This document shows, in pieces, positions 1-64,000 of a stretch of 64,000 nt of DNA (positions are counted from its first letter, which is position 1; the number at the start of each line of letters is the position of its first letter). Source of the DNA: Escherichia phage Ptacy1532; sequence record PQ863255.1. The stretch is one strand, 5' to 3'. The notes below the pieces were generated by a model. It was not told where the DNA came from, made no database searches, and worked only from the letters and a program-made list of their open reading frames with translations. The position numbers were made by a program, and so were the translations under genes.

Positions 1-146
1 AGTATGACTAATGACATGGCCTTAATGTGAGGGTGCCTTAACATGAAGTCCCCTCTATTTCAGCGTACACGGGTTGTTGGTATGAGGTGGCCTTTACGGG
101 TTGGACATGACTAGCCCTTTATACTCTTATTCAGAGGAGAAGAATT

Positions 147-413
147 ATGAATTTAGTATTAGACTTTTTATCAGAGTTGATTCCACGGTTCAGAACGGAG
201 AAATGTGCCTTCATTAAAGAATCCTCTGATAAGTATGGAGATGGTGAGATGATGGAACTCACTTGCATTGGTCGTCTAGTTGACTTGGATGACGATGAAG
301 ATTTTGATGTTACGATAGATGTTAGCAGTTTAGGTTGGTTATTCTTCAGAGCATTCGTATCGTACAAATATGAAACATTTAAAGACTACAGTAAGGGAGA
401 TACAGATGAATAA
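147..413 (+). CDS. hypothetical protein (88 aa)
   Basis: ORF with GAGGAG Shine-Dalgarno 7 nt upstream; stop overlaps next start (ATGAATAA). Confidence 0.5.
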   Translation: MNLVLDFLSELIPRFRTEKCAFIKESSDKYGDGEMMELTCIGRLVDLDDDEDFDVTIDVSSLGWLFFRAFVSYKYETFKDYSKGDTDE

Positions 414-1041
414 TTTAATCAAAGCGATGGACCTTAACGAGTATAATTCACAGCTGTGTCGCTCTGGCTGTAGTTTACAGCATTTAGAAACTATGGGAAA
501 TATTTCAGGATTGGCTGTACAAGATTTATATAGTGGAAGTATTCTTAAACCAACTATTACGGAGAAGAAAGATATGATGAGTTTAGTAGAACAATACCGT
601 GGACTTCAAGTCGGTACTATTGGTGATAAATATGAGAACTACTACAAAGATCGCTCAAAAGTACTTGAAGAAGTTGCACGGGCTAAGCCTTCTACTCTGG
701 AAGTAGTTGAATATGAGTCTACTAAACACGATCACCTCCCTGACTATGCTCGTGCAATGATTGAGATGATTGAAGAAGCTGAATATGAAATGCTCCATGA
801 TTACATTACCTCCAAAGATGAATGGCATCGTGATGTTCGAATCGAAGAGGATGGTACAGAAACAATTACGTGGATTCACAAGAGTGAGCTAGTAGACGAC
901 GCACTGCGAGACTACGAAAAATTTTTGGTCGACGGCTCTTCTATTCTTTTAGAGGAAGAGAAGGGTGCAGAACTTCCGTGGGAAGGTGAGACGATTGCTC
1001 TAGGTAAGATGTTTAACCTGTCCGTTGGTGATTGTAAGTAA
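406..1041 (+). CDS. hypothetical acidic protein (211 aa)
   Basis: ORF track gives 370..1041; ATG at 406 preferred because AAGGGAG SD lies 7 nt upstream; followed by terminator. Confidence 0.5.
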   Translation: MNNLIKAMDLNEYNSQLCRSGCSLQHLETMGNISGLAVQDLYSGSILKPTITEKKDMMSLVEQYRGLQVGTIGDKYENYYKDRSKVLEEVARAKPSTLEVVEYESTKHDHLPDYARAMIEMIEEAEYEMLHDYITSKDEWHRDVRIEEDGTETITWIHKSELVDDALRDYEKFLVDGSSILLEEEKGAELPWEGETIALGKMFNLSVGDCK

Positions 1042-1046
1042 TGTTT

Positions 1047-1070
1047 GCCTCCTTTGGGAGGCTTTTTGTG
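1047..1070 (+). terminator. rho-independent terminator
   Basis: GCCTCC-TTTG-GGAGGC perfect stem-loop followed by TTTTTGTGTTG. Confidence 0.5.
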
Positions 1071-1097
1071 TTGTTGATAATGTAGAAGGAGTATAAA

Positions 1098-1571
1098 ATG
1101 TTTGGAGAAAACGGAGAACTCACGCCTGCACAGGTAGCTGAGGTTACAGGAAGATTACCCGGAGTAACGGAAGAACTCGAAAGCCGTGGTATGAACCCAA
1201 GCAATGGGAAGTTTCAAAAGGGAAATAAATTCGGACGACCCAGAGGTAGTAGAGGTAAACTGACACAATTAATGTTGGACCGTGTTGCTGCAAGTCATTT
1301 GTCTCCTGATGAAGTGTTAATTCAAATTTACGAAGATCCTAATATTCCACCCGATCTTAGATTCAAGGCTGCATCAAAAGTTGCAGATCTGGTATATCCT
1401 AAGGCGGCCTCTGTTGAAGTTAAGATTGAGGAAGAGAATGTAATCAACGAAGAATCATTGAATGCACAAATCAAGGACTTCTTGACTGGAGCACTTGGTA
1501 TCGACGTTATGCCTCCAGAAGAAGACAACTCTGAGGACGCTGAAAAGGGGGATGAAGCGGACGAGAGTTAA
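1098..1571 (+). CDS. putative terminase small subunit
   Basis: 157-aa ORF with AAGGAG SD immediately upstream of large terminase; basic N-terminal region, acidic C-terminus; assignment by position only. Confidence 0.3.
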   Translation: MFGENGELTPAQVAEVTGRLPGVTEELESRGMNPSNGKFQKGNKFGRPRGSRGKLTQLMLDRVAASHLSPDEVLIQIYEDPNIPPDLRFKAASKVADLVYPKAASVEVKIEEENVINEESLNAQIKDFLTGALGIDVMPPEEDNSEDAEKGDEADES

Positions 1572-1732
1572 TTAAAGGAAACAGGGAGCTGTCGAAGATC
1601 ATCTGATTAGCAATCTGAGGATTGTTATATTTTTATTGCCACGATGTTCTTTTGCAGTGTACCCTTGTAGTGGAGAGGGGAGGTTCTTTGACGAAGGGAC
1701 TTTCCCTTTTCTATTTTTAAACTGGAGGAAGT

Positions 1733-3274
1733 ATGTCATTAGATAAACAAATTTATGAAGCTCTAACTGGTAACAACCTTAGTGTAAATGAAAAGAAAGC
1801 ACTATTGAATATGTTGAAAGAGCGTGACCAATGGAGGAAGTATAATAGGATTTTGTCTTTCAAGGCGTATGACTTCCAAAAGAAATTTTATGCAGCAGGA
1901 TTGAAGCATCGCTTTAGATTCTTGTGTGCAGCGAACCGTGTTGGTAAATCTTACAGCGAGGCATACGAGTTTGCTTGTCATGTCACAGGTCGCTACCCAA
2001 CTTGGTGGACAGGATATAAATTTAAAAGACCTATCTTAGCATGGGCAGTTGGTATTACAGGGGATTCCACAAGGAAAGTATTGCAAAAGGAGTTGTTTGG
2101 TACACCTATCGGAAAGGATACAAACTTATTGGGGACAGGTGTCATTCCTCGTGATGCTATCGTCATTGACACGATAGAACGAGATGGTAACAAACTTCAA
2201 ATCGTACAAATCAAACATCAAAACGAAAGAGGAGAGTTTGACGGTTTAAGTACAGTAGAATTCCGTTCAACCCAACAGGGTGAACACACATTGATGGGTG
2301 CGACAGTTGACTACATTTGGTTAGACGAAGAAGATCCATACGAGTCTATGGCTATATTCGCACAGTGCGTCACACGTACACTCACAACTAAAGGTCTAGT
2401 TACAATTACAGCTACACCAGAGAACGGTTTAACGGAACTGGTAGATAAATTTATGAAAGGTGAAGGGGATGAGAACACAGGTTCTCTATATTTCCAGAAT
2501 GCTTCTTGGTGGGATGCTCATGTAGACCTAGGTGGACATATCACTGACCAAGATATAAAAGATATGACTGAAGGTATTCCAGCGTGGCAGTTAGAGATGC
2601 GTTCGAAAGGTATGCCATTGTTAGGAAGTGGTTTGATATATGATGTATCGGATGACACAATTAAATGTGAACCGTTTGAAATTCCTGATACATGGAAACG
2701 TGTCTGTGCAATTGATATTGGTATTGATCACCCAACTGCTGCTGTTTGGACAGCTTACGATGCAAACACGGATACTATCTATGTTTACGACTCGTATAAA
2801 GAAGGTGGCTTTACTCCAGTGTATCATGCTCCAGCTATTAATGGTCGTGGTCAGTGGATTCCTGTCATCCTACCGCATGATGCGGACAATATTGAGAAAG
2901 GTAGTGGATCTTCTGTTGCTCAATTCTATAAGAATGCAGGAGTTAACGTACAGAGTGAGACCTTCTACAACAAAATTGGAATGGATGGTAAAAAGAACTT
3001 CTTTGTAGAACCGGGAATCACAGATATCCGAGAAAGAATGATGAGTGGACGCTTTAAAATCTTTAACACAGCCGCTAACGCTAAGCTATTCGAAGAGAAA
3101 GCTAGATATCACCGTAAGGTTGGTAAGATTATTAAAGAACATGATGACTTAATGGATGCAATGCGCTATTCAGCGTGCTCTGTTACACATCGTGGTCGCT
3201 CTAAACATGATGTTAGCTACGGAAGTGCTTCTCTGTATGAGGCAAACGTAAGCAGATGGAATCAGAGCTACTAA
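1733..3274 (+). CDS. terL: terminase large subunit
   Basis: 513 aa; Walker A-like AANRVGKS, Walker B-like DYIWLDEED, C-terminal nuclease-like region; GGAGG SD. Confidence 0.8.
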   Translation: MSLDKQIYEALTGNNLSVNEKKALLNMLKERDQWRKYNRILSFKAYDFQKKFYAAGLKHRFRFLCAANRVGKSYSEAYEFACHVTGRYPTWWTGYKFKRPILAWAVGITGDSTRKVLQKELFGTPIGKDTNLLGTGVIPRDAIVIDTIERDGNKLQIVQIKHQNERGEFDGLSTVEFRSTQQGEHTLMGATVDYIWLDEEDPYESMAIFAQCVTRTLTTKGLVTITATPENGLTELVDKFMKGEGDENTGSLYFQNASWWDAHVDLGGHITDQDIKDMTEGIPAWQLEMRSKGMPLLGSGLIYDVSDDTIKCEPFEIPDTWKRVCAIDIGIDHPTAAVWTAYDANTDTIYVYDSYKEGGFTPVYHAPAINGRGQWIPVILPHDADNIEKGSGSSVAQFYKNAGVNVQSETFYNKIGMDGKKNFFVEPGITDIRERMMSGRFKIFNTAANAKLFEEKARYHRKVGKIIKEHDDLMDAMRYSACSVTHRGRSKHDVSYGSASLYEANVSRWNQSY

Positions 3275-3279
3275 AGTAA

Positions 3280-3310
3280 GGGGGAGGTTTGTCCTCCCTT
3301 CTTTTATTTA
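3280..3310 (+). terminator. putative terminator hairpin
   Basis: GGGAGG-TTTGT-CCTCCC stem-loop followed by TTCTTTTATTT. Confidence 0.4.
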
Positions 3311-3335
3311 AGCTATCAACCGAGGGAGAGAATAG

Positions 3336-5579
3336 ATGGCTAAGCAAAAATATAGTGAAGAGGTGTTGGACGAGTTACGTGTTGACCTTCAACGTCGTTT
3401 TAATTATGCTCAAGGCTACGTAGATATGGCTGTTAAGGGCTATGCTCGTGAAGCTTGGGAATATTTCTATGGTAACTTACCTGCACCAGTAACTGCTGGC
3501 AGCTCTAGTTGGGTAGATCGTACTGTTTGGGAATCTGTTAACGGTACATTGCAAGATATTATTAACGTATTCTGTTCTGGTGATGAAGCAGTTACTTTCG
3601 TAGCTGACAACCAACAGGATTCTGATGCTGCTGATGTAGCAACTAAATTAGTTAACCAAATTCTTCTGCGTGACAATCCGGGATACAACATTATCTCTTC
3701 TGCTGCACAAGAATGTCTGGTTACTCGCAACTCTTTTATCAAATATTATTGGGATGAGCAAACTTCTACTCAAACTGAGGAAGCTGAAGGTGTACCACCG
3801 GAAGCATTGGCTGCATATGTTCAGGGGTTAGAAGCTGGTGGACTCAAGAATCTGGAAATCTTCACTGAAGAAAATGAAGATGGTACAGTAGATGTTAAGG
3901 TTACTTATGAGCAAACTGTCAAACGTGTGAAAGTTGAATATGTTCCTTCAGAGCAAATCTTTGTTGATGAACATGCTACCTCTTTTGCAGATGCACAATA
4001 CTTCTGTCATCGTGTACGTCGTTCTAAAGAAGATCTGGTTGCTATGGGCTTCCCTAAAGATGAGATTGAAGCATTCAACGACTGGACAGACACGATGGAT
4101 ACTACTCAATCTACAGTTGCTTGGTCTCGTACTGACTGGCGTCAGGATATTGATGCTGATATTGGTACAGATACCGAAGATATCGCTTCTATGGTTTGGG
4201 TTTATGAGCACTACATCCGTACTGGTGTTCTAGATAAAAATAAAGAGTCTAAACTCTATCAGGTTATTCAAGCTGGTGAGCATATCCTTCACACTGAAGA
4301 AGTAACTCACATTCCGTTTGTAACCTTCTGCCCGTATCCGATTCCGGGTTCCTTCTATGGTCAATCGGTCTATGACATTACGAAAGATATTCAAGATTTA
4401 CGTACCGCGTTAGTTCGTGGTTATATTGATAACGTCAACAATGCTAACTATGGTCGATACAAAGCTCTTGTTGGTGCATACGATCGTCGCTCTCTGCTTG
4501 ATAACCGTCCCGGTGGAGTGGTTGAAATGGAACGTCAGGACGCTATTGACCTGTTTCCATACCATAACCTACCTCAAGGTATTGACGGCCTCCTAGGTAT
4601 GTCTGAGGAGCTTAAAGAGACACGTACAGGTGTAACTAAACTTGGCATGGGTATCAACCCTGATGTGTTTAAGAATGATAACGCTTATGCAACCGTAGGT
4701 TTGATGATGAATGCTGCACAGAACCGTCTCCGTATGGTATGTCGTAACATTGCTCATAATGGTATGGTTGAATTGATGCGTGGTATTTACAATCTTATCA
4801 GAGAAAATGGTGAAGTTCCTATCGAGGTACAAACCCCTCGTGGTATGATTCAGGTAAATCCAAAACAATTACCAGCTCGTCACAACCTCCAAGTTGTTGT
4901 AGCTATCTCTCCTAATGAGAAAGCAGAACGTGCACAGAAACTGATTAGCTTGAAACAGCTGATTGCAGCAGATGCACAGTTAGCACCTCTCTTTGGTTTG
5001 GAGCAAGACCGTTACATGACTGCACAGATCTTTGAGTTGATGGGTATTAAGGACACACATAAATACCTTCTGCCTCTGGAACAGTATCAGCCTCCAGAAC
5101 CTTCTCCGATGGAAATCCTCCAGCTTGAGATGACTAAAGCACAGGTTGAGAACGTACAGGCTTCTTCTCAGAAGATGATTGCTGATGCATTCGACCAACG
5201 TGAACGTACTACATTCGAACAGCAGAAAGCTGCGGATGAATTAAGTCTGCGTCAGGAAGAGTTGCAGTTCAAGCAAGAAAATGCAGCAGATGCTATGACT
5301 CTGGAAAACCGTAAAGAAGATAACAATGCTACTCTGGAACAAGCTAAACACAAATTAGCTCTTATGCAACAGCAGGTCCGTCAGTATGAATCTGTACTGA
5401 AAGAATTGCAGATGGTTATGTCTCATCAGGTAGACCAAGAGAAGATTGTTCAGCAATCTCGTGTTCAGGATAAAACTTTGGAACTCCAAAAGAAAGAAGC
5501 TAATGTACCTAAGAAAGAGCAACAAGCTACTCTCAAAGATTCACGGATTCCAGGCAAACGTCTTGGAAGTAAAAACTAA
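3336..5579 (+). CDS. portal protein (putative)
   Basis: 747-aa ORF directly downstream of terminase and upstream of scaffold and capsid; C-terminal coiled-coil; assignment by synteny and size. Confidence 0.6.
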   Translation: MAKQKYSEEVLDELRVDLQRRFNYAQGYVDMAVKGYAREAWEYFYGNLPAPVTAGSSSWVDRTVWESVNGTLQDIINVFCSGDEAVTFVADNQQDSDAADVATKLVNQILLRDNPGYNIISSAAQECLVTRNSFIKYYWDEQTSTQTEEAEGVPPEALAAYVQGLEAGGLKNLEIFTEENEDGTVDVKVTYEQTVKRVKVEYVPSEQIFVDEHATSFADAQYFCHRVRRSKEDLVAMGFPKDEIEAFNDWTDTMDTTQSTVAWSRTDWRQDIDADIGTDTEDIASMVWVYEHYIRTGVLDKNKESKLYQVIQAGEHILHTEEVTHIPFVTFCPYPIPGSFYGQSVYDITKDIQDLRTALVRGYIDNVNNANYGRYKALVGAYDRRSLLDNRPGGVVEMERQDAIDLFPYHNLPQGIDGLLGMSEELKETRTGVTKLGMGINPDVFKNDNAYATVGLMMNAAQNRLRMVCRNIAHNGMVELMRGIYNLIRENGEVPIEVQTPRGMIQVNPKQLPARHNLQVVVAISPNEKAERAQKLISLKQLIAADAQLAPLFGLEQDRYMTAQIFELMGIKDTHKYLLPLEQYQPPEPSPMEILQLEMTKAQVENVQASSQKMIADAFDQRERTTFEQQKAADELSLRQEELQFKQENAADAMTLENRKEDNNATLEQAKHKLALMQQQVRQYESVLKELQMVMSHQVDQEKIVQQSRVQDKTLELQKKEANVPKKEQQATLKDSRIPGKRLGSKN

Positions 5580-5588
5580 GGACGTCGA

Positions 5589-5825
5589 ATGAACATTAGA
5601 CATCAATTTAATAAAGAGCACGCCGCCGCTTTGGCGGCTCTCAACCTTAACGGCAGTCTTGACGCAGCATTAGAGGCATTGAAAGAAAGACTCATGACAG
5701 AGATAGTTCAAACAGAACCTCATGAGAATAAGAAACGCGAAGATTGTTATCAAAAGTATAAAATGGTTGGTAGCTTAAAAGAGGTCATAAAAGCTGCTAT
5801 CAATAGTGCAGGAGATGTTTCATAA
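5589..5825 (+). CDS. hypothetical protein (78 aa)
   Basis: ORF with AAGGA SD between portal and scaffold genes. Confidence 0.4.
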   Translation: MNIRHQFNKEHAAALAALNLNGSLDAALEALKERLMTEIVQTEPHENKKREDCYQKYKMVGSLKEVIKAAINSAGDVS

Positions 5826-6910
5826 TGCCACAAGATAATTATATTGACCCGAACGATTTTAAATCTTTCCTCCAACTGGATGACCTGAAAGGTTCTTTCA
5901 AAGAAGAACTCGGTCGATTAGAATCTGAACAAGAACCAGAAGTGGACATTGACGATGAGTTCCCTGAAAAAGACGGTGACGATTTCGACTTTGATACCGA
6001 CCTTCTCGGTGAAAGCGATGTGCTTAAGTTCGAAGATGAAGATGGTTGGGAAGATCATGACGAGGAAGGCGAAGTCGAAGAAGATGAGGACGACTCCGAT
6101 GAAGGTGCTGAAGACACTGAAGCAGATGAGGAAGACTCAAGCGATGCAGGATATGAAGATGATTCTGCTGACGGTGATGGTGAAGTCTTTGATGTAGACT
6201 ACGAAACCGTTATCACCCTTCCTGATGGACGTGAGATGACTATTGAAGAACTTTCTAATGGCTATCTTACTGGTGCTGATATGACAGAACGAGAGACTAC
6301 TCTTCAGCGTCATATGGAAGCATTCGAGGAACGTGTAGTAGGTTTGAAGGATGTATTAGAACTAGCGTCTTTAGAAGCAGACCGAGTAATTGAAGATTAT
6401 AACGGTTTTGATTGGGACAAGCTTGCAGTAGAAGATCCTCAAGCGTATGTTGAAAACAAACGTTTCTTAGAGAAGTACACAGCTCGCCGTCAACAGCTTG
6501 AACAGGCTCAGGTCCGTATTAAGCAGGAAGCAGCAGCTAAAGAGCAGGAAGCTTTCCAAGCCAAGAGCATTGAATGTGTTAATATTCTGAAACGTGAGAT
6601 TCCAAATTGGGATGAAAACTTATATCAAAACTTAATGCAATACGCAATTGACTTAGGTGCTACTGAAGAAGAAGTATTGAAGGAAAACCGTCCGTCTATT
6701 TTCCTAGCTCTCCATAAAGCATACCAATTTGATAAAGGTAAGCAACAGGTGATGGCTAAGATTAAACGTCCCGGTGCTCCACGCAAGGTTGTGAAGTCTG
6801 ATGCTGCAAAGTCTCGTACTTCCAATAAGCCCGACAACGCTAAGGTTGCCAAGGCATTCGCAGAGGGTCGCGTTAGTCACGAAGACGCATTCAAATTCCT
6901 CGTAGATTAA
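5825..6910 (+). CDS. scaffolding protein (putative)
   Basis: 361 aa; extremely acidic D/E-rich N-terminal half and helical C-terminal half; located between portal and major capsid genes. Confidence 0.55.
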   Translation: MPQDNYIDPNDFKSFLQLDDLKGSFKEELGRLESEQEPEVDIDDEFPEKDGDDFDFDTDLLGESDVLKFEDEDGWEDHDEEGEVEEDEDDSDEGAEDTEADEEDSSDAGYEDDSADGDGEVFDVDYETVITLPDGREMTIEELSNGYLTGADMTERETTLQRHMEAFEERVVGLKDVLELASLEADRVIEDYNGFDWDKLAVEDPQAYVENKRFLEKYTARRQQLEQAQVRIKQEAAAKEQEAFQAKSIECVNILKREIPNWDENLYQNLMQYAIDLGATEEEVLKENRPSIFLALHKAYQFDKGKQQVMAKIKRPGAPRKVVKSDAAKSRTSNKPDNAKVAKAFAEGRVSHEDAFKFLVD

Positions 6911-6950
6911 TCGACAAATTAATTATTAATAGTATAGGAGCTAACATAAC

Positions 6951-8009
6951 ATGGCTAATCCAACTTTATTTGTATCGTATGACCAGAATGGTAAAAAACT
7001 TTCTTTTGCTAACTGGATTTCTGTTCTGTCCCCTCAGGATACCCCGTTCGTATCTATGACCGGTAAAGAGTCTATCAACCAGACCATCTTTAGCTGGCAG
7101 ACCGATGCATTGGCAAGCGTTGACGCTAATAACGCACACGTCGAAGGCTCTCGTGCTGAAGACGGCGAAATGAAACCGACTGTTATCAAATCTAACGTTA
7201 CTCAGATTCTGCGTAAGGTTGTTCGTGTTTCTGATACTGCTAACACCACCGCTAACTATGGTCGTGGTCGTGAACTGATGTATCAGCTGGAGAAGAAAGG
7301 TAAAGAGATCAAACGTGATCTCGAGAAGATCCTTCTGTCCGGTCAGGCTCGTACCGACGTTCTGGCTGACCAGTACCTGACTAACTCTGCAACTGATCCT
7401 GATGTTGTTGGTCTGAACGACACCCATGCAGCTCGTAAGACTGGTGCTTTCCAGTTCCTGTGTGCTCACGGCGGTCTGTCTGGTGGTTTTGTTGACAAGA
7501 CCAAAAATGGTCCTGCTGACCCGGATACTGGTGCAGTAACTGTTAAAGTTGCACAGAATGCTTCTAACCCGACCACTAACATCGGTTTCGACGAAGCTGA
7601 TATCTTTGATATGACTCTGCAACTGTACACCGCTGGTTCTGAAGCAGATATCATCATGATTAACCCAGCTCATGCTAAGATCTTCGCTGGTCTGCAAGAA
7701 AATACTCAGGGTTCACGTAAGCGTATCTTTGAGAACACCAAGCAGTTCATCTACGAAGTTAACAGCATCACTGACCCGCTGGGCCAGAGCTACAAAATCA
7801 TCGTTAACCGTTGGATGCCTACCGATGCAGTTTACTTCTTCCGTAGCGCTGACTGGACCCAGATGGTTCTGCGTGCTCCGAAACGTACTGAACTGGCTAA
7901 AGATGGTTCTTACGAGAAGTGGATGATTGAGATGGAAGTTGGTCTGCGTCACCGCAACCCGTACGCTTCCGGCGTTCTGTTCACTGCTGCGGGAAAGGTG
8001 GTGGCGTAA
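6951..8009 (+). CDS. major capsid protein
   Basis: 352 aa; AGGAG SD; position after scaffold; strong terminator downstream; immediately followed by Ig-like ORF in -1 frame. Confidence 0.7.
   Translation: MANPTLFVSYDQNGKKLSFANWISVLSPQDTPFVSMTGKESINQTIFSWQTDALASVDANNAHVEGSRAEDGEMKPTVIKSNVTQILRKVVRVSDTANTTANYGRGRELMYQLEKKGKEIKRDLEKILLSGQARTDVLADQYLTNSATDPDVVGLNDTHAARKTGAFQFLCAHGGLSGGFVDKTKNGPADPDTGAVTVKVAQNASNPTTNIGFDEADIFDMTLQLYTAGSEADIIMINPAHAKIFAGLQENTQGSRKRIFENTKQFIYEVNSITDPLGQSYKIIVNRWMPTDAVYFFRSADWTQMVLRAPKRTELAKDGSYEKWMIEMEVGLRHRNPYASGVLFTAAGKVVA
7991..7997 (+). other. candidate -1 ribosomal frameshift slippery heptamer G_GGA_AAG
   Basis: Heptamer is aligned X_XXY_YYZ in the capsid frame, 4 codons before the capsid stop; -1 frame is open from 7931 into the Ig-like ORF. 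Confidence 0.5.
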
Positions 8010-8533
8010 CAGTAGACAGTGTGACTGTTAGCCCTGCGTCTTTAGCAAGTCTAGAGACAGGGGCTACTCGGCAGTTCACTGCAAGCGCGGAGAAAAGTGA
8101 TGGTTCTACCGAAACAACTGGCTTTACTTGGTCAGTGACAGGAGGTGGTTCTATCACTCAGTCGGGTTTGTATACTGCTCCGAGTGCGTCTCAATCCACT
8201 GATGTATCCATTACTGCAACTTTAGAAGGTGTTTCTGGTACAGCAACCATTTCTGAAATTGTTGCTCCTGCTCCTACTATTGTAGCTAAGGGTCCAATTA
8301 CGGGTAAAACTGGTGGTTCCTCCACTAATTTCACTACCATGTTTACTGTAACTAATTCTGCTGCTGCGGATTACACGTTTGTTGTAACTCCTACAGAAGC
8401 TGGTACAGTGAGCGCCGCTGGTGCGTTAACCTTAGATGCTGCTGCAAGTGGCGAAGTTACTGTTAAAGCAAGTCTGACAGCTGACCCATCCATCAATGCA
8501 ACATGCACTTTTACTGGTGTAACACCTGCTTAA
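7997..8533 (+). CDS. Ig-like (Big_2-type) domain, probable C-terminal extension of major capsid protein via -1 frameshift
   Basis: ORF track 8021..8533 (GTG start, no SD); sequence VSPASLASLETGATRQFTA...WSVTGGG...GLYTA fits bacterial Ig-like group 2 pattern; no independent RBS. Confidence 0.5.
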   Translation, partial: GGGVTVDSVTVSPASLASLETGATRQFTASAEKSDGSTETTGFTWSVTGGGSITQSGLYTAPSASQSTDVSITATLEGVSGTATISEIVAPAPTIVAKGPITGKTGGSSTNFTTMFTVTNSAAADYTFVVTPTEAGTVSAAGALTLDAAASGEVTVKASLTADPSINATCTFTGVTPA

Positions 8534-8540
8534 AACTAGA

Positions 8541-8566
8541 CCCTGCCTTCGGGCGGGGTTTTTTCG
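8541..8566 (+). terminator. rho-independent terminator
   Basis: CCCTGCC-TTCG-GGCGGGG stem-loop followed by TTTTTTCGTTTT. Confidence 0.7.
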
Positions 8567-8592
8567 TTTTAAGACCTATACAAGCTAGTGTG

Positions 8593-8601
8593 TAATGTAT
8601 A
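8593..8601 (+). promoter_or_regulatory. TAATGTATA motif, candidate phage promoter element
   Basis: Exact 9-mer 33 nt upstream of ATG at 8635 and just after the capsid terminator; same 9-mer recurs at 4 other intergenic sites. Confidence 0.4.
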
Positions 8602-8634
8602 TTCTTTGTCTACATATAACAAGGAGGACAACCT

Positions 8635-9387
8635 ATGGCAATGCCAGATGTTCAATACCCCATCAATACCTATGGGTGGCTAAAGAAGGCCGTGGCCCTC
8701 TGGGCAGATAGGGACGATGACGAATTTGTTAATCAAATTCCAAACTTTATTAACTTTGCAGAGAAAGAGATTTATCGTAACTTACGTATCCCTCCTCTGG
8801 AAAAAGAAGTATATCTCAGTATTAAAAATGGAGTGGCTTTTATCCCTCCGGATTATTTACAAGCTCAGTGGATGATGAGAGCTAAAGATGGAGCAATATT
8901 CCAAGTAACTTCTCCAGAAGAAATAAGCTATCGCAAACAACACGGTACAATTAATCCTTCTCATTGGAATAATCAACCTGTTAATTTTGCTCGTTTCGGA
9001 AGTCGTTTCCTTTTCTATCCACTGATTGATGCTGATATTCCCGTTTACCCGGATGATGGAAGTCCTGCTATTCCAGCAGAGAACTCTGTGATTCTTAGTT
9101 ATTATGCAGATCCTCCAGAGTTTCATGCAGATGAAGACACCAGTGCGATACTTACGATTGCTCCGGAACTTCTTCTATATTTTACCCTTAGGCATGCCTG
9201 TCTTTTTGTTCAGGATGATAACGGTGTTCAAAAATGGTCTGCATTAGGTAAGGCTATTCTTGATGAGATGGTTGAGCAAGATAAGAAACAGGAGTATTCA
9301 GGCTCTCCTATTGCGATACCTAATAATATGACCAGACTTCAGAGTAGCCTACCAGATATTTATGGGATACGTACCTCTAGAGTATAA
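8635..9387 (+). CDS. virion structural protein (putative)
   Basis: 250-aa ORF with AAGGAGG SD downstream of capsid gene; function unassigned. Confidence 0.45.
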   Translation: MAMPDVQYPINTYGWLKKAVALWADRDDDEFVNQIPNFINFAEKEIYRNLRIPPLEKEVYLSIKNGVAFIPPDYLQAQWMMRAKDGAIFQVTSPEEISYRKQHGTINPSHWNNQPVNFARFGSRFLFYPLIDADIPVYPDDGSPAIPAENSVILSYYADPPEFHADEDTSAILTIAPELLLYFTLRHACLFVQDDNGVQKWSALGKAILDEMVEQDKKQEYSGSPIAIPNNMTRLQSSLPDIYGIRTSRV

Positions 9388-9396
9388 GGAGATTTT

Positions 9397-12300
9397 ATGA
9401 TCAGTTACAACAACTCAGCACCTAATGCGGTTAATAACGTAGGTCAATTTGGTGCTACAGAAGGCTCTATCGGTGCTTACAAGTCAGCAGCTGAATATGC
9501 AGCTGATTCTAAATACTGGGCGATGCTTTCTCAAAAGAACTACAACAATATTGGTGAGATTCTTAAAGAAGTAGAGAGACTTTATTCAGAAGGCGAGCTG
9601 CTGAAAGCAGATATTGAACAACTCAAATCTGATTTTGAAAACCAAAACCAAATACTTCTAGGACTCATTCAGCAAACTGGTGAAGCTATTGACGACACTA
9701 ATACCGCTATTGGTGAAGCTAATGCAGCAACAGACCGAGCCAATCAAGCAGTACAAGACGTTCTTACTCAGTTAGATAAGATTTCTAATATGTCTGTTGT
9801 TGCCACCACTCTTCCTCCGGGAGCGCCTGCAACTGGAAGTTTTGATAACAGCACAGGTGTTTTCTCCTTCGGTATCCCTGAGGGTCAACCCGGTAAAGAT
9901 GGTAAAGACGGAACGGACGGTACAATCTCTGATATTGGGGATGTTGCCATAAGCACTCCTGTGGCTGATGATTACGGATTCTTTGTGGATAAAGATGATG
10001 GTGGTTTGTATCGAACTCCGATGAGCGAGATTGCTAAGCTAGTTCCGGCAGTGATTAGTTTCAATGGTCGTACTGGTCCAGTTGTTCCAGCTGCTGGGGA
10101 TTATACGGTAAGTCAAGTTACGGGTGCAGCTGCTTCTGGCGTTAACAACGACATTAACCAAATTCGTGGATTAACCACCGCTCTGTCTGTAGCTCAAGGT
10201 GGCACAGGTGCTAAGAATGCAGATGACGCTAGAACTAACCTATCTGCAATGCTTGACTCTAAAACAGGGCTTTCTAGTACAACCGATCTTAATACTCTGA
10301 ATGGAACAAAAGCAGGTTTCTATTACCAACCTATGTCAGCTTATGCTACCACCGAGTTGAACTATCCTGTACCACTGGCAGGATCTTTACTAGTTGTGAA
10401 AACTGGAGCAAACACTGGGTACTCATGTAAGCAAGTTTATAGTTTGTATGATAACCCAAATGTAACATATTCGCGGGTGCTTAATGCTAGCGCAGGTCCG
10501 ACCTCTCCTTGGTCTGCATGGAAACGTCATATATTTACTGAGAGAGTAGAAGAGGGAGCTTCCGCTACTTTCATGTATTCCACTTATTCTCCGGATGCTC
10601 CTAGACTTCAGGTTGGGACTAATGGTTTGTGGGGGTGTCATAACGGAACTAACTGGGTTTCTTTGGCCTTGGCTCAAGGTGGTACTGGGGCAACAACAGC
10701 AGCTGGTGCTCGAGCTAATTTAAACTTGGATAGATTTGGGGCAATTGGCTCTGAGACTCAAATGTTTTCTCCTAGCGGTAGTAAGAAAATCATTATTACT
10801 AATGACAAATGGGGAGCTTATGACATTGCTGCTGCCAAATACCTCCCTTTAGGTATTGACCAAGGTGGTACAGGTGGTGGAACAGCTGATGCAGCTCGTA
10901 TGTCTCTTGTTGCTGCTAAAAGTGGGGCTAACTCTGATATAACCTCAATGACTAATGTGGTCAATTTCACTCAGTCTCCAACAATCCCTGATGCAGTGTC
11001 TTCTAATGAACCTGTTGCTCTTGGACAACTCTCTACAGAGACTGCCGCTTTGGATACGAAGATTACAGAAGCTAAAGATGCTGCTGCTGCTGCTAACACT
11101 AATGCTAACAGTAGGGTTCTTACTTCTCAGCTTTCAAACACATCTGAAGTAGCTCAAGGAGATGCTTTAGTGGGGGTTATGGCTCCCTTCACTGGTGCTA
11201 CTGCTCGTACTCAGCACGACAAGAACCTTGATGTAATCTCTATAGCTGATTTTGGTGGTGGTACAAGCTTGTTAGATAATGGTACTGCTCTTCAAAGAGC
11301 TGTCACTTATGCAGCAACCGCATCCGGTAATAATCGTGGTATGGTCTATATTCCTCCAGGAGTGTGGAATTTTACTTCCGGTGTATCTGTTCCGGGTAAC
11401 GTTTCTATTAAAGGGGCTGGGGTTGGTTCAACCCAATTAAAAATAAACTCTGCAAACTTGGTTTTGTTTGATATTGGTAATGGAACGAATAACCCGAACA
11501 ACGTCAGCATCTCGGATTTGCATGTTCTTGTAAGTTCTACTTGCACAGCAAACCCTTTATTCCGTTTTAGAAATGGATACAATTGTGGTATTGATAACAT
11601 CCGTGTTGATGGACCTTGGTACGATCTTATCCACTTCCGTGGTGGTTCTGCTCAGTTCATCTATCGTGTCTCGGATAGTATTCTAAATGGGACTACTACT
11701 AGCCGTCACACAATAACCATCGGTGAATCCTCAGCAGATGGTGTTGTTCAAGATGTGTTCTTAACAAACTTAGTTCTTGGTGGGAAAACCACTGGATATG
11801 GTGTTTATGAAAAATACTCTTCTGGTGTATATGCTACTAATGTTGACTCTCTTACTGTCAACGTAGGCTGGGCTTGGGAACCTGCTACTGGGTGCTACTG
11901 CAAAGGTAGTTTCTACACTGCAATCCTAGGAGATACTAACTCTACGGCTGGTCTTAGAATTAGACCTCAGGCTGGTACAACAGTTAGCGACTTAACTTTC
12001 AATGGGTGTTGGGCAAGTTCCGCTGGGTCTAACAGTTCTCATCATGGTTTGATCATTGATAGTTCTGCTGGTACTGTAGCAAACATTAGCTTTAATGGTT
12101 TAACTGCTGTGAATAACAAAGGTCATGGTGTCTACATTAATGGATCTACCAATGGATACGGTTATGAGTTCACAAACCTTAGTGTTTCTAATAACAGTCA
12201 AGCTGGTGCTTCTCTGTGTAGTGGTATGAAAATTGTAGCCGGTTCTTCTCACATAAACATTTCTAATGGTCATGCGGGTGGTACTCTTGGTTTAGGTACA

Positions 12301-12681
12301 AACAACCAAGCCTATGGTATTGACGTTGAGGCTGGTACTGGCAACTCTATTAAAATTGTAAACATGGAGATGCACAATAATAAGCTCGGGGCTATGAATT
12401 TTGGGGCAACTGGTCCTTACAATAGGATTGAAGGGTGTTCACCTTTTAGAACTCGTATGAAAGGGTCAGTAGAGCTTAAAAATGGTACATCCTCTATTAC
12501 AGTAAACCCAGGTTTGAACAGACCGTTCGGTGGTGCTGATGTGCAGGTTACTCCTACTACAGATCTAGGCGCTTTGCGCTATTGGGTTACCCAGAGTGGG
12601 AATAGTTTTACCATCAATACCAATGCTAACGTCAGCGGTGGTCAGTGGTTCTCTTGGGCTGTTGATGCATCTTATAGTTAA
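9397..12681 (+). CDS. tail fibre / tailspike protein with beta-helix domain
   Basis: 1094 aa; three copies of a GGTGA..A.AR.NL repeat typical of phage tail-fibre repeats; C-terminal half rich in N/G/S/T repeats consistent with a right-handed beta-helix. Confidence 0.65.
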   Translation: MISYNNSAPNAVNNVGQFGATEGSIGAYKSAAEYAADSKYWAMLSQKNYNNIGEILKEVERLYSEGELLKADIEQLKSDFENQNQILLGLIQQTGEAIDDTNTAIGEANAATDRANQAVQDVLTQLDKISNMSVVATTLPPGAPATGSFDNSTGVFSFGIPEGQPGKDGKDGTDGTISDIGDVAISTPVADDYGFFVDKDDGGLYRTPMSEIAKLVPAVISFNGRTGPVVPAAGDYTVSQVTGAAASGVNNDINQIRGLTTALSVAQGGTGAKNADDARTNLSAMLDSKTGLSSTTDLNTLNGTKAGFYYQPMSAYATTELNYPVPLAGSLLVVKTGANTGYSCKQVYSLYDNPNVTYSRVLNASAGPTSPWSAWKRHIFTERVEEGASATFMYSTYSPDAPRLQVGTNGLWGCHNGTNWVSLALAQGGTGATTAAGARANLNLDRFGAIGSETQMFSPSGSKKIIITNDKWGAYDIAAAKYLPLGIDQGGTGGGTADAARMSLVAAKSGANSDITSMTNVVNFTQSPTIPDAVSSNEPVALGQLSTETAALDTKITEAKDAAAAANTNANSRVLTSQLSNTSEVAQGDALVGVMAPFTGATARTQHDKNLDVISIADFGGGTSLLDNGTALQRAVTYAATASGNNRGMVYIPPGVWNFTSGVSVPGNVSIKGAGVGSTQLKINSANLVLFDIGNGTNNPNNVSISDLHVLVSSTCTANPLFRFRNGYNCGIDNIRVDGPWYDLIHFRGGSAQFIYRVSDSILNGTTTSRHTITIGESSADGVVQDVFLTNLVLGGKTTGYGVYEKYSSGVYATNVDSLTVNVGWAWEPATGCYCKGSFYTAILGDTNSTAGLRIRPQAGTTVSDLTFNGCWASSAGSNSSHHGLIIDSSAGTVANISFNGLTAVNNKGHGVYINGSTNGYGYEFTNLSVSNNSQAGASLCSGMKIVAGSSHINISNGHAGGTLGLGTNNQAYGIDVEAGTGNSIKIVNMEMHNNKLGAMNFGATGPYNRIEGCSPFRTRMKGSVELKNGTSSITVNPGLNRPFGGADVQVTPTTDLGALRYWVTQSGNSFTINTNANVSGGQWFSWAVDASYS

Positions 12682-12688
12682 TTCTAAT

Positions 12689-12708
12689 AACCCTCTTCGG
12701 AGGGTTTT
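12689..12708 (+). terminator. putative terminator
   Basis: CCCTC-TTCG-GAGGG stem-loop followed by TTTTAG. Confidence 0.45.
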
Positions 12709-12777
12709 AGTAGTACTTAGGTGAGACAGATAATGAATTCAATATGAATGAAAGGTTAATACATAGGAGACACTCAA

Positions 12778-12996
12778 ATGAAAATGATGAAACAAGCTGT
12801 ATACGGTTTAGTTTGTCTAGGTGCTGGAGTTGTTGTATCAACAGCGGTTCCAGTCAGTGCAGTCCATCCACTTGTCACTTCTCCTGCTCCAGTAGAGAAG
12901 CTTAGTTCGCAGTGTAAGCAGAGAACTATTCAAAACAATTTGGTTGTTATTTGTCCTGATGCTGAATCTAACGCTCTGAGAAAGATACTACCTTAA
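12778..12996 (+). CDS. small membrane protein, possible holin
   Basis: 72 aa; N-terminal hydrophobic segment VYGLVCLGAGVVVSTAVPV; AGGAGA SD; directly upstream of endolysin. Confidence 0.3.
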   Translation: MKMMKQAVYGLVCLGAGVVVSTAVPVSAVHPLVTSPAPVEKLSSQCKQRTIQNNLVVICPDAESNALRKILP

Positions 12997-13025
12997 TTTA
13001 AAGGGACCACGAAAGGAGGTTAGAA

Positions 13026-13517
13026 ATGGATAACGTCGCATTGCCACCTGTACAATTAAACTTAAGCCCAGCTGGAATGGAATTCATCATGAAGCATGAG
13101 GGTATGAGAACCAAGGCTTATAAAGATTCCGCAGGCATCTGGACGATATGTGTAGGGGCTACGCGCGATATGAATGGTTATCCGGTTAGGCAAGGATTAA
13201 CATATTCTATAGAGGATTGTCTAGCTCTGCTAGATAGAGACACACAAGACTCTGTTCGTGCTACTCAGAAAAACATAAGGGTTCCTTTGCTAGTTCATGA
13301 ATTTGATGCACTCACATCTTTCAATTTTAATGTGGGAAGTGGTGCACTAAGTACATCCAAGCTAAGGAAAGTTATCAATGGGGAAGTTAAGGGTGATATA
13401 TACTCAGAGTTTCTTCGTTGGGATAAAATTACGGTGAAAGGAAAGAAGCAGAGAAGTCAGGGTCTTCATAACAGAAGGGTTGCGGAAGCTGATCTTTATA
13501 CCGAAGGTAAATATTAA
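13026..13517 (+). CDS. endolysin, GH24 lysozyme family
   Basis: 163 aa; MKHEG...YKDSAGIWTICVG motif region matches the T4/P22-type lysozyme catalytic core; AAGGAGG SD. Confidence 0.8.
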   Translation: MDNVALPPVQLNLSPAGMEFIMKHEGMRTKAYKDSAGIWTICVGATRDMNGYPVRQGLTYSIEDCLALLDRDTQDSVRATQKNIRVPLLVHEFDALTSFNFNVGSGALSTSKLRKVINGEVKGDIYSEFLRWDKITVKGKKQRSQGLHNRRVAEADLYTEGKY

Positions 13518-13529
13518 TGGAGGTGCCTT

Positions 13530-14333
13530 TTGGCTATTGAAACTAATGCGGTCGTCATTACTGACCTAAACCCGCTCTATCCCAGAGATAGGGATTATAT
13601 CTACGAAGGGGCGGCTCAAATCCGCCTCATCAAACAAACACTAAAGAACACATTCCCTAATGTCACTGAACCTGTTGAGATTGATTCTGATACATTTAAG
13701 ATCATGTCAGAGAAACTCAAATTTACCGGTGATGCAATGGATGTTGGCGGTCTTATGATTAAGAACGCTGCTCCGGGAACTGGAGATAAAGATGTTGTTA
13801 CTAAAGGCCAGATGGAGGCTTTTATGAACAACTGGATGGAAAATAAAGTATTCCGTATTGGGTCTTACTATATCACTGAAGAAGATGTTAATCCGGGTGA
13901 TTCTATCTCTCTTGGGTTTGGCTCTTGGGCTAAAGTTACTGGCGTTATCATGGGTACTGGTGTTGTCAACCCTGATGGTACAGTTCCTAATGCCTCTAGG
14001 GTTGAGTTTACTTCTGGGGCTACTGGTGGTAGGATTTTCAACACAGTTCAAACAGAGAACTTACCGTTGATGACTATTAATGGTTCGAGCTTTTCTGTTT
14101 CCAGTAACACTCACGCACACAACATTAACTTTGGTCGTGGGGATGCTAGCGGTCACAATAGTTCCCCTAACTGGTATAGTCCCGGTTCTGGATTTACCCA
14201 CAGAACAGAGTCTGATACTCACACCCACACAATATCTGGTTCTGTTAGTTTTGGACGTGACGACATATCTCGTCAACCTATTAACACTTTGCCACCATTC
14301 AGAGCGGCTCACATCTGGAGACGTATTAGCTAA
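13530..14333 (+). CDS. tail fibre protein (putative)
   Basis: 267 aa; TTG start with GGAGG SD; C-terminal His-x-His repeats (HAHNINFG, HTHTISG) as seen in fibre tips. Confidence 0.45.
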   Translation: MAIETNAVVITDLNPLYPRDRDYIYEGAAQIRLIKQTLKNTFPNVTEPVEIDSDTFKIMSEKLKFTGDAMDVGGLMIKNAAPGTGDKDVVTKGQMEAFMNNWMENKVFRIGSYYITEEDVNPGDSISLGFGSWAKVTGVIMGTGVVNPDGTVPNASRVEFTSGATGGRIFNTVQTENLPLMTINGSSFSVSSNTHAHNINFGRGDASGHNSSPNWYSPGSGFTHRTESDTHTHTISGSVSFGRDDISRQPINTLPPFRAAHIWRRIS

Positions 14334-14342
14334 GGAGGAATT

Positions 14343-17300
14343 ATGGCGTTGTATCCAATAAAATCACTCGGTGCTGTCGGTGTTATTGCTGACCAAGCAC
14401 CTACTGATTTAGCTCCTAATGCTTTCACTAACGCTATAAACGCTCGGTTTGTTGAGCAGAGAGTTTTTAAGACGGGGGGCAACGCCCCTCTTTCTTACGT
14501 AGATGAAGATAAAGATTTAACTCCTCTGTCTTTCATATCTATGCCTTTCGATTACTATAGTGCAGGTAATAGCTTTCTTATTGTAGGCACTGACAAGAAG
14601 CTATATAAACTGACAGATGAAAGCTTGACTGATATCAGCAGAAAAGTCGCTACGGTGACTAAAAAAGCCTCTGCTACTATCAAAATATATCCTGTGGTCT
14701 CTAGGATTACCCCTAAAGAGTCTACTATTTCCATGAACTTCAATCAAACTAAATCTTTAGAAGTTACAATATCTCCAGAAGATGCTAATAATCCTGAACT
14801 TGTTTGGAGTGTTAGTAACCCTTCTTACGGTCAGATTACTGTAGACCCTACTGACTCTAAGAAAGCCTCTTTGACCTCTTTGAATAAAGAAGGCAATCTC
14901 GTAGTGACGGTCCAGACTAAAGATGAATCTGTATCAGCTCAGATTGCTGTCAATATTATTGACGGAGACTCAGGTATCTTCTTGAGTCAAGATACTGTAA
15001 CAGTTCGTAAAGGTGGTAATACCACAATAACTGCGGTGACTGGTAAAACTCCTGTAAGTTGGTCCACTACTAACGGTTCTATCGTTTCTGTGACTCCTAA
15101 TGCTAACACACTCACGGCAGTGCTTGTTGCTAATGGAGAAGGAACAGCAACTATCACAGCGGATAACGGAACTAAAACTGCATCATGCGTTGTTAATGTA
15201 ATACCACAGATTGACAGTATCACTCTGAGTCAAACAGATGTTACCATTAACAGAGGGACTCAATATATTCTTACAGCTACAGTATCTCCAACGAATGCTC
15301 CTAATAAAAACATAACATGGACTTCCTCTAACCCGAATATTGCTACAGTATCTGGTACAGGTACAGAGGCAACCATTACTGCGATTACAGCTGGCTTCAC
15401 TGAGATTACCGCTACTACTCAAGAAGGCAGCAGAACCGCTGTCTGTACAGTTCGTGTAGATTTGTCTGGAAGGATGATGAGAACCTCTCTTATGGCTATG
15501 TCTTCTACTGAACCAGATGCTCCAGAAGTGGTTGAGGATGTAGTAGTTCCTGAGTCAGAAGAGGTTTTGTATTTTGCATCACCTTCCTCTGGGATAGATA
15601 CTACTGGAATGTCTGAAGGGAATAGCTTCTATGATTATTCAAACGTGGATGACATGGAGGGTTTTGCAAGAGCTTCTCTTTTTGCCACCCCTTTAGATTC
15701 TGTAACGTTAGATGTAGTTAGTGCTTCTCTGGATGTAGGAGAGGAGATTGTTATTACAGCTACAGCTTCTCCAGAGGGTGATTATTCTTACTTGTGGTCT
15801 GTTGATAAGACTGGGTATGTATCGACTACTTCTGTAACTGGTAAGTCTATAAAACTTACAGCTCTTCGTAAAGGTGAGATTAACATAACATGTTCTGTCA
15901 GTCAAATGACACAGAGGGATTATGATGCGTTTGATGACTACCCTTGGTATCATGCTGTTATATCGAACTGTGTTGTTGCTACTACTCACTATGAAACCCC
16001 TCAAGTAAAAGAGTTCGAGTCTGAATACTTTACCGACCTTCCGGGATGGGGAGAACAAACAGTAGTAGATAACGATGGGAACCCCTCGGTTAAGAAGTTC
16101 AACTGGAAGTGTGAAAGGGTTCGCTCTTTTAATAACAGACTCTTTGCTCTGAACATGAGGGAGTCAAACGCTTCTGGCGTTACAACTAACTACCCGCTTC
16201 GTCTTCGTTGGTCTAATTTTGCTAATGAGAACAAAGCTCCTACATTGTGGGATGACTTTGCCTACGATCGTTTAGTAACGTCTGACTTAGCTTCGAATAT
16301 AGTCGGGCAGACTGAAGCTCTGGAAAATGGTTATGCTGGTTACATTGATTTAGCAGACTCCAATGGCAGCTTGATTGATATCCTACCTCTTAAAGATTAC
16401 TTGTTCGTTTACACGGAGTTTGAAACGTATATTGGTTCTCCAACTAATAACACATACCAACCTCTAATGTTCAAGAAACTCTTTAACGATTCAGGTATCC
16501 TTGCCCCTGAGTGTGTAGTAGAAGTTGAAGGCAGCCATTTCGTTGTTACTCAGAATGATGTGATCTTGCATAATGGTGCAACTAAGAAGTCAATTGCTTC
16601 CAACCGTGTCAAGAATATGCTGATTAACGAGATATGTCTGGTCAACCCATTAGCTACCAGAGTTCACTTACATCAAGATAAAAAGGAGGTTTGGATTCTT
16701 TATGTAGGTCCGGGAGAGCCTAAGGAAAGTTATGCTTGTACTAAAGCTGCTGTATGGAATTATGAGTTTGATACTTGGTCTTTCCGTACTATTCCTTATG
16801 CTCAATGTATCGGTTTGGTTGATCCTCCTGTTCTTGAAAGAGGTCCGATCTGGGCTGACTTCCAAGAGATTTCTTGGGATGACCCATCAATCAAAGAGCT
16901 TGTCTGGAGAAAAGATGCAACAAACTTCCGTCAGAGGATAACCATAGTAGGTTCTTTCTTACGTGGATTCTATCAAGTGGATATAGGTTCTTTAGACTAT
17001 TTCTATGACAGGCTTAATGATGTTGTTATAGAAAAACCTCTTGAGATGAGATTAGAGAGAACAGGTATTGACTTTGATAACATCACAAATGAGTGGAATC
17101 AGAAGCATGTTAACAGGTTTAGACCTCAAACCACAGGCTCTGGGACTTACACATTCGAAGCAGGAGGTAGTCAATTCTCAAACGAATATGGTCATCCACA
17201 CACATCTAAAACATACACAATCGGTGTTGATAGGCATGTCTCTGTGAGACTGAACCATCCATACCTTTTCTATAATGTTATAGATAATGATGTTAACAGT

Positions 17301-17354
17301 AATGCTGCTATCAATGGTTTAACGATAGAGTTTGCTGTTGGCGGGCGGAGATAA
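14343..17354 (+). CDS. large structural protein with Ig-like (Big_2) domains
   Basis: 1003 aa; AAGGAGG SD; several repeated segments of the type TVTVSP....WSVSNPS..A.V typical of Ig-like group 2 domains. Confidence 0.55.
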   Translation: MALYPIKSLGAVGVIADQAPTDLAPNAFTNAINARFVEQRVFKTGGNAPLSYVDEDKDLTPLSFISMPFDYYSAGNSFLIVGTDKKLYKLTDESLTDISRKVATVTKKASATIKIYPVVSRITPKESTISMNFNQTKSLEVTISPEDANNPELVWSVSNPSYGQITVDPTDSKKASLTSLNKEGNLVVTVQTKDESVSAQIAVNIIDGDSGIFLSQDTVTVRKGGNTTITAVTGKTPVSWSTTNGSIVSVTPNANTLTAVLVANGEGTATITADNGTKTASCVVNVIPQIDSITLSQTDVTINRGTQYILTATVSPTNAPNKNITWTSSNPNIATVSGTGTEATITAITAGFTEITATTQEGSRTAVCTVRVDLSGRMMRTSLMAMSSTEPDAPEVVEDVVVPESEEVLYFASPSSGIDTTGMSEGNSFYDYSNVDDMEGFARASLFATPLDSVTLDVVSASLDVGEEIVITATASPEGDYSYLWSVDKTGYVSTTSVTGKSIKLTALRKGEINITCSVSQMTQRDYDAFDDYPWYHAVISNCVVATTHYETPQVKEFESEYFTDLPGWGEQTVVDNDGNPSVKKFNWKCERVRSFNNRLFALNMRESNASGVTTNYPLRLRWSNFANENKAPTLWDDFAYDRLVTSDLASNIVGQTEALENGYAGYIDLADSNGSLIDILPLKDYLFVYTEFETYIGSPTNNTYQPLMFKKLFNDSGILAPECVVEVEGSHFVVTQNDVILHNGATKKSIASNRVKNMLINEICLVNPLATRVHLHQDKKEVWILYVGPGEPKESYACTKAAVWNYEFDTWSFRTIPYAQCIGLVDPPVLERGPIWADFQEISWDDPSIKELVWRKDATNFRQRITIVGSFLRGFYQVDIGSLDYFYDRLNDVVIEKPLEMRLERTGIDFDNITNEWNQKHVNRFRPQTTGSGTYTFEAGGSQFSNEYGHPHTSKTYTIGVDRHVSVRLNHPYLFYNVIDNDVNSNAAINGLTIEFAVGGRR

Positions 17355-17358
17355 CAAC

Positions 17359-17388
17359 AAGGGGCTTCGTGCCCCTTTTATTGTTTTG
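17359..17388 (+). terminator. putative terminator
   Basis: GGGGC-TTCGT-GCCCC stem-loop followed by TTTTATTGTTTT. Confidence 0.45.
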
Positions 17389-17397
17389 GAGGAACTT

Positions 17398-18408
17398 ATG
17401 GGTGCAGGTGGTTTTCGTAAGAACACAGGTCGCAACAACACCACACTCCCGTACAACGTTGGGTTTCTCAATAATGTACAGGATACAGAAAATTATAACG
17501 TGGCTGTGTATGATGAACTACAGAAAGTAAGCACAGCTACTAATCAGATGTTCCAAGCTATAGATGAGATTCATGATGAAATTGATGTTCGTATCAAAGC
17601 TCTAAATGCGATGAATCTACAGTTTGATGAACTTGAGAATAGAATCACTACAGAGATTGAAACTGCTATTGCAGATATTCAAACACAGATGGGTAATCTA
17701 TCCACTGATGACATTTGGGATAACTCAGTACAACCACCTGTCAAACTTGAAAGTTCTATTTCAGGGATTAAGACGAGCATTGAAGGGAATGACTTAAAGA
17801 TTCAAACTGTTCAAGGCATCGTCAATGATCAAGGGGAGGAGATAGCTCTAGTCCAAACAGAACTGACTTCACAGGGGCAACAGATTACAGATGTTGATGG
17901 AAGAGTTACTACAGTACAAAACTCTCTTTCTCAATATATGAAGTTATCCGAATATGAAGCCACTTGGGGTGTCAACTCTTCTGTAAACGGAAAATATGCT
18001 GGGGTTAAATTGACTAACAATGGAGTTAACAGCAAGTTCCAAGTAACAGCAGATAAGTTTGTTGTTGGTAATGGAACAACAGGGAACACTCCTTTTGTTT
18101 TTGAAAATGGTAGAGCAAAGATGGAGTTTGCTGATATAAAAAATGTCAACATAACTACTGCTCAGATCGCTAATGCTAGAATACAGTGGGCCCAAATTGA
18201 TAATGTCAACATCACAAACGCACAAATTCAGAGTTTGTCCGCTGATAAAATTACAGCTGGTTCTATGAGTGGGTCTAATTGGAGACTAACTGTTGGTGGT
18301 GATTTTGTCTTGGGTGGTACGGGTGGTTCTCAATTATGGATGAATGGAAGCAGAATGGATTTTTATGATGGAAGTGGTGTTCTCAGAATAAGAATAGGGA
18401 GTTGGTAA
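17398..18408 (+). CDS. virion/tail protein with coiled-coil N-terminus
   Basis: ORF track 17332..18408; start moved to ATG 17398, which has GGAGG SD and lies after the terminator hairpin. Confidence 0.45.
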   Translation: MGAGGFRKNTGRNNTTLPYNVGFLNNVQDTENYNVAVYDELQKVSTATNQMFQAIDEIHDEIDVRIKALNAMNLQFDELENRITTEIETAIADIQTQMGNLSTDDIWDNSVQPPVKLESSISGIKTSIEGNDLKIQTVQGIVNDQGEEIALVQTELTSQGQQITDVDGRVTTVQNSLSQYMKLSEYEATWGVNSSVNGKYAGVKLTNNGVNSKFQVTADKFVVGNGTTGNTPFVFENGRAKMEFADIKNVNITTAQIANARIQWAQIDNVNITNAQIQSLSADKITAGSMSGSNWRLTVGGDFVLGGTGGSQLWMNGSRMDFYDGSGVLRIRIGSW

Positions 18409-18409
18409 C

Positions 18410-19444
18410 ATGGCTTATGGAATATGGACAAGACCTGTCGGTCCCGGACCTGCGGCAGCTTCTGATATTTACATTGACAGTAATTCTACTTTCCCTCAAT
18501 TTAAGAACAGGGTTAGTGGTAATTATAACTTTAATGGGGGCAGTAGAGATTTCCCTATTTCTGGATGGGATGGCTCAGGCCAAATCGTTGTAGTCCCTAC
18601 CGGCTCTTTGTGTTGGCAATGGGAAGTCCCTCCTAACCTCGTCCCTGATGTGTATGTTGTAAACAATATCAGTATTGTAAATAACTCAACTTTCAGGGTT
18701 AGCATAAACATGAATCCCGGAAGTAACCCGCTGTTTGACGTGGCTTTCAATGTATATCAAATATGGCCTAGAGCCAATAGAAACTATGGTATAACCTTTT
18801 CAAACACAGCTGATTACTTCTCTATATCAGATGCTGGAGTTGTTGGTCAATGCATTTGGGCTTGGGAAGGAAATATTAATGGCTCTATGCAAGTTCCTGC
18901 CATTAGTGGTTTTGATATGTCAAGAGCTTCGGTATTTGCTAACTGGTCTGGAGGGCAAGGTTTACTATACGATGCAGGTAGTCGTAATATCAGAGTTTAT
19001 CAAAATAGAACATACGACAATGGAAACAACAACCAAACAGGTACAATTAACAATGTTAGGGTTGCAGTATTCTGTGATGGGGCTGGAGTCCCTACGCACA
19101 ACGGTGGATTGAATATCTACTCACCTAATGGTTCTCAATGCGTATTTTCTACCTACAGGACGCCTTTTATAGTTGATCGTTTTATGGCTATGAGTGGAGG
19201 GGATACTGGATTATCATACCCTATGATTCCTCTGACAAATGGGGCTGGTTCGATTAGAGGTCAAGCTGGTAGTTGGTATTTCCAACACGCAAGATCCCAT
19301 ATAATGAACGGGTCTTCTTTTGGCACAGGGTATGGTCGATATATGTTCCAGTGGGATAGAAGTTACGATATGGGTGGTGGTGGAGCTATCTCCCTTCAGG
19401 TTCCAGTGCTAGATGCTAGGAAGATTTTTAGAAGCATACAATAA
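18410..19444 (+). CDS. virion structural protein (putative)
   Basis: 344-aa ORF with AGGGAG SD in tail gene block. Confidence 0.45.
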   Translation: MAYGIWTRPVGPGPAAASDIYIDSNSTFPQFKNRVSGNYNFNGGSRDFPISGWDGSGQIVVVPTGSLCWQWEVPPNLVPDVYVVNNISIVNNSTFRVSINMNPGSNPLFDVAFNVYQIWPRANRNYGITFSNTADYFSISDAGVVGQCIWAWEGNINGSMQVPAISGFDMSRASVFANWSGGQGLLYDAGSRNIRVYQNRTYDNGNNNQTGTINNVRVAVFCDGAGVPTHNGGLNIYSPNGSQCVFSTYRTPFIVDRFMAMSGGDTGLSYPMIPLTNGAGSIRGQAGSWYFQHARSHIMNGSSFGTGYGRYMFQWDRSYDMGGGGAISLQVPVLDARKIFRSIQ

Positions 19445-19453
19445 GGAGAACTT

Positions 19454-20236
19454 ATGGCAATTAGAATGGGTATAGAAGAACTAGACCCGATGGTTCAACA
19501 GGCTTCAAAGAAGTATGGTATACCAGCTGCTTTGATTCATGCTGTAATTCAAAGGGAGTCTAGTGGTCATCCTAAGGTGGCTTCCGGAACTGGTCCTGTT
19601 GGTTTGATGCAGATCAGTAAAGGATTAGCCAAAGATTATGGTTACAAGCTAGAAGATAGGCTTGACCCAGCCAAGAATATCGATATGGGTGCTCGTTACA
19701 TCAGAGATAACCTGAAAGCTTTTAATGGTGATGTTAGGAAGGCAATGGTTGGCTACTCAGAGGGAACTGGTGGTGCTAAGCAGATGTTCGCTGGTAAGAA
19801 AGGATTTACCCCTCAGGCTCTTGACTCAATGAACAACAAACACTTTCTTCCTTTCTATGGTGATGCAGCTTCTCAGATTGCTAACCCTATTGGGGCTTTA
19901 CAAGCTGTTCAACCAGTTAATCAGTTTAATCCTGACTTGTTAGACAGAGAGAAGGCTGCACAAGCTCCAACTCAGGCAGAGATTGCTGCTTCTAAGACAG
20001 GTGCTTTAGGAGGTAATCCTGTAGAGTTCTACTCTGATGAAGTGCAGGAAGGAGAAGATCAGAAGCCTCAACAGAACTTTGGTAATGCAGTATTAGAGGT
20101 AGCTGCTATGCTTGCTGGTAAACCTCCTACTTCTCAAACAGTTCAGAGGGCAAGTGCACCACATGCAGCAGGTTCTCAGTACAGTCCACAAACACAAGCA
20201 GTGCTCAGACGTTTGGCTAGCATTGGTGTAAAGTAA
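19454..20236 (+). CDS. lytic transglycosylase (SLT domain), probable virion-associated
   Basis: 260 aa; ...VIQRESSGHP...GLMQIS... matches SLT catalytic Glu and GLMQ motifs; AAGGAGA SD. Confidence 0.7.
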   Translation: MAIRMGIEELDPMVQQASKKYGIPAALIHAVIQRESSGHPKVASGTGPVGLMQISKGLAKDYGYKLEDRLDPAKNIDMGARYIRDNLKAFNGDVRKAMVGYSEGTGGAKQMFAGKKGFTPQALDSMNNKHFLPFYGDAASQIANPIGALQAVQPVNQFNPDLLDREKAAQAPTQAEIAASKTGALGGNPVEFYSDEVQEGEDQKPQQNFGNAVLEVAAMLAGKPPTSQTVQRASAPHAAGSQYSPQTQAVLRRLASIGVK

Positions 20237-20255
20237 TAATCTTTAAGGAGGACTT

Positions 20256-21308
20256 ATGTCTTTATTTGGAAAATCAGCTTCTAGCAAAACCACAGTGGCT
20301 CCTTCCTCTCAGGTTGATGCCCTGCTGAAGCAGATTGTTGCTAATGCTCAGAATATGCAGAACAACGATCCGGGATTCATTTCCCAACAGCTGGCTGGGT
20401 TTAATGGCAACCAACAGGGTGCTCTGAATAATTTGGCAGCTTCTACAACTCAGAAGCAACTAGCTGATATGTACACGCCTCGTACTCAGCAAGGGTTGGA
20501 CCAACTAAACTCTCTTGCCCAACAGTATCAGGATATCATAAACGGTGGCGGTATAACTGCTGATGGTGTTAATAACTTTAATAAAGGGTTGAATAATTCA
20601 GCTCTTGCTCAAGCCACTAGTAAAGCAGCTTCCAACGTATCTCTCGGGAATGGCTCTGATTCAGGTTCTCTTCGTAGAGCTGCTGCTCAGGGTGCTGCTT
20701 TGAATGGTGCTAATACAAACCTAGCTCGAACTATCAATGGAAAGAATATGGGAATTAATGCCCTTCAACAAGACCAAAACTTCCAGAGAGGATTACTTGG
20801 TGCTCAGTCGGGGTTAGCTGGACAGAATCTTAATCTTGGTGCACAAGGTGTTCAGGCAACCCAACAAGCTATCCAGAATCAACTCTTGGCTGGTAATTTA
20901 CAACAGCGACAAGATCAAGCTCAAGCTGACATTAATTGGCAGAATGCTATTGGCTCTAGGCAGTATGGATGGAATCAGCTTAACAACCAGCTTAATGTAT
21001 TAAACAGTGTAAGCCCAATGGCTGGATATACAATTAAGAATGCCGCTCCGGGTGTTAACACAGGGCAGCAGATTCTTGGTGCTGGTATTACTGGATTAGG
21101 TATTGCAGGTCGTATGGGCGCTTTCTCTCCTAACCAACAGACTCAAAATGCTTGGAGTTCCTATAACAACTCAGGTGGGCAATCTGGAATGGCTGGTCCT
21201 ATGATTGGAGGTTCTAATCTCTCTCAACAGAGAAGTCAGTCTAACTGGTTATCCACAGCAGGTAGTAATATCTTAGGTGGCGTCTTAGGGGCATTCGGAG
21301 CAAACTAA
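20256..21308 (+). CDS. internal virion protein, Gln/Asn/Gly-rich
   Basis: 350 aa low-complexity Q/N/G/A-rich protein; N-terminus MSLFGKSASSKTT similar to next gene. Confidence 0.45.
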   Translation: MSLFGKSASSKTTVAPSSQVDALLKQIVANAQNMQNNDPGFISQQLAGFNGNQQGALNNLAASTTQKQLADMYTPRTQQGLDQLNSLAQQYQDIINGGGITADGVNNFNKGLNNSALAQATSKAASNVSLGNGSDSGSLRRAAAQGAALNGANTNLARTINGKNMGINALQQDQNFQRGLLGAQSGLAGQNLNLGAQGVQATQQAIQNQLLAGNLQQRQDQAQADINWQNAIGSRQYGWNQLNNQLNVLNSVSPMAGYTIKNAAPGVNTGQQILGAGITGLGIAGRMGAFSPNQQTQNAWSSYNNSGGQSGMAGPMIGGSNLSQQRSQSNWLSTAGSNILGGVLGAFGAN

Positions 21309-21320
21309 AGGAGATTTAAT

Positions 21321-22289
21321 ATGGCTTTATTTGGAGGAGGGAATAGTAAAACTACTTCCCAAATGATTCGCCCTGAATACATTCAACAGTATATTGACCA
21401 GCTTAATAAGCAGATTGGTAATACCAGTTCAGGGGATTATGTTTATCGAGACAATGTAGGGTTTAATAACAACCAGACGGAGGCACTTAATAACTTAGCA
21501 CAATCTGGTGCTCTAGGAACTCTCTCACAGCAATATATGGATGCAGCAGGTCAAGGGTTAGGGTATCTGGATAATGCCTATAAAGGTTATCAGAGCCTCT
21601 CTGGACAAGGTGGGATTACTGGAGAGCAGATCGGTGCTCTCGCTGGTCAACTGTATGATGACGATGCTGTGCAAGCAGCTATTACAGCTAATAACGAGCA
21701 GGTTCAACAGAACTTGGCACGTAACGCTCTTCCTCAGTTAGCTCAACAGTTTGCTGGTCAACAAGGCTCAGGTGCTCGTATGGCTAAGTCTTTTGCCCAA
21801 GGTGATGCTCTAAATCAGATGCAAGGCCAAGCAACAGATATTACCAACAGTGCCTATAACTCGGCTATTAGCCAAGCTGAAAGTATTCTCTCTGGTAATA
21901 GACAGAATCAGGCAGCTGCTCTCTCAGGTCTTTCTAATATCGGTTCTAATCTTTCTAACCTAGGCCAGCAGGGTGCTAATTTGTCTCAACAGCAAATAAT
22001 GAATCAATGGAATGCAGGATTGCAGCAACAACAGCAACAACAGAATGAATATGATAATGCCTACCAGAATGCTCAGAACGCAGCTAATTGGGGGTGGCAG
22101 GATATCAACAATCAACTCGGTGCAGCAGGTGTACTTAACGGCGCTCTTGGACAAACTACAACTACTAAAACATCTGGTGGCAAAGGTGGTTTCCTTGGTG
22201 GAGCTATGAGTGGTGCAGCAGCTGGCTCTTCCTTTGGGCCTTGGGGCGCATTAGCGGGGGGTGTAATCGGTGGGTTGGCTAGTACTTAA
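21321..22289 (+). CDS. internal virion protein, Gln/Asn-rich paralog
   Basis: 322 aa; N-terminus MALFGGGNSKTTS parallels upstream gene; poly-Q tract; Gly-rich C-terminus. Confidence 0.45.
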   Translation: MALFGGGNSKTTSQMIRPEYIQQYIDQLNKQIGNTSSGDYVYRDNVGFNNNQTEALNNLAQSGALGTLSQQYMDAAGQGLGYLDNAYKGYQSLSGQGGITGEQIGALAGQLYDDDAVQAAITANNEQVQQNLARNALPQLAQQFAGQQGSGARMAKSFAQGDALNQMQGQATDITNSAYNSAISQAESILSGNRQNQAAALSGLSNIGSNLSNLGQQGANLSQQQIMNQWNAGLQQQQQQQNEYDNAYQNAQNAANWGWQDINNQLGAAGVLNGALGQTTTTKTSGGKGGFLGGAMSGAAAGSSFGPWGALAGGVIGGLAST

Positions 22290-22302
22290 TTAGGAGATAA
22301 AT

Positions 22303-23958
22303 ATGCAACAGACAACTTACGCTCAGGTTAGAAGTCGTGACCCGAGAAATACTTTCTATGGTGTTAATCCGGGAGCGGCTTCGGCCTCTCCTTATATGGC
22401 TAGACCGACTCAGACAGCAGATATTTCTATGTACCAACGTCCTGCTGTACCTTCATCTCTTGCGGGTCTTGTCTCTCAAGCAGAAGAAGATCAGAATGCT
22501 ATGATTAATCCGGGGTTCCAGCAGCGTCTTATGGAACAGCAGAATCAAGGAACCCCTACCAGTCTTCAGGGTATTGATATTGGAGCACCAGCCCCTGTAG
22601 CGGCTAATCCTAACCTATCCACTGATCAAGGTTTACAAGATGCAGGGCTTATGCCTAGTGACCCTCTTCCGGTAACACCTCCTCCTAAACCATTAGAAGA
22701 TGGTCCTATGGAGTTTACTCCTTCTCAGGTGGAACAGGCACAAGGTGTGATTAACACTCTTGCTCAAGGACAAGATACTGGTGATGGGATGGCTGCTGCT
22801 ACTCGTGCTAAAGATCAGGAACGTGTTAACAACGATATCTTGCAAGTTGCGAAAGCTAAAGACCCTTCGGAAGCTTGGAACAAACTACAGAAAGAACCAT
22901 TCTACCAAAACTCCAGTTTCTATACAGGTTTGATGGGTGTAGGTCTTTCCATCATGTCAGGTAAATCTCCTATCGAAGCTTTCCAGATTGGTCAGGGAAT
23001 GGCTAATCAAGATGAGACTAAGAAGCAACTGGAAGCTAACCGTGATGCTCTAATTGAACAAGGTTTCTCTCAAGATTCGATCGCAGCTGCTATTGCTAAC
23101 GGAGATCCTTCTCTGCTGAAGATGAAAGCTGTGGACCCTGCTCAGAAAGAAGCGTTGTATGCTGCTCGTGAAGAACGACAGAATGCTGAATGGGACAGAC
23201 GTCAACAGATTCAAGAGCAGACTATGCGTGAGCGTGCTGAGGAAACTCGTCGATCCGCTGAAGAAAGAGCTAATATGAACTTTGAACGTCAGAAAGAGTT
23301 GATTGGCTATCGTGATAAAGTTAAGGCTGAACGTGCTGAACAGGCTGCTCAGAGTTTTAACTTCAACCCGAAAGAAGTCCGTCTTGCTCAGAATACAGCT
23401 GAAGGTACGGTTGCTAAGCAGTGGGCAGAGAAAGGTGGCTTGTTTAACCAGTCCAATAAAGACTTGGACTTGGCTGATAAAGCTGTTAAGGACAAAGATT
23501 ATCAGACGGCCCGTTCTGCTTACATGCAGGCTATCATGAACTCCGCAAGGGCTGAAATCGGTGCTACTCGTTCTCTTACCGAAGAAGACTTGGGACACTT
23601 TGCAGAAGACCCATCAATCTTCGTTCGTGTTGGTAACAAGTTTTCACTTAAATCTGGATGGCGTCCTACTGATTCTGCTCTTGCTTATGCTCGTAAGCAG
23701 GCTAACGTTGGTCACACCTCTGCAATGAAAGGTGTTGCTGATGCTAAGAGAGCTACGATTGAAGCTTATATCGGTTCTGGTATGGATAAGAAGAGAGCTA
23801 CTGCATTGGTCAACCGTGCAATCCCTTCTGGTGGTTTCTATGACCCTCTAGGTGTTTTCTCTGAACAAGCGGAGGAAGCAGTTGGTGGTGCAGCAACCAA
23901 TCCTAAGCTTAATGGTGCTTTATCGGCTGTAGAAGATACTAGCTGGTTCACGCAATAA
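22303..23958 (+). CDS. internal virion protein (putative)
   Basis: 551-aa ORF with AGGAGA SD in the internal virion protein block. Confidence 0.45.
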   Translation: MQQTTYAQVRSRDPRNTFYGVNPGAASASPYMARPTQTADISMYQRPAVPSSLAGLVSQAEEDQNAMINPGFQQRLMEQQNQGTPTSLQGIDIGAPAPVAANPNLSTDQGLQDAGLMPSDPLPVTPPPKPLEDGPMEFTPSQVEQAQGVINTLAQGQDTGDGMAAATRAKDQERVNNDILQVAKAKDPSEAWNKLQKEPFYQNSSFYTGLMGVGLSIMSGKSPIEAFQIGQGMANQDETKKQLEANRDALIEQGFSQDSIAAAIANGDPSLLKMKAVDPAQKEALYAAREERQNAEWDRRQQIQEQTMRERAEETRRSAEERANMNFERQKELIGYRDKVKAERAEQAAQSFNFNPKEVRLAQNTAEGTVAKQWAEKGGLFNQSNKDLDLADKAVKDKDYQTARSAYMQAIMNSARAEIGATRSLTEEDLGHFAEDPSIFVRVGNKFSLKSGWRPTDSALAYARKQANVGHTSAMKGVADAKRATIEAYIGSGMDKKRATALVNRAIPSGGFYDPLGVFSEQAEEAVGGAATNPKLNGALSAVEDTSWFTQ

Positions 23959-23965
23959 GACCTAA

Positions 23966-24010
23966 GTCCTGCCTTCTATAATGTATATAGGGGGTAGGAC
24001 ATTTTTATTT
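23966..24010 (+). terminator. hairpin followed by T-run, possible terminator/attenuator
   Basis: GTCCTGCC...GGTAGGAC 8-bp stem with G-U wobble and 19-nt loop, then ATTTTTATTT; loop contains the TAATGTATA motif. Confidence 0.3.
23979..23987 (+). promoter_or_regulatory. TAATGTATA motif, candidate phage promoter element
   Basis: Exact 9-mer 38 nt upstream of ATG at 24026. Confidence 0.4.
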
Positions 24011-24025
24011 ATAAAAGGAGACGTT

Positions 24026-27000
24026 ATGGCTAACATTAAACCGTGGGAAGAAGCTTCCAAAGCTCCTGCGTATCTGAATGCCTCTCCGGAGCAACAAGCT
24101 CAAATGAGAGAACAATATAAGGCAGCAGGTGGCTCTATTCCTGAGGAACAACCAGTAGCACAACCACAACAAGAAGAACGTGGTGCTATAGGTGAGTTTG
24201 CTCAAGGTGTGTCAAATGCTCTTCAATCTGGTGGTGCAAATATTGCAGCTAGTGCTGCTAAAGGTATTGGTGGTTTAGTTGAGATTGGTGAGAATCTAGC
24301 TGGAACACAAACTAGTTATGGTAAGCGTATCCAAGAGAACTCTCAGAACCTTCTGAAAGAACGTATGGATAAGATTGAGGATGGGGTTGGTAAAACTGTT
24401 GGTCAGTATGCTGGCGTTGCTGGTGATATTGGTATGACTGTTGCTAATCCATTGGCTGCTGCTGCTATCATCGCAGGTCGTGAGACAGGTCGTGCGTATG
24501 CAGACCAAACACCTGAAGAGGGAGAAGATAAATCTATTCTAGATGCGGCCTTAGTTGGTGGTGCTAACTATGCGGCTCAGAGAATCCTTCCGGGTGCTGT
24601 TGGTACAGCTGAGTCCACACTTGGACGTATCGGTCAGAACGTTGCTAGTAACGCAGTGGCTGGTGCTAAAGGTGGCGCTCTTGTAGGTGCTGCTGAAGCT
24701 CAGAACAAGCATGGAGATGATACAACCTTTGCTAATGTATTAGAGGGTGCTATCGAAGAAGGTGCTATGGGTGCTGCATTTGGTGGTGCAGTTGGTGGGG
24801 TTCATGGTTTGATTAGCCGTCCAGACTCTGCTGTCTTCAAGAATACTCCAGAGTATGCGAAGACTGATATTGCTGCTGATGACGAACTAATTCGCAGTGC
24901 TAAGAATATTGATGAATTGAAAGAAGCCTACTCTAAAGCTGAAACTGCTAACGCTGCTTCTGCTCTGAATCTTCTGGATGAGAATGGATTCCGTATTACA
25001 GATGCTGTTGCTGTAGATTCTCCTGCTGCTCAGCGTATTCTCAATACTGACCAAGCTCGCGCTGAGAAAGCTGCTTCCATTCAGAAAGAACATTCCAACA
25101 TTCCGGGCCTTAACCCTTTAGCTTCTCCTGCTAAGACTCGTGGTAAAGCATTCGCTGATAACGAGCACAACCAGAAGCAGGCTGTTGCTATGAAGGATGC
25201 AATGGCTGATTACACCAAAGACAACACGAAAGCTCTTACAGATGTTCTAGATAATCTAGACCGTGAATTAACATCTCTCCGAGCTTCTGGTGATTTTACT
25301 GGTAGTCCGATTGATATTAAGAATCGTACACAAGCCGACCGTGACTTCATTGATGCTTACAAGACTTTCTACAACGAAGCAAATCGATTCAAAGCTCGTG
25401 ATGGTGAAGACTTTAATAACTTTGTAGAGAAAGCTGCTGAACTACAGAAGATGGCTGATAATGTTTCTCCAGAGATGAAGAAAGCTATTGGTGGGTTGAA
25501 GAAACTGAAAGGTATGCCTGAAGGTTTTAATCCTATCCAAGATGCTTACACTCTGAACAATACAGCTAAGTTCATGAGCAATCAAGATCGTGGTTGGACT
25601 TCCCTGACTGATGATGGATTCCGTGAGGCTTCTTCACCTAGTCTGGTAATGAATACTCTCGGTGCTGCTAAGTATGCTCTGAATCGCTTCTCTTCTCAGC
25701 GTGCTCGCTCTCAACGCGTTAAACAACAAGAGTCTAACAGTGAAGCTATCCGCTCTCTGGCTCGTGGTGATTTGGAAGTTGCTCGTGCTAAGTCTACTGC
25801 TGACGAAGCTCGTGCTAAGATGGAAGAAGAACCAGTTGTTGATGACATTAAATTTAAGACGCAAAATGACGTAGAAACCGAACCGGTTCGGGAGCCTTCT
25901 TCTAGTACTGTGACGGAAGAAAATCTTCCTTCTTCTACTCCTCAAGAAACCCCTCTTACAGCTCGTGATTTAGTTGCGCAAAGACGCGCTATCCGTCAGG
26001 CTGAACAGCGTCGCGCTGAAGAAGAGGCATTGGCTGCTCAAGAAGCTCCGGTCGAACAAGCTCCACAGGCTGAACCTCTCCCTGCTCGTAACCCTTTAGA
26101 GGAACGTCGTGCAATGGAACAGCAACGTGCTCAAGAAGAGGCCGCACAGGCTCCAGAACCCACCGTAGAGGAACCAATAGTCAAAGCTGAGCCATTACCT
26201 GCCCGTGCTCCTAAAGCTCCTAAGGAGGCTGTACAGGACGTTAAACCGGCAAGTGGTGTAGAACGTTTAGCTGCTATGTCTAGTGCTGCTCGTCAGGCTA
26301 CCAAAGATCGTGCAGAACGTTTTGCTCGTTCTCTGTACTCCAAGGCTGCTAAGGCTAAAGCTACTGCTGAAAACTTCTTGGCTTATAAAGGTGATCCTAA
26401 GGAATTGATGCGTCGTATTCGTCAGGAAGATAATGCTATCAACACTGAACGTCATGAAGAAATGGCTCGTAACCAGCTGGCTTCTCAGCAAGGTATTGCT
26501 ACTGCTAAGAACAACACTGTACGAACTAATTTTGCTGAATGGGTTAAAGAGCGTGGTCTGCCAGAAGACATTGCTACTAAGGCATTACGTGCTGAAGAGA
26601 AAGGTTTAGGTGGGAACGTAACTAACTTGGATAGTCTGAAACGTCGTGCTGAAAGGTTGTATCAGAAGCAGCGTGAGGATGAGTTTGATAGACTGTACCA
26701 ACAAGCTCTAGAAGAGAATAAAGCTTTCGATAACAAGAATGCTCCTAAGCTGGCTGACCAGAAGAAAGAGCTTCAGTCTGAGATTGATGCTTTGATTGAT
26801 TCAGAACCTTTACGTCCTGCTCAGAAAGATGCTATGCGTAAGCTGATGAATGATTTTGTAGATGGGAAGTTTAAATCTTCAGAGAAGGCTGGTAGGGAAG
26901 AGGCTTTGGAAGTTGGTCAGATGAAGGATATTTGGGATGGGTTTATTAATACCTATAACAGAGAGGTGAATGCCTTCAACAAAGCTAACAAGAACTCTCA

Positions 27001-28447
27001 GTACGAAGCTGCTGCTAAGCATTTACAGGCTCGTGAAGAACGTCTTGCTACACTCAGGAAAAAGGCTCAGGCTCGTTCGGATGCTAAAGCTGCTGTTGAG
27101 AATGAACGTAAAACTCTAGAGGCTATTGCAGCTCAGAAGAGTGAGATTGAGAAGATGATGGAGGGTTTACCTAAACCTGTTCGTGAGGCTCAGGAATCTC
27201 GTACACTGAAACAGTTGGCTGCTCACCACGATAAGAACTCTCCAGTTCCTCCAGAGAAGTTCCGTAGTTATATTGAACGTATTCACAACGCCGAGTCAGA
27301 TTACCTTGATCGTCAGCGTCGTTTAACTGATGCAGAGGAAGATGCTCGTCAGGCTAAGTGGAATAAGATGTATGAGCAAGCGGAAGAGATGAACCGTAAG
27401 TTTGATGTGGACAAGAGAGTTAAGCGCAGTGAAGAGCTTAAAGCGGCCCAAGAACGTGAGAATGACCTTATGGCAGTACAACGTCAACGTGATGACATTC
27501 ATCGCCGCCTGATGCGTACTATGGAAGATAAGGGCATATCTAGAGAGGATGCTGAAGCGTTTGCTGGTTCCTACATGGATAACCGTTATGCACTTCTCGA
27601 GAAGCCTATGACTCCAACTGAACATCAGAATGCTCGCTCTCGTATTGAAGCTGATGTTGAGAAGTTCGCTAAGAAGTACGAATCAATGACTCCTATCGAG
27701 AAAGAGATTGTTAAGGTTACTGGAGATACTGAAGGTAAGCTTGATAACTTGGATGCGGATACTAGGAAGGCTATTGAGGAGGCTCAGAAGGTTGACTCTG
27801 ATATTAAGAAACTGCAAGAGGAAGAGTTGGAGATGGAGAAGATTCGTTCTGCTCTGCCTGACGATGAAAGATCTCAAGCAAATTCTGATATCTTGGAAAG
27901 CATTAAACAACAGGAAGAGGTCTTTGCTGATAAAGTAGAGAAAGCTTTCTTGAGTGGGAAAAGCTTGGATGAGTTGGTTAGTGTGGCTGAAGTTTTAGAC
28001 AGGGTTCATGGTGCAGATAAGGCTGGTAACAACCGTCGCTTTGTACGTGCATTGCAGACTGCTGCTGAAAACAAGAAGAAGTATGGTGATAATCCGGTAG
28101 CTTGGTTTAGTGCTGATGATTACTCTGCCATTGCTAAACTTGGTGCTTCTTCCGCAGGTGGTAACAAATCTAGAGCACTGGAGAAGATCTTTGGTTCTAC
28201 AGCTGAACAGGCTAAGAGTAAGTTGCTTGGTAGGGATGATGTAGCGAAGATGAGACGTGTGATTGAAGAAAACCCTGATATCAAGATTCCTTCTTACAAG
28301 ACAACGAATCGTACTGAGTACTTGCAGTTCTTGGAGAAGTTTAATGACGAAGGGAAGCCGAAGATTAAACGTGGCTCATTGTCAGAGAAGCTTGAACGCA
28401 GTAAGCGTCAATCGAGACTCCGTGTAAGAGTTCGACCTAAGGAGTGA
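24026..28447 (+). CDS. large internal virion / ejection protein (1473 aa)
   Basis: ORF track 23981..28447; ATG 24026 preferred (AAAGGAG SD); long helical charged protein with internal AEPLPAR repeats; last gene of the plus-strand module. Confidence 0.5.
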   Translation: MANIKPWEEASKAPAYLNASPEQQAQMREQYKAAGGSIPEEQPVAQPQQEERGAIGEFAQGVSNALQSGGANIAASAAKGIGGLVEIGENLAGTQTSYGKRIQENSQNLLKERMDKIEDGVGKTVGQYAGVAGDIGMTVANPLAAAAIIAGRETGRAYADQTPEEGEDKSILDAALVGGANYAAQRILPGAVGTAESTLGRIGQNVASNAVAGAKGGALVGAAEAQNKHGDDTTFANVLEGAIEEGAMGAAFGGAVGGVHGLISRPDSAVFKNTPEYAKTDIAADDELIRSAKNIDELKEAYSKAETANAASALNLLDENGFRITDAVAVDSPAAQRILNTDQARAEKAASIQKEHSNIPGLNPLASPAKTRGKAFADNEHNQKQAVAMKDAMADYTKDNTKALTDVLDNLDRELTSLRASGDFTGSPIDIKNRTQADRDFIDAYKTFYNEANRFKARDGEDFNNFVEKAAELQKMADNVSPEMKKAIGGLKKLKGMPEGFNPIQDAYTLNNTAKFMSNQDRGWTSLTDDGFREASSPSLVMNTLGAAKYALNRFSSQRARSQRVKQQESNSEAIRSLARGDLEVARAKSTADEARAKMEEEPVVDDIKFKTQNDVETEPVREPSSSTVTEENLPSSTPQETPLTARDLVAQRRAIRQAEQRRAEEEALAAQEAPVEQAPQAEPLPARNPLEERRAMEQQRAQEEAAQAPEPTVEEPIVKAEPLPARAPKAPKEAVQDVKPASGVERLAAMSSAARQATKDRAERFARSLYSKAAKAKATAENFLAYKGDPKELMRRIRQEDNAINTERHEEMARNQLASQQGIATAKNNTVRTNFAEWVKERGLPEDIATKALRAEEKGLGGNVTNLDSLKRRAERLYQKQREDEFDRLYQQALEENKAFDNKNAPKLADQKKELQSEIDALIDSEPLRPAQKDAMRKLMNDFVDGKFKSSEKAGREEALEVGQMKDIWDGFINTYNREVNAFNKANKNSQYEAAAKHLQAREERLATLRKKAQARSDAKAAVENERKTLEAIAAQKSEIEKMMEGLPKPVREAQESRTLKQLAAHHDKNSPVPPEKFRSYIERIHNAESDYLDRQRRLTDAEEDARQAKWNKMYEQAEEMNRKFDVDKRVKRSEELKAAQERENDLMAVQRQRDDIHRRLMRTMEDKGISREDAEAFAGSYMDNRYALLEKPMTPTEHQNARSRIEADVEKFAKKYESMTPIEKEIVKVTGDTEGKLDNLDADTRKAIEEAQKVDSDIKKLQEEELEMEKIRSALPDDERSQANSDILESIKQQEEVFADKVEKAFLSGKSLDELVSVAEVLDRVHGADKAGNNRRFVRALQTAAENKKKYGDNPVAWFSADDYSAIAKLGASSAGGNKSRALEKIFGSTAEQAKSKLLGRDDVAKMRRVIEENPDIKIPSYKTTNRTEYLQFLEKFNDEGKPKIKRGSLSEKLERSKRQSRLRVRVRPKE

Positions 28448-28454
28448 TAAAAGA

Positions 28455-28495
28455 AAAGCCCTCAAGGAGAAATCCAAGAGGGCTTTATTTGTTTC
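28455..28495. terminator. bidirectional terminator at convergence of late and early modules
   Basis: Perfect 9-bp stem AAAGCCCTC/GAGGGCTTT with 14-nt loop; T-runs on both strands. Confidence 0.55.
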
Positions 28496-28811
28496 TAAGT
28501 TTTAAAAACCATCAAATTCGTCATACATCCCAATTCTCTTCAGAGGTCTGGATGTTCATCTTCAAAGCACCCTGAGATGCCTCCATAGAACCAATCTGAT
28601 TTACTACCAAGAATAACAACTTCTTCATTCATATAACCCCCCTAGATTGTGTTTATAAAATTAATAAGCTTCTCTTCGCTTTCATCAAAAGCTTTTCCAG
28701 CTGCTTCCATCTCCCAAGTATCGGCATTGTCAATAAAGCTCTGAGCTTCTAATAGATCGTGGATTAAGTCGAAGAGTTTATTTTTATCTGCTTGTGTGAT
28801 CATGTCAGTTC

Positions 28812-29039
28812 CTAGATTAAATCGTAATACTGAATAATGTCAGAGAGTTTGAACTCTCGAATCTCATCTTTCTCTACATCTATCGCTGTCATAATCCAAC
28901 AAGGTTTGCCACCATTATGAAAACGGGAGCTAGCAACGGAGGTTCGGAGTGGAATAACGGACCGGTCAGCAACCTCGCCTCTCCAATTGCGATAGCGAAA
29001 GCGAAGCACTTGTTGCGTAGATTTTTGATCATCACTCAT
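28812..29039 (-). CDS. hypothetical protein
   Basis: ORF track 28812..29180; shortened to internal Met MSDDQK to avoid long overlap with the HNH gene. Confidence 0.35.
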   Translation of the reverse strand: MSDDQKSTQQVLRFRYRNWRGEVADRSVIPLRTSVASSRFHNGGKPCWIMTAIDVEKDEIREFKLSDIIQYYDLI

Positions 29040-29433
29040 TTCCTTTTTTGAATTGTTTTCTTGCATCATTTTCCATCTTAGTTTTAATCTTGTGACAAGG
29101 GTCTTTACACAGAACCTGAAAACCTTCTTTCTCACATAGAGCACGAGAGATGATTTCATCCCAAGTTGCTTCATGGTCAAGAGGAACTATAGGCTCTATG
29201 TGGTCAATAGCCATATCCTTTACAGGGTGGTCAGAACCACATATGGCACACTTAAAGTGCATTGCCAGTCTACCTGTCTTTGGATTAATCTTTTGCTCTG
29301 TCTTGGCGTCTGCTAGTGCATCGAACATGGGCTTCCACTTTCTAGTCAGAGAACGAATCCCTGACTTGATGAAAGAATTATAACGAGCTTCAGTCCACAT
29401 TCCACTACAGCGAGTCTTCTCAGACTTCGCCAT
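29032..29433 (-). CDS. HNH endonuclease
   Basis: 133 aa; Cys/His-rich core with AIDHIEP...CH..K motif characteristic of HNH nucleases. Confidence 0.7.
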   Translation of the reverse strand: MAKSEKTRCSGMWTEARYNSFIKSGIRSLTRKWKPMFDALADAKTEQKINPKTGRLAMHFKCAICGSDHPVKDMAIDHIEPIVPLDHEATWDEIISRALCEKEGFQVLCKDPCHKIKTKMENDARKQFKKGNE

Positions 29434-29612
29434 AATCAGCTTCTTCCCAAACTCGTTTGTTTACACGATGGCTCACTTTACCCTCACGAGGAATACGACC
29501 AGTTCTCTGATCAAACAGTTGATGCTTGATCTTTTGATCTTTACGAGATTCACGATTGGAGGAGTTTTCATCATATGAACGATAATCAAATTTACCCATT
29601 ATAATATCCTTA

Positions 29613-30431
29613 TTACCAAGATTTATCTAACCATGTCCAGTCGAACAGGTCTTCCGGAGTCTGACCAACAAAGAGCAGACGAGCATTCTCAAGCATCTTC
29701 TCTTCATCTTCAGTATCGAACTTCTTATAATATTCCATTCGTACTATATGATACATGGTCCACTTATCTGTAACACCAGCTAGTAATTTAGCTGCTGCCT
29801 TCTTCCCTATGCCTTGACGTCGAAGCTGAAGCTTACCGCCCCACATAACCTCTTTACGTTCCCCACATCCGGGGATATTATCCGTACCGTCTCCAATCAA
29901 CATTTGATAGAAGAAATTTTGCCATGAAACTAAATCGGATACGTAGTGAGGGGGAACCTCTTTTTGCCTTTCTCCACAAGCCCAACGATAATGCCATCCG
30001 GGAGTTATCAACAAATCTTTGTCTCTAGTACAGATGATAGTGTTCTTATCCCTACGTTGCCTTTCAGCTAGTGCATCATCAGCCTCTCTCCCAAATACAT
30101 CTATGTATTCATATTTACCTTTAATATAATCACCAACGTTTTGCCAGTGAAAAGGTCTTTCTCCGGGAGGTCTATTTGCTTTGTAGTCTTGCTGCTTAGC
30201 AACATCGAAACGGAAGTTACCACCTTCGCTGAAGTAGAACACGATCTTGCTACAACCCGATCGAGCTATGATTGTATCAATCTTATACTGAAGTCGTTCA
30301 ATCATGAAATTGTAATCAACTGGAACACGTCCTGTGTCAAGGAAGGGATGCTCCTGAGTAAGAGCACCCACTTCATATCGAAGAACGTCAGCATCCACTA
30401 TAGCTACTTCAGGGAGCTTAACGTCTTCCAT
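29613..30431 (-). CDS. 5'-3' exonuclease / flap endonuclease (T7 gp6-like)
   Basis: 272 aa; acidic metal-binding clusters DKDLLI and LIGDGTDNIPG typical of the 5' nuclease family. Confidence 0.75.
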   Translation of the reverse strand: MEDVKLPEVAIVDADVLRYEVGALTQEHPFLDTGRVPVDYNFMIERLQYKIDTIIARSGCSKIVFYFSEGGNFRFDVAKQQDYKANRPPGERPFHWQNVGDYIKGKYEYIDVFGREADDALAERQRRDKNTIICTRDKDLLITPGWHYRWACGERQKEVPPHYVSDLVSWQNFFYQMLIGDGTDNIPGCGERKEVMWGGKLQLRRQGIGKKAAAKLLAGVTDKWTMYHIVRMEYYKKFDTEDEEKMLENARLLFVGQTPEDLFDWTWLDKSW

Positions 30432-30432
30432 A

Positions 30433-30959
30433 TTATTCTCCTAACAGCTTACGTATTCCATTGCGGAAATTATCGTACTCTTCAGGGTATTCAAACCCAC
30501 ACTCAAGAAGAGCATAGTGAACAACCTTCAACAAATCCTGAACCTTATTCTTATCTTTGTGTCGATAAGCATATTTGATCATATTGGTTTGTTGGAAGTT
30601 CAACTGTGGGTTTGCATGATAAAACTCAACAGGTTGAATGATTTTAGATTCCGGGTTATAGTGTGCACCGCCAACCATAGTGTCTAAAGCTGGACTTCTT
30701 TTGCTGGTTTGTTTAGTTGTGGACTTAAAACTGACCACAGGAACAGAAGAGTAAACTATATACTCTTCCCCTACTGGTGGTTTTATTCTTAGTCCGCGCA
30801 TGGCATATTCAATCTTCGTGTCAGTGGAACCTGAAGCAATCTCTTCAACAGACTTGCGATAGCTGTCAATAACTGCCCGTAGCATAGAGATTGTTTTGGT
30901 CATATCTTTTACTTTCTCATTAAGTACAACAACCTCTGATTCTTTGAAATCAAACAAAT

Positions 30960-30969
<10 letters not shown>
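30433..30969 (-). CDS. hypothetical protein (178 aa)
   Basis: ORF in operon context, overlapping neighbours by a few nt. Confidence 0.45.
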
Positions 30970-32253
<1,284 letters not shown>

Positions 32254-32500
32254 AATGCATCTCTTTATAAACAGTTTCCGTGTTCTTCTTCCAGTTAGAT
32301 AAACCGGTAAGAACTCTCTGAGCAACTTCATCAGCTGCCCTACTTCTTTCAATCTCTAACTCTTGTTGATGCTTTTCTTTATCCAGATTGTTACTGTCTG
32401 TTCTGTACTCATTAAACTTCATGCCACCAAAGAATACAAGAGCTGAAAAGATAACAAATCCTAGATTATCACTTAAAGTGCTTTGCATATTGACTCCAAC

Positions 32501-32524
32501 GAAAAAAGCCACCCGGAGGTGGCT
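32501..32524 (-). terminator. rho-independent terminator (minus strand)
   Basis: On minus strand AGCCACC-TCCG-GGTGGCT perfect 7-bp stem followed by TTTTTTCG. Confidence 0.6.
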
Positions 32525-32546
32525 AAGCTATAACAAGGAGAGTTAT

Positions 32547-32960
32547 TTATATGAATTTCTGCATACCTTTGATACGAGGGTTATCATCACCAACTCTCGA
32601 TTTACAGTAAGCGATAAAAGATTCAGTATTGAGGTTATCCTTTTGAGAACCCCACTGGAGATTGTCTGCTCTATTGTTGCTCGGATTATCATCCAGATGC
32701 ATAACAACAGCGTTAGGAAAAGGTTTCTCACCATGAAAAGTCTCACACACTAAGATATGAATCCTTTTCTTAAACTTTCTTTTCCTGTTTACAAACACCA
32801 TTCTTCCATCTTTCTCTCTATATCCGCTATATGGTTTTCCTACGAAAAGCCTAACTCCACCATTATTCGTTATGGCTGTGAAAGGCTTAATCTTAACTCT
32901 ACCAAAAGATGATACGGAAAGGAAATCATAATAGGGGTGATCTTTCCAGACTTCTTCCAC
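32547..32960 (-). CDS. HNH homing endonuclease
   Basis: 137 aa; HILVCETFHG...HLDDNPSNNRADNLQWGSQKDN matches HNH_3-type motif. Confidence 0.7.
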   Translation of the reverse strand: MEEVWKDHPYYDFLSVSSFGRVKIKPFTAITNNGGVRLFVGKPYSGYREKDGRMVFVNRKRKFKKRIHILVCETFHGEKPFPNAVVMHLDDNPSNNRADNLQWGSQKDNLNTESFIAYCKSRVGDDNPRIKGMQKFI

Positions 32961-32969
32961 TATCTATCC

Positions 32970-33716
32970 TCAAAATGGGCTATCGTTGTCGTCTTCGTAA
33001 GTAGAAGCAGGCTCTTTATCAATCGTAGGGATTGAAGGAGTAGCTTCTTTCTGTTCTGTTTCAGAAGCACGAGTAATTTCACGACCAGCCAGAGGCATGT
33101 TCTTAGCGTCATTAGCTTGAGTAAGCAGGTTGCGCTGGAACGGGAACATCAGTTGATAGGATGCTACGTTCTCATCGGTTTCAGCATACGGTTCGAAGAA
33201 TACCAGAGGACTACGAGCTTCACCAACTGCTGCACGATATTTGGTTGGGATTGGAGAAATGGTCTTGATGGAGTTTTTAACTTCACCAGCTTTGTTAGTG
33301 TAAGAGTTAACCAGAATGTTAACAGGCTGGCCTAACAGAACATCCTTGAACCAAGACAGATCACCTTTCAGTGCTTGAATACTTGGGTCAATCATCTTGC
33401 AAAGATCAAGAATACCAGAGTTCTTAGCTCGTGGGTTTACATCATAGCTCTTGAACTGGCAAGCCGGACGTGGTTCTAATGCCTTACCATCGGAATCTTT
33501 ACCAGTAGCATCAACACCAATCAGCTCGAAAGCTAAATCCATACGGAAAGCTGGATTCTTAGGAGTTACTGCTTTGGTCTTCGGGTCAATCCAAGGGTCA
33601 CGATTGTGAACACCCAAACCTACTACACGAACGATACGTGCTTCGTACTCACCATCAGGGATTACATCGTAGTTGGATTTACGGGAAGCAGTTGCGATAG
33701 TTGGAATCATAGACAT
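32970..33716 (-). CDS. single-stranded DNA-binding protein (T7 gp2.5-like, putative)
   Basis: 248 aa; acidic C-terminal tail ending EDDNDSPF as in SSB proteins; located in T7-like replication module; AAGGAA SD. Confidence 0.45.
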   Translation of the reverse strand: MSMIPTIATASRKSNYDVIPDGEYEARIVRVVGLGVHNRDPWIDPKTKAVTPKNPAFRMDLAFELIGVDATGKDSDGKALEPRPACQFKSYDVNPRAKNSGILDLCKMIDPSIQALKGDLSWFKDVLLGQPVNILVNSYTNKAGEVKNSIKTISPIPTKYRAAVGEARSPLVFFEPYAETDENVASYQLMFPFQRNLLTQANDAKNMPLAGREITRASETEQKEATPSIPTIDKEPASTYEDDNDSPF

Positions 33717-34132
33717 ATTTTAATTTCCTTATTTAATTTGAAAGATTGTTGCTCTCTTTGAGCGGTTATGTATAGTATACATTACGCTTATACCGATAAG
33801 AGTACTATATAATATAAGTATCTTTGGTAGTAGATATAACACACTAGTAATGTATATATTGTATAGCTGATAAAGTTATTGCAGGCTTGTATATTGGGCA
33901 ATTCACAGAATCCCTTGCAAGTACCGAAGGGCAGGAGCCACCTGCGAGATAAAAATAGAGAATTAAGGAATCCTTGATTTAGGTTGTAGGGACTCCTAGG
34001 GACTTTGATTCTCTATTTAAAAGAATATTAATTACTTATTACCTAAATAATTAACTAACTTACTTAAACCAAATTCAAGAATAATAGATAAAAAGATTAT
34101 TCCTAAGAAAGCTAAAAAGTAAAGGATATAAG
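33717..34132. promoter_or_regulatory. AT-rich intergenic region with promoter-like motifs, palindromes and direct repeats
   Basis: 416 bp non-coding; TAATGTATA on both strands (33848-33856 plus, 33776-33784 minus); palindromes GTATAC, AGTACT, CTTGCAAG; hairpin GCAGG-AGCCA-CCTGC; TAGGGACT direct repeat. Confidence 0.4.
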
Positions 34133-34297
34133 TTACCATTCAAGTAAACCTTTAAAGTTAGTTTGTTCTACTATCCTCTGATAACGAAGATTAGAATCAG
34201 CTTGTTTCTTTAACATCTCATTATATTGATCTCTGATAGAGTCTTTATATACTACAGGTTCTTTAAATAATGAGATCTTGTTCTTTTCTTCTTTCAT
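34133..34297 (-). CDS. hypothetical small protein
   Basis: ORF track 34133..34381; internal ATG at 34297 has AGGAAGG SD and limits overlap with the phosphoesterase gene. Confidence 0.3.
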   Translation of the reverse strand: MKEEKNKISLFKEPVVYKDSIRDQYNEMLKKQADSNLRYQRIVEQTNFKGLLEW

Positions 34298-34766
34298 CAA
34301 AGACCTTCCTAATCTCTTGCAGAGAAACAGCTTTATAGTTAATTTGCTCCATTGATGTACAGAAATATCTCCAATCATCAATTACATGGTTATGAGTATG
34401 AGCATAAATATTAAACTTCCCTCTCATCTCGTCAGTGTGAATAGGAATATGAGTTACCCAAAACTCTTTATATTTATAATCACCAGAGATTCTACGGAAT
34501 ACTTTCATCATATCGGGGAGAAGTTCTAACCTGTCATGGTTCCCCAAGACCAGATGCTTCTCTCCTTTTACTTCAGCGATGATATCAAGGGCATACTTTT
34601 CAAACACCCAATCACCGGTAAAGAAGATTTTATCACGCTTAGTTACATGATCAAATGCAGCTAGGATTGCTTTGTCATGCTCTTCAATGTTTTTAAATTG
34701 CTTACGAAAACTACAGATGTTGCGATGACCTAAGTGACCATCTCCTGCAAAATAAACTTCAGCCAT
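34263..34766 (-). CDS. metallophosphoesterase (calcineurin-like phosphatase)
   Basis: 167 aa; GDGHLGH, TGDWV, GNHD and HTH motifs in canonical order. Confidence 0.7.
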   Translation of the reverse strand: MAEVYFAGDGHLGHRNICSFRKQFKNIEEHDKAILAAFDHVTKRDKIFFTGDWVFEKYALDIIAEVKGEKHLVLGNHDRLELLPDMMKVFRRISGDYKYKEFWVTHIPIHTDEMRGKFNIYAHTHNHVIDDWRYFCTSMEQINYKAVSLQEIRKVFDERRKEQDLII

Positions 34767-34775
34767 AAAGACCTC

Positions 34776-34991
34776 TTAGATAGTGCACCCGTCACAAGTT
34801 AAATCGCCTAGAAGGGATAGAGAAAGTAATCTGGATTGCTCATCACTGTATAGTTGATCAATCTCTTCTTTAAGTTTTGCCAACTCCATGAAATTGATAA
34901 GTTGACCATGTTCAAGACAGTCTGTTTTTAGTATAAACAAAACTTCAGCGTCTGTTGAATCTTCACTTGAATATTTATCAATGTATTCCAT
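34776..34991 (-). CDS. hypothetical protein (71 aa)
   Basis: ORF in operon. Confidence 0.4.
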   Translation of the reverse strand: MEYIDKYSSEDSTDAEVLFILKTDCLEHGQLINFMELAKLKEEIDQLYSDEQSRLLSLSLLGDLTCDGCTI

Positions 34992-35146
34992 TTTTACTCC
35001 TATTAATTATGACCAAGATTTAGCTTTCACTTCGACGTATGTTTTAACTTCACCTTTCAAAACTTCCTGAGAAGCATTTGCACTTTCCTCAGAGTGATGT
35101 ACAACGGTGATCTCTTTCTTTCCAATCTTATAAGTGTGAATCCAAA

Positions 35147-35347
35147 TCATACTTCTTCCTTATATTCCCAATTTCTTTCATAATATCCAGAGTTATAGTT
35201 TAGGGCGCACTTCTCGGCCTCTTCTATGTCGTCAGTGTTTAGGATATTTACCCATCCTCCAACTTCATCAAAACCTTCCTCTACTTCGTTAAACCATACA
35301 CTATATTTCTTCATCGAGAAGTTCTTCCCCAATCTTTTACATAGCAT
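35147..35347 (-). CDS. hypothetical protein (66 aa)
   Basis: ORF in operon. Confidence 0.4.
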   Translation of the reverse strand: MLCKRLGKNFSMKKYSVWFNEVEEGFDEVGGWVNILNTDDIEEAEKCALNYNSGYYERNWEYKEEV

Positions 35348-35483
35348 CGACCGTTAACCCACTTCGTCTCTGACTTAAATTCTTGAGACAATCTCACTTC
35401 ACAGTCTTCTCTACTGGCATCCCCTCCGATATCAATCAGATATAGGAACAGAGCTATACCTAAAGCCCAAAGAGTTATCTTCT

Positions 35484-35894
35484 TCATCGAATCACCAAAG
35501 GCTCCTCAGAGTACACAGGAGCGGCTATTTCTACAGGAGGTGCTGCCCTAAGGTCGTTAAGTCTTACACCCTTCAGCATCCCATCTAGGTGGTCCTTTTG
35601 GGGGATTCCAACAGGGAAGTCGTCAATCCAGATATCTACAAAGAAACCTAGCTGCCGACATACCTCATCCTTCTGTACACCATTGCAAAAGATGATAGGA
35701 ATCTGCAAACACTCTGCATCAATCTTAATGTCGTGATTGTCATACCCATTAGGCTCTGCAAAGCGATAAGTTACAAAACGTACATCATAACCTTTAGCTT
35801 GCATTAATGCCACCACAGAGCGCCACAGCTTTTTATCTGAGGTGTAAGTGTCATCATAATCTAAACCAATATTCATGTCAAATCCTTTAGACAA
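35484..35894 (-). CDS. HAD-like phosphatase (possible nucleotidase)
   Basis: 136 aa; N-terminal IGLDYDDT resembles HAD motif I; VDIWIDDFP resembles HAD motif IV. Confidence 0.4.
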   Translation of the reverse strand: MSKGFDMNIGLDYDDTYTSDKKLWRSVVALMQAKGYDVRFVTYRFAEPNGYDNHDIKIDAECLQIPIIFCNGVQKDEVCRQLGFFVDIWIDDFPVGIPQKDHLDGMLKGVRLNDLRAAPPVEIAAPVYSEEPLVIR

Positions 35895-35898
35895 GAAA

Positions 35899-35925
35899 AG
35901 CCGCCCGAAGGCAGCTTCTTATTTA
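35899..35925 (-). terminator. rho-independent terminator (minus strand)
   Basis: On minus strand AGCTGCC-TTCG-GGCGGCT stem with one U-G pair followed by TTTTCTTG; the plus-strand version has a C-A mismatch. Confidence 0.5.
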
Positions 35926-36278
35926 ACTGTTCACTTTAGCTTCAAGTGTTTCGTTTTCAATACTCAAGTCAATCACTACACCAGTAAGCTCAACGACTGC
36001 TTGGCGAAGGGCATCTTTACCCATAGAGTGTACTTGAGATAAGAAGAAAGCTTTACCTTCTTCAGTGGATAGGGTTTCTTTCAGTTCAGTTGCAGTCATT
36101 CTTTTCCTCTCTCTCTTTCCATAGTTCAGCCAGTTCTAAATAATATTGTGCTTCATCAGCACGTCCTTGTTCACTACAGATGGCGCTTTGACGATAACAC
36201 CAATCCGATGGCATCTCTTCCACTTCAATCTCCTTGTTACGAACCAATCAATAAGAATAGTTCATTCGTCTTATTTGT

Positions 36279-36515
36279 TCACTCTGCCAATGCAGGTATC
36301 TCTAATCTCTTAATTGTGAATGCTTTGTCTGGAAACTTTCGAACTAGCTCCGCTGCTTTGCTAATTGCTAAGTTCTCTGTTTCAAAGATACAGAATTGAC
36401 CATTCAGCGCGGTAATAGTGGAGCCACCACTGAAGATGGCCCAAGATTTATAATAACCACGAACGCTCATAACCCACCTTAGTGCGTATGCATCCAGTTT
36501 AGTCCAATCTGACAA
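36279..36515 (-). CDS. hypothetical protein (78 aa)
   Basis: ORF overlapping the 3' end of the polymerase gene in another frame. Confidence 0.35.
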   Translation of the reverse strand: MSDWTKLDAYALRWVMSVRGYYKSWAIFSGGSTITALNGQFCIFETENLAISKAAELVRKFPDKAFTIKRLEIPALAE

Positions 36516-38323
36516 TCAGAAGCCAGAGGACATTCCATGTTCAAATATTCACCCGCTTTCTTAACACAAAGCTCAGTGTGTTCTTTGAGTTTCTGTACAT
36601 CATTACGATTCACTGAGAATTGGCCCTCATCGTGCATATCAATTACCTTAGCACAACGAACCCTATCCCTCTCAATCCACTTGTTTAGGAACATCATAGC
36701 ATATTTCATAACAACAGCACCAGCACATTGCAGGAGAGTGTTAAGTGCTTTATGAACCATAACCTTACCAGTGGCATCTCGTCTCATTGTAATCTTACGA
36801 CCATCAACACCAATCAAGTATCCTTGAGCAGCTTTCTCTGTCATACGATCAATGAGGATTGCAATACATGGGTTCTCTGCCAAGAAACGTGCTCGCATCA
36901 CTGAACCTTCGTCAGCCCCACCACCTACAATTGAACCAAGCTTAGCGTCTCCAGCACCGTAGTTGAATGCATAGATAAACGTTTTAGCATTGTCACGAGT
37001 AGGAAGACCAGCAAGTTTCTGGTTGTGGGAGTGGATATCGCCTTCAAGGAGGATATCACGATACATAATAGCAGAAGCTAAACCACGTTCTGCCAGAGCT
37101 TTCTTAGCTGGATTGTTTTCTTCTATTGCTTCAGCAAGCATATCCCTACACTCTTTAATGAGGTAGTGAGCGAGCATACGAAGCTCAAGTCCAGAACCAT
37201 CATACCCTAAGAATACTTCTTTACCAGCGGGTATGTAATATTTGTAAGCACCTACAGGTTTGTCTTTCTTCCCCGGCTTACCTTTCTCGTAAATTACGTT
37301 AGTACCTTTTCGTATATAACAACCATCAGGAACAACGTTAGTAATAACGAAAGGACGAGAATGATCACTGTCTGAGTTATAGTCAGACTCAAACAGACTG
37401 CGACACTCGTGACCAAACAGACCACGGGAGGGAATATTAACCACGATACGATGTTTGAATCGAAAAGTCGGAGTAGCGCAGCTGTTAGCTTCTGCCGAAA
37501 GTTTACCATCTTCGCGTTCCTTTGCTATGAGTCCACTGATAAGACCTAGCCTGTGAGCCGCTACAACGCGTCTCTTAAGCAAACTTCCGACACTCCCTAG
37601 CTCACCCCCTAGCCCCTCTTCAAGAGTCTCCTCGAGGTTTGTAGGAGCTGTAGGCCACTTGTTTGATGTGGCTAGTGCTTTCTTAATCTCATCAAACGTT
37701 ACAGGATTACGACGATTAGGGTTCAATCCCAAACCAAATACGTAAGCCTTCATATAGTTCTTAGTCTTAAACCTGAAATGCTTTTCTAAGAACTTCTTAA
37801 TATCAGCGTCAACCATCTCGGCTGTCTGCTTCTGTTTAGTATTGCCTCGCATCCAAGCAGTGTACCATGCTTGATACGTTCCATACTTTCTCATATCTTT
37901 CTTAATTTCGAAAGTATTCCAAGGCTTCTTAGATACATTAAACTCTGGAGGAAGAAAGCCCTCATCCATAAGAGCTTCTTTAACTCGAGCATCTTTCGAT
38001 GGGTCAAAGTCTACGTATTCAACACAGGTGAAAGCTCCACCAATATCTTCTCTTTTCAGCCCAACCCTATCACAATAGGCTTGAGGCCACTTCTGTAAAG
38101 CTCCAGACTTCTTAAACGGCTTCATATAAGTAGAGCCGTCTAATCTCATCTTAGGTAAGAGAGGAATCAACTCTCTGTCAATATTAACAATAATCTCTTT
38201 AAGGAGGTGAACATACCACCGAGCATTTCTTCGGTTGAAACTCACTCCGTGCTTTGCTTGCTTAGAGATTATATCAGCGACAGTCATCTCTGTCAAAAAT
38301 GGAAGAGCGTCCGGGTTGCTCAC
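36479..38323 (-). CDS. DNA polymerase, family A polymerase domain (T7 gp5-like), lacks exonuclease domain
   Basis: 614 aa; motif A YDGSGLELRMLAHYL, motif B PTRDNAKTFIYAFNYGAGDAKLG, motif C VIDMHDEGQF; no Exo motifs. Confidence 0.8.
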   Translation of the reverse strand: MSNPDALPFLTEMTVADIISKQAKHGVSFNRRNARWYVHLLKEIIVNIDRELIPLLPKMRLDGSTYMKPFKKSGALQKWPQAYCDRVGLKREDIGGAFTCVEYVDFDPSKDARVKEALMDEGFLPPEFNVSKKPWNTFEIKKDMRKYGTYQAWYTAWMRGNTKQKQTAEMVDADIKKFLEKHFRFKTKNYMKAYVFGLGLNPNRRNPVTFDEIKKALATSNKWPTAPTNLEETLEEGLGGELGSVGSLLKRRVVAAHRLGLISGLIAKEREDGKLSAEANSCATPTFRFKHRIVVNIPSRGLFGHECRSLFESDYNSDSDHSRPFVITNVVPDGCYIRKGTNVIYEKGKPGKKDKPVGAYKYYIPAGKEVFLGYDGSGLELRMLAHYLIKECRDMLAEAIEENNPAKKALAERGLASAIMYRDILLEGDIHSHNQKLAGLPTRDNAKTFIYAFNYGAGDAKLGSIVGGGADEGSVMRARFLAENPCIAILIDRMTEKAAQGYLIGVDGRKITMRRDATGKVMVHKALNTLLQCAGAVVMKYAMMFLNKWIERDRVRCAKVIDMHDEGQFSVNRNDVQKLKEHTELCVKKAGEYLNMECPLASDCQIGLNWMHTH

Positions 38324-38339
38324 TTTATACTCCTTTAAA

Positions 38340-38762
38340 TTATTGGTAAAGTAAATCTGTAAATGCTTGGTTATCTTCTACCACACCTAACATGGTAGCT
38401 TCATCACTATAAGCTCTAACCGACCCATTGACAACTGTCCAAGGAGGGGGCGGAGGAGGTGTATGTGTAGCTCTGGCTTCACGAGGTTGTTCTCGTACCA
38501 GATGAGCCACAACTCTCTGATTAGCAACCTCTTCCCTTTCTCGAATAGCTCTTTGAATGTAAGCCAGCTTCATACCCCAAGCTTCTTCAAATTCTTGAGG
38601 GTGCTTATCGCTGATAACCACATACTGACGTTCAGGAATACCAGAGCGAATCTCTGATAATAATTCATGGAACAGGTCCAGTTCGTGCTCAGTGAGATTC
38701 ATTTCAATATCATCCCACTTGAGAACTAGGAAACGGTTTTGGTGTCTAGCTGGTAATGGCAT
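38340..38762 (-). CDS. hypothetical protein (140 aa)
   Basis: ORF with PPPPPP tract. Confidence 0.45.
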   Translation of the reverse strand: MPLPARHQNRFLVLKWDDIEMNLTEHELDLFHELLSEIRSGIPERQYVVISDKHPQEFEEAWGMKLAYIQRAIREREEVANQRVVAHLVREQPREARATHTPPPPPPWTVVNGSVRAYSDEATMLGVVEDNQAFTDLLYQ

Positions 38763-38925
38763 CCTACTCCACCTCTACTTCAATGTAAGTTCTCTCTCCA
38801 ACATCGTCTTTTAAGACCCATGACTTGGCATCTTCTTCCGACTTAAAAGCTTTCACAACGCTGTATCCGCCTTCCCATTCATCACCGAACCAGCGCTGTC
38901 CTACGTAAATGTATTCTTTCATCAC

Positions 38926-39210
38926 TCAACCTTTCGGGAATGGCATTAAAAATTCTACAGCAGATTTGATTTCGTTATTGATTCGTGAATCACGGTAAGA
39001 GATAAACTTACCTTTGCTGTCACGTAACATCACATGGGTTCTGGCTGTTTTGTGAGGAAGCAAAGTGATACTGGTTGGTATAGTATCAATTCCTACAGAG
39101 CATGAATTGATAGTCTTACTCTCTACTAGCAGATAAGACCAAGTACGCGGTTTCTGCTCCGGACGGTTGGGGTATGTGTCTCGAATCTGTACCATAGCTA
39201 ATTTATTCAT
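38926..39210 (-). CDS. hypothetical protein, paralog A
   Basis: 94 aa; shares ...GKFISY...N.E...AVE.L.PFPKG C-terminal pattern with the adjacent gene. Confidence 0.45.
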   Translation of the reverse strand: MNKLAMVQIRDTYPNRPEQKPRTWSYLLVESKTINSCSVGIDTIPTSITLLPHKTARTHVMLRDSKGKFISYRDSRINNEIKSAVEFLMPFPKG

Positions 39211-39211
39211 A

Positions 39212-39466
39212 TTAAACCCCTTTAGGGAATGGGATGAGATTTTCTACTGCAACACGGAAAGATTTTTCTACGTTCTTATTCTTATAAGAGATAAATTTTC
39301 CATCAGCCCCGCGAAGGAGCACGTTAGTGCGAGCTGTATTTGGGTTTTGTTGAATCATAGAACGAATGATGTTCTCTGAACCTCTATGCTTATTGGTGAA
39401 TTTCCAACTGATAGTTTTACCGGTACGAGTTACATCAATGATATTTACGATTTTTACAATAGACAT
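39212..39466 (-). CDS. hypothetical protein, paralog B
   Basis: 84 aa; tandem paralog of 38926..39210. Confidence 0.45.
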   Translation of the reverse strand: MSIVKIVNIIDVTRTGKTISWKFTNKHRGSENIIRSMIQQNPNTARTNVLLRGADGKFISYKNKNVEKSFRVAVENLIPFPKGV

Positions 39467-39535
39467 AGTTATTACCTAAGAAGTTTAGTTTGGTTTATAT
39501 AAAAGAAAAGGCCACCTGATTAGGCAGCCTTTGTT

Positions 39536-39829
39536 CTAGAGACGAAGCCAAGTTTGATAGTCAGCTTCAGTGTAATGGTTGTTCCGAGAGTTGTTTTTCA
39601 TCTCCTTGAGGGTAGCTCTTAGGTCGATGTTATGCTCTCTCCTTGTTCTATTCGGGTCTGTATCTTCTAATAGATGGGAGTGATCACTACAAGAGTAGTG
39701 CTTATAGTGGTCCCTGTACCCCCTATTTGGAGAATACTTGGTCATTAAAGTTGCAACTCTTTTTACACCCTCTGCTTTACAGAATTTACAGTAAGTGTGA
39801 ATTGTACATCTTTTTGTTTCTGCTGACAC
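39536..39829 (-). CDS. Cys/His-rich small protein
   Basis: 97 aa with CTIHTYCKFCK and further C/H residues; possible zinc-binding. Confidence 0.4.
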   Translation of the reverse strand: MSAETKRCTIHTYCKFCKAEGVKRVATLMTKYSPNRGYRDHYKHYSCSDHSHLLEDTDPNRTRREHNIDLRATLKEMKNNSRNNHYTEADYQTWLRL

Positions 39830-39839
39830 TATAACCTCT

Positions 39840-40154
39840 TTATGAGCTTAAAGCTCCTTTGCGTGCTCCAGCTGCTTTTCCAGCTCGATCACCACTTTTG
39901 CCGCCGTTTGAACGGTTTGAGCTGACTGATTCAACACGTAAATTGCTTGACGCATTAGAACCTCCAGACTTGACAGCTCGTTTGTGTCCAACATCTTTAC
40001 CTCTGACAGCAGCTTTTCCATCGCGCTTTTCAACGATGCGACGTGCACGGTGGCGCTGAGCATCTCCGCTCTTGCTCCCAACGCCTGTCTCACCACGGGC
40101 AATTGCGGTACGTCTTTCTTGTGCATAATCTCTCTTTCCTACATGGTCTGCCAT
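39840..40154 (-). CDS. highly basic Gly/Ser/Arg/Lys-rich protein
   Basis: 104 aa; strong TAAGGAG SD 6 nt upstream; TAATGTATA motif 36 nt upstream; an alternative overlapping frame (39848..40126) has weaker RBS. Confidence 0.4.
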   Translation of the reverse strand: MADHVGKRDYAQERRTAIARGETGVGSKSGDAQRHRARRIVEKRDGKAAVRGKDVGHKRAVKSGGSNASSNLRVESVSSNRSNGGKSGDRAGKAAGARKGALSS

Positions 40155-40190
40155 TTAGAACTCCTTAATATATCAGTGTACACTAAGGAG

Positions 40191-40199
40191 TATACATTA
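40191..40199 (-). promoter_or_regulatory. TAATGTATA motif, candidate phage promoter element
   Basis: Exact 9-mer on minus strand upstream of gene 39840..40154. Confidence 0.4.
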
Positions 40200-40208
40200 T
40201 AGATGATG

Positions 40209-40376
40209 TTAAAACTCTGCTAAGTACTTAATATCAGAGGCATATACCTCATCAAAGGAAATAACTTCCCCGTTGTAAAGAAGCTCTATTTTCAGTATAC
40301 CAGAGCATTTGGTGTCTTTAGAGTCAACTCTGATAGAGAGTTTATCAACTATATGAGCTTTAATCTCTTCTATCAT
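40209..40376 (-). CDS. hypothetical small protein
   Basis: ORF track 40209..40457; shortened to internal Met to avoid overlap. Confidence 0.3.
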   Translation of the reverse strand: MIEEIKAHIVDKLSIRVDSKDTKCSGILKIELLYNGEVISFDEVYASDIKYLAEF

Positions 40377-40389
40377 TAACTCTTGAGTA

Positions 40390-40575
40390 TTACTCACTCC
40401 ACCCTCCCGGTGGTACAAAATCATCAGGAACGTCAATGATAGTAGGTTCTCCATCATTCATGCAGGTGTCTTCATTGAACTCTTCACACTCAAAACATGC
40501 TCGTTCGATATTTTTGTAGAAGTCGATGGTTGCTGAACCATCACCACAATCTCGGATAACTAAAGCGACTTTCAT
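40390..40575 (-). CDS. hypothetical small Cys-containing protein
   Basis: 61-aa ORF, 4-nt overlap with phoH stop. Confidence 0.4.
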   Translation of the reverse strand: MKVALVIRDCGDGSATIDFYKNIERACFECEEFNEDTCMNDGEPTIIDVPDDFVPPGGWSE

Positions 40576-41315
40576 TTATCTTGTTCCTTTTCCATAGCTT
40601 TAACAATGGCTTTACAGAAACCAGAACGAACAATGTCATCTGACTCACCGTCTACAATCTCAGCAAACTCATACAGATCATGTTCATCAATAAAGTTAGT
40701 AGCCCAAGTCAGGCCACTCTCACGACCACGCATATCATGCTGGTTTGTATCACCCATGCAAAACAGCTGAGAGGTTTCTCCCAATCGAGTCATGATGGAG
40801 AAGGCTTCATCCTTAGTTGTGTTCTGGAACTCATCTACGATAACAATAGCATCATTGAAAGAACGACCACGGAGGTATTCCAGAGGTACGAACTCGATGT
40901 TGCTATTACCAAGTTGGCATTCATAGAACCCCTTACCATATCGCTGAGTAATAACATCAATGATAGGCATCAGGTAAGGTTCAAACTTCTCACGCATTCC
41001 TCCCGGAAGTAACCCAAGAGAATTGCCCATGCCAACCGAAGGACGACTCAGAATGATCTTCTGAATCTTACCACTCTTCAGTGCATCGATAACCGTGGAA
41101 GTGATTACAAAGGTCTTACCACAGCCCGCAGGAGCGTCTGTGAACACAACTTGTTTAGTCTTAATAGCATTGAGTAGCTCAGACTGAAACTGGTTCTGAG
41201 GGACTACAGGCTTTGCTAAAACCACCTCTTCATACTCTCGCTTACCTTTACGAGTAACAAGTGCTTCCCGACGAAGGTCTTTCCGTGATTCTTTCCGTGA
41301 TTGACGACGACTCAT
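40572..41315 (-). CDS. phoH: PhoH-like ATPase
   Basis: 247 aa; Walker A APAGCGKTF and PhoH-like core. Confidence 0.8.
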   Translation of the reverse strand: MSRRQSRKESRKDLRREALVTRKGKREYEEVVLAKPVVPQNQFQSELLNAIKTKQVVFTDAPAGCGKTFVITSTVIDALKSGKIQKIILSRPSVGMGNSLGLLPGGMREKFEPYLMPIIDVITQRYGKGFYECQLGNSNIEFVPLEYLRGRSFNDAIVIVDEFQNTTKDEAFSIMTRLGETSQLFCMGDTNQHDMRGRESGLTWATNFIDEHDLYEFAEIVDGESDDIVRSGFCKAIVKAMEKEQDK

Positions 41316-41509
41316 TTACGCTCTCCAATTTCTTCGTAATGACACTCAGTAGTTAAGCAGTCTTTACAGATTGCTGTATAAACCCTGACGTTAGTAAATC
41401 GTTTGTTCTTCCCTTTGGTTGGAGAGCCTTTGGCAAGCTCTCTGATAACCTTGTTACTTAAATGAAGGTTTGTTCCTTCACATCTAGAGCACTTCACCAC
41501 AATGTCCAT
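41312..41509 (-). CDS. small zinc-ribbon-like protein
   Basis: 65 aa; CSRC...CKDC Cys pairs. Confidence 0.4.
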   Translation of the reverse strand: MDIVVKCSRCEGTNLHLSNKVIRELAKGSPTKGKNKRFTNVRVYTAICKDCLTTECHYEEIGERK

Positions 41510-41694
41510 TCAGTAAGAGACCACAGGGAGTCACCTATGTGGGCATTGTCATTCCTGATGAGGTCTTTGATTTTATCAACATCAGTTAAGTGAGTCACAT
41601 TCAAAATATCCTCAACATCCGGGGTATATTTAAATATGGCAATAATACTGTTGTGATCTTCAGCATATCTTTCTAGAACATAAACTACACTCAT
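41494..41694 (-). CDS. hypothetical protein (66 aa)
   Basis: ORF in operon. Confidence 0.4.
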   Translation of the reverse strand: MSVVYVLERYAEDHNSIIAIFKYTPDVEDILNVTHLTDVDKIKDLIRNDNAHIGDSLWSLTEWTLW

Positions 41695-41897
41695 AAGGCA
41701 TCAACCTCTCTCAGATACCACCATTTAAACTCAACACCTTTACGACCACCACCATTCATAACCCAACGCATCATCTCATCAGGTATTCCAAAAGGTTTAA
41801 GTTTCGCATAGTTAGGTTTTTCTAAGAACACAGCTTCAAAATACTCACCATCTTGATCATACTGGTTGATTGCTCTTGTTAGTACCCATACTTTCAT
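41691..41897 (-). CDS. hypothetical protein
   Basis: ORF track 41691..42008; shortened to internal Met MKVWVL to resolve overlap with upstream gene. Confidence 0.35.
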   Translation of the reverse strand: MKVWVLTRAINQYDQDGEYFEAVFLEKPNYAKLKPFGIPDEMMRWVMNGGGRKGVEFKWWYLREVDAL

Positions 41898-42213
41898 TAC
41901 TCTTCTCTTTATGAAGTCTATAAACAGCTGTCGCCATGCAAGCAACAGCTTCATTATGCGGAAGGTGCATCCCTGTAGAACCATCCCAATCTTTGAACTC
42001 ATTGTCAAAGACTCCGGTAGGTTCTGGATACAGAGCTTGCAGCTCCACTAGATCATTAGCAACTTGTTGCCATTTATCATCAGACCAGATAGGGTCATCC
42101 AACCAGTAATACAAATAGGAATGGATGATCAATTGCCTTCTATGCCGATTGATTACTTCAGCGGGACTTATTTCACTTCCATTTGAAGTTCTAAATGTAT
42201 TACCGTCGATCAT
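41857..42213 (-). CDS. small protein resembling the N-terminal Ia domain of NAD-dependent DNA ligase
   Basis: 118 aa; HSYLYYWLDDPIWSD...L.EL.ALYPE parallels the LigA H.YLY..D.P.I.D..YD..L.EL....PE pattern; no adenylation KxDG motif. Confidence 0.35.
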   Translation of the reverse strand: MIDGNTFRTSNGSEISPAEVINRHRRQLIIHSYLYYWLDDPIWSDDKWQQVANDLVELQALYPEPTGVFDNEFKDWDGSTGMHLPHNEAVACMATAVYRLHKEKSNESMGTNKSNQPV

Positions 42214-42416
42214 TATGAAAATTTCCGTTCTGTTAAAAAGTATATAACTTCATTATCTGGAGACCGAACTTTCTCTCCATTTACTAATTTCTTAGCATCT
42301 TCATATGAAGCACAATCCAAAGCAGGGTTATCAGGTGTTGGCTTCCCTAGGAAATATTTCCAAGTCCAACGCTCTCTGTCATCATCTTGACAGTCAAGAG
42401 TCCACAATGTTTTCAT
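42213..42416 (-). CDS. hypothetical protein (67 aa)
   Basis: ORF in operon. Confidence 0.4.
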   Translation of the reverse strand: MKTLWTLDCQDDDRERWTWKYFLGKPTPDNPALDCASYEDAKKLVNGEKVRSPDNEVIYFLTERKFS

Positions 42417-42601
42417 TTAACAACCTTAAATTTGAATGTTGTTGGGTGATAATAGTGCAACCTGTTGATAGTATGCTTTGTTTCAAGGTATGTCCTACAG
42501 GAGTGGCACATAACATGAGACAAACCAGTCACAGGATTGGGCTTAAAATTGATGATAAGCTTCTCTTTCTTACAGAAGCTACAGACTTTCTTTTCCATCT
42601 T
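42413..42601 (-). CDS. small Cys/His-rich protein
   Basis: ORF track 42413..42667; internal Met MEKKVCSFCKK...CHSC preferred. Confidence 0.3.
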   Translation of the reverse strand, partial: KMEKKVCSFCKKEKLIINFKPNPVTGLSHVMCHSCRTYLETKHTINRLHYYHPTTFKFKVVK

Positions 42602-42812
42602 TTCTCCAGTGGTCAACGAATTGCTGAAACACTTTATGGTCGAAGGTGAAACCACGAGCAATCCCACACTCTACGAAAGTAGAAGGCATATAGTCTACAT
42701 CACCTTTAGATGTATGACCATAAACTTGAATAAGCTTTTTAATCTTACCCTTCTCTCTTCGAGGAAGCATCCTAAATGCCTCCTGAATATCTGTAATATG
42801 TTTGACTTTCAT
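42579..42812 (-). CDS. hypothetical protein (77 aa)
   Basis: ORF in operon. Confidence 0.35.
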   Translation of the reverse strand: MKVKHITDIQEAFRMLPRREKGKIKKLIQVYGHTSKGDVDYMPSTFVECGIARGFTFDHKVFQQFVDHWRKDGKESL

Positions 42813-42958
42813 CAGAAATTCCTGCTAATCCTCTGGATTATGAGAACAGCAATACTCACATACTCCGCAATATGGACAAATTTCTACACTTGGGTCATAT
42901 GCATCATCCACTGTCATTCCGCACTTGGTACAGAACACGTCGTCATCTTCTTCCAATA

Positions 42959-43615
42959 TTAAATCTCCAATGTTTTCTTCAGAGCTGCCCACGAGATTGG
43001 GTAGATCTTAGTCATCTCTTCGTCTACAGATTTAGCAAACACTCGAACTTCATATTGAGCGTGAGAGGAGAGTCGCTGACGACACAACTCAAACCATCCA
43101 TACAAAGAACCAGTCCACACCCACTCAGTGATCATCCCCTGAGGAAGAACAAATCGAGCTTGCTCTGGTGCAATAAATTCAATCAACTTGTCATATGCTG
43201 CTAGAGAAGCTTCATATGCATCATTAATCAGCATTAATGCTTCAGCTCGTTCTCCGTCGATGAGTTGAATCCCTGAACCTGCATGGAGGTCCGAAGGTCT
43301 CGCAAAAATCTCTTTAGGGATGAAGACTTCAACTGCTCCATCTTTATACCGCCGGGACATTTCGTTCCACGAGAATCCAACCTGATGCTTCTGTAGTTGA
43401 CGAGCGATTGCAATTGGAGCCTTACAACGAAAGGACACTTGTGGGTGACGGAACGGAGTGCAGTGTTTCTCTCTAGCCAAGAAATTAATCAACCGAGTGT
43501 CACGATCGTTCAAATCACCCTCTCGTACAACACCAAAAGAAACTCTTGCAGCATTAACAACAGTTTTATCACTGCCCATAGCCTCAATCAATGTTGCTTG
43601 CAATTGTTCATTCAT
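42959..43615 (-). CDS. thyX: flavin-dependent thymidylate synthase (ThyX-like)
   Basis: 218 aa; overall ThyX-like pattern with HCTPFRH and SRRY segments; call from motif resemblance only. Confidence 0.6.
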   Translation of the reverse strand: MNEQLQATLIEAMGSDKTVVNAARVSFGVVREGDLNDRDTRLINFLAREKHCTPFRHPQVSFRCKAPIAIARQLQKHQVGFSWNEMSRRYKDGAVEVFIPKEIFARPSDLHAGSGIQLIDGERAEALMLINDAYEASLAAYDKLIEFIAPEQARFVLPQGMITEWVWTGSLYGWFELCRQRLSSHAQYEVRVFAKSVDEEMTKIYPISWAALKKTLEI

Positions 43616-44087
43616 ACTTCAACTTCTCCTTGTTATAAGCAATCTCTGCTTCCTCTGGAGTATGGAAAGTTCCTAGATGCTTAGTCTTTCCATTAACTCC
43701 GATGATAGCTCTGAATTTTGTACCACTAGCCGTCTCTCTGATGTAAACACCCATTGGAAGTTTTCCAGCTTTTCCGGCTCTGTTGTATTGTTTTCTGTTA
43801 TGACAGTTTGTAGATGGGTCAACATCTCTTAGATTTTTAAGAGAGTCATCCAGTTTAATCTGGTTGATATGATCAATCTCAAACTCAGGCATCTTTCCAT
43901 AAGAGAAAAACCAAGCTAATCGACATGCTCTGTAAGATTTCCCTTCATAATAGATATACCTGTAACCTAATGTTGAGATACACCCAGCAATGTTCCCTGA
44001 TATTCTCCGACCTTTAGTATTCTTCCACCTAAAGACCCCAGTATCAGGGTCATATGCTAGGTCATCTTTTATTTTATCAGTTAACAC
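43608..44087 (-). CDS. HNH homing endonuclease with AP2-like domain
   Basis: 159 aa; EIDHINQIKLDDSLKNLR HNH motif; C-terminal GVY..ASGTKFRA AP2-like segment. Confidence 0.7.
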   Translation of the reverse strand: MLTDKIKDDLAYDPDTGVFRWKNTKGRRISGNIAGCISTLGYRYIYYEGKSYRACRLAWFFSYGKMPEFEIDHINQIKLDDSLKNLRDVDPSTNCHNRKQYNRAGKAGKLPMGVYIRETASGTKFRAIIGVNGKTKHLGTFHTPEEAEIAYNKEKLKYE

Positions 44088-44352
44088 CTAAAGCTGTGTC
44101 CAAAAATGCTTTCAGGTTTGCTTCAGTCTGCATACCAGAGAGGCTGTAATGTGCACCGCTGTTACGGTCAGGTACAACGAAAGCAGGGATGCTTCGTACA
44201 CCATACTTAACAGCTTGCTCACGACCATCACCTTCAAGGATGTTAATCTCTTCCACTTCTACATCAAACTCCTTAACAACCTTCTCAAAGGTAGGAGCCA
44301 TTGCTTTACATGGAGCACATTGATCACTATAAAACTTAATTACTTTAGACAT
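44077..44352 (-). CDS. thioredoxin-fold protein
   Basis: ORF track 44077..44358 (TTG); ATG 44352 preferred (GAGGA SD); CAPC active-site motif and cis-Pro region VRSIPAFVV. Confidence 0.65.
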   Translation of the reverse strand: MSKVIKFYSDQCAPCKAMAPTFEKVVKEFDVEVEEINILEGDGREQAVKYGVRSIPAFVVPDRNSGAHYSLSGMQTEANLKAFLDTALGVN

Positions 44353-44522
44353 TAACAATCCTCGTTAACAAATTCTTTAAGGTGGCGTTCTGTGGTAGGT
44401 ATTACGATGTAATCTTTATACCCTTGAGCTTTGGCTAAATCCTCAGCTATCTTTTTAGTAGCCCCCAATGCCATCACACACTGACAAACAATCACCGTGT
44501 GAGCTTTGTATTCGTCCTTCAT
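44352..44522 (-). CDS. hypothetical small protein (56 aa)
   Basis: Below ORF-track cutoff; stop overlaps thioredoxin start (TAATG); contains CQC. Confidence 0.25.
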   Translation of the reverse strand: MKDEYKAHTVIVCQCVMALGATKKIAEDLAKAQGYKDYIVIPTTERHLKEFVNEDC

Positions 44523-44772
44523 TTAAGAACCTTATGCAGTCAGGAGGTGAAGCAGGAATGGGATAACAACAGCTACGATAACCATGATGGTTGATGCTGT
44601 TTGAATCTCACCTTTCTTGTCAGGGGTTTCTTCGATAAGCTTACCAGAAGCCCAATAAATACCACCACCGATAAAGATAGCCCAAATACCCCATACGATT
44701 GCTGATAACATATATCTATATCCTTATAAATAAGTTCGCCCCACCTCGGGTTAGGAGACAGGGCGGAGGTTT

Positions 44773-45384
44773 TTAGTAAGACACATCACCACTTGAGTGG
44801 GACATGTTGCTCTTGACGAAGTAGCAATACTTGCCAAGACCTTCATTAATTTCTTGAAGCATACTCTGGTCAACTGGATAAGTGGCTAAATCGCCATCAA
44901 ACTCATCCATCTTCTCAATAATACACATCAAGGTCATGCACATATCAGAGAGCATACCGTCCATATCCAGATCAGCATTACCCTCTGAGAACCAAGCATG
45001 GGAGAGGTAGTTAGCTGCTGTAGCATCCACCTTAACACAGTGGTATCGCATACGCTCAGCAATACGATCTCCTACTTGTCGTGCGTAATCTTCCAGCTCA
45101 TCAAACATACCATGAACACCCTGAAATCCTGCACCAGAGACATTCCAGTGGTAGTTCTTAGCTTTGATATGCAAGAGTTCCATGTTAGCTTGTAAGCAGC
45201 TTAGGATGTGTTCTAGGCTGTTTCCACTAATCATACCCTGCATAGTTTCAAGGCGAGAGATTGAAAGCTCAGACCGGTCTAACATGTTATATTCTGCACG
45301 ACCAATCTCAGGTAAATCAAAGACATTCTTATGCATTTGGGTTTTCTCCATCAAGTTCAACTGAGTTAGCAACGTTACGTGCAA
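44773..45384 (-). CDS. Dps/ferritin-like protein (putative)
   Basis: 203 aa; KNYHWNVSGAGFQGVHGMFDELEDYARQVGDRIAERM fits the Dps pattern HWN..G..F...H...E.......D.IAER. Confidence 0.45.
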   Translation of the reverse strand: MHVTLLTQLNLMEKTQMHKNVFDLPEIGRAEYNMLDRSELSISRLETMQGMISGNSLEHILSCLQANMELLHIKAKNYHWNVSGAGFQGVHGMFDELEDYARQVGDRIAERMRYHCVKVDATAANYLSHAWFSEGNADLDMDGMLSDMCMTLMCIIEKMDEFDGDLATYPVDQSMLQEINEGLGKYCYFVKSNMSHSSGDVSY

Positions 45385-45658
45385 TATTATCCATTACCTG
45401 CTGGGTAATTACGATGCAGTTCTGTGGGTCTACTGACTTAGAACGCCCCATTTCAGGGTCATACACCTTAACTCGCTTAGCAGTTGAACCTGTAACCTGA
45501 AGAACCTTCAACAGATATCCCTGATTACCAATAGACCAAGCAACAACATCACGATTCTTGATAAAGCGACCAAGCATATCACGATGATAAAACTGTTGCA
45601 TCACCTTGGATTTTGTAATCTCTTCAGTGGGCGGGGCCACTTTACTCAAATCTAACAT
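45329..45658 (-). CDS. hypothetical protein (109 aa)
   Basis: ORF; AAATGTATAT promoter-like variant 40 nt upstream. Confidence 0.4.
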   Translation of the reverse strand: MLDLSKVAPPTEEITKSKVMQQFYHRDMLGRFIKNRDVVAWSIGNQGYLLKVLQVTGSTAKRVKVYDPEMGRSKSVDPQNCIVITQQVMDNIARNVANSVELDGENPNA

Positions 45659-45698
45659 AACTCTCTCCTGTAAAAATACAAATTCTTATTGTACTCTA

Positions 45699-45707
45699 TA
45701 TACATTT
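45699..45707 (-). promoter_or_regulatory. AAATGTATA motif variant, candidate promoter element
   Basis: One mismatch to TAATGTATA; intergenic, upstream of 45329..45658. Confidence 0.3.
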
Positions 45708-45731
45708 GAGAGTTACCATATCTACTACCAA

Positions 45732-45941
45732 TCAGTAATAAATTACTTTAGACATAAAAGAACCCGAGCTAGGGTCTTCGTACCAGCGATGAATGTCAGC
45801 ACTTTTAACAGTTCCTATTAGAGCTTTCATGTTCTTTTTAGCGACACGAGCCTCTTTGCGAGTGTTAAACAGTTTGATATTATCTTTACCTAAGTGTTGT
45901 TTCTGTTCCCAAACAACACGAACAGCCCACATCTTTTTCAT
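45732..45941 (-). CDS. small basic protein, tandem paralog 3 of 3
   Basis: 69 aa; W.VRV...F.TR.EAR..KK pattern and C-terminal YY shared with two upstream genes. Confidence 0.45.
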   Translation of the reverse strand: MKKMWAVRVVWEQKQHLGKDNIKLFNTRKEARVAKKNMKALIGTVKSADIHRWYEDPSSGSFMSKVIYY

Positions 45942-46150
45942 TAGTAATGTACCTTTCCGCTGATATAAATACGACCAGAGGAATACTCCTTGGCCTTATG
46001 GATACTAATGCTCTTAGTTAAGTCCATATTGAACATAGACTTTTTAAAATCTCGAGCTTGTTGACGGGTGGGCAGTGCAGTCATAGTCATACCACCTGAT
46101 GCCCACTTAATCTTCGCTAACCAGAACTGTCTCATAGTGATTGGTCTCAT
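45941..46150 (-). CDS. small basic protein, tandem paralog 2 of 3
   Basis: 69 aa; same family; 1-nt start/stop overlaps. Confidence 0.45.
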   Translation of the reverse strand: MRPITMRQFWLAKIKWASGGMTMTALPTRQQARDFKKSMFNMDLTKSISIHKAKEYSSGRIYISGKVHY

Positions 46151-46347
46151 TAATAATAAACCTTGCTGTTGGCAAAAAGAGCACCTTCGTTATTCACAAT
46201 AGCTTTTCCTATTGTAATCTTACCTGACAGACCTATCCCCTTAAAAATCTTCTTAATTCGACGGGCGTGCTCTCGAGTATTAACAAAATCTACAGATTTT
46301 ATATCACCTGTCTTGTTATCATGTACACGAACAATCCACTTTTTCAT
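46150..46347 (-). CDS. small basic protein, tandem paralog 1 of 3
   Basis: 65 aa; MKKWIVRV...TREHARRIKK...KVYY. Confidence 0.45.
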   Translation of the reverse strand: MKKWIVRVHDNKTGDIKSVDFVNTREHARRIKKIFKGIGLSGKITIGKAIVNNEGALFANSKVYY

Positions 46348-46550
46348 TTTACTAAACCTTTCATATAATCATAAAGAGCATTAGAAGCTTTACCCCATTC
46401 AAGGTGCTTCTTATCCATATAACTCTTACAGGTTTCTTTACTGCTTTCATCACAAATATCAAATCGATGACATGCTCGACCAAATACCATGGCTTTTAAC
46501 TGAACATCGGTAGTTAGATATTTAAGTTCTTGAAACTCTTCTTTAGTCAT
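46344..46550 (-). CDS. hypothetical protein (68 aa)
   Basis: ORF in operon. Confidence 0.4.
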   Translation of the reverse strand: MTKEEFQELKYLTTDVQLKAMVFGRACHRFDICDESSKETCKSYMDKKHLEWGKASNALYDYMKGLVK

Positions 46551-47084
46551 TTACACACCTTTAGATGCAACTACACCTTCAGAGTTATTATAACGACCCT
46601 TCACTGCATAGGAGTGTTCCCCTGCATGAGAGTGCTCAAACATGACCATCTGACCAACACGCATACCAGCACGAACTCGTAAGCTATGATGCTTGGTTAC
46701 GTTATGGAACTCAAATGTCAGCTTACTGCTGTTAAACCCTGCGTCTGCCCACCCGGCGTGGAGATGGTTCAAACCACAACGAGCCATAGACGAACGCAGA
46801 ACAAACAGACTTGAGATGTTATCTGGAAGATTAAACTCCTCCATAGAGTGAGCCAAGAAAAACTGACCCGGAGTGATAACCAAACCCTCTTCAGGAATCT
46901 TTACTTCTTTCCACTGAAGATTCTCTTTCGCATCAATATCAACGATGCCATCAGCCTGTTCTTCAACAAGGATAGTATCACCAATACGGATATCCACACT
47001 AGCAGCGTTAACATACTTATGCTCCGCATCCAGATAGCCATTGTCAATTACATCGTGCAGTTCAACACTTCCTAGTAAACTCAT
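46551..47084 (-). CDS. dcd: dCTP deaminase / dUTPase-family enzyme
   Basis: 177 aa; AASVDIRIGDT and GWADAGF match dCTP deaminase signature regions. Confidence 0.7.
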   Translation of the reverse strand: MSLLGSVELHDVIDNGYLDAEHKYVNAASVDIRIGDTILVEEQADGIVDIDAKENLQWKEVKIPEEGLVITPGQFFLAHSMEEFNLPDNISSLFVLRSSMARCGLNHLHAGWADAGFNSSKLTFEFHNVTKHHSLRVRAGMRVGQMVMFEHSHAGEHSYAVKGRYNNSEGVVASKGV

Positions 47085-47093
47085 TCTTATTCC

Positions 47094-48404
47094 TTAGTTA
47101 TTTGTTTCCATGTCAAAAGAGATTCCACGACCCGCTTCATCGGCAAACCGATCATCGAGACTGTGACTGACAGTATCAGCAAGTTCTTCATGAGAGGGAA
47201 TGTCAAGACTACCTACCACATCTTGAGCAGAAGCTTCATCAGTCCAGATAACACGAGAAGGGGCGTTGATATCACCAACAGCAAAACCCTGACCAGAGAA
47301 CTGGTGACGGCTAATAGTCAAACCATTTGATCGACCACGAGAAGGACTAGACATCCATCTCTCCATAGAATCACTTGTAATGCCAAGAGCTTCTTCAAAA
47401 GATGTTCTACGAGAAGAGCTTAGATTTCGTGCTTCATTTGCTCGGCGTCTTGTAGGGGCTACAAACACCCCTTCGATTGCGTTATGACGACTAGGCTCTT
47501 CTTCTCTACCAAGCAAATCACCACCCGTGTTAGTCGTTAAATTTGTCAACCCTTCAGACCAATACGCATAAATTTGACCAGACCCATGAAGACTTGACAT
47601 AATCTGAATCTCTTCATAGGGGATTCCAAAGAATCGACTCATGTCACGGTTAACGCAATACTGAGCACTTGTTGTATCCTCAATAAGAGAAACCTGACCT
47701 AATCCATTAACCAGATGACTAACTGGCTGAGGTGTAGGAAGGTATCGAGTTTGGGCCATATATTGATATGCAACAGATGGAGCTGAGAATCTCAACACTT
47801 GTGAATTAGGCCACTTTTTGTGAACGTATCTGATTTCACGACTAGAAACAACCACAGGGCAAGGAGCGGTCATAGCTAAATACCCATGAGGGGTCATGAA
47901 TAAGTTGTCAAGAGTCATCGCACCACGGCACATCATAGGAAAATTATCCAGAACCTCTTCAATAGAAGTAGGATAATTAAACATGAACTGGATACGAGTT
48001 CCATTCCACTGAAACTCAATAATATCAGTGAACGTTAATTGAGAAGTCCCTGTGTATGGCTCATCTGTAGCTTCAGCAAGAAGTGACGAATATTCAATAT
48101 CTTGTGACTCAAGCCACTCCTTCACGTTACTTTCAATTTCTCTTCCAAGAGCTTGCCAATGATCAGTTGATGTGAAAGTATTTTGGGTTCTTGGTGTTTG
48201 TCCTCTGACAATAAAGATATCAATGTCATGTGGAGCTGTGTTGTTAAGGACAGCATCACGAACAGCCCCACCAGTAATGATGGGACAGATACCGTCTGGA
48301 ATCAAGTTGTTGTTAATCAACTGTTCAATGAAGTGACGACCAACAGTGATATCAGGTTGTTGAGCAACCTTATCTTCAATTCGGTTAATCGGGATAACAA
48401 TCAT
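47094..48404 (-). CDS. nucleotidyltransferase, Pol-beta superfamily (CCA-adding / poly(A) polymerase-like head)
   Basis: ORF track 47094..48461; internal Met start preferred; ITGGAVRDAVL...HDIDIFI matches the GGxxRD...DxD head-domain motif; divergent C-terminal 300 aa. Confidence 0.5.
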   Translation of the reverse strand: MIVIPINRIEDKVAQQPDITVGRHFIEQLINNNLIPDGICPIITGGAVRDAVLNNTAPHDIDIFIVRGQTPRTQNTFTSTDHWQALGREIESNVKEWLESQDIEYSSLLAEATDEPYTGTSQLTFTDIIEFQWNGTRIQFMFNYPTSIEEVLDNFPMMCRGAMTLDNLFMTPHGYLAMTAPCPVVVSSREIRYVHKKWPNSQVLRFSAPSVAYQYMAQTRYLPTPQPVSHLVNGLGQVSLIEDTTSAQYCVNRDMSRFFGIPYEEIQIMSSLHGSGQIYAYWSEGLTNLTTNTGGDLLGREEEPSRHNAIEGVFVAPTRRRANEARNLSSSRRTSFEEALGITSDSMERWMSSPSRGRSNGLTISRHQFSGQGFAVGDINAPSRVIWTDEASAQDVVGSLDIPSHEELADTVSHSLDDRFADEAGRGISFDMETNN

Positions 48405-48405
48405 T

Positions 48406-48963
48406 TTACATTTTCCAATATAATGAAGGTGGGTCGTAAGGGTCAAATCCTGTGAGTTCACACAAGAAAAGATAAACCTTAACAGTTAAGTTAACGTCCT
48501 GTTCACAATAAGTAAACATATCTTCAGTGAAAGCATCCCATGCTTCCTCTTGCTCACCATAATCGCCCTTAAGTTCTCCTAAGAACTCACCCCACTGCTT
48601 CAAACCATGACCTCTTGGGCCACGTCTAGGGTCGCCTTTCGGATACTCAGGACTGTCACCAATACGGTCAGGTTTAAGATATCGACTAAGACATAAAGTG
48701 TCAAAGACGTTAAAACGATATTCAATTAGATTAGGATACATTTTCTTCAGAGCACAAAGGTCGAAGTCAATAATATTATGACCCACGAGCACATCTGCTT
48801 CTGTCAGTTTACGAATCCCGTCTTCGATTTGGTGAGGCCGATAGCCCCACCTTTCACCAGTTTCAACATCGAAGATATAAATACACCATACTTTAGTTAT
48901 GTCATCGTACAGTGCATTACTCTCGATATCGAATGCAAACACTTTCTTCTTTTTCTTTACCAC
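48406..48963 (-). CDS. 3'-5' exonuclease domain protein (T7 gp5 N-terminal-like)
   Basis: 185 aa; FDIESNAL (Exo I), [13 protein letters not shown] (Exo II), YCEQDV (Exo III); encoded separately from the polymerase domain. Confidence 0.7.
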
Positions 48964-50747
48964 GGTGAAGCTCCATCTGCTTGGTTGACGAGAGAAGCTG
49001 CATCCTCTCCATTAGTTAAAACGAATGGATTATCTTCATCAACTTCAAAGTCTTCCCTTTCTACAAGTCTACCGGTTTCACTGATATACTTAGTATAGCA
49101 GACACCCGTCTGACCGTAGTTACGTTCTTTCAGTAATCGAATGACTGAGAGGTTCTTAGCTAAGCCATCAGCTTGCTTGTCGCGCTCAAAGCCAATGATA
49201 CACTGACACCAACGCATAAGGGAACGAGAACCAGTGAACTGCACTTCACGTACCTGTCCACCTTCTTCATGAGGAGCACCACCTGCCGGAGCATTAAGGT
49301 GAGATAGAACGAAAGCGGTAAAGTCTAATTCTTTACACATACCAGCAAGCTCAGAAGCAATCTTACTGATTTCAGTGTTAATCTCTGAAGGTGTTAAATG
49401 AGATACCAGAGCGGTAATGTTATCAAGGATGATAAACTTACACTGGTTTTCAACTACCCAGAAACGGATACACTGTTTAATGTCTTCCCATTCGTTCTGT
49501 CCGAAGTTGTCATACAAGAAGAATTTGTCTGCATAACGAAGTGCTTCATTACGCAAATCCTCCTCATCATATTCAACATCAGGTCGGTGGAAAGGAATTG
49601 ATGCTGACTTACCAGCAATGTTCTTAACAGACATGCCTACCTTCTCTTCCAAGAAGAAGCCACCTCCATTAAAACCGTGCTCTAAGCACAGATGAGCAAC
49701 TAGTTCGTGAGCAATTAGTGTTTTACCACTACCTACACCACCACCGATGGCTACCACCTCTCCCCATCGAATACCGAAGGTCATCTCATTCAGAGTCTTC
49801 CACGGATAGGGAATACCCCACTCCGCTTTCTTCAGAGCATCATCAAGACAATCAAAGATTGTTACAGCGCCAGCAGGAGATTCCCGCTTTGCTGAATACT
49901 TGAGAATGTTGAATAGCTCTTGACCACGACCAGATAGAAGCATGTCATTCGCATCCTTAATCTCTTTCTCCACACCATTGTATGGGAAAGTTCCTTTAGG
50001 AATACGAGCAAACTTGACATGAGGGAATAAAGAACGACCTTTTGTTAAAGCTATCTCACCTGCATCATCGTTGTCCATGCAGAGCACAACCTCCTCAAAA
50101 CCATTTACGAAGTCTCGATTACGAGACAACACAGAAGAGATTGAACCTGCACCGAACGGTAAAGAAACACATGCTGGTTTAATATTTGTTGCATTTGTAA
50201 AAGCTGTAAGGACATGGAATCCGGACATACAAGATAGCGGGTCTTCAAAAATGAAGAGCTTCTTGTTGTACACATCTCCACGTTGAGCCTGTGCCATACC
50301 AAATAGGTCTGCTTCTTTCACGCTGCCGACGTAATAGAATTTCTTACTATCTAGTAGCTTAACCTCGTAACCAACAATGTTTCCATCACGTTCACGAGGA
50401 AAGAAGTAGCTGTCTGGAGTCTGTCCATCAGTCTGACTTAGACCAATGCGACACTCAAAACGCTCTGATACAGCTTTAGGGATTAAACGTCGAGTAAGTT
50501 CACCCTGAGGAAGTTCCAAGCAATCATCTAAGACTTCTCTCAACTCTTCAGGGGATAACTCTTTCTTCTCGTTTGGAGTAGGTGTAGTGCCCTTTTCGAA
50601 CACTTCGTAATTCCCACAACGGTTACAACTTCCCCACTCCTCACCTGTCTCTTCGTTACGGAAGAGAATCATGTGGTTGTGGGTTTTATCACGACCATGA
50701 GAGATACATTCCTTACAACCTGTGTCTCCCAAAATGATCTTTGACAT
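48957..50747 (-). CDS. primase-helicase (T7 gp4-like)
   Basis: 596 aa; N-terminal Cys4 zinc motif, central TOPRIM-like region, C-terminal Walker [12 protein letters not shown] DnaB-like helicase. Confidence 0.8.
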
Positions 50748-50773
50748 GCTCTTCCTCCTTGGAATCCTTGAGC

Positions 50774-50977
50774 TTAGTAGAACGAACGAATTTCATCCCA
50801 CACTTGTTCCTGTTCTTTCCTATAAAAAGAAAGTTGGGTCTTGAACATCTCCACTGATGATTCAAAGTTTTTAGATTGTGCAGCTTCAACGAAACGTTCA
50901 TGTCGGTTGATTTTGCACCGTAGCATTAAATACTTGGCTTCAAGTCTCCGAAGAGCCTGTCTTTTCTCAAGATTCAC
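50774..50977 (-). CDS. hypothetical protein (67 aa)
   Basis: ORF in operon. Confidence 0.35.
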   Translation of the reverse strand: MNLEKRQALRRLEAKYLMLRCKINRHERFVEAAQSKNFESSVEMFKTQLSFYRKEQEQVWDEIRSFY

Positions 50978-60720: not shown

Positions 60721-60948
60721 TTACTCCTGTTGTTTACACTCGTCAATAACCCACTGATAAGTGGATTGCCCAGAAAAGAAACACTGAATAAATCCAGATG
60801 TTCTCTGCGTTACCAGTGCTAGTGCACAAATCACTACCGCTGCTGCTAGCAGTTTTAAATCTAATTTAGACATATTTCCTCTCATTGAATTTAAAAAAGG
60901 ACTCTCCGAAAAGAGCCAAGCTTTAAATCCAAAAAAGATATTACCCAA
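60721..60948 (-). CDS. small membrane/secreted protein (putative)
   Basis: 75-aa ORF; internal Met gives MSKLDLKLLAAAVVICALALV signal-like hydrophobic segment. Confidence 0.35.
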   Translation of the reverse strand: MGNIFFGFKAWLFSESPFLNSMRGNMSKLDLKLLAAAVVICALALVTQRTSGFIQCFFSGQSTYQWVIDECKQQE

Positions 60949-61109
60949 TATCTGTGGATAACCTGCTCTTAAAATATCTATCCGACGGATGTTCGAGGAT
61001 TGTTCCTCTCCCTAGCATCGGCCCCATACGGGAAATATATTAAGATTAGGTTAGTTGAGTCAGAATAACTCACATAGCCCTCCGAAGAAGGCTATAGGCG
61101 TTACTACAA

Positions 61110-61325
61110 CTAAAAATCACTTGATTTTACAAAATCATCACTAAGGATTTCGTCAATCTCTTTGCTAGTCAAATCTTTCCTGAACCAGCAACAAGGAACA
61201 TCCACCCATTGACCAGAGTTGTTTTCTACAGAGCATCTATTGCCTGTCTTACTCTTGCACTTATAGGTTTTCCCTTTGTCTAGACGATAGTGTATTCTGT
61301 AAACGATCGACACAAGTGCTATCAT
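61110..61325 (-). CDS. hypothetical Cys-rich protein (71 aa)
   Basis: ORF in operon. Confidence 0.35.
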   Translation of the reverse strand: MIALVSIVYRIHYRLDKGKTYKCKSKTGNRCSVENNSGQWVDVPCCWFRKDLTSKEIDEILSDDFVKSSDF

Positions 61326-61789
61326 TACTCTATCCTAACTGAAGGGCAGTATTTCTCTTTCTTGCTGCGATACATCACAACAATCCAGTTTGAATCACGA
61401 CGCTCTTTCTTACGTCGTTTCTTTTCAGCACGAGTTTCATATGTGCTAGTTCGGTGGTCACGGTATATTCCACGAAGTTCATGAAATGCCCAACTACCAC
61501 CAAACACTACACCAGCCAAAGCAGCCAAAGGTAAGGCACCAAGAGCAGGGGCAGTGAACCATGTCCACCAATTGAATGACAAAAAATTCTCATGTCCAAG
61601 GAGAGAGCCACCAATCATGGATAGTGCAGCGTATACAATCCCTAACAGCAGCGTCAGTGCAATGAAGTGCATCACTGTACGCCAGAAGTATTCGCAAAAG
61701 TTAGTCATATTATCCCAATGAGGGTTGGGTAAACCTGACATGGTTTTGTTTAACTTATGCAACCATCCGTTCTTGTTAATCTTGATCAT
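61325..61789 (-). CDS. membrane protein (putative)
   Basis: 154 aa; at least two hydrophobic helices (FIALTLLLGIVYAALSMIGG, APALGALPLAALAGVVFGG); basic C-terminus. Confidence 0.4.
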   Translation of the reverse strand: MIKINKNGWLHKLNKTMSGLPNPHWDNMTNFCEYFWRTVMHFIALTLLLGIVYAALSMIGGSLLGHENFLSFNWWTWFTAPALGALPLAALAGVVFGGSWAFHELRGIYRDHRTSTYETRAEKKRRKKERRDSNWIVVMYRSKKEKYCPSVRIE

Positions 61790-62022
61790 TACTCACCTTT
61801 CTTGGCACGATCTTTGGCAGTTTTACCAGTGCGGATGCGATGGGAAACGTTAACCAGAGTACCACCATCAACTACGGTAACGCTCTTGTTTTTAGCCAGA
61901 TCAAACACAGTCTTCTCTGTGCCACCCAAGCGAATTTGCTTAGGCTCACTGAAGGTTTGGGTTGATTTAGATTGGAACTGGAACGGTTGACGGATTGCAT
62001 CGATTGCGCTTACTTTAGACAT
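61789..62022 (-). CDS. hypothetical protein (77 aa)
   Basis: ORF with AAGGAA SD; hairpins upstream. Confidence 0.4.
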   Translation of the reverse strand: MSKVSAIDAIRQPFQFQSKSTQTFSEPKQIRLGGTEKTVFDLAKNKSVTVVDGGTLVNVSHRIRTGKTAKDRAKKGE

Positions 62023-62050
62023 AGGGGAAATTCCTTAAAAAGTTATGGCT

Positions 62051-62099
62051 GCGTAGAGGGAATTCCCTACGCAAATTGGGACGCCCACAGAGAGGCGTC
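62051..62099 (-). terminator. tandem hairpins (possible terminator/attenuator)
   Basis: GCGTAGAGGG-AATT-CCCTACGC palindrome (62051-62072) followed on minus strand by U-run; GACGCC-loop-GGCGTC hairpin (62080-62099). Confidence 0.3.
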
Positions 62100-62256
62100 A
62101 TAGTACTAAAAGGAGGAGAGAAGAGGGATTATTTAGCTACCTTTTTCTGTCCATTTACGAACCAGATAATTGAACCGTCAGGCTGTCGTTGACCGAAGCC
62201 TTTTTGGTTAATCATATCGTCATAAGAATATGCTTTACGTCTCATTTGTTTTCCTA

Positions 62257-62469
62257 TTAACAGGCGTAGTTACGTAGGTATACATGCCGATCTCTCAGCA
62301 CCTCACCAAGAAAAGATTTGTAATCTTCTGTTATGCCAGAATAAAACTTCTCTTTAGCTTCTTCTTCGGACACTTTCCACAACTTAGAAAGTTGGTTGAA
62401 CAAGATTTCCTCTGAGGAAAACAGTAGATAGGCATTCTGTATGAGTATGTCTTTCTCTTCTTGAGTCAT
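62257..62469 (-). CDS. hypothetical protein (70 aa)
   Basis: ORF in early operon. Confidence 0.4.
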   Translation of the reverse strand: MTQEEKDILIQNAYLLFSSEEILFNQLSKLWKVSEEEAKEKFYSGITEDYKSFLGEVLRDRHVYLRNYAC

Positions 62470-62478
62470 AGACCACCC

Positions 62479-62724
62479 TTACATTAGAGTTAAGATGATC
62501 TCTGCTTTGGCAAACTTCTCACCAACTTCAAGAGTGTCAGAAACAGGACGAGGTTCGCCTGTGCCTAAATTAACTGCTCTGCGATATCCACCAGATAGAG
62601 GCATCATCAAATAAATGACCTGACTGTCATCATCTTTTAAAGTAAAGATGTCAGCGATCGCTAGATCTTTAACAAAGAGTTTCTTTTCTTCTTCATGATG
62701 AACTTTGATATGTATTGTGCTCAT
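62479..62724 (-). CDS. small early protein, paralog family member 4
   Basis: 81 aa; shares length and spacing of hydrophobic/Gly positions with the three upstream genes (weakest member). Confidence 0.4.
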   Translation of the reverse strand: MSTIHIKVHHEEEKKLFVKDLAIADIFTLKDDDSQVIYLMMPLSGGYRRAVNLGTGEPRPVSDTLEVGEKFAKAEIILTLM

Positions 62725-62726
62725 GC

Positions 62727-62978
62727 CTACTCCTGAACCACTGACATACGAATCATTTCTACCTGATCATCAAGACCTTTAACAGATAATACACCTGTGG
62801 AAAGGTTTATCACAGGAACCCAGCCACTGGCTATGCGAATGTTACCAGAAGCATTTTCAACCCTCATGTAATACTGAGGAGAAGCACTTCCGTTCTGAAC
62901 TACGAAGGGGTTTCCGGGAATGATTGTTTCCAATCGTACCGTATTATCCTTTTTCTTAGGGATGATTTTCATTAGCAA
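62727..62978 (-). CDS. small early protein, paralog family member 3
   Basis: 83 aa; VRLETIIPGNPF...IRIASGWVPV pattern. Confidence 0.4.
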   Translation of the reverse strand: MLMKIIPKKKDNTVRLETIIPGNPFVVQNGSASPQYYMRVENASGNIRIASGWVPVINLSTGVLSVKGLDDQVEMIRMSVVQE

Positions 62979-63220
62979 TCACTCACTAAAAGTTCTGCCG
63001 ACACAGGAATAACTTGGCACCAGCTAGACGGTGCTGTTACGTTACCATCAGATAGACGGAGAGAGAGTACTCGATCAGAGTTAACGGTTACATTAGGACT
63101 TTCAGATACAGTCCCTTTGACATAGAGAGTAGCACTCTCGGGGAATTTAAACACTGCTCCGCTGGGAAGGGTGTTGAGATCAACCTTGGTCACTTCTTCT
63201 TTCTTGTGAGTAATCTTCAT
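62972..63220 (-). CDS. small early protein, paralog family member 2
   Basis: 82 aa; VDLNTLPSGAVFKF...RVLSLRLSDGNV...QVIPV aligns with member 1. Confidence 0.45.
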   Translation of the reverse strand: MKITHKKEEVTKVDLNTLPSGAVFKFPESATLYVKGTVSESPNVTVNSDRVLSLRLSDGNVTAPSSWCQVIPVSAELLVSDC

Positions 63221-63471
63221 TTAGAATCCTTAATAACGTTAGCTTCAACCTTAACAGGAATAACAGAGATGCCCTCAACGGGGCCACTTAAGTGTCCATC
63301 TTCCAGTCTGACACACACGACTCGATCTCGTGCAACTTCTACCCAATTAGTAGATGCCGCAGTACAGACCATATGAATTGGACCGTTCTCTTCCAGCCGG
63401 AAGGTATCGCCCTTCTTCAGAGTGTGGAGTTTCACAGTCTTGATAGTTTTGTTCAATTCGTTAACTTTCAT
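63217..63471 (-). CDS. small early protein, paralog family member 1
   Basis: 84 aa; VKLHTLKKGDTFRL...RVVCVRLEDGHL...SVIPV. Confidence 0.45.
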   Translation of the reverse strand: MKVNELNKTIKTVKLHTLKKGDTFRLEENGPIHMVCTAASTNWVEVARDRVVCVRLEDGHLSGPVEGISVIPVKVEANVIKDSK

Positions 63472-63479
63472 ATTGATTC

Positions 63480-63791
63480 CTATTTAAGTTTCAGGCTAAT
63501 ATTAAGGTGCATACATGCCCTGTTCTGTACAGCAGCATAGCTTCTACCGAGCATGTCAGCCATTCTCTGAATAGGCATGAACCCAGCATTACGGATAAGG
63601 AACTGATCTTCTTCTTCAGACCACTTAACTCGGATTGAAGCTCTTGATATTCCGAACTTAGTGCAAGCTGTGTTAACAGCATTCTCCGTTACATTCATAA
63701 TCTGAGCAACTTCTTTAACCGAGTACTCTTTGATTAATCTCCGAAGATTTTCAATCTGCATCGGAGTCCATATAGTTCTTCGCGCTTTCAT
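63480..63791 (-). CDS. HTH DNA-binding protein (putative early regulator)
   Basis: 103 aa; two HTH-like segments (VKEVAQIMNVTENAVNT and IQRMADMLGRSYAAVQNR); first gene of minus-strand operon; ends with TAG stop. Confidence 0.45.
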   Translation of the reverse strand: MKARRTIWTPMQIENLRRLIKEYSVKEVAQIMNVTENAVNTACTKFGISRASIRVKWSEEEDQFLIRNAGFMPIQRMADMLGRSYAAVQNRACMHLNISLKLK

Positions 63792-64000
63792 ATACCCTCC
63801 AATTAAAAAGAAGAAAACTATCAGGGGAGTACACTAGCTCTGGGCCACGCTGTAGACATCGGCCTACCTTCCACAGCTAATCAGCTAATGTACTCTCCTA
63901 ATAGTTTATGAATAGGGGGAGGGGACGAATCCTCCCATATCCTATTAATTAATATTGCATGTAAGATCTAACAATCGGTTGCCTTTGTAGGAATAAGCGT

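Follow-up and report, generated by a model that had tools for sequence, protein, structure and literature searches.

A −1 ribosomal frameshift site predicted to append Ig-like domains to a minority of major capsid proteins in Escherichia phage Ptacy1532

Is the Ig-like open reading frame (ORF) that follows the major capsid gene of Escherichia phage Ptacy1532 a gene of its own, or is it the distal part of a longer capsid protein that ribosomes reach by changing frame? The locus lies in a 64,000-nucleotide stretch of DNA (record PQ863255.1), which is referred to here as the window. A first-pass annotation of this DNA had proposed a −1 frameshift that yields a minor fusion of the major capsid protein (MCP) with an Ig-like extension, and this proposal is supported both by comparative evidence and by published work on near-identical phages. 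Judged from its sequence, the locus of this phiEco32/SU10-type coliphage is very probably the −1 programmed ribosomal frameshift site of a Kuravirus major capsid gene, with a 527-amino-acid (aa) MCP–Ig fusion as the predicted minor product.

The MCP gene occupies positions 6951–8009 of the plus strand (0 frame) and, according to the ORF list, encodes a protein of 352 aa (38.8 kDa) that ends at a TAA stop codon at 8007–8009. The protein belongs to the Pfam family SU10_MCP (PF17236; E = 5.5e-77; 259.6 bits against a gathering cut-off of 24.1), which comprises the HK97-fold capsid proteins of Kuravirus-like phages. The gene is preceded by a Shine–Dalgarno (SD) sequence, AGGAG at 6936–6940, with a duplex energy of −6.5 kcal/mol, and it lies in a syntenic head module (portal, small ORF, scaffold, MCP, adaptor (PF24175), and tail fibre). 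The capsid transcription unit is closed by an intrinsic terminator at 8538–8571 (plus strand). The first-pass annotation had described a strong terminator after the Ig-like ORF, and it was recovered as a 10-bp stem with 6 GC pairs (8538–8561) and a 4-nt loop, followed by a T-run; a terminator is also annotated at the equivalent place in the records of relatives. A scan of the whole 64-kb window for Rfam families and tRNAs returned no matches.

Near the 3′ end of the capsid gene, the heptamer GGGAAAG is found at 7991–7997 (plus strand), in the capsid frame and with its AAG 4 codons before the stop, just as had been reported. The capsid codons at this point are GCG GGA AAG GTG GTG GCG TAA; therefore, the heptamer is phased as G_GGA_AAG, and this phasing lets both tRNAs, positioned on the 0-frame codons GGA and AAG, re-pair in the −1 frame. 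Heptamers of the form X_XXA_AAG occur in the 64-kb window at 0.00017 per codon position, and 0.0045 such sites would be expected by chance within the 26-codon overlap, where one was found. Furthermore, we searched both strands of the window for canonical in-frame heptamers close to the end of an open frame (150 codons or more) from which a −1 extension of 40 codons or more could be reached, and the site at 7991 was the only one. In E. coli, ribosomes are highly prone to shift on G_GGA_AAG (PMC5009743; PMC4066793).

What would a ribosome encounter after slipping at this site? The −1 frame is indeed open across the heptamer, from 7931 (the upstream stop is a TGA at 7928) to the stop at 8531–8533. 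It reaches 174 codons beyond the MCP stop and is in phase with the 170-aa ORF at 8021–8533; the +1 frame closes after 7 codons. Translated from the slip onward, the extension (7997–8533, plus strand, with TAA at 8531–8533) comprises 178 aa and begins with three Gly codons (7997–8005, plus strand) that lie upstream of the annotated GTG start. Together with MCP residues 1–349, it would form a protein of 527 aa and 55.7 kDa, close to the earlier estimate of about 525 aa. Translation also reproduces the junction peptide that had been written for the fusion, in which ...FTAAGK is followed by GGGVTVDSVTVSPAS... Trypsin cleaves at the junction Lys, and the tryptic peptide GGGVTVDSVTVSPASLASLETGATR is encoded partly upstream of the GTG at 8021.

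The two products would arise in the following way. Translation by most ribosomes would run through GGA-AAG-GUG-GUG-GCG-UAA and yield the HK97-fold capsid protein of 352 aa. On the other hand, a minority of ribosomes would slip back by one base on G_GGA_AAG, so that tRNA-Gly in the P site exchanges GGA for GGG and tRNA-Lys in the A site exchanges AAG for AAA. The slipped ribosomes would pass the stop codon and append the Gly3 linker and, behind it, two Big_2-type Ig-like domains in tandem, and the resulting 527-aa minor subunit would co-assemble into the capsid via its normal MCP body.

Is the shifted frame maintained in related phages? The locus is 99.5% identical in nucleotide sequence to that of vB_EcoP_WFI101126 and 97.5% identical to that of phiEco32 (97–99.5% over positions 6951–8600). 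Absence of the heptamer from relatives with a preserved Ig-like ORF had been named beforehand as evidence against the frameshift; what we found was the heptamer in 15 of 15 Kuravirus/Suseptimavirus sequences, unchanged among variable adjacent synonymous sites and with no variation in its Gly and Lys codons. Privateer and CsaP_009 also have it, although their MCPs are just 57% identical and their extensions are non-homologous. In relatives, the linker reads GGG, GGS, or GSGG, with a single indel of 3 nt. Between 7998 and 8020, five of the seven variable sites are third positions in the −1 frame and second positions in the 0 frame, and the counts for the three −1-frame codon positions in the linker upstream of the GTG are 1, 1, and 5. 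The corresponding counts for the extension are 58, 50, and 119, and its indels are multiples of three. As read from this comparison of sequences, the shifted frame is under purifying selection, beginning at the slip site.

The assignment of the extension to the Ig-like, Big_2-type domains was also supported by profile matches. The whole extension matched Pfam Big_2 (PF02368) with 26.2 bits, above the gathering cut-off of 22.8, its best stretch being residues 105–158, and each half matched separately. The first domain lies at 8012–8245 (plus strand; extension residues about 6–83) and gave E = 8e-4 with this half alone, over profile positions 2–75 of 79; the second lies at 8276–8530 (plus strand; residues about 94–178) and gave E = 1.7e-3 with that half alone. 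A BLASTP comparison of one half of the extension with the other detected no significant internal repeat (E = 0.84), the two domains having diverged beyond the reach of pairwise comparison. A sequence search of the PDB with the extension returned weak matches only, the top one being 'bacterial immunoglobulin domain B1' (E = 0.087). An AlphaFold2 model of the 178-aa extension, made from the single sequence without an alignment, had a pLDDT of 48.9 and was unusable for checking the Ig fold. The domains are probably displayed outward from the capsid in an accessory adhesion role.

Could the Ig-like ORF be a separate gene, translated from the GTG at 8021–8023 (plus strand) by de novo initiation or termination–reinitiation into a free 17-kDa decoration protein of 170 aa? 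This GTG is the annotated start of an 'Ig domain protein' gene in most database records, and the ORF stands as a separate gene in those of phiEco32, WFI101126, SU7, MN05, and LAMP. The authors of the SU10 cryo-EM study, too, considered that gp10 might be a minor capsid protein in its own right. Since the MCP stop is just 12 nt upstream of the GTG, translational coupling of such a gene is conceivable. However, the GTG has no SD sequence; the first-pass annotation had said that the ORF lacked a ribosome-binding site, and the anti-SD energy at 8021 is at background level (−1.5 kcal/mol, against a window mean of −1.8). The corresponding energies of six neighbouring genes range from −6.0 to −11.4 kcal/mol. 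Furthermore, five relatives have retained the ORF but not the GTG, which is replaced by ATA in NJ01 and by GTA in Paul, L006, KBNP1711, and EK010, and in these the first possible start lies 34–47 residues into the first Ig domain, again without an SD sequence. From the slip site to the GTG, the codons also evolve like −1-frame coding sequence. In Privateer, just 7 nt separate the opening of the −1 ORF from the stop, and no start codon occurs in this ORF before residue 61. A separate gene is thus very unlikely; judging by its sequence context, the GTG at 8021 probably encodes an internal Val and does not serve for initiation.

It might also be argued that the extension is a decaying, barely expressed remnant, as in SU10, and that the heptamer is kept solely for the C-terminal Ala-Gly-Lys that it encodes. 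SU10 is viable without the extension, which is therefore dispensable in the laboratory, and the extension is under weaker constraint than the MCP, where the variable sites per codon position number 31, 15, and 142. Against decay stand the third-position excess and the multiples-of-three indels described above, together with a −1 ORF that is intact in 14 of the 15 sampled relatives and whose frame is kept even though the extension varies in length (178 to 545 aa) and in domain content. A non-slippery form (GCG GGC AAG) could also encode Ala-Gly-Lys, but the codons for Gly and Lys are invariant. We consider a decaying remnant highly improbable. Might the long form instead result from slippage of RNA polymerase, or from some other recoding, and not from slippage of the ribosome? 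The product would be of equal size, and sequence alone cannot separate a shift at the RNA level from one at the ribosome. However, the homopolymer runs here are just 3 nt (GGG, AAA), and productive transcriptional slippage requires much longer ones; the heptamer, on the other hand, is phased exactly for tandem tRNA slippage and is an established ribosomal site in lambda G/GT. The chance that the shift is transcriptional is exceedingly small, and −1 slippage of the ribosome is the reading that we follow.

What might stimulate ribosomal frameshifting at this site? As candidate stimulators, we considered a downstream structure about 5–9 nt away or an upstream SD-like sequence. No SD-like element was seen on inspection of the sequence upstream of the slip site. 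On the downstream side, a conserved 7-bp hairpin at 8007–8030 (plus strand), with the arms UAACAGU (8007–8013) and ACUGUUA (8024–8030), is a candidate. The MCP stop codon forms the start of its 5′ arm, which lies 9 nt past the slip site (12 nt in NJ01 and Paul), a spacing of 9 nt being slightly long for a stimulatory hairpin. None of the 4 third positions in the arms is variable, compared with 14 of the 17 located beyond the arms (Fisher p = 0.006, post hoc), and 8014T accompanies 8023A in three sequences, which lengthens the stem. The folding z-score is about −2 only, and there are no strict compensatory pairs among the compared sequences. The hairpin is probably a modest frameshift stimulator. 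A longer fold at 7998–8090 (z = −2.1) was rejected, as its main stem is ~20 nt from the slip site and the conserved hairpin is nearer. A stem-loop that includes the slip site itself was proposed by Mirzaei et al. (PMC4281155). We set it aside because such a structure must melt before the ribosome arrives there; in addition, its 3′ arm in the present sequence, GGTGGTGG, would pair mostly through G-U.

How does the site compare with known systems? The capsid frameshift of Kuravirus has already been published, and the case presented here is a rediscovery, correct and ordinary. Frameshifting at the identical heptamer was described for SU10 'as in phiEco32' (PMC4281155), and it was also described for YF01 and its group (PMC9965538) and, as quoted in the RefSeq note of phage Paul, for phiEco32 (PMID 18294652). 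The RefSeq records of Paul and Privateer annotate a joined CDS, the note for Paul reading 'Frameshift at GGGAAAG'. In phiEco32, SU10, Paul, and YF01, the gene, the position of GGGAAAG, the Gly-rich linker, and the Big_2 extension are the same as here, and the mechanism would be no different. The extension of 178 aa is typical of phiEco32, whereas that of Paul and YF01 is about 540 aa and that of SU10 has been lost. In Privateer, the long form was documented by two SDS-PAGE bands and virion mass spectrometry (PMC7881722). That phage resembles the present one in its SU10_MCP-family capsid protein (57% identity), its G_GGA_AAG, its Ig-like extension, and the terminator that follows, but its heptamer abuts the stop (AAG UAA), its hairpin begins 6 nt downstream, and its extension consists of an I-set plus a Big_2 domain that are non-homologous to the extension studied here.

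More distant parallels are found outside this group. Gene 10A/10B of T7 and gene 10 of T3 also use a −1 programmed frameshift near the 3′ end of a podovirus capsid gene to produce a longer minor subunit, but their MCP sequence family is unrelated and their slip sites differ from the one described here. The T3 extension is Ig-like and that of T7 is not (PMC5009743); the T7 capsid frameshift occurs at a rate of about 10% (PMC9965538). The lambda G/GT site shares the identical G_GGA_AAG, the host translation apparatus, and the Gly-Lys re-pairing, and it shifts at about 4%, with sensitivity to the U34 modification of tRNA-Lys (PMC3296357). The lambda product, however, is a tail chaperone that is absent from the virion, and the product here is a capsid subunit. 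Fraser et al. (2006), as summarised in PMC5009743, described Ig-like domains appended to phage structural proteins, and a C-terminal Ig-like domain added through a frameshift, as here, is a standard example of that pattern. In Salmonella phage 7-11, a second MCP paralogue carries such a domain in-frame.

How many of the long subunits might a virion carry? That the long form is made and present in virions is taken from the work on near-identical relatives. By analogy with lambda (about 4% on the identical heptamer) and T7 (about 10%), a few percent of ribosomes probably shift frame. An SU10-type head contains 715 MCP copies, of which roughly 30–70 would then be extended.

SU10 has lost the extension through a 1-nt insertion, in the region 8400–8450 of record KM044272. 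This loss apparently accompanied the conversion of the hairpin into a perfect palindrome, and a templated 'perfecting' of the palindrome may have added the one base that abolished the extension. The cryo-EM of SU10 revealed no extra capsid density, which is attributable to this phage's own insertion; the same insertion may explain the undecorated look of the only solved Kuravirus capsid. In the mass-spectrometry table of SU10, fusion-specific peptides are not clear, the long form being represented by 22 peptides (50% coverage) and the short form by 23 peptides (78% coverage) (PMC4281155). In related clades, we observed either a non-canonical G_GUA_AAG followed after 6 nt by a hairpin, as in Aeromonas phage LAh_6, or MCP paralogues that carry their extensions in-frame.

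For biology, the locus adds little to published work, and the practical value of the finding lies in annotation. In most records of the group, the Ig-like ORF still appears as a gene of its own with an unsupported GTG start, and this applies to the type phage, phiEco32, as well as to the closest relative, WFI101126; the joined CDS is carried by the records of Paul and Privateer only. With about 715 subunits in the prolate capsid, the extension also offers a natural site for display; it is dispensable, judging by SU10, and it may interest engineers of such phages for therapy. Could the hairpin have a wider role in the family? Tentatively, and with the balance tilting against it, we suggest that stimulation by the conserved hairpin determines the proportion of capsid subunits that carry Ig domains and that its palindrome is a mutational hotspot, perfected in SU10, while sister lineages rely on G_GUA_AAG or on duplication of the capsid gene. 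If this were true, the family would offer a natural comparison of different ways of dosing capsid decoration.

The region 6951–8600 was 99.5% identical to vB_EcoP_WFI101126, 97.5% to phiEco32 and 97.0% to SU10 in a nucleotide search, and 122 phage records, Escherichia Kuraviruses in the majority, matched it. The major capsid protein (MCP) ORF (6951..8009, + strand; Pfam SU10_MCP, E = 5.5e-77) lies 3' of the portal, a small ORF and the scaffold; the next gene after the MCP and Ig-like ORFs is an SU10-type adaptor (8635..9387, assigned by Pfam), and a 1094-aa tail fibre gene lies further 3'. The first-pass annotation had proposed that a −1 frameshift fuses an Ig-like domain to the MCP, and each feature it cited was recovered. 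GGGAAAG occupies 7991–7997 within the MCP codons GCG GGA AAG GTG GTG GCG TAA, which sets its phase as G_GGA_AAG, 4 codons before the stop; the −1 frame stays open over 7931–8533, in phase with the 170-aa ORF that starts at GTG 8021; a terminator with a stem of 10 bp followed by a T-run lies at 8538–8571; and the extension scores 26.2 bits with Pfam Big_2 (gathering score 22.8). Since each half of the extension separately matches Big_2, it probably consists of two tandem Ig-like domains. The predicted products are 352 aa (38.8 kDa) and 527 aa (55.7 kDa), the latter with the junction ...FTAAGK-GGGVTVDSVTVSPAS.... We also observed that the extension (7997–8530) is strongly acidic: its predicted pI is 4.08, compared with 6.55 for the MCP body.

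Could the Ig-like ORF instead be a gene of its own, starting at the GTG, as most database records have it? A separate 170-aa 'Ig domain containing protein' is annotated from this codon in phiEco32, WFI101126, SU7, MN05 and LAMP, and only the Paul and Privateer records carry a joined frameshift CDS, the two being similar. However, GTG 8021 lacks a Shine-Dalgarno (SD) sequence, just as the first reading had it: the anti-SD duplex there reaches −1.5 kcal/mol, where the window background averages −1.8, and six neighbouring genes reach −6.0 to −11.4 kcal/mol. Furthermore, the GTG is replaced by ATA in NJ01 and by GTA in Paul, KBNP1711, EK010 and the comparison sequence L006, yet the ORF is kept in all five, and the first in-frame start in NJ01, Paul, L006 and KBNP1711 lies 34–47 residues inside the first Ig domain, again without an SD sequence. 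The 24 nt from the slip site to the GTG also evolve like −1 frame coding sequence: five of their seven variable sites are third positions of that frame (second positions of the MCP frame), the sole indel is 3 nt, and the encoded peptide is a Gly/Ser linker throughout (GGG, GGS, GSGG). Across the whole extension, the variable sites per −1 codon position number 58, 50 and 119, which likewise argues against a separate gene; the corresponding MCP counts, by MCP codon position, are 31, 15 and 142. The separate-gene annotation of 8021–8533, and of the matching CDSs, is a propagated error. In the ShigP1 record, the extension is labelled as a second 'major head protein'.

X_XXA_AAG occurs in the window at a frequency of 0.00017 per codon position, so that 0.0045 are expected in the 26-codon overlap. 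In a scan of both strands of the 64-kb window, a canonical heptamer had to be in frame, to lie no more than 100 codons from the end of an open frame with a minimum length of 150 codons, and to lead into a −1 extension of 40 codons or more; only site 7991 qualified. The three other copies of GGGAAAG lie in short open frames without an extension. None of the 15 Kuravirus/Suseptimavirus sequences compared departs from G_GGA_AAG, whereas nearby synonymous sites vary in them. Proteus phage Privateer and Cronobacter phage CsaP_009 have it as well, although MCP identity is only 57% in their case and their extensions (I-set + Big_2) are unrelated to that of Ptacy1532. Because the heptamer is retained in all of these sequences, its loss from relatives that keep the Ig-like ORF, which would have spoken against the proposal, was not seen. 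Taken together, the original observation is confirmed and −1 frameshifting is very probably its correct interpretation.

The Kuravirus capsid frameshift is already known, as it has been published for SU10, Privateer and the YF01 group and is annotated in Paul. Mirzaei et al. (2014) described a fusion of head protein and Ig-like CDS10 through GGGAAAG in SU10 CDS9, 'as in phage phiEco32' (PMC4281155). Corban et al. (2021) found this signal in Privateer too, where the capsid protein gave two bands and mass spectrometry identified the minor form in virions, and reported that both forms had been seen in phiEco32 and SU10 (PMC7881722). A 2023 paper described the frameshift in 'YF01 and other group phages', with extension sizes of 500–550 aa and up to 892 aa (PMC9965538), and the note on the joined CDS in Paul's RefSeq entry reads 'Frameshift at GGGAAAG; Frameshift in PhiEco32 major capsid protein product as well (PMID: 18294652)'. 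Phage structural proteins that gain Ig-like domains through frameshifting form a recognised pattern (PMC5009743). Many phages of YF01's group encode a single tRNA (PMC9965538); no tRNA gene (ARAGORN) and no Rfam match at gathering thresholds were found in the whole 64-kb window, and the tRNA may lie outside it or be absent.

G_GGA_AAG is highly shift-prone in E. coli according to the review by Atkins et al. (PMC5009743) and was among the more efficient heptamers in the systematic study by Sharma et al. (PMC4066793). At the same heptamer in lambda G/GT, ~4% of ribosomes shift, at a rate that depends on tRNA-Lys U34 modification (PMC3296357), and by analogy an efficiency of the same order, a few percent, would be expected in Ptacy1532. 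With 715 MCP copies in SU10-type heads (PMC9509320), such shifting would place some tens of Ig-bearing subunits on each virion.

A 7-bp hairpin (UAACAGU 8007–8013/ACUGUUA 8024–8030), whose 5' arm starts with the MCP stop codon, is possible in all Kuravirus sequences, 9 nt 3' of the slip site (12 nt in NJ01 and Paul). Third positions varied at 0 of 4 sites in the arms and 14 of 17 outside (Fisher p = 0.006), and all positions at 1 of 14 and 25 of 49, respectively (p = 0.004), both tests being post hoc and on related sequences; the stop codon also fixes one of the four third positions. In three sequences, 8014T and 8023A occur together and lengthen the stem. As further caveats, the arms each encode Val-Thr-Val, and the folding z-score is just ~−2. 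For these reasons, a role of the hairpin as a frameshift stimulator is only plausible. There is no SD-like element 5' of the slip site.

At the corresponding positions of SU10 (KM044272, 1554–1582; window 8004–8031), a G>C change, a 1-nt insertion and a G>T change distinguish it from all other sequences; with them, the hairpin, elsewhere imperfect, becomes a perfect inverted repeat of 11 bp, TAACAGTAGAC/GTCTACTGTTA (−15.9 compared with −9.3 kcal/mol). Judged by sequence, these changes are the signature of a quasipalindrome template-switch mutation. The insertion shifts the Ig-like ORF to the MCP frame, where two stops precede it, and because the −1 frame, whose premature stop was pointed out in the YF01 paper (PMC9965538), ends after 11 residues, the ORF is beyond the reach of a frameshift. 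This explains why the SU10 capsid appeared undecorated in cryo-EM (PMC9509320). In the SU10 proteomics (Table 2 of PMC4281155), the 9+10 form had 22 peptides covering 50.3% of 55.4 kDa and CDS9 had 23 covering 78.1%. Peptides from the MCP region common to both would by themselves yield roughly these values, so the fusion in SU10 is not demonstrated by the table.

Within the genus, the extension is mostly 178–180 aa long, but it reaches 545 aa in Paul (4047–5684), where Pfam finds just the first Big_2 domain, and has 303 aa or more in EK010 (from ~1947). Its first ~25 residues are conserved despite this variation, which suggests that domains are gained and lost modularly 3' of a fixed junction. 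In the LAMP record (MG673519, ~1941–1965), the Gly linker GGTGGTGGCGTA is swapped for GTTGGATCCGCA, which contains a BamHI site (GGATCC); since the swap deletes the TAA, the MCP stops two codons later at TAG, and the −1 frame is still open, with the linker VGSA.

The Lahexavirus-like clade, comprising Aeromonas phage LAh_6 (3912–4190) and four uncultivated relatives (L009–L012, 4412–4930), lacks the canonical heptamer but has a conserved G_GUA_AAG, followed by an open −1 ORF of 90–171 aa with Ig-like domains (I-set/Ig_3 or two Big_2) and no usable start codon; in the LAh_6 record, this ORF is labelled 'putative tail protein'. A hairpin begins exactly 6 nt 3' of the slip site. As these features fit an A_AAG tetramer site that needs a stimulator (PMC4066793), an unannotated programmed frameshift on this tetramer is likely in the clade.

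Two to four tandem MCP paralogues were found in Salmonella phage 7-11 (1982–4758), APT65 (1069–5263), ECO319P1 (2992–5096) and two uncultivated contigs (L013 and L014). One L014 paralogue (IMGVR_UViG_3300033688_000038, 4421–4555) has A_AAA_AAG three codons before its stop, beyond which the −1 frame runs for just 40 codons and encodes a peptide rich in Pro, Lys and Val, which could be a short frameshift tail or simply chance. In each multi-MCP relative, one paralogue is extended in-frame at its C-terminus, with Big_2 in 7-11 and ECO319P1. From these paralogues, gene duplication looks like an alternative to frameshifting for supplying a minor, extended capsid subunit.

Follow-up and report, generated by a model that had tools for sequence, protein, structure and literature searches.

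[quoted passage not shown] (2012, J Mol Biol 416:389). Six phiEco32 promoters recognized by the gp36 holoenzyme have the element tAATGTAtA in common (PMC8948821, section 3.1 and Supplementary Table S3; PMC4331800; PMC4281155). They precede genes 6, 13, 26, 40, 58, and 68, and transcription starts 6 to 8 nt 3′ of the element (PMC8948821, PMC4331800, PMC4281155). Together with gp36, E. coli core polymerase transcribes the P26 and P68 promoters in vitro, with stimulation by gp79, which activates P26 4-fold in vitro, and P68 is the promoter present in the cryo-EM open complex (PMC12276001; PDB 9m7y). Promoters of the phiEco32 type are described in the literature as single-element (PMC8948821). The recurrence of TAATGTATA in the DNA analyzed here is a correct observation and not a new one, since the element is already published as the gp36 promoter element; the original prediction, which pointed to a similar motif in phiEco32-like phages, was right in doing so (PMC8948821, PMC4331800, PMC4281155). 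A full-text literature search with the motif string returned the known 2015 paper as the only relevant match, the others being unrelated, and these promoters carry no annotation in the GenBank records that we examined for this phage group.

The phage sigma factor, its activator, and the promoter sites

The window, by which we mean the whole 64,000-nt stretch of DNA that was analyzed, is from a Kuravirus and is 99.5% identical to vB_EcoP_WFI101126. It encodes orthologs of gp36 and gp79:

31349..31993, minus strand: phage sigma factor, gp36 ortholog, 213 of 214 residues identical to phiEco32 gp36
51638..51886, minus strand: gp79 ortholog, which inhibits transcription by host sigma-70 and activates transcription by gp36, 82 of 82 residues identical to phi32_79

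The sigma factor matches chain F of PDB 9m7y (E 4e-145), and the gp79 ortholog matches chain G; against Pfam Sigma70_r2 the sigma factor gives a weak match below the family cut-off. Alignment to gp36 places all ten published DNA-contact residues (E79, H80, Y83, R84, W90, S91, S94, N95, Y186, and R187) in the protein. As in the phiEco32 literature, the host RNA polymerase core would bind this sigma factor, whose N-terminal domain would read A-14, A-13, T-12, and G-11 of the motif and open the DNA from −11, while its C-terminal domain, held in place by gp79, would read the duplex further upstream, at positions −37 and −34. Transcription would begin 6 to 8 nt past the motif, and gp79 would also turn off host sigma-70 transcription, producing the switch from early to middle and late genes.

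On both strands of the whole window, TAATGTATA occurs exactly five times, at 8593(+), 23979(+), 33776(−), 33848(+), and 40191(−). The expectation is 0.61 copies, and five or more were found in none of 100 dinucleotide-preserving shuffles, which rules out a chance origin of the repeats. The variants AAATGTATA at 45699-45707(−) and TAATGTAGA at 1078-1086(+) agree with the published P68 and P6 sequences, respectively, P6 being given as TAATGTAgA in Table S3 of PMC8948821. One-mismatch variants of TAATGTATA as a class are not enriched in the window (20 observed, 18.3 expected), and the signal therefore resides in the exact motif and its placement. The resulting map comprises seven sites:

1056..1086, plus strand: P6 ortholog, predicted late promoter; GGGAGG (−37 to −32), 16-nt spacer, TAATGTAGA (−15 to −7)
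8571..8601, plus strand: P13 ortholog, predicted promoter; AAGACC, 16-nt spacer, TAATGTATA; gene start at 8635
23957..23987, plus strand: P26 ortholog, predicted promoter; AAGACC, 16-nt spacer, TAATGTATA; gene start at 24026
33776..33806, minus strand: P40 ortholog, predicted middle promoter; AGTACT, 16-nt spacer, TAATGTATA; gene 32970..33716(−)
33826..33856, plus strand: X+, candidate promoter back to back with P40; GGTAGT, 16-nt spacer, TAATGTATA
40191..40221, minus strand: P58 ortholog, predicted middle promoter; AGCAGA, 16-nt spacer, TAATGTATA; gene 39840..40154(−)
45699..45729, minus strand: P68 ortholog, predicted middle promoter; GGTAGT, 16-nt spacer, AAATGTATA; gene 45329..45658(−)

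Orthology of the six named sites was assigned from annotation notes in the near-identical record MK373770 and from identical flanking sequence in phiEco32, where the counterparts lie at 1677 (upstream of phi32_6, in an identical arrangement), 9101 (phi32_13), 26014 (phi32_26), 36632(−) (phi32_40), 42937(−) (phi32_58), and 46862(−) (phi32_68). All seven sites are intergenic according to the MK373770 annotation; our crude ORF map, by which the non-coding share of the window is ~6%, marks P26, P40, and X+ as coding through mechanical ORFs, and intergenic status was taken from the GenBank annotation. The P13 site comes directly after a terminator hairpin, and the P26 motif lies within a stable terminator-like hairpin (−22.9 kcal/mol, z −4.8). 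From the end of the motif to the start codon there are 33 nt for the gene at 8635, 38 nt for 24026, 59 nt for 33716, 36 nt for 40154, and 40 nt for 45658, and six of the seven sites are co-directional with the next gene, 11 to 59 nt from its start codon. The shortest distance is that of P6 to the ORF at 1098, so that the ribosome-binding site of that gene would be missing from the P6 transcript. Motif spacing predicts transcription starts at 1093, 8608, 23994, 33769 (P40), 33863 (X+), 40184, and 45692.

The original prediction had listed the five exact copies and the variant at 45699-45707(−), had called every site intergenic, and had placed those preceding genes 33 to 60 nt from the start codon, all of which was borne out by the motif count, the annotation, and the measured distances. 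It overlooked the sixth canonical site, TAATGTAGA at 1078-1086(+), and its description of the motif as lying upstream of genes on the coding strand holds for the sites that precede genes and fails for 33848(+), which has no plus-strand gene downstream. Its proposal that the sigma factor encoded at 31349..31993 reads the motif as a phage-specific promoter is supported by the single difference from gp36 in 214 residues and by the orthologous sites. The TAATGTATA sites almost certainly serve a phiEco32-like phage as its middle and late promoters, an assignment in which function is carried over from phiEco32 on the basis of near-identity.

The upstream element

The seven window sites all carry T-R-R-N-A at −38 to −34, with a purine (G or A) at −37 and A at −34 in every one. 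These are the positions at which, in the cryo-EM structure, the gp36 C-terminal domain reads −37G (N7 by R187) and −34A (Y186 against the paired T) (PMC12276001). The claim in the original prediction that no −35-like element is conserved is consequently wrong, and its description of a single-element promoter needs revision. Across the 128 kb of two-strand sequence, a two-part pattern, RRNA-N18-NAATGTANA, matches exactly these seven sites and has no further match. In an unfiltered tally across 20 loci, the purine at −37 and the A at −34 were present in 31 of 31 distinct upstream variants, with one exception outside that tally, P40 of SU7, which has T at −37. A distant clade (L017, L018, and L020) keeps GG(T/A)ACT at the same spacing, with the downstream element changed to TAATGGATA. 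The window sites suggested that the base at −35 might tell late promoters from middle ones, but P26 of NJ01 breaks this rule.

The motif, the sigma factor, the activator, and the atomic contacts have all been published, so the finding as originally written matters little and is chiefly useful for annotation. The upstream T-R-R-N-A, often TGGTAGT, found at every promoter here and in the distant clade, generalizes a contact seen by cryo-EM at a single promoter and revises the single-element description, a small extension beyond the papers that we found. The seven-site map and the two-part pattern are transferable to all 98 relatives.

The X+ site and the conserved block beyond it

X+ is not among the six published promoters, nor is it in the other promoter lists that we found, the 2012 mapping being known through later summaries. 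It faces away from genes, and its −35 sequence, GGTAGT, is that of P68. It is also present in phiEco32, at 36704, and is intact in 17 of 18 relatives; in mgL013 it is mutated at the G corresponding to −11, giving the natural variant TAATATATA. We found no homolog of X+ or of the conserved block described below in the distant clade (L017, L018, and L020). Judged by its sequence, X+ is most likely a seventh gp36 promoter of the same build, and its predicted product is as follows:

33863..34026, plus strand: predicted X+ transcript; 5′ hairpin at 33863-33879, variable middle, conserved block of ~105 nt at 33920-34025

The ~105-nt block is present exactly once per genome in 98 of 98 relatives and is kept at roughly at least 93% while neighboring genes drift to 75-80%. 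Within it are the hairpin GCAGGagccaCCTGC and, at 33953..34018, a stem of 15 bp. Compensatory changes occur in the 5′ hairpin at the predicted X+ start, and the X+ region shows covariation, along with wobble pairs on the plus strand only. Beyond X+, the plus strand has small ORFs of 21-32 aa with TTG starts; these were rejected as candidate products, the stretch being replaced by unrelated sequence in other genomes, and we infer that X+ would yield a non-coding transcript of ~160 nt and not an mRNA. Rfam gave no match for the whole window at gathering thresholds and only chance-level matches (E >2) for 33700-34150, a tRNA scan of the window found nothing, and the best match in a search for trans targets of the X+ RNA within the window was 11 nt long (E ~2, chance level). 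Tentatively, and with somewhat less than even confidence, we propose that X+ is a gp36 promoter, unreported as far as we found, that drives a structured non-coding RNA of ~160-190 nt (33863 to ~34026); the 3′ two-thirds of this RNA hardly vary among Kuravirus and Suseptimavirus genomes.

A different and rather doubtful account is that X+ is a cryptic or accessory site without a product of its own, acting either as a decoy or second polymerase site that modulates P40 or as an antisense source that blocks gene 41 operon read-through, with the block serving as a bidirectional terminator and as a junction at which mosaic modules recombine. Just 19 bp separate the −35 boxes of P40 and X+, A-runs and T-runs flank the long stem on both strands, the sequences on either side of the block exist in alternative, unrelated versions, and the mutated site of mgL013 also fits such a role. 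A terminator, however, needs no ~105 nt conserved so far above the level of the neighboring genes, a terminator scan found nothing at the block, and the compensatory changes in the 5′ hairpin at the predicted start also count against this account.

It is unlikely that X+ is instead a replication-origin promoter whose transcript would prime or activate replication at the block and the AT-rich DNA beyond. In T4, middle-mode promoters act in this way at oriF and oriG, and in T7 the phi1.1 promoters do so at the primary origin; we know of no origin mapped in this phage group. As at those origins, X+ would be a phage-specific promoter without a downstream ORF, aimed into a conserved or AT-rich non-coding region. 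It points away from all genes with the middle-type −35 of P68, and the block, occurring once in each genome, contains two TAGGGACT repeats 10 bp apart, followed by very AT-rich DNA. Unlike the T4 and T7 cases, there are signs that the predicted X+ transcript has a conserved RNA fold, and the covariation and the strand-specific wobble pairs speak for a folded RNA more than for an element that works purely as DNA. A small annotated ORF, the homolog of gene 41, also overlaps the AT-rich stretch.

That host sigma-70, and not the phage sigma factor, uses these sites as promoters, the motif then serving as an AT-rich −10-like box, is highly improbable: the SU10 genome paper suggests that middle promoters may also serve the sigma-70 holoenzyme (PMC4281155) and a weak 9/12 match in a simple sigma-70 scan overlaps X+, but such matches around X+ are no commoner than in shuffles (8 vs 6.2), TAATGTATA is not TATAAT-like at key positions, published in vitro work assigns the promoters to the gp36 holoenzyme with gp79 turning off sigma-70 transcription, and gp36 reads A-14, A-13, T-12, and G-11 in the cryo-EM structure (PMC12276001).

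If the non-coding RNA that we propose is real, it would be the only product known for the phage sigma factor that is not an mRNA but an RNA in its own right, and its role could be regulatory or that of a primer for replication. X+ together with the conserved block, the second small extension beyond the papers that we found, is a candidate phage non-coding RNA or origin that can be tested.

Comparison with known systems

The gp36 promoters of phiEco32 share with those of the window the 9-bp element, the six genomic positions, a near-identical gp36, an identical gp79, and the −37 and −34 bases; nothing of substance differs at the six canonical sites, and X+ is absent from the promoter lists found. 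The late promoters of phage 7-11, GTAAtg-(16)-aCTA, which depend on SaPh711_gp47 (PMC8948821), belong to the same lineage and likewise involve a phage-encoded sigma factor, equivalent genome positions, and a two-part layout with a 16-nt spacer (PMC8948821). In contrast, the 7-11 sigma factor is only ~15% identical, its promoters follow another consensus, and that phage has neither a gp79 homolog nor a middle class. An analogy with T4 middle promoters, where AsiA and MotA carry out sigma appropriation, was drawn by the authors of PMC12276001: in both systems a small phage protein remodels the contact between region 4 and the flap of RNA polymerase, which allows recognition of a new upstream element. 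T4 re-uses the host sigma-70 for this, whereas the present phage brings its own sigma factor.

Sites of the gp36 promoter motif

A 6-kb piece of the window shares 99.5% identity with Escherichia phage vB_EcoP_WFI101126 (Kuravirus, Gordonclarkvirinae), and 98 related phage records were found. The genes of the window follow the phiEco32 layout, with late structural genes on the + strand to ~28.4 kb and middle and early genes on the - strand beyond. The original prediction was of a recurring 9-mer acting as a phage-specific promoter, and the recurrence is real: TAATGTATA occurs exactly five times, compared with a mean of 0.61 in dinucleotide-preserving shuffles, and none of 100 shuffles reached five. 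Taken together, one-mismatch variants show no enrichment in the window (20 observed versus 18.3). In phiEco32, the holoenzyme of the phage sigma factor gp36 recognizes six promoters, named by their downstream genes 6, 13, 26, 40, 58, and 68, which have the single consensus tAATGTAtA in common and start transcription 6-8 bp downstream of it (PMC8948821). P6 is TAATGTAgA, P68 is aAATGTATA, and the remaining four are exact, in a compilation of six phages (PMC8948821 Supplementary Table S3). A scan of the phiEco32 genome found the same sites with flanks matching those in the window, and pairing by annotation and flanking sequence gave the following map:

1078 (+), TAATGTAGA, counterpart of P6
8593 (+), exact motif, counterpart of P13
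23979 (+), exact motif, counterpart of P26
33776 (-), exact motif, counterpart of P40
33848 (+), exact motif, the additional site X+
40191 (-), exact motif, counterpart of P58
45699 (-), variant AAATGTATA, counterpart of P68

The sites originally listed, and their spacings of 33, 38, 59, 36, and 40 nt from motif to start codon, were correct when rechecked in the window, but the P6 orthologue had been overlooked.

Several promoters have local peculiarities. P6 lies only 11 nt from the ORF start at 1098 (window 1078-1100, +), an arrangement identical in phiEco32, and a transcript beginning ~7 nt past the motif would be without the gene's AGGAG ribosome-binding site. The apical region of a very stable hairpin (23966-24012, +; -22.9 kcal/mol, z -4.8) contains the P26 motif, and a U-run follows the hairpin; the same stretch of DNA therefore holds both the gene 25 terminator and the gene 26 promoter. 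Immediately after the P40 motif comes its near inverted repeat, ATGTATA-c-TATACAT (33765-33785), which creates a one-mismatch copy, TTATGTATA, on the + strand at 33766, and shorter TGTA...TACA inverted repeats follow P13, P26, P58, and P68. In phage SU7, extra sequence in the spacer preceding the gene 58 homologue (40372-40769) looked like a putative HNH-endonuclease-type ORF, and no P58 motif was detected in that spacer at up to one mismatch.

The sigma factor and a conserved upstream element

The ORF at 31349..31993 (-), proposed originally as the sigma factor, is a gp36 orthologue (213/214 identity) and matches chain F of PDB 9m7y. Pfam returned only a sub-threshold Sigma70_r2 match, in agreement with gp36 being described in the literature as a remote sigma homologue. 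The reported DNA-touching residues E79, H80, Y83, R84, W90, S91, S94, N95, Y186, and R187 are all unchanged in an alignment to gp36. A second ORF, 51638..51886 (-), is identical (82/82) to gp79, the small co-activator that inhibits the sigma-70 holoenzyme and activates the gp36 holoenzyme (PMC12276001). In the cryo-EM structure of the P68 open complex, the gp36 N-terminal domain recognizes A-14, A-13, T-12, and G-11, DNA is melted from -11 to +2, and the gp79-anchored C-terminal domain uses R187 to read -37G and Y186 to read the T opposite -34A; mutation of the contacted promoter bases abolished transcription (PMC12276001). By near-identity, this mechanism would hold for the window phage as well.

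The original prediction held that no -35-like element is conserved, which is incorrect. With the motif placed at -15 to -7 at every window site, a register validated by the coincidence of the structure's -37G and -34A with G and A in phiEco32 P68, all seven sites have T at -38, purines at -37 and -36, and A at -34 (T-R-R-N-A). Across 31 distinct upstream variants taken from 20 loci and tallied without filtering, A at -34 and both purines were present in all 31 and T at -38 in 28, and positions -31 to -16 were without constraint. One exception, T at -37 in SU7 P40, falls outside this tally. The pattern RRNA-N18-NAATGTANA has seven matches in the window, exactly the seven sites. Since these upstream bases are conserved at all seven sites, the promoter is two-part; in its main text, the cryo-EM study describes the -35 contact only for P68 (PMC12276001).

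The region upstream of P40 exists in two unrelated versions that both keep the element, with AGTACT at -37 to -32 in one and GGTAGT in the other. The downstream element is TAATGGATA or AAATGGATA in a distant clade whose gene 40 protein is 67-70% identical, a drift that left GG(T/A)ACT at unchanged spacing. This clade comprises metagenome contigs of 82-90 kb from phiEco32-like phages (L017, L018, and L020), whose gene 40 promoter reads GG(T/A)ACT-N16-(T/A)AATGGATA, suggesting that the specificity of their sigma factor has shifted at -10 (G replacing T). The late promoters P13 and P26 have TAAGACCTA in common at -38 to -30 (8570-8578 and 23956-23964, +), and X+ carries TTGGTAGTAGATAT at -39 to -26, an exact match to P68 in both sequence and spacing. 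These shared stretches hint at subclasses of the upstream element; no rule separating late from middle promoters held cleanly across relatives.

X+ and its predicted transcript

X+ (33826..33856, +; motif 33848-33856) adjoins P40 back to back and is absent from the published promoter lists examined, including PMC8948821 Table S3 and PMC4331800. It is also carried by phiEco32, at 36704, and 17 of the 18 genomes examined have it intact. Relatives retain GGTAGTA and TAATGTATA with a variable spacer between them; in one metagenomic contig the site is altered to TAATATATA. X+ probably functions as a gp36 promoter. No credible + strand ORF was detected downstream, and a literature search found no description of an RNA or antisense promoter in this phage group.

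The predicted start, 33863, begins a 6-bp hairpin (33863-33879, +), in which relatives show compensatory changes: the fifth pair is C-G in 15 sequences, with single cases of A-U and U-A, and the fourth is G·U or G-C. Relatives differ over the next 40-70 nt, which exist in two unrelated versions. Beyond is a non-coding block of ~105 nt (33920-34025); all 98 related records carry a single copy with ≥92% identity, and none of them annotates it. Against SU7, 102 of 110 aligned columns match, compared with 79.5% identity for gene 40 and 75% for the sigma gene, making the block more conserved than these nearby genes. It holds a 5-bp hairpin (GCAGGagccaCCTGC), a palindrome (AAGGAATCCTT), and a 15-bp stem (33953..34018) whose U·G and G·U pairs become mismatches if read as the - strand. 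Folding was better than shuffles for the + strand (z -2.66) but not for the - strand (z -1.59). Covariation is thin, with double changes at one pair and a score reached by 1 of 500 shuffles. Two TAGGGACT repeats lie 10 bp apart in the block, and six genomes have lost a G jointly from both. The transcript and block had no Rfam match, the RNA showed no trans-complementarity above chance within the window, and no homologue was found in the distant clade. The predicted transcript may be a functional RNA, may prime replication, or may be a by-product.

Relation to the phiEco32 promoters

The original comparison with a similar sigma-dependent motif in phiEco32-like phages was right, as PMC4331800 and PMC4281155 agree with PMC8948821 on the gp36 promoter consensus. 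The motif is real and its interpretation right, yet it was already known in detail from phiEco32; to that system the present analysis adds a corrected seven-site map, evidence for the generality of the -35 contact, and the X+ lead.

Follow-up and report, generated by a model that had tools for sequence, protein, structure and literature searches.

A single-gene long tail fiber with a fused, exchangeable β-helix tailspike module in a Kuravirus

A single fiber gene lies between the adaptor and holin genes

The DNA analyzed here is a stretch of 64,000 nucleotides (the window) from Escherichia phage Ptacy1532 (PQ863255.1), in which a single intact open frame at 9397-12681 (+) encodes a protein of 1094 aa, ending in a TAA stop codon at 12679-12681. 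A strong Shine-Dalgarno sequence, AAGGAG (9386-9391, +), is located 5 nt before the ATG and overlaps the stop codon of the upstream gene (8635-9387). This upstream gene encodes an adaptor homolog and directly precedes the fiber gene, an order that is the same in Escherichia phage vB_EcoP_WFI101126 and in phiEco32. Downstream, an intrinsic-terminator-like hairpin, AACCCTC-TTCG-GAGGGTT, is followed by a T-run (12689-12709, +). The hairpin was read from the sequence and was not reported by a pattern scanner because its T-run is short; in WFI101126, a terminator is annotated at the equivalent place. The next open frames encode a holin (12778-12996) and an endolysin (13026-13517).

The window shares 96.8% identity over 25 kb with WFI101126, with the same gene order, and by this relationship the source phage is a Kuravirus, i.e., a phiEco32/SU10-like phage of E. 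coli. The fiber protein is 92.5% identical over its full length to gp012 of WFI101126 (YP_010674194.1; 1096 aa), which is named "pectate lyase superfamily protein" (MK373770) or "tail fiber protein" in GenBank. The two proteins come from the same genus and the same adaptor-holin locus and share the same domain order, with 96% identity in the carboxyl-terminal β-helix module. They differ most in 2 cassettes in the middle of the protein (aa 297-396 and aa 447-496), where identity drops to 61%-84% at the protein level and 61%-76% at the DNA level. The same gene is also present in phage Ptacy1479. WFI101126 formed plaques on only 1 of 64 strains (PMC6563267), and the word "halo" does not occur in the paper that describes it (PMC6563267). 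For the hosts of WFI101126 and of phage Minorna, whose tailspike is discussed below, the only designation in the literature and supplements was that of a strain (101126); neither an O type nor a K type was given.

The N-terminal half resembles the long tail fibers of SU10 and phiEco32

The first-pass annotation had proposed a tail fiber, and homology bears this out. The virion-proximal part of the protein (aa 1-242; 9397-10122, +) aligns to residues 1-229 of the SU10 long tail fiber protein gp12 (PDB 7z47_D; phmmer, E 1.6e-74), matches phrog_10305 (E 3.7e-76), and has 53% identity to gp14 of phiEco32. SU10 gp12 is the proximal, adaptor-bound protein of the long tail fiber; its residues 1-90 were modeled in complex with the adaptor (PMC9509320). 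In the corresponding region here, the N-terminus that docks to the adaptor is accompanied by a coiled coil and by the shaft conserved in Kuraviruses, which includes a collagen-like stretch, GQPGKDGKDGTDG, at aa 163-175. Matches of the full-length protein to DUF3516, Geminin, and Ala-zipper in Pfam/NCBIfam were dismissed as spurious, since they reflect the composition of the N-terminal coiled coil.

Three copies of a QGGTG[AG]..AR..L motif follow, starting at aa 267, 427, and 489, all within the N-terminal half. The first is part of an extended copy, SGVNNDINQIRGLTTALS-VA-QGGTGAKNADDARTNL (aa 247-282; 10135-10242, +), with its core QGGTGAKNADDARTNL at aa 267-282 (nt 10195-10242), and aligns to residues 458-507 of SU10 gp12 and to the gp47 fiber 8vbx_R. 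The second, QGGTGATTAAGARANL (aa 427-442; 10675-10722, +), aligns with ARGGLGANTAAGARNNIG in the fiber of the R1 pyocin and with residues 516-546 of SU10 gp12. The third, QGGTGGGTADAARMSL (aa 489-504; nt 10861-10908), is followed by SGANSDITS at aa 509-517 (together 10861-10947, +), likewise aligns to 8vbx_R, and reads GGTGG instead of GGTGA. Shuffling the protein 5000 times never produced a full motif and gave at least 3 occurrences of bare GGTG once; the 3 motifs are not due to chance. The segments between them showed no mutual similarity in a self-BLAST at E ≤ 1, which rules out a tandemly duplicated domain and identifies a recurring short motif instead. What had been described as a triplicated GGTGA repeat is thus correct in number and location, while its third copy deviates and no domain is repeated. 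These motifs, which together with the position behind the adaptor gene are a further likeness to SU10 gp12 and phiEco32 gp14, represent a widespread, generic tail-fiber linker that is unrelated to the β-helix.

The linker motifs bracket 2 variable cassettes. Cassette 1 (aa 297-425; 10285-10671, +) has 71%-76% nucleotide identity to WFI101126 and appears to be a globular, pyocin-knob-like domain. [quoted passage not shown] Foldseek gave the region a probability of 0.97-0.99 against the same 2 structures but a TM-score of 0.15, and its nearest database homologs (57% identity) carry the annotation "pyocin knob domain-containing protein." The pyocin fibers differ in ending in a lectin-like foot; their knobs are connected by helix-plus-turn linkers (PMC6116203). 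Cassette 2 (aa 445-488; 10729-10860, +) is a small, β-rich segment with 61% nucleotide identity to WFI101126 across nt 10735-10884. Its strands were predicted by AF2 in a model of aa 230-578 (fragment residues 235-254) with low to moderate pLDDT; with an overall pLDDT of 66 and a pTM of 0.38, this middle-region model gives weak support, and a fold search with it returned only the 2 pyocin fibers, at low TM. Behind the third motif, a long α-helix is predicted at aa 542-576 (11020-11124, +; fragment residues 313-347, pLDDT up to 88), which probably serves as the neck that precedes the spike, in the form of a trimeric coiled coil.

The carboxyl-terminal half is predicted to fold as a β-helix tailspike module

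The carboxyl-terminal half had been proposed to be a β-helix tailspike on account of its composition, and the predicted structure agrees. The region of aa 560-1000 is rich in small and polar residues (G 13%, S 10%, N 10%, A 9%, T 9%, V 8%), and the strings quoted earlier, NNKGHGVYINGS and GTNNQAYGIDV, are located at aa 906-917 and aa 967-977, respectively. The module starts with a conserved tailspike junction and N-terminal cap (GDALVGV..RTQHDKN..DFG; aa 584-640; 11146-11316, +), which is similar to the tailspike of Sf6 (2vbe, E 1e-10; hhalign probability 97.8%). A body of about 400 aa follows (aa 615-1010; 11239-12426, +), predicted to form a right-handed parallel β-helix that would bind and probably cleave a glycan. 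The protein ends in a putative β-sandwich of 6 predicted strands (aa 1015-1094; 12439-12678, +; AF2 pLDDT 74-92), which is conserved in close homologs and not in the wider family. The fragment of aa 557-1094 passed the cutoff of PF12708 marginally (29.0 bits against 27), and the full-length protein gave no match to this family at E ≤ 1; 6 of 7 family members matched it as well.

The module was modeled from only 7 sequences and as a monomer, and the nearest structural neighbors of this model in Foldseek were mostly enzymes. The best match to the module as a whole was the Sf6 tailspike endorhamnosidase (PDB 2vbk, 4urr; TM about 0.55). Both consist of a junction, a β-helix, and a C-terminal β-sandwich, with 38% identity over the junction and N-cap, but sequence similarity is undetectable past aa 685 of the window protein, and in place of the short P22-type head-binding domain of Sf6, the window protein carries a fiber of 580 aa. 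A closer relative in sequence is the tailspike of Minorna and AV102 (506 aa, "pectate lyase superfamily protein"), with 43% identity over 93% of the module, its C-terminal domain included; it belongs to the same β-helix family. It differs in being a stand-alone short spike with almost no N-terminal fiber, encoded in a genome of about 43 kb.

One exchangeable module replaces a separate distal fiber

Modularity of fibers and spikes, like the existence of β-helix depolymerases, is textbook phage biology, and the distribution of this module follows the same pattern. Its homologs, at 43%-88% identity, bear T7-type, TSP1/gp66-type, or other N-termini in unrelated phage contexts, while many other tailspikes match the window protein solely at aa 584-640. 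Conversely, phage FH3 shares aa 1-621 with the window protein, beyond which its C-terminus is a different one. The junction is a recombination boundary, with the joint at about aa 584-621, and the β-helix module is horizontally exchangeable, also onto unrelated phage chassis. The varied N-termini and the switch in FH3 are what would be expected of the host-range determinant that had been proposed at this locus, and the fiber protein is likely the primary determinant of host range of the phage.

The fusion also changes how the fiber is assembled from its genes. Two fiber genes are found between adaptor and holin in phiEco32 and in phage Paul, compared to one in the window, WFI101126, and FH3; for WFI101126, this single-gene architecture was remarked upon by Korf et al. 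(PMC6563267). SU10 gp12 and phiEco32 gp14 end in Phage_tail_C_2 and require a second, distal protein (gp13 and gp15, respectively) with an S74 chaperone, whereas the window protein ends in the fused β-helix and has no second gene. No separate distal fiber gene was found beside the fiber gene, and similarity to phiEco32 gp15 was limited to a linker stretch of 73 aa. The window protein had no match to the Peptidase_S74 chaperone (PF13884), which both phiEco32 gp15 and the FH3 fiber carry. From the gene content, one polypeptide with a fused spike thus replaces the two-protein fiber of SU10 and phiEco32. The "tail spike protein" of phage Paul offers no precedent, as it is an ordinary distal fiber of the phiEco32 gp15 type and contains no β-helix.

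A candidate active site and the likely role of the spike

The β-helix family comprises approximately 580 cluster representatives, none of which has been characterized or solved across the catalytic part, and no homolog with a characterized activity spanning this part was found among the homologs. In Sf6, the catalytic carboxylates are Glu366 and Asp399. With hhalign (Sf6 132-228) and hmmsearch (Sf6 103-265), alignments to Sf6 were confined to the junction and N-cap and detected no homology across the catalytic β-helix. Similarity to solved enzymes does not extend past the N-cap and initial coils, and for this reason the catalytic residues of Sf6 could not be mapped onto the window protein by profile alignment. 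Conservation was examined in 156 family members, which are otherwise 25%-55% identical. Here, D846 is an Asp in 152 (97%) and is the only near-invariant carboxylate, while D817 is conserved in 72% (acidic in 80%) and D786 in 67% (acidic in 76%). Other conserved residues of the β-helix are W872, N907, N933-S934, Q971, Y973, and N995. We infer D846, together with D817 and D786, as candidate catalytic residues, although D786, judged from the sequence against the DSSP strands, sits in a repeating coil pattern and may have a structural role. E805, invariant in 6 close homologs, was rejected as a candidate, as it is Leu, Ile, or Val in the wider family.

Taken together, our preferred reading, to which we assign a probability of roughly 60%, is that this protein is a complete Kuravirus long fiber in one polypeptide, whose exchangeable β-helix spike recognizes, and probably cleaves, a surface polysaccharide of E. 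coli. The long (lateral) fiber would presumably be a homotrimer, with 6 copies per virion. As in SU10 gp12, its N-terminal 240 or so aa would dock to the adaptor ring and make up the proximal coiled coil. In the middle shaft, short interdigitating linker motifs (..GLTT.LS..QGGTGA..AR.NL) would hold both the domain resembling a pyocin knob and the small variable insert, and from there a helical neck would lead into the tailspike module with its junction, right-handed β-helix, and C-terminal β-sandwich. The β-helix would recognize one particular surface polysaccharide, most likely O-antigen, and probably cleave it, so that the phage could penetrate the glycan layer far enough for the short tail fibers to reach the core of the LPS and for the nozzle to form.

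Polysaccharide-degrading activity of the module is plausible, but the spike could also be a non-catalytic adhesin that only binds its glycan and tethers the phage reversibly to the surface. Retaining or inverting hydrolases normally need 2 carboxylates, and a second invariant one was not found among the 156 sequences. In addition, other long fibers of the Gordonclarkvirinae have been described as non-enzymatic (PMC11990801, PMC11522302). We nevertheless consider this reading unlikely: an Asp conserved at 97%, accompanied by conserved Trp, Gln, and Tyr residues in a family with otherwise 25%-35% identity, points to an active site more than to a binding surface that varies, most of the nearest structural neighbors are enzymes, and classical short tailspikes, that of Minorna among them, contain the module as well. 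Somewhat less likely still is that the spike, instead of being a glycoside hydrolase of O-antigen, is a lyase or other modifying enzyme whose substrate is an acidic capsule, either K-antigen or colanic acid. The GenBank name of the homolog ("pectate lyase superfamily") points in this direction, as do the conserved Asn, Gln, and Tyr, which are residues used by lyases and epimerases. However, the β-helix fold has no power to discriminate between these chemistries, as GH87, GH28, and GH110 hydrolases and the hydrolase tailspikes of Sf6, HK620, and CBA120 score equally well against the module. Moreover, no Lys, Arg, or His that could act as a base is conserved (K908 and H882 vary across the family), and relatives in the Gordonclarkvirinae depend on O-antigen (PMC11990801).

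It would also be conceivable that specificity resides mainly in aa 297-496, which comprise the knob-like domain and the cassette next to it, leaving a secondary or structural role to the β-helix. Compared with WFI101126, no other part of the protein has diverged as much as these 2 cassettes (61%-76% nucleotide identity, against about 90%-99% elsewhere), and Knob2 of the R-type pyocins, their most variable domain, has been proposed as a specificity determinant (PMC6116203). Yet the part that is swapped among phage chassis, and also between the window phage and FH3, is the β-helix, and the knob assignment itself comes from low scores (E 1.3e-3; TM 0.15). Both sites may act together, and we regard a dominant role of the knob as highly improbable.

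Returning to the single-polypeptide fiber with a recognizing and probably cleaving spike, a more specific version can be put forward tentatively. The protein could be a hybrid organelle, in which a flexible fiber of about 580 aa with a lectin-like knob is fused to an active depolymerase, with a single Asp, D846, in a previously undescribed type of active site, and which replaces the two-protein, non-enzymatic fiber typical of Gordonclarkvirinae.

These findings leave current concepts unchanged, as the protein is of an ordinary host-range type and a 92.5%-identical protein had already been annotated in GenBank. They do indicate that, in some Kuraviruses, a single fiber-spike fusion has taken the place of the usual long fiber, which is non-enzymatic and made of two proteins. 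The swappable β-helix on a conserved Kuravirus stem, with its joint at approximately aa 584-621, would be useful for host-range engineering and for the mining of serotype-specific depolymerases.

Genomic context of the fibre gene

The phage is a Kuravirus, a phiEco32/SU10-like E. coli podophage with a prolate head, and bases 1-25000 of the 64-kb window share 96.8% identity with Escherichia phage vB_EcoP_WFI101126 and 90-95% identity with some 50 other Kuravirus records. The fibre ORF (9397-12681, plus strand) is uninterrupted and encodes 1094 aa, with AAGGAG 5 nt 5' of its ATG and a hairpin terminator 3' of its TAA stop. The genes around it encode, in order, the major capsid protein, an Ig-like protein, the adaptor (8635-9387), the fibre, holin, endolysin, the short tail fibre (13530-14333), and the nozzle protein (14343-17354). 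This order is identical in WFI101126, and phiEco32 differs only by one additional fibre gene.

Several other features of the region were recorded. A canonical -1 slippery heptamer (G_GGA_AAG, 7991-7997) lies 9 nt 5' of the stop codon of the capsid gene (6951-8009), and from that point the -1 frame stays open up to and into the Ig-like ORF (8021-8533). Programmed frameshifting is therefore likely to yield a fusion of capsid and Ig domain, as annotated in phage Paul and reported for phiEco32. The 1003-aa product of 14343-17354 matches the SU10 nozzle protein (gp17) by position and length, and the Paul annotation gives its homologue four Ig-like domains. RefSeq names for its homologues, "hypothetical protein" (WFI101126) and "tail fiber protein; host specificity" (phiEco32), look outdated in light of the SU10 structure. 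GC skew turns from positive to negative at around 28000, consistent with the kuravirus switch in gene orientation between structural and replication modules.

A long tail fibre with recurring putative linker motifs

The tail-fibre identity proposed by the first-pass annotation is supported by aa 1-242, which match the SU10 gp12 "putative tail fiber" chain 7z47_D (E 1.6e-74) and phrog_10305 (E 3.7e-76). By cryo-EM, gp12 is the proximal long-tail-fibre protein of SU10; its residues 1-90 bind the adaptor ring and begin the coiled coil, while the distal half of the fibre is a separate protein, gp13 (PMC9509320). The proximal shaft also carries a collagen-like stretch of four G-X-Y triplets, GQPGKDGKDGTDG (aa 163-175, window 9883-9921), where a 6-residue alignment gap leaves SU10 gp12 with two triplets fewer.

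Three GGTGA-type motifs follow, as had been described: QGGTGAKNADDARTNL (aa 267-282), QGGTGATTAAGARANL (aa 427-442), and QGGTGGGTADAARMSL (aa 489-504). The full motif occurred in none of 5000 shuffles of the protein. The triplicated repeat thus stands as a recurring short motif and not as a triplicated domain, since the inter-motif segments show no similarity to one another. An extended form, (S)GANSDITS..GLTT.LS..QGGTGA..A..AR.NLG, is common to SU10 gp12, gp47 fibre 8vbx_R, and phiEco32 gp14, and is the consensus of an alignment of hundreds of prophage and metagenomic fibre proteins.

Motifs 1 and 2 flank a globular beta domain. Its closest matches in the databases, E. coli prophage fibres at 57% identity, are named "pyocin knob domain-containing protein" by NCBI. 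An alignment of this knob-like domain with the R1 pyocin fibre 6cl5 (E 1.3e-3) extends into ..ARGGLGANTAAGARNNIG. The AlphaFold2 (AF2) model of the middle part is modest (pLDDT 66), and Foldseek matches it meaningfully to the R1 and R2 pyocin fibres only (probability 0.97-0.99). In pyocin fibre crystal structures, interdigitated "helix-plus-turn" elements connect the knobs, of which Knob2 is the most variable part of the fibre and putatively binds LPS (PMC6116203); the RBPseg atlas also lists the "pyocin knob" among mobile tail-fibre pseudo-domains (PMC12143355). Because pyocin knobs are joined in this way, and the model places short helices directly after GGTGA, we infer from the alignments that the three motifs may be linkers which form trimers and between which globular cassettes can be inserted.

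The divergence profile against WFI101126 fits this arrangement. DNA identity falls to 71-76% over the knob (aa 297-396, window 10285-10584) and to 61% over aa 447-496 (window 10735-10884), against approximately 90% in the motif-bearing segments and about 85-99% in the gene outside the two diverged cassettes. The conserved motifs around both suggest that cassettes are exchanged, or that a second binding site is under diversifying selection.

A predicted beta-helix spike at the C-terminus

A predicted long helix (aa 542-576) leads into GDALVGV..RTQHDKN..DFG, a junction (aa 584-640) with 38% identity to the stretch that opens the Sf6 tailspike body and the only part common to many Kagunavirus, Klebsiella, and T7-like tailspikes. 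Pfam PF12708 was missed in the full-length scan and scored 29.0 bits (cutoff 27) when the fragment aa 557-1094 was scanned alone. The composition noted for the C-terminus was borne out: the two strings quoted lie at aa 906-917 and 967-977, in a region rich in G, S, N, A, T, and V. Structure prediction, proposed as the check on a beta-helix, did return one. An AF2 model of aa 557-1094 from a 7-sequence alignment (pLDDT 80, pTM 0.73, with most ten-residue blocks in the helix at 75-95) stacks short strands and ends in a six-strand C-terminal domain; its top Foldseek match is the Sf6 tailspike, followed by HK620. We put at about 0.9 the probability that the protein is the long tail fibre and carries a receptor-binding beta-helix module.

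As for the depolymerase proposal, the fold occurs in hydrolases, lyases, epimerases, and pure adhesins alike. Solved enzymes resemble the protein in sequence only as far as the first coils, and no catalytic residues could be transferred by this comparison. At E<=1e-3, an exhaustive search returned 582 cluster representatives, 47 of which reached E<=1e-30, and 156 of the 582 were aligned. D846 is the one nearly invariant carboxylate (Asp in 152/156); W872, N907, N933-S934, Q971, Y973, and N995 are also conserved, and D817 and D786 are acidic in 80% and 76%, respectively. E805, H882, and K908 are invariant in close relatives only and not conserved in this wider alignment. That an Asp stays invariant where family members otherwise share 25-35% identity speaks for catalysis without showing it, and we consider it somewhat more likely than not that the module is catalytically active. 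Given activity, a hydrolase with O-antigen as its substrate is weakly preferred to a lyase acting on capsule.

Fibre-spike fusion in a single gene

Full-module homologues, which align over >90% of its length at 43-88% identity, sit in unrelated phage contexts. Their N-termini differ: some have the N domain of a T7 tail fibre, others a TSP1/gp66 Tail_spike_N domain or Calx-beta, and others almost nothing. Only WFI101126, Ptacy1479, Minorna, and AV102 contain the module in full within the phage database. The Kuravirus-like FH3 fibre shares aa 1-621 with our protein (73% identity) but then continues into another C-terminus ending in an S74 chaperone, which places the exchange point within the conserved junction. 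This fibre is a single-gene product of 1236 aa in FH3 (start 9908, end 13618), 1-6af, and 1-6bf, with a weak endosialidase-like match besides the S74 intramolecular chaperone in its C-terminal module, and represents a second, independent "one-gene" fibre layout among these phages.

In contrast to the single fibre protein encoded here, phiEco32 and Paul have two at this locus: an 880- or 1150-aa protein and a 722-aa protein with an S74 chaperone. WFI101126 likewise falls one fibre gene short of other kuraviruses, and plaqued on 1/64 strains (Korf et al., PMC6563267). As Gordonclarkvirinae long fibres have been described as two-protein, non-enzymatic, O-antigen-dependent receptor binders (PMC11990801, PMC11522302), this phage belongs to a minority with a fused spike instead.

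The first-pass reading of the gene is supported overall. The fibre protein is ordinary, a modular receptor-binding protein of a familiar phage type, and shares 92.5% identity with a GenBank protein already annotated. Its points of interest are the fusion of fibre and spike in one polypeptide within Kuravirus, the variable cassettes bracketed by motifs, and a beta-helix family without a characterised member.

Follow-up and report, generated by a model that had tools for sequence, protein, structure and literature searches.

The gap upstream of the SSB gene and its flanking genes

The stretch of DNA analysed here (the window; 64,000 nucleotides of Escherichia phage Ptacy1532, PQ863255.1) belongs to a Kuravirus with 99.8% identity to vB_EcoP_WFI101126. 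The phage is a phiEco32-type coliphage; in phiEco32 itself, the sigma factor is gp36 and its cofactor gp79 (PMC8948821, PMC12276001). An earlier reading of the letters alone (the sequence-only reading) had described positions 33717-34132 as a non-coding stretch of 416 bp, the longest in the window. It is indeed the longest, but its right end is coding: since 108 bp there belong to the gene of a 35-residue membrane peptide, the gap shrinks to 315 bp (33717-34031), compared with 234 bp and below for the next-largest gaps. It sits among replication genes, its neighbours are all encoded on the minus strand, and the replisome genes of the phage are T7-like (Pol A with thioredoxin, a gp4-like primase-helicase and a 5'-3' exonuclease). 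The region is as AT-rich as had been claimed, with 29.8% GC compared with 42.3% in the window, and the 15 segments of 416 bp with the lowest GC content in the full 64 kb all start within 33701-34081. Likewise, no plus-strand ATG occurs in 33857-34140, leaving about 280 nt free of any plus-strand gene. Scans for tRNAs and tmRNA returned no match, and those for sigma-70 promoters and terminators no excess over shuffled sequences.

To the left, the gap adjoins the gene for the single-stranded DNA-binding protein (SSB; 32970-33716, minus strand), as the sequence-only reading had it. Its open reading frame encodes a phiEco32 gp40 homologue of 248 residues with an acidic ...DDNDSPF tail, 100% identical to phi32_40 and annotated as ssDNA-binding protein in phage Ptacy1479. 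The predicted 5' leader of its mRNA (33717-33769, minus strand) starts at A33769, 7 nt after the -10 element of promoter P40, in line with the 6-8 nt rule given below, and holds an invariant hairpin, GCTC-TCTTT-GAGC (33751-33763), together with an AAGGAA ribosome-binding site.

To the right lies the gene for the 35-residue single-pass membrane peptide (34032-34139, minus strand), a homologue of phi32_41 and PQC57_gp038 and the last gene of a convergent operon. Its start and the stop of the preceding gene overlap, and the protein is conserved, reading MVTYILYFLAFLG... here versus MVTYAFLLLAFLG... in Bas89; in Paul-, ECBP2- and LAMP-type phages the gene is absent and the flank replaced. Most of this gene falls within an extremely AT-rich tract (34021-34132, 19.6% GC) whose plus strand is rich in A and poor in G. 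This tract comprises the least stable DNA of the window. The stacking energy of 34008-34107 is -103.2, compared with a mean of -131.6 and a standard deviation of 5.8, and thus lies 4.9 standard deviations from the mean.

Divergent promoter elements for the phage sigma factor

The motif TAATGTATA occurs on both strands of the gap, at 33776-33784 (minus) and 33848-33856 (plus), in the back-to-back arrangement 72 bp apart that had been described before. Exact copies number five in the window versus 0.61 expected, a count of at least five being reached in 0 of 100 shuffles. According to the promoter descriptions in two reports, TAATGTATA is the experimentally defined -10 element of phiEco32 gp36 promoters, with the consensus tAATGTAtA and transcription starting 6-8 nt downstream of it (PMC4281155, PMC8948821). 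The earlier view of these motifs as promoter elements is therefore sound, but they do not belong to a T7-type phage polymerase; they are those of gp36 acting with the host RNA polymerase (PMC8948821, PMC12276001).

The minus-strand copy is the -10 element of the known gp36-dependent middle promoter P40, the published promoter of SSB, which the SU10 promoter list records as 'aagcgtaatgtatactatacataaccgctc... between CDS37 and CDS38' and which is named P40 in phiEco32 (PMC8948821). The -39 to -34 region of P40 reads ATAGTA (33803-33808) and matches the P68-type -35 element only in part. Three palindromes, GTATAC (33775), AGTACT (33801) and CTTGCAAG (33914), had been put forward as further features. 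All are present, but they are not independent signals: the first is part of the P40 -10 region, the second overlaps the P40 -35 region and the third is the 3' arm of hairpin H2 (see below). Conservation is lowest in the AT-rich spacer between the divergent promoters (33785-33823), which is about 65% identical where the region downstream of the plus-strand promoter exceeds 90% and which in ES17-type phages carries an insertion of about 140 bp.

On the plus strand, TAATGTATA (33848-33856) is preceded by the -35 element TTGGTAGTAGATA (33824-33836), in which G33826 occupies position -37 and A33829 position -34. In the cryo-EM open complex on a middle promoter, the C-terminal domain of gp36 makes contact with -37G and -34A; mutations at -12T/-11G and -37G/-34A were used in the same study (PMC12276001). 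The distance of 26 nt from -37G to -11G (G33852) is that of P68, and the exact -35 12-mer is found in the window only here and in P68 (45719-45730, minus strand). Across 23 aligned sequences from three genera both elements are fixed, with the sole exception of ES17-type phages, where TGGTAGTATATC replaces TTGGTAGTAGATA, while the 10-11 nt between them vary freely. The combined two-element pattern is expected 0.00 times in the window by chance. Seven nucleotides past the -10 element lies A33863 (position 36719 in phiEco32), at which a conserved hairpin begins.

Over the 280 nt downstream of the plus-strand element there is neither a plus-strand gene nor an ATG, and the element is directed away from all genes. 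In their accounts of the promoters, the two experimental studies, both of which looked upstream of genes, report six gp36 promoters only, all of them gene-upstream (PMC8948821, PMC4281155). Nor does the element figure among the six promoters listed for phiEco32, NJ01, ECBP2, KBNP1711, SU10 and 172-1, as later papers restate that set. Judged by its sequence, it most likely represents a seventh gp36 promoter, so far without annotation, that belongs with P68 to the middle promoters activated by gp79, and we consider it probable that a plus-strand transcript begins there.

A conserved region with predicted folds downstream of the candidate plus-strand promoter

On the grounds of conservation and folding, we predict a non-coding RNA of about 158 nt on the plus strand (33863-34020), or about 185 nt in phages that carry the alternative cassette described below, such as ES17 and MN05; its 3' end is not set by a U tail. 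Conservation in relatives, which the sequence-only reading had named as a check, is pronounced: the RNA region is 90-97.5% identical, versus about 80% for the SSB coding sequence. The conserved block spans the promoter to the foot of hairpin H4, while the sequence to either side of it varies or has been exchanged outright. Within it, 33863-33950 is better conserved than the SSB gene and has no assigned role on the minus strand. Owing to frame-breaking indels (1, 1, 2 and 1 nt among relatives) and the lack of an ATG, coding can be excluded for the RNA region. Its GC content is about 40% and its minimum free energy -45.8 kcal/mol (z = -2.3). RNAalifold yields -40.0 for the plus strand versus -29.7 for the minus strand, and six G.U positions of the plus-strand fold are A.C mismatches on the minus strand. 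The high identity could partly reflect recent recombination, as the mosaic pattern of the locus among relatives suggests, or a function at the DNA level such as an origin.

The predicted RNA opens with hairpin H1, AUAGCU-GAUAA-AGUUAU (33863-33879), which begins at the predicted +1. Three of its six pairs occur as more than one standard pair type (CG/UA/AU, UA/GC and GC/GU), the G.U pair being valid on the plus strand only. Overall, 97.9% of cells are paired; neither this percentage nor the covariation score was matched in any of 500 shuffles, and both collapse in slid registers. The folding of H1 has a z of -4.6. Elsewhere, a hairpin at +1 slows 5'-end-dependent decay.

H1 is followed by the conserved UUGCA (33880-33884) and by cassette A, which forms hairpin H2 (33885-33922) and ends at the conserved ACCGRAAGG. 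In 12 phage records cassette A is replaced by an unrelated 66-nt cassette B. Its predicted fold consists of two hairpins with CGG/CCG as the closing pairs; a compensatory switch from UA to CG is seen once, as is a switch from UA to UG. Matches of cassette B in 82 Vibrio ICP1 records come down to one 28-nt, 89% match inside an exonuclease gene (E = 0.6) and are attributed to chance. Next comes the hairpin GCAGG-AGCCA-CCUGC (H3, 33931-33945), found where it had been reported and varying solely by C/A in its loop; its 3' arm could alternatively pair with UUGCA (33880-33884) and thereby close the cassette. Compensatory pairs are confined to H1 and the one pair in cassette B: the pairs of H2, H3 and H4 never vary and so provide no covariation evidence either way.

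The 3' module, H4 (33953-34018), is an irregular 66-nt hairpin that contains both copies of the direct repeat noted earlier, TAGGGACT, at 33987-33994 and 33997-34004. It is closed by a 14-nt, 93% complementary inverted repeat (33953-33966 and 34005-34018) that the sequence-only reading had missed. Among the phages two types of H4 occur, one with GGGACU and one with GGACU. The hairpin is strongly structured on both strands, with -23.5 kcal/mol (z = -3.3) on the plus and -18.2 kcal/mol (z = -3.7) on the minus strand. Two G.U pairs lengthen the stem on the plus strand only, and the indels of Paul-type phages fall into unpaired positions; a T to C substitution in Bas88 fits the minus-strand fold better. 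On the minus-strand RNA, H4 begins 13 nt past the stop codon of the gp41 homologue and is directly followed by an invariant U tract (UUUUUAU, 33949-33955). Together with this tract, H4 probably ends the convergent P68/P58 operon, either as an intrinsic terminator or as a 3' hairpin of the RNase III type. Its stem base is AU-rich and its loop large, it is unannotated in the genome records, and a simple terminator scan misses it because the loop exceeds 8 nt. Presumably transcribed from both strands, H4 is likely to serve as the 3'-end hairpin of both convergent transcripts. A comparison of this module with one genome per GTDB species gave no match.

On the plus strand, no U tail follows H4; the sequence reads UUUAAAAG, UUAAAAUC or AUUAAAAG across phages, and no terminator was called. 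In this respect the RNA is unlike typical stand-alone sRNAs, and it lacks the rho-independent terminator with U tail of the Hfq type. The 100 nt that follow H4 contain 19-29% GC (at or below the 0.8th percentile) in each of four flank types, which are unrelated to one another and include both coding and non-coding sequence.

Known RNA families offer no counterpart. Rfam returned 0 hits for the whole window at the gathering threshold, and with E up to 10 the best sub-threshold match for both cassette types had an E of at least 1.4; such matches (CRISPR-DR47, tp2, AfaR, RsaA and CopA, the CopA-like one at E = 5.4) are regarded as noise. Elsewhere in the window, the stretches complementary to the RNA measure at most 11 nt, which is chance level, and E. 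coli genomes hold no similarity at E < 0.01. A role as CsrA sponge finds no clear support: four GGA motifs, counted by eye in the 158 nt, are not clearly above expectation for the composition.

A non-coding query matched 98 phage records, all of Escherichia or Shigella phages, and a search with the SSB protein likewise gave 98 records at a minimum of 80% identity. We take both sets to be the same Gordonclarkvirinae genomes, so that the RNA element, as defined by its sequence, appears to be restricted to this subfamily and universal there. Upstream of the distant SSB relatives in Grimontviridae, Lahexavirus and three uncultured contigs (67-70% identity) the element is absent, the gap being short or different, and these relatives yielded no covariation data. 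The IMG/VR and JGI metagenomes contributed only 4 and 5 loci, mostly known isolates.

Taken together, the promoter elements conserved around a varying spacer, the compensatory changes in H1, the block that ends at the 3' hairpin, the preference for plus-strand folding and the frame-breaking indels lend support to the small non-coding RNA that the sequence-only reading had offered as one possibility for this locus.

Function of the locus and comparison with known systems

On the basis of these results, we tentatively favour, with somewhat less than even confidence, a free-standing functional RNA as the product of the locus, rather than an origin transcript or a by-product. Accordingly worded as a model, the gap would hold two back-to-back promoters for host RNA polymerase with gp36, the leftward one, P40, serving SSB. 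From the middle phase on, the rightward promoter would start an RNA at about A33863 that opens with the +1 hairpin, continues through the exchangeable cassette A or B into the conserved linker and hairpin, and ends within or just past the 66-nt H4. On the other strand, H4 with the U tract after it would close the convergent P68/P58 operon. The RNA of about 158 nt would itself be the product, stable and structured. It may act through its invariant loops and linkers, the partner being a protein or another RNA, and the cassette would be the module specific to that partner. We infer the firing of the promoter, the end of the RNA, its accumulation and its action from the DNA.

The main rival, which we regard as possible but rather unlikely, is a transcription-primed or transcription-activated replication origin. 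Here, a middle-phase gp36 transcript would pass or pause at H4 and enter the most easily melted DNA, where an R-loop or a 3' end would be extended by the T7-like replisome; divergent transcription from P40 and the plus-strand promoter would underwind the AT-rich spacer, and the conserved RNA body would represent a pre-primer fold like that of ColE1 RNA II, or recognition sites at the DNA level. Consistent with this, the two least stable 100-bp stretches of the window, 34008-34107 and, in second place, 33766-33865, flank the RNA, and the largest gap lies among replication genes of phages for which a T7-type replication mode has been suggested. Since the plus strand lacks a U tail, polymerases should moreover run into the AT tract. 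The AT content kept in four unrelated flanks resembles the replaceable unwinding element of T4 oriF, and T4 oriF and oriG combine a phage-factor-dependent middle promoter with an AT-rich downstream element (PMC3016281). However, the conserved, structured 158 nt intervene between promoter and AT tract, whereas a minimal T4 origin takes up about 100 bp in total (PMC3016281); the least stable, AT-richest DNA does not adjoin the promoter but sets in at +146 to +160. Apart from the two 8-mers the locus has no iterons, and TAGGGACT is present at chance frequency (4 copies in the window versus 1.95 expected; 12 of 100 shuffles reach 4). The downstream RNA would be rich in A and poor in G, and such RNA is poorly suited to a persistent hybrid in terms of hybrid stability. 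In the cumulative GC skew, a measure governed mainly by the direction of the genes, the peak falls at about 28.5 kb and the curve does not change course at 34 kb; replication forks setting out from 34 kb would collide head-on with almost all transcription. In addition, the compensatory changes in H1 suggest that the RNA has been selected to be stable, and sister clades whose replication genes have the same order lack the element upstream of SSB.

A specific form of the origin model, to which we assign a slightly smaller chance still, is a kuravirus origin gated by the phage sigma factor. The polymerase with gp36 (and gp79) would make a ColE1-like pre-primer, the 3' hairpin would place this transcript right beside the DNA that melts most readily, the T7-like replisome would take over, and the cassette would tune firing or compatibility between co-infecting phages.

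Less probable by a clear step is a device that acts at the operon end and has no function in trans. The convergent promoter and the shared hairpin would together define the end of the P68/P58 operon, polymerases from the plus-strand promoter and their antisense RNA stopping or destroying leftward read-through into the SSB-sigma operon by collision and by RNase III cleavage of the duplex, as lambda oop RNA does on cII mRNA. The plus-strand promoter shares its -35 and -10 elements with P68, the promoter of the facing operon, and joint regulation of both is therefore expected. The final stop codon of that operon is followed after 13 nt by H4 and the U tract, and the two RNAs must overlap at least across the 66-nt hairpin, which is strongly structured on both strands. 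Yet an antisense RNA pairs with its complement whatever the sequence, and such a device therefore leaves the near-invariance of loops and linkers, the two cassettes and the covarying 5' hairpin unexplained. Furthermore, phages vary in the gene that ends the facing operon, whereas the RNA is constant.

Improbable, in our view, is a locus in which the minus-strand features alone function, that is P40, the SSB leader and the terminator or RNase III hairpin of the upstream operon, with the plus-strand TAATGTATA silent or fortuitous and the conservation due to recombination. In favour of this, a minus-strand role accounts in full for H4 and its U tract, the six gp36 promoters listed in the published accounts each stand in front of genes, and the mosaic distribution shows that recombination is frequent. 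Against this stand a two-element promoter that chance would supply 0.00 times and that is invariant around a free spacer in three genera, an H1 that begins at the predicted +1, covaries and contains a G.U pair on the plus strand only, and the segment 33863-33950, more conserved than the SSB gene with no minus-strand role assigned to it. Finally, a small protein encoded in the gap has next to no chance: open reading frames of 32-37 codons are listed mechanically (a 32-codon TTG frame at 33879-33977, plus strand, and minus-strand frames at 33729-33842 and 33788-33901) and phage 4E8 annotates a 64-residue minus-strand CDS in its gap (locus positions 1517-1711), but 1- and 2-nt indels, the cassette swap and the 140-bp insertion break every frame across relatives, and there is no plus-strand ATG.

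phiEco32 serves as the model of a phage that redirects the RNA polymerase of its host by means of a phage-encoded sigma factor, gp36, and the dual-function cofactor gp79, and its promoter map has been taken as six gene-proximal promoters. The candidate seventh promoter matches the -10 and -35 elements as well as P68 does and is apparently present in every Gordonclarkvirinae genome in the database. If active, it would place a conserved non-coding RNA, or a replication origin, under control of the sigma switch as well and thus supply a missing element of the infection programme. The two exchangeable cassettes offer a natural handle for genetics, and the locus is a concrete candidate origin for coliphages in therapeutic use.

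Among known promoters, the plus-strand element is closest to P68, sharing with it the TAATGTATA -10 element (aAATGTATA in P68), an identical TTGGTAGTAGATA block, the spacing and a purine 7 nt after the -10 element, as the available descriptions of P68 give them (Pavlova 2012 as cited in PMC8948821; PMC12276001). It differs from the phiEco32 middle promoters in that it points at no gene and is oriented opposite to all middle and early genes. The pRNA of phi29, a prolate-headed podovirus, is a structured phage RNA of about 170 nt. The predicted RNA resembles it in size only: its predicted timing is middle phase, Kuraviruses have a conventional large terminase, and no complementary loop pair is seen.

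The primary origin of T7 consists of the phi1.1A and phi1.1B promoters and an AT-rich segment, and the locus shares with it the AT-rich DNA near a promoter and the T7-like replisome genes. With T4 oriF and oriG it has in common a phage-factor-dependent middle promoter followed by very AT-rich, freely varying DNA (PMC3016281). In contrast to the origins of both phages, about 158 nt of conserved, folded sequence with 40% GC intervene, the polymerase would be that of the host with a phage sigma factor, and position and orientation are unfavourable relative to transcription.

ColE1 RNA II is a structured pre-primer made by the host polymerase, and its fold decides the outcome at a downstream site. 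The predicted RNA would likewise be a structured host-polymerase transcript whose fold decides events downstream, but it has no sequence or Rfam similarity to RNA II, no promoter for an antisense partner was found, and no G-run/C-run hybrid motif is visible. The lambda oop RNA, of about 77 nt, is transcribed from a sigma-70 promoter against the main operon; it finishes with a hairpin and is antisense to the 3' end of the convergent message. Similarly, the predicted RNA would be short, have its own promoter, run against an operon, end in a hairpin and overlap a message at its 3' end; at about 158 nt it is longer, however, its promoter is not of the sigma-70 type, the facing gene varies among phages while the RNA itself does not, and its internal cassette is exchangeable.

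Boundaries of the non-coding gap

The stretch 33000-35000 is 99.8% identical to Escherichia phage vB_EcoP_WFI101126 (WFI101126 position minus 512 gives the window position). It matches 98 phage records, each from an Escherichia or Shigella phage that belongs to the phiEco32 group, here the Gordonclarkvirinae (Kuravirus, Suseptimavirus and Nieuwekanaalvirus). Late genes occupy the plus strand up to ~28.5 kb, beyond which the minus strand carries the middle and early genes. An HNH homing-endonuclease gene (32547-32960, minus strand), also present in WFI101126, separates the SSB gene from the Rz-like spanin gene and looks like a mobile insertion adjoining the locus; in phiEco32, gene 40 is here directly followed by gene 39.

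The sequence-only reading had taken 33717-34132 for an AT-rich non-coding region of 416 bp, the longest in the window. Its right end belongs to a gene (34032-34139, minus strand) for a single-pass membrane peptide of 35 aa; the phiEco32 annotation calls it phi32_41, that of WFI101126 PQC57_gp038. The true gap therefore spans 33717-34031 (315 bp), and even so no other gap of the window is larger. The second-largest apparent gap, 62023-62256, comprises 234 bp without a minus-strand ORF of at least 40 aa. The peptide is conserved at the protein level in Bas89, and absent or replaced in Paul-, ECBP2- and LAMP-type phages; its ATG overlaps the TAA that ends the gene before it (ATGgTAA, 34133-34139), which suggests translational coupling with that gene. 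With its boundary corrected, the observation is real: every listed motif was found in place, the GC content of the region is 29.8% versus 42.3% window-wide, and all 15 of the lowest-GC 416-bp windows in the 64 kb begin within 33701-34081.

A candidate seventh gp36 promoter

The divergent TAATGTATA motifs of the locus, previously read as promoter motifs, correspond to tAATGTAtA, the experimentally defined element of promoters used by E. coli RNA polymerase with the phiEco32 sigma factor gp36, at which transcription starts 6-8 nt 3′ of the element (PMC4281155, PMC8948821). The six published gp36 promoters, late P6, P13 and P26 and middle P40, P58 and P68, could all be placed in the window (1079+, 8594+, 23980+, 33783-, 40198- and 45706-). 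The minus-strand copy at the locus is P40, the promoter of SSB, given verbatim for SU10 'between CDS37 and CDS38'. Just 3′ of the P40 start, the SSB mRNA leader contains an invariant small hairpin (GCTC-TCTTT-GAGC, 33751-33763), whose sole change, in KBNP1711 and Bas89, falls in the loop; it might be a translational operator or stability element for SSB.

The plus-strand copy is missing from the SU10 promoter list and from the six-phage promoter table, and none of the compared genome records carries a plus-strand annotation at the locus. According to a 2025 cryo-EM study, gp36 reads -14A, -13A, -12T and -11G, and its C-terminal domain reads -37G and -34A (PMC12276001). Taking G33852 as -11 puts G33826 at -37 and A33829 at -34. 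The -35 block, TTGGTAGTAGATA, is identical to that of P68 and equally spaced; this 12-mer occurs at these two sites only in the window, and 0.00 occurrences of the combined two-element pattern are expected by chance. Both elements stay fixed in an alignment of 23 sequences, drawn from three genera and from metagenomes (the ES17-type -35 block being TGGTAGTATATC), while the 10-11 nt between them vary freely. Judged by its -10 and -35 elements, the plus-strand copy is a complete gp36 promoter and would, going by the accessible literature and annotations, represent an undescribed seventh one, with a predicted start at A33863. We propose that it drives a conserved, structured, non-coding transcript, and consider it likely that this transcript exists. 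In ES17-type phages (ES17, L009 1197-1425; myPSH2311, EcK-vB, SDYTW1), a ~140-bp insertion carrying an annotated 47-aa ORF, ES17_37, lies exactly between the two divergent gp36 promoters.

Conservation and predicted fold of the plus-strand RNA

Across related phages, a conserved block runs from the plus-strand promoter to ~34020, between variable flanks: the inter-promoter spacer on the left is ~65% identical, and on the right Paul-, ECBP2- and LAMP-type phages carry an altogether different flank. Where the SSB coding sequence of a phage shares 79-82% identity with that of the window, identity over 33863-34020 amounts to 90-97.5%. The block lacks an ATG and relatives differ in it by indels of 1, 1, 2 and 1 nt, so it is not protein-coding. 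An SSB protein search returned 98 records at ≥80% identity, versus 98 phage records for the non-coding query; taking both sets as the same genomes, the element looks universal in Gordonclarkvirinae. Contigs whose SSB is 67-70% identical lack the element upstream of that gene, as do Grimontviridae and Lahexavirus, with a short or different gap there; E. coli genomes and one genome per GTDB species gave no match either. Three uncultured relatives (L028, L029 and L030; SSB identity 67-70%) have an unlike region ~150-165 bp upstream of SSB, full of AGCTA/AAGCTA repeats (GCATCTAGCAAAGCTAGCATATCAAAGCTAAGCTAAGCTATATGC) and without TAATGTATA, and probably rely on another kind of promoter or operator. 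Because phage 7-11 lacks gp79, the phage cofactor, and middle promoters (PMC8948821), we assign the element and the gp79-activated middle promoters to a single innovation of the phiEco32 subgroup.

The predicted plus-strand RNA forms four hairpins: H1 (33863-33879), starting exactly at +1; the central variable H2 (33885-33922); H3 (33931-33945), the GCAGG/CCTGC hairpin already noted; and the 66-nt H4 (33953-34018), whose loop and 3′ arm hold both TAGGGACT repeats. In H1, three of six pairs vary (CG/UA/AU, UA/GC and GC/GU) with 97.9% of cells paired; none of 500 shuffles matched the observed percentage paired or the covariation score, and all slid registers collapse. H2, H3 and H4 are invariant and speak neither for nor against the fold. 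Read on the minus strand, six G.U positions in H1, H2 and H4 would become A.C mismatches; RNAalifold yields -40.0 kcal/mol for the plus versus -29.7 for the minus strand, and mean single-sequence folding energies are -45.0 versus -37.9. We propose that the structure functions as plus-strand RNA. In 12 records, including ES17, MN05, myPSH2311 and ECBP2, an unrelated cassette B of 66 nt takes the place of H2 (cassette A) between identical flanks (UUGCA and ACCG(G)AAGG). The fold of cassette B consists of two hairpins with CGG/CCG closure, in which UA has changed once to CG, a compensatory change, and once to UG; the mosaic distribution of the cassettes across genera indicates recombination.

Read from the minus strand, H4 precedes a UUUUUAU tract and is significantly stable (-18.2 kcal/mol, z = -3.7); it lies 13 nt past the final stop codon of the converging P68/P58 operon. 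A T to C substitution in Bas88 fits the minus-strand fold better. H4 is probably also a terminator or RNase III-type 3′ hairpin of this operon. The plus strand has no U tail after H4, reading UUUAAAAG, so the 3′ end of the plus-strand RNA is undefined and some polymerases should run on.

Candidate functions of the locus

Two readings, both drawn like all functional statements here from sequence comparison, are serious. We tentatively favour a free-standing functional RNA, because of the 5′ hairpin with compensatory changes, the invariant loops and linkers, and the modular cassette. No Rfam family was found for it, and no complementary target within the window.

That the locus instead yields an origin transcript is the less likely of the two. 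In its favour, the RNA is flanked by the window's two least stable 100-bp stretches, 34008-34107 (4.9 s.d. from the mean) and 33766-33865, the 100 nt 3′ of H4 have 19-29% GC in four unrelated flank types, the plus strand lacks a terminator tail and the replisome genes resemble those of T7. Against it, promoter and AT tract are set apart by a conserved spacer of 158 nt, RNA made downstream would be A-rich and G-poor, and no iterons were found. Moreover, the cumulative GC skew does not turn at 34 kb and peaks at ~28.5 kb, where the gene blocks converge, and forks leaving the locus would meet almost all transcription head-on. The next least stable stretches include the P68 (45650-45749) and P58 (40164-40263) middle-promoter regions and, immediately before an annotated terminator, 39410-39509. 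Within 33001-34000, mostly the SSB gene, the plus-strand GC skew is +0.089, compared with -0.12 to -0.27 in all neighbouring minus-strand kilobases.

A purely cis-acting antisense, insulator or operon-end device would fit the promoter type common to the plus-strand promoter and P68, but leaves the sequence invariance unexplained, and we consider it improbable. Fixed elements around a free spacer are the pattern that a working promoter would produce, and a silent plus-strand site seems highly improbable.

The origin reading has a precedent in T4 oriF and oriG, which combine a middle promoter with an AT-rich element tolerant of replacement (PMC3016281); at the present locus the AT tract lies 3′ of H4, not directly after the putative middle promoter.

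What the first reader, a model, noticed from the sequence alone, without database searches (positions are those of the whole stretch)
36479..48963. T7-like DNA polymerase split into separately encoded exonuclease and polymerase genes about 10 kb apart
Seen in sequence: ORF 48406..48963 carries Exo I/II/III motifs collinear with the N-terminus of T7 gp5, while ORF 36479..38323 carries family-A motifs A, B and C but no exonuclease motifs. About 25 genes lie between them, including two HNH endonucleases and thymidylate-synthase, thioredoxin and PhoH genes. Inference: either two polypeptides assemble into one enzyme, or the exonuclease has an independent proofreading or recombination role.
Basis: partly seen in the sequence, partly recalled or inferred. 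Interest (0 to 1): 0.55.

Follow-up and report, generated by a model that had tools for sequence, protein, structure and literature searches.

The report
Split T7-type DNA polymerase, already described
This E. coli phage of the phiEco32/Kuravirus group encodes the proofreading and polymerising halves of a T7-type DNA polymerase as two genes 10 kb apart, which is real but has been noted for this phage group since 2008 and never tested biochemically.

Summary
On the minus strand, 48406-48963 (185 aa) is a 3'-5' exonuclease. Its only PDB sequence matches below E=1, and its 27 best fold matches, are the N-terminus of T7 gp5. ORF 36479-38323 (614 aa) is the gp5-type polymerase domain. It has motifs A, B and C and the C-terminal His, and no exonuclease domain. 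The break lies in the interdomain linker, as shown against gp5, one PHROG profile and a natural fused relative. Catalytic residues are invariant in 34 exonuclease and 58 polymerase homologues.

The window is 92-97% identical to Kuravirus phages. The split is already in the literature: the phage tf paper (2012) cites Savalia 2008 for phiEco32, and the YF01 paper (2023) states it for the whole group. PHROGs names the small protein "DNA polymerase exonuclease subunit". LUZ24-like Pseudomonas phages share the split and the gene order primase/helicase, exonuclease, inserted genes, polymerase.

I found two things not stated in those papers. Split polymerases separate from 68 fused relatives (NJ bootstrap 49/50). 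All 52 carry a thumb insertion of 56-87 aa, and 51 carry an insertion before motif A.

One detail is wrong: only one HNH gene lies between the halves.

Assembly into a two-subunit enzyme is likely but inferred. Verdict: already known, low interest.

The parts
48406..48963 (-). 3'-5' proofreading exonuclease subunit (185 aa), homologous to the N-terminal domain of T7 gp5. Its GTG start overlaps the primase/helicase stop (GTGGTAA), with GGAG 7 nt upstream.
   Evidence: Pfam DNA_pol_A_exo1 2e-8. phmmer against PDB gives T7 gp5 residues 3-178, E 2e-11. PHROG 'DNA polymerase exonuclease subunit' 1e-78. AF2 pLDDT 94.2; the top 27 fold hits are T7 gp5. DEDDy residues are invariant or nearly so (Y151 at >=90%) in 34 homologues. 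Junction sequence read.
36479..38323 (-). Family A DNA polymerase subunit (614 aa) with thumb, palm and fingers only. GTG start with AAGGAG 6 nt upstream. C-terminal His as in gp5.
   Evidence: Pfam DNA_pol_A 6e-23. T7 gp5 E 1e-32. phrog_17 positions 836-1233. AF2 pLDDT 91.5; best PDB fold match is T7 gp5, E 6e-25. Motif residues invariant in 58 homologues. Start context read.
48957..50747 (-). Primase/helicase (596 aa; Toprim plus DnaB_C), directly upstream of the exonuclease gene and overlapping its start. Acidic C-terminal tail ending in Trp.
   Evidence: Pfam DnaB_C 1e-10, Toprim_2 weak. The same adjacency is seen in SU10, WFI101126 and LUZ24. Translation.
38340..48404 (-). About 10 kb of cargo (~28 ORFs) inserted between the two halves. 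It contains an NTase (47094-48404), dCTP deaminase (46551-47084), a Dps/ferritin-like protein (44773-45384), thioredoxin (44077-44358), an HNH (43608-44087), ThyX (42959-43615), a LigA domain Ia protein (41857-42213), PhoH (40572-41315) and many small ORFs.
   Evidence: The equivalent interval is 8 genes and 2.3 kb in LUZ24, and more than 10 kb in a metagenomic relative.
44077..44358 (-). Phage-encoded thioredoxin (CAPC active site), a candidate processivity partner of the polymerase by analogy with T7 gp5 and host thioredoxin.
   Evidence: Pfam Thioredoxin 2e-13. The hypothesis was published for the related phage Privateer (PMC7881722). Not tested here.
29613..30431 (-). Separately encoded 5'-3' exonuclease (FEN-like), the counterpart of T7 gp6.
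   Evidence: Pfam 5_3_exonuc_N 6.5e-6, below the gathering score. The YF01 paper lists a separate 5'-3' exonuclease for the group.

Best explanation
The two ORFs are the two halves of one ancestral T7 gp5-type replicative DNA polymerase gene. In a common ancestor of the phiEco32-like (Kuravirus and relatives) and LUZ24-like podophages, the gene was cut at the linker between the 3'-5' exonuclease domain and the polymerase domain.

The exonuclease half stayed next to the primase/helicase gene, and its start overlaps that gene's stop. Accessory genes then accumulated in the gap: 2.3 kb in LUZ24 and about 10 kb here.

Both halves remain catalytically competent. They most likely reassemble non-covalently into a two-subunit polymerase in which a mismatched primer end is passed from the polymerase site to the exonuclease subunit. 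This resembles E. coli Pol III alpha-epsilon, or the two-piece PhiKZ polymerase.

Shown here: the homology, the position of the break, the intact catalytic residues, and the shared ancestry and gene order of the split. Inferred: physical assembly and proofreading by the exonuclease subunit.
For: Collinear mapping onto three references:
- T7 gp5: exonuclease 10-160 to gp5 3-178; polymerase 11-614 to gp5 ~205-704.
- One PHROG profile: 667-826 and 836-1233 of phrog_17.
- A natural fused relative, P0176: exonuclease to 5-154 at 35% identity; polymerase to 168-618 at 31-42% identity.

Catalytic residues are invariant in 34 stand-alone exonucleases down to 31% identity (Exo III Y151 in >=90% of them), and in 58 polymerases.

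All 59 word-indexed exonuclease homologues are short, though a few continue into polymerase sequence and look like cut-off fused genes. The filter-free profile search shows the family nested among fused polymerases of ~600-700 aa (6239 hits).

LUZ24 has the same order: GGACT-like gene, one gene, primase/helicase, exonuclease overlapping its stop, 8 genes, polymerase (compare).

Split and fused polymerases separate cleanly in an NJ tree of 430 polymerase-domain columns, bootstrap 49/50.

Exonuclease and polymerase diverge at similar rates between lineages: about 33% and 39% identity to LUZ24-like phages, and about 49% and 48% to the Cronobacter A24 / Proteus P59 group.

Precedent for non-covalent reassembly: the PhiKZ split family B polymerase forms a stable 1:1 complex (PMC13648687).
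Against: No direct evidence of binding exists.

The genes are about 10 kb apart. Terminator-like hairpins (39507-39532, 44737-44765) and phage-sigma promoter motifs (40191-40199) lie between them, so their stoichiometry is not enforced by co-translation.

The conserved C-terminal tail of the exonuclease (FDPxxPP...W) is not shared with LUZ24 gp25, so no universal docking peptide is evident.

I found no biochemical study of either protein.
Confidence: 0.62

Rival explanations
1. The exonuclease is a free, trans-acting nuclease. It does not form a stable complex with the polymerase. It edits 3' ends distributively, or serves recombination, end-processing or degradation of host DNA.
For: The genes are in different parts of the middle-gene region, with promoter and terminator motifs between them. 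The exonuclease start overlaps the primase/helicase stop rather than lying near the polymerase gene. No docking element shared by both split lineages was seen.
Against: The fold and sequence are specifically those of a polymerase-attached proofreading domain. The gene has been kept alongside the split polymerase in every group member reported, and across lineages only ~33-39% identical. T7-type phages already use a separate 5'-3' exonuclease for recombination and host DNA breakdown (established knowledge of T7 gp6), and a candidate for it is present at 29613-30431.
Confidence: 0.28
2. The small ORF is an independently acquired DnaQ/RNase T/WRN-type exonuclease unrelated to the polymerase gene, so the polymerase never had this domain.
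For: Pfam PF01612 also covers RNase D and WRN-type nucleases.
Against: The only PDB sequence matches below E=1 are T7 gp5. Fold matches to stand-alone DEDD nucleases are 5-6 orders of magnitude weaker than those to gp5. The ORF matches the same PHROG polymerase profile, immediately N-terminal to where the polymerase ORF matches. Fused relatives align across the junction.
Confidence: 0.02
3. The split is an artefact (sequencing or assembly error, a frameshift, or an intron/intein that is spliced out), or the exonuclease ORF is a decaying remnant.
For: Some relatives do have polymerase genes interrupted by endonuclease-bearing introns, such as LUZ24 parts II and III. Some metagenomic and BUCT695 polymerase genes are called as ~450-aa pieces.
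Against: The same arrangement, with about 10 kb and ~28 independent genes in between, occurs in ~98 sequenced phage records, 50 of which cover at least 80% of the interval. Each half has its own Shine-Dalgarno sequence and start codon. The catalytic residues of the exonuclease are invariant or nearly so across a diverse family.
Confidence: 0.01

Closest known systems
phiEco32-like / Kuravirus (Gordonclarkvirinae) split DNA polymerase, e.g. SU10 gp051 + gp075, YF01 gp49 + gp70
   Same: 92-97% nucleotide identity across the whole interval. Same two genes and same neighbours. [quoted passage not shown]
   Different: Nothing essential. This genome carries a sporadic HNH gene between thyX and trx, found in only 6 of the ~98 related records.
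LUZ24-like (Bruynoghevirus) 'DNA polymerase part I / part II'; PaP3 orf39 'DNA polymerase exonuclease subunit'; phage tf gp28 + gp38
   Same: Homologous split at the same domain boundary. The exonuclease gene lies directly after the primase/helicase gene and overlaps its stop. The polymerase is 39-42% identical over 98-99% of its length. The split is described in PMC3517423.
   Different: Only 8 genes and 2.3 kb lie between the halves. The thumb insertion is shorter, and the post-motif-A insertion is absent. In LUZ24 itself the polymerase gene is further interrupted by an endonuclease-bearing intron.
T7 gp5 (fused family A replicative polymerase with host thioredoxin)
   Same: Best structural and sequence match for both halves. 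Same DEDDy and A/B/C motifs and C-terminal His. Same primase/helicase-then-polymerase gene order.
   Different: T7 gp5 is a single polypeptide. Here the T7 thioredoxin-binding loop region is about 25 residues shorter, and there are added thumb and pre-motif-A insertions. The thioredoxin here is phage-encoded.
Uncultured ~45-48 kb podophage contigs with fused 590-640 aa polymerases (P0176 family)
   Same: These are the closest fused relatives: 42-47% identity to the polymerase half and 35% to the exonuclease half. Primase/helicase lies upstream.
   Different: They are a single gene and lack the two insertions: 3-14 aa against 56-87 aa, and 4-5 aa against a median of 45 aa.
E. coli Pol III alpha (DnaE) + epsilon (DnaQ), and the PhiKZ split family B polymerase DNAP-N/DNAP-C
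   Same: Functional analogy. Polymerase and proofreading activities, or the two halves of a polymerase, sit on separate polypeptides that assemble. PhiKZ forms a stable 1:1 complex (PMC13648687). Pol III is established knowledge.
   Different: These are different polymerase families (C and B). They are not homologous splits.

Membership tests
T7 gp5-type family A DNA polymerase | N-terminal DEDDy 3'-5' exonuclease motifs Exo I, II and III | tested here: met
   D11/E13, H61/N62/D67 and Y151/D155 are present; all are invariant in 34 homologues except Y151, which is kept in >=90%. They align to gp5 D5/E7, D65 and D174.
T7 gp5-type family A DNA polymerase | Polymerase motifs A, B and C and the C-terminal His | tested here: met
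   D374/E379, R442/K446/Y450, H563/D564/E565 and the terminal His are invariant in 58 homologues. Alignment to gp5.
T7 gp5-type family A DNA polymerase | Exonuclease and polymerase domains on one polypeptide | tested here: not met
   Two ORFs lie 10,082 bp apart, each with its own SD sequence and start codon.
T7 gp5-type family A DNA polymerase | Thioredoxin-binding loop in the thumb | tested here: inconclusive
   Polymerase residues 63-135 align weakly to gp5 289-357. The preceding part of the loop is about 25 residues shorter. Thioredoxin binding cannot be tested here.
Split polymerase of phiEco32-like and LUZ24-like phages ('DNA polymerase exonuclease subunit' plus polymerase subunit) | Separate exonuclease and polymerase genes, broken at the interdomain linker | tested here: met
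   Matches phrog_403 and phrog_38876, 'DNA polymerase exonuclease subunit'.
Split polymerase of phiEco32-like and LUZ24-like phages ('DNA polymerase exonuclease subunit' plus polymerase subunit) | Exonuclease gene immediately downstream of primase/helicase, polymerase further downstream on the same strand | tested here: met
   Window, SU10, WFI101126 and LUZ24.
Split polymerase of phiEco32-like and LUZ24-like phages ('DNA polymerase exonuclease subunit' plus polymerase subunit) | Polymerase groups with other split polymerases rather than with fused ones | tested here: met
   The NJ bipartition of 52 split against 68 fused sequences is supported in 49 of 50 bootstraps. Sampling is biased towards the best hits of two queries.
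Split polymerase of phiEco32-like and LUZ24-like phages ('DNA polymerase exonuclease subunit' plus polymerase subunit) | The two proteins form one enzyme | not testable with these tools
No biochemical report was found.
Stand-alone DnaQ / RNase T / ExoI-type DEDD exonucleases | Closer in sequence or fold to stand-alone DEDD nucleases than to polymerase-attached domains | tested here: not met
   There are no PDB sequence hits to them. Fold E-values are 2e-5 to 5e-5, against 4e-11 for gp5.

The most novel reading that the evidence does not exclude
The two insertions that set the split lineage apart may be what replaced the lost covalent linker. These are a 56-87 aa helical thumb insertion in all 52 split polymerases sampled, and a 14-53 aa beta-rich insertion just before motif A in 51 of them. 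The 68 sampled fused relatives have neither. They could be docking surfaces that hold the free exonuclease subunit, or the phage thioredoxin, on the polymerase.

Separate genes under different promoters would then let the phage change the exonuclease-to-polymerase ratio, and so replication fidelity, during infection.
Probability: 0.2. Interest if true: 0.5.

Novelty: already known. Interest (0 to 1): 0.18.

Why it matters
As an observation it adds nothing new. The split is annotated in GenBank records, named in PHROGs, and discussed in at least two papers.

What remains open is biochemical. It is unknown whether a family A replicative polymerase can proofread with a non-covalently attached, or entirely free, exonuclease domain. 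It is also unknown how the complex is held together, and whether fidelity is tunable.

Kuravirus phages are being developed for therapy against avian and multidrug-resistant E. coli, so their mutation rate has some practical relevance. A naturally exonuclease-free T7-type polymerase of 614 aa could also be of biotechnological interest.

Tried and rejected
(1) Joint AF2 model of exonuclease plus polymerase as one concatenated chain, with 68 fused relatives and 51 split polymerases as alignment rows (A4).

(2) A first concatenated alignment (A3) that also held stand-alone exonuclease homologues. I discarded it because MAFFT stretched the short sequences across the whole length.

(3) Savalia et al. 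2008 (PMC2587145) could not be read. Its content is cited only through PMC3517423.

(4) Searched for a second HNH among the intervening ORFs. None was found in those scanned; about five of the smallest were not scanned.

(5) Searched for a cryptic exonuclease in the polymerase ORF or elsewhere in the window. None was found.

(6) Considered and rejected programmed frameshifting from the primase/helicase gene into the exonuclease gene across the A-rich run. The helicase stop codon precedes the run, and the exonuclease has its own GGAG and GTG.

(7) The 10-kb flank of a 49%-identical metagenomic polymerase (L006) did not reach its exonuclease gene. This shows only that the gap there exceeds 10 kb.

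(8) Literature searches for biochemical characterisation of any split family A phage polymerase found nothing.


Full report
**What the window is.** The interval 36479-48963 is 92-97% identical at the nucleotide level to about 98 sequenced E. coli and Shigella podophage records of the phiEco32/SU10 group (Kuravirus, Gordonclarkvirinae). The best matches are Ptacy1479 and vB_EcoP_WFI101126. All genes of the interval are on the minus strand. In SU10 both ORFs of the finding are annotated 'DNA polymerase' (SU10_051 and SU10_075). In Ptacy1479 they are 'DNA polymerase theta' and 'DNA polymerase I'.

**The exonuclease ORF.** ORF 48406-48963 (185 aa) matches Pfam DNA_pol_A_exo1 (2e-8).
- Against all PDB sequences, the only matches below E=1 are T7 gp5 chains. 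Residues 10-160 align to gp5 3-178 at E 2e-11.
- PHROGs files it under 'DNA polymerase exonuclease subunit' (phrog_38876 at 1e-78, phrog_403 at 9e-38). It also matches positions 667-826 of the large DNA polymerase family phrog_17.
- An AF2 model built on 34 homologues is confident (pLDDT 94.2). Its 27 best PDB fold matches are all T7 gp5 (E 4e-11 to 9e-9).
- The next fold match is the family A polymerase DpoZ (4e-6). Stand-alone DEDD nucleases such as diDNase, ExoI and RNase T score only 2e-5 to 5e-5.
- In an alignment of 34 stand-alone homologues reaching down to 31% identity, D11, E13, H61, N62, D67 and D155 are invariant, and Y151 is nearly so.

**The polymerase ORF.** ORF 36479-38323 (614 aa) matches Pfam DNA_pol_A over residues 361-611 and T7 gp5 at E 1e-32. 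It matches phrog_17 positions 836-1233, directly after the stretch matched by the exonuclease ORF.
- Motif A (D374, E379), motif B (R442, K446, Y450), motif C (H563, D564, E565) and the C-terminal His are invariant in 58 homologues. They align to the gp5 equivalents.
- The AF2 model has pLDDT 91.5, and its best fold matches are T7 gp5 (E 6e-25).
- An HMM of the exonuclease family, run with filters off against the six-frame translation of the whole window, hits only the exonuclease ORF. The polymerase has no cryptic exonuclease domain, and there is no second copy in the window.

**Where the break is.** A natural fused relative, P0176 (618 aa, on a 45-kb contig), aligns to the exonuclease ORF over its residues 5-154 and to the polymerase ORF over its residues 168-618. 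The four-way alignment with T7 gp5 and the LUZ24 pieces puts the break in the interdomain linker. Each half has its own translation signals.
- The exonuclease GTG overlaps the primase/helicase stop (GTGGTAA), with GGAG 7 nt upstream.
- The polymerase GTG has AAGGAG 6 nt upstream.

**The interval between the halves.** It is 10,082 bp long and holds about 28 ORFs; WFI101126 has 30 CDS there. ThyX, thioredoxin, PhoH, dCTP deaminase, a Dps-like protein and a nucleotidyltransferase are confirmed. Only one HNH endonuclease lies in the interval, at 43608-44087. The other, at 32547-32960, lies beyond the polymerase gene.

**Evolutionary context.**
- All 59 exonuclease homologues found by the word-indexed search are short, 101-247 aa. 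A few of the longest continue into polymerase sequence and look like fused genes cut off at contig ends.
- The filter-free profile search finds 6239 relatives. Its top 150 mix such short proteins with fused polymerases of ~600-700 aa.
- Polymerase homologues covering the full length are exonuclease-less proteins of 490-620 aa. They come from Kuravirus-like phages, Proteus phages and LUZ24-like Pseudomonas phages ('DNA polymerase part II'), at 39-50% identity.
- LUZ24 has the same order: a GGACT-like gene, one gene, primase/helicase, exonuclease overlapping its stop, 8 small genes (2.3 kb), then polymerase.
- The nearest fused relatives are uncultured ~45-kb phage contigs with primase/helicase, ligase and a fused polymerase.
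- On 430 polymerase-domain columns, 52 split and 68 fused sequences fall on opposite sides of one branch, in 49 of 50 NJ bootstraps.
- This fits one ancient splitting event followed by growth of the inserted cargo. In a 119-kb metagenomic relative the gap exceeds 10 kb. The sampling is biased and the tree method is simple, so this conclusion is provisional.

**Literature.** The split is not new.
[quoted passage not shown] - PMC7881722 proposes that the phage thioredoxin acts as a T7-like processivity factor.
- I found no biochemical study of these proteins.
- The nearest experimental precedent is the PhiKZ split family B polymerase, whose two pieces form a stable 1:1 complex.

**Mechanism.** Shown: the two proteins are the two domains of a gp5-type polymerase, and both are under purifying selection at their catalytic residues. 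They are retained together across lineages that are only about 33-39% identical.

Inferred, at about 0.6: they reassemble non-covalently and the small subunit proofreads. The main rival, at about 0.3, is a free exonuclease acting without a stable complex. Independent acquisition, artefact and decay are excluded by the results above.

**What I found that the papers I read do not state.** All 52 sampled split polymerases carry a 56-87 aa insertion in the thumb (polymerase residues 129-215). All but one carry a 14-53 aa insertion just before motif A (residues 320-368). The 68 fused relatives have 3-14 and 4-5 residues at those places.

Because the split lineage is one clade, this is a single correlated event and not statistical evidence. 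It does give a concrete, testable candidate for the surface that replaced the covalent linker.

**Verdict.** The arrangement is already known at the annotation and literature level, and its biochemistry is untested. Interest is low.

Noticed in passing
window 38268-38296 (-), inside the polymerase ORF (codons ~10-19): This is the only perfect sigma-70 consensus promoter in the 64-kb window (TTGACA, 17 nt, TATAAT, with an extended -10 TG). It lies within the first 60 nt of the polymerase coding sequence, on the coding strand. The expected number of such matches is 0.03 per window. The sequence is identical in SU10, Ptacy1479 and WFI101126. A transcript started there would lack the polymerase start codon. 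I have no explanation for it.
   Followed up: partly
window 43608-44087 (-): A free-standing HNH endonuclease (phrog_99, 8e-54) sits between thyX and the thioredoxin gene. It is present in only 6 of the ~98 related phage records. It behaves like a sporadic homing endonuclease next to a thymidylate synthase gene.
   Followed up: partly
window 32547-32960 (-): A second HNH endonuclease (HNH_3 4.6e-13 plus a NUMOD4 motif) lies downstream of the polymerase gene.
   Followed up: no
window 47094-48404 (-): A 436-aa nucleotidyltransferase has a CCA-adding/poly(A) polymerase-type head domain (Pfam PolyA_pol 4e-4; phrog_12715 3e-237). It starts at an ATG 1 nt after the exonuclease stop, so the two may be translationally coupled. 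The mechanical ORF list extends it to a GTG at 48461, which is probably not the real start. LUZ24 has no such gene at this position.
   Followed up: partly
window 41857-42213 (-): A 118-aa protein consists only of the NAD+-binding domain Ia of NAD-dependent DNA ligase (Pfam Nlig-Ia, 2.5e-35). It is annotated in relatives as 'NAD-dependent DNA ligase' although it lacks the catalytic domains. It may be another stand-alone domain, perhaps acting on the host LigA.
   Followed up: no
relatives: P0073-P0076, P0139-P0163 (several), Aeromonas phage BUCT695 (P0158), LUZ24 (L005 11827-14133): In some relatives the polymerase half is itself called as a ~440-460 aa piece covering only 72% of this protein. 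In LUZ24 this is due to an intron carrying an endonuclease gene (parts II and III). In Pseudomonas phage WS1160 an 'endonuclease VII' gene interrupts it. The polymerase gene is a recurrent target of mobile elements.
   Followed up: partly
window 48957-50747 (-), C-terminus of primase/helicase: The primase/helicase ends in an acidic tail with a terminal aromatic residue (...[11 protein letters not shown]...ADGASPW). This is reminiscent of the acidic, Phe-terminated tail of T7 gp4 that binds gp5 (from my own knowledge of T7). It is a possible contact for the polymerase or for the exonuclease subunit.
   Followed up: no
window 40191-40199 (-), 33776-33784 (-), 45699-45707 (-, 1 mismatch): These are matches to the published phiEco32 gp36-sigma middle/late promoter element tAATGTAtA. 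Those at 40191 and 45699 lie between the exonuclease and polymerase genes. The polymerase could therefore be transcribed from promoters that do not drive the exonuclease gene. The total count of motif matches in the window is not above chance (20 found, 18 expected).
   Followed up: partly
window 48406-48460 (-), C-terminal tail of the exonuclease: The stand-alone exonucleases of the Kuravirus-like clade share a C-terminal tail, FDPxxPP(x)3-4W. Fused relatives and LUZ24 gp25 lack it. It is modelled at pLDDT ~82. Its function is unknown.
   Followed up: partly
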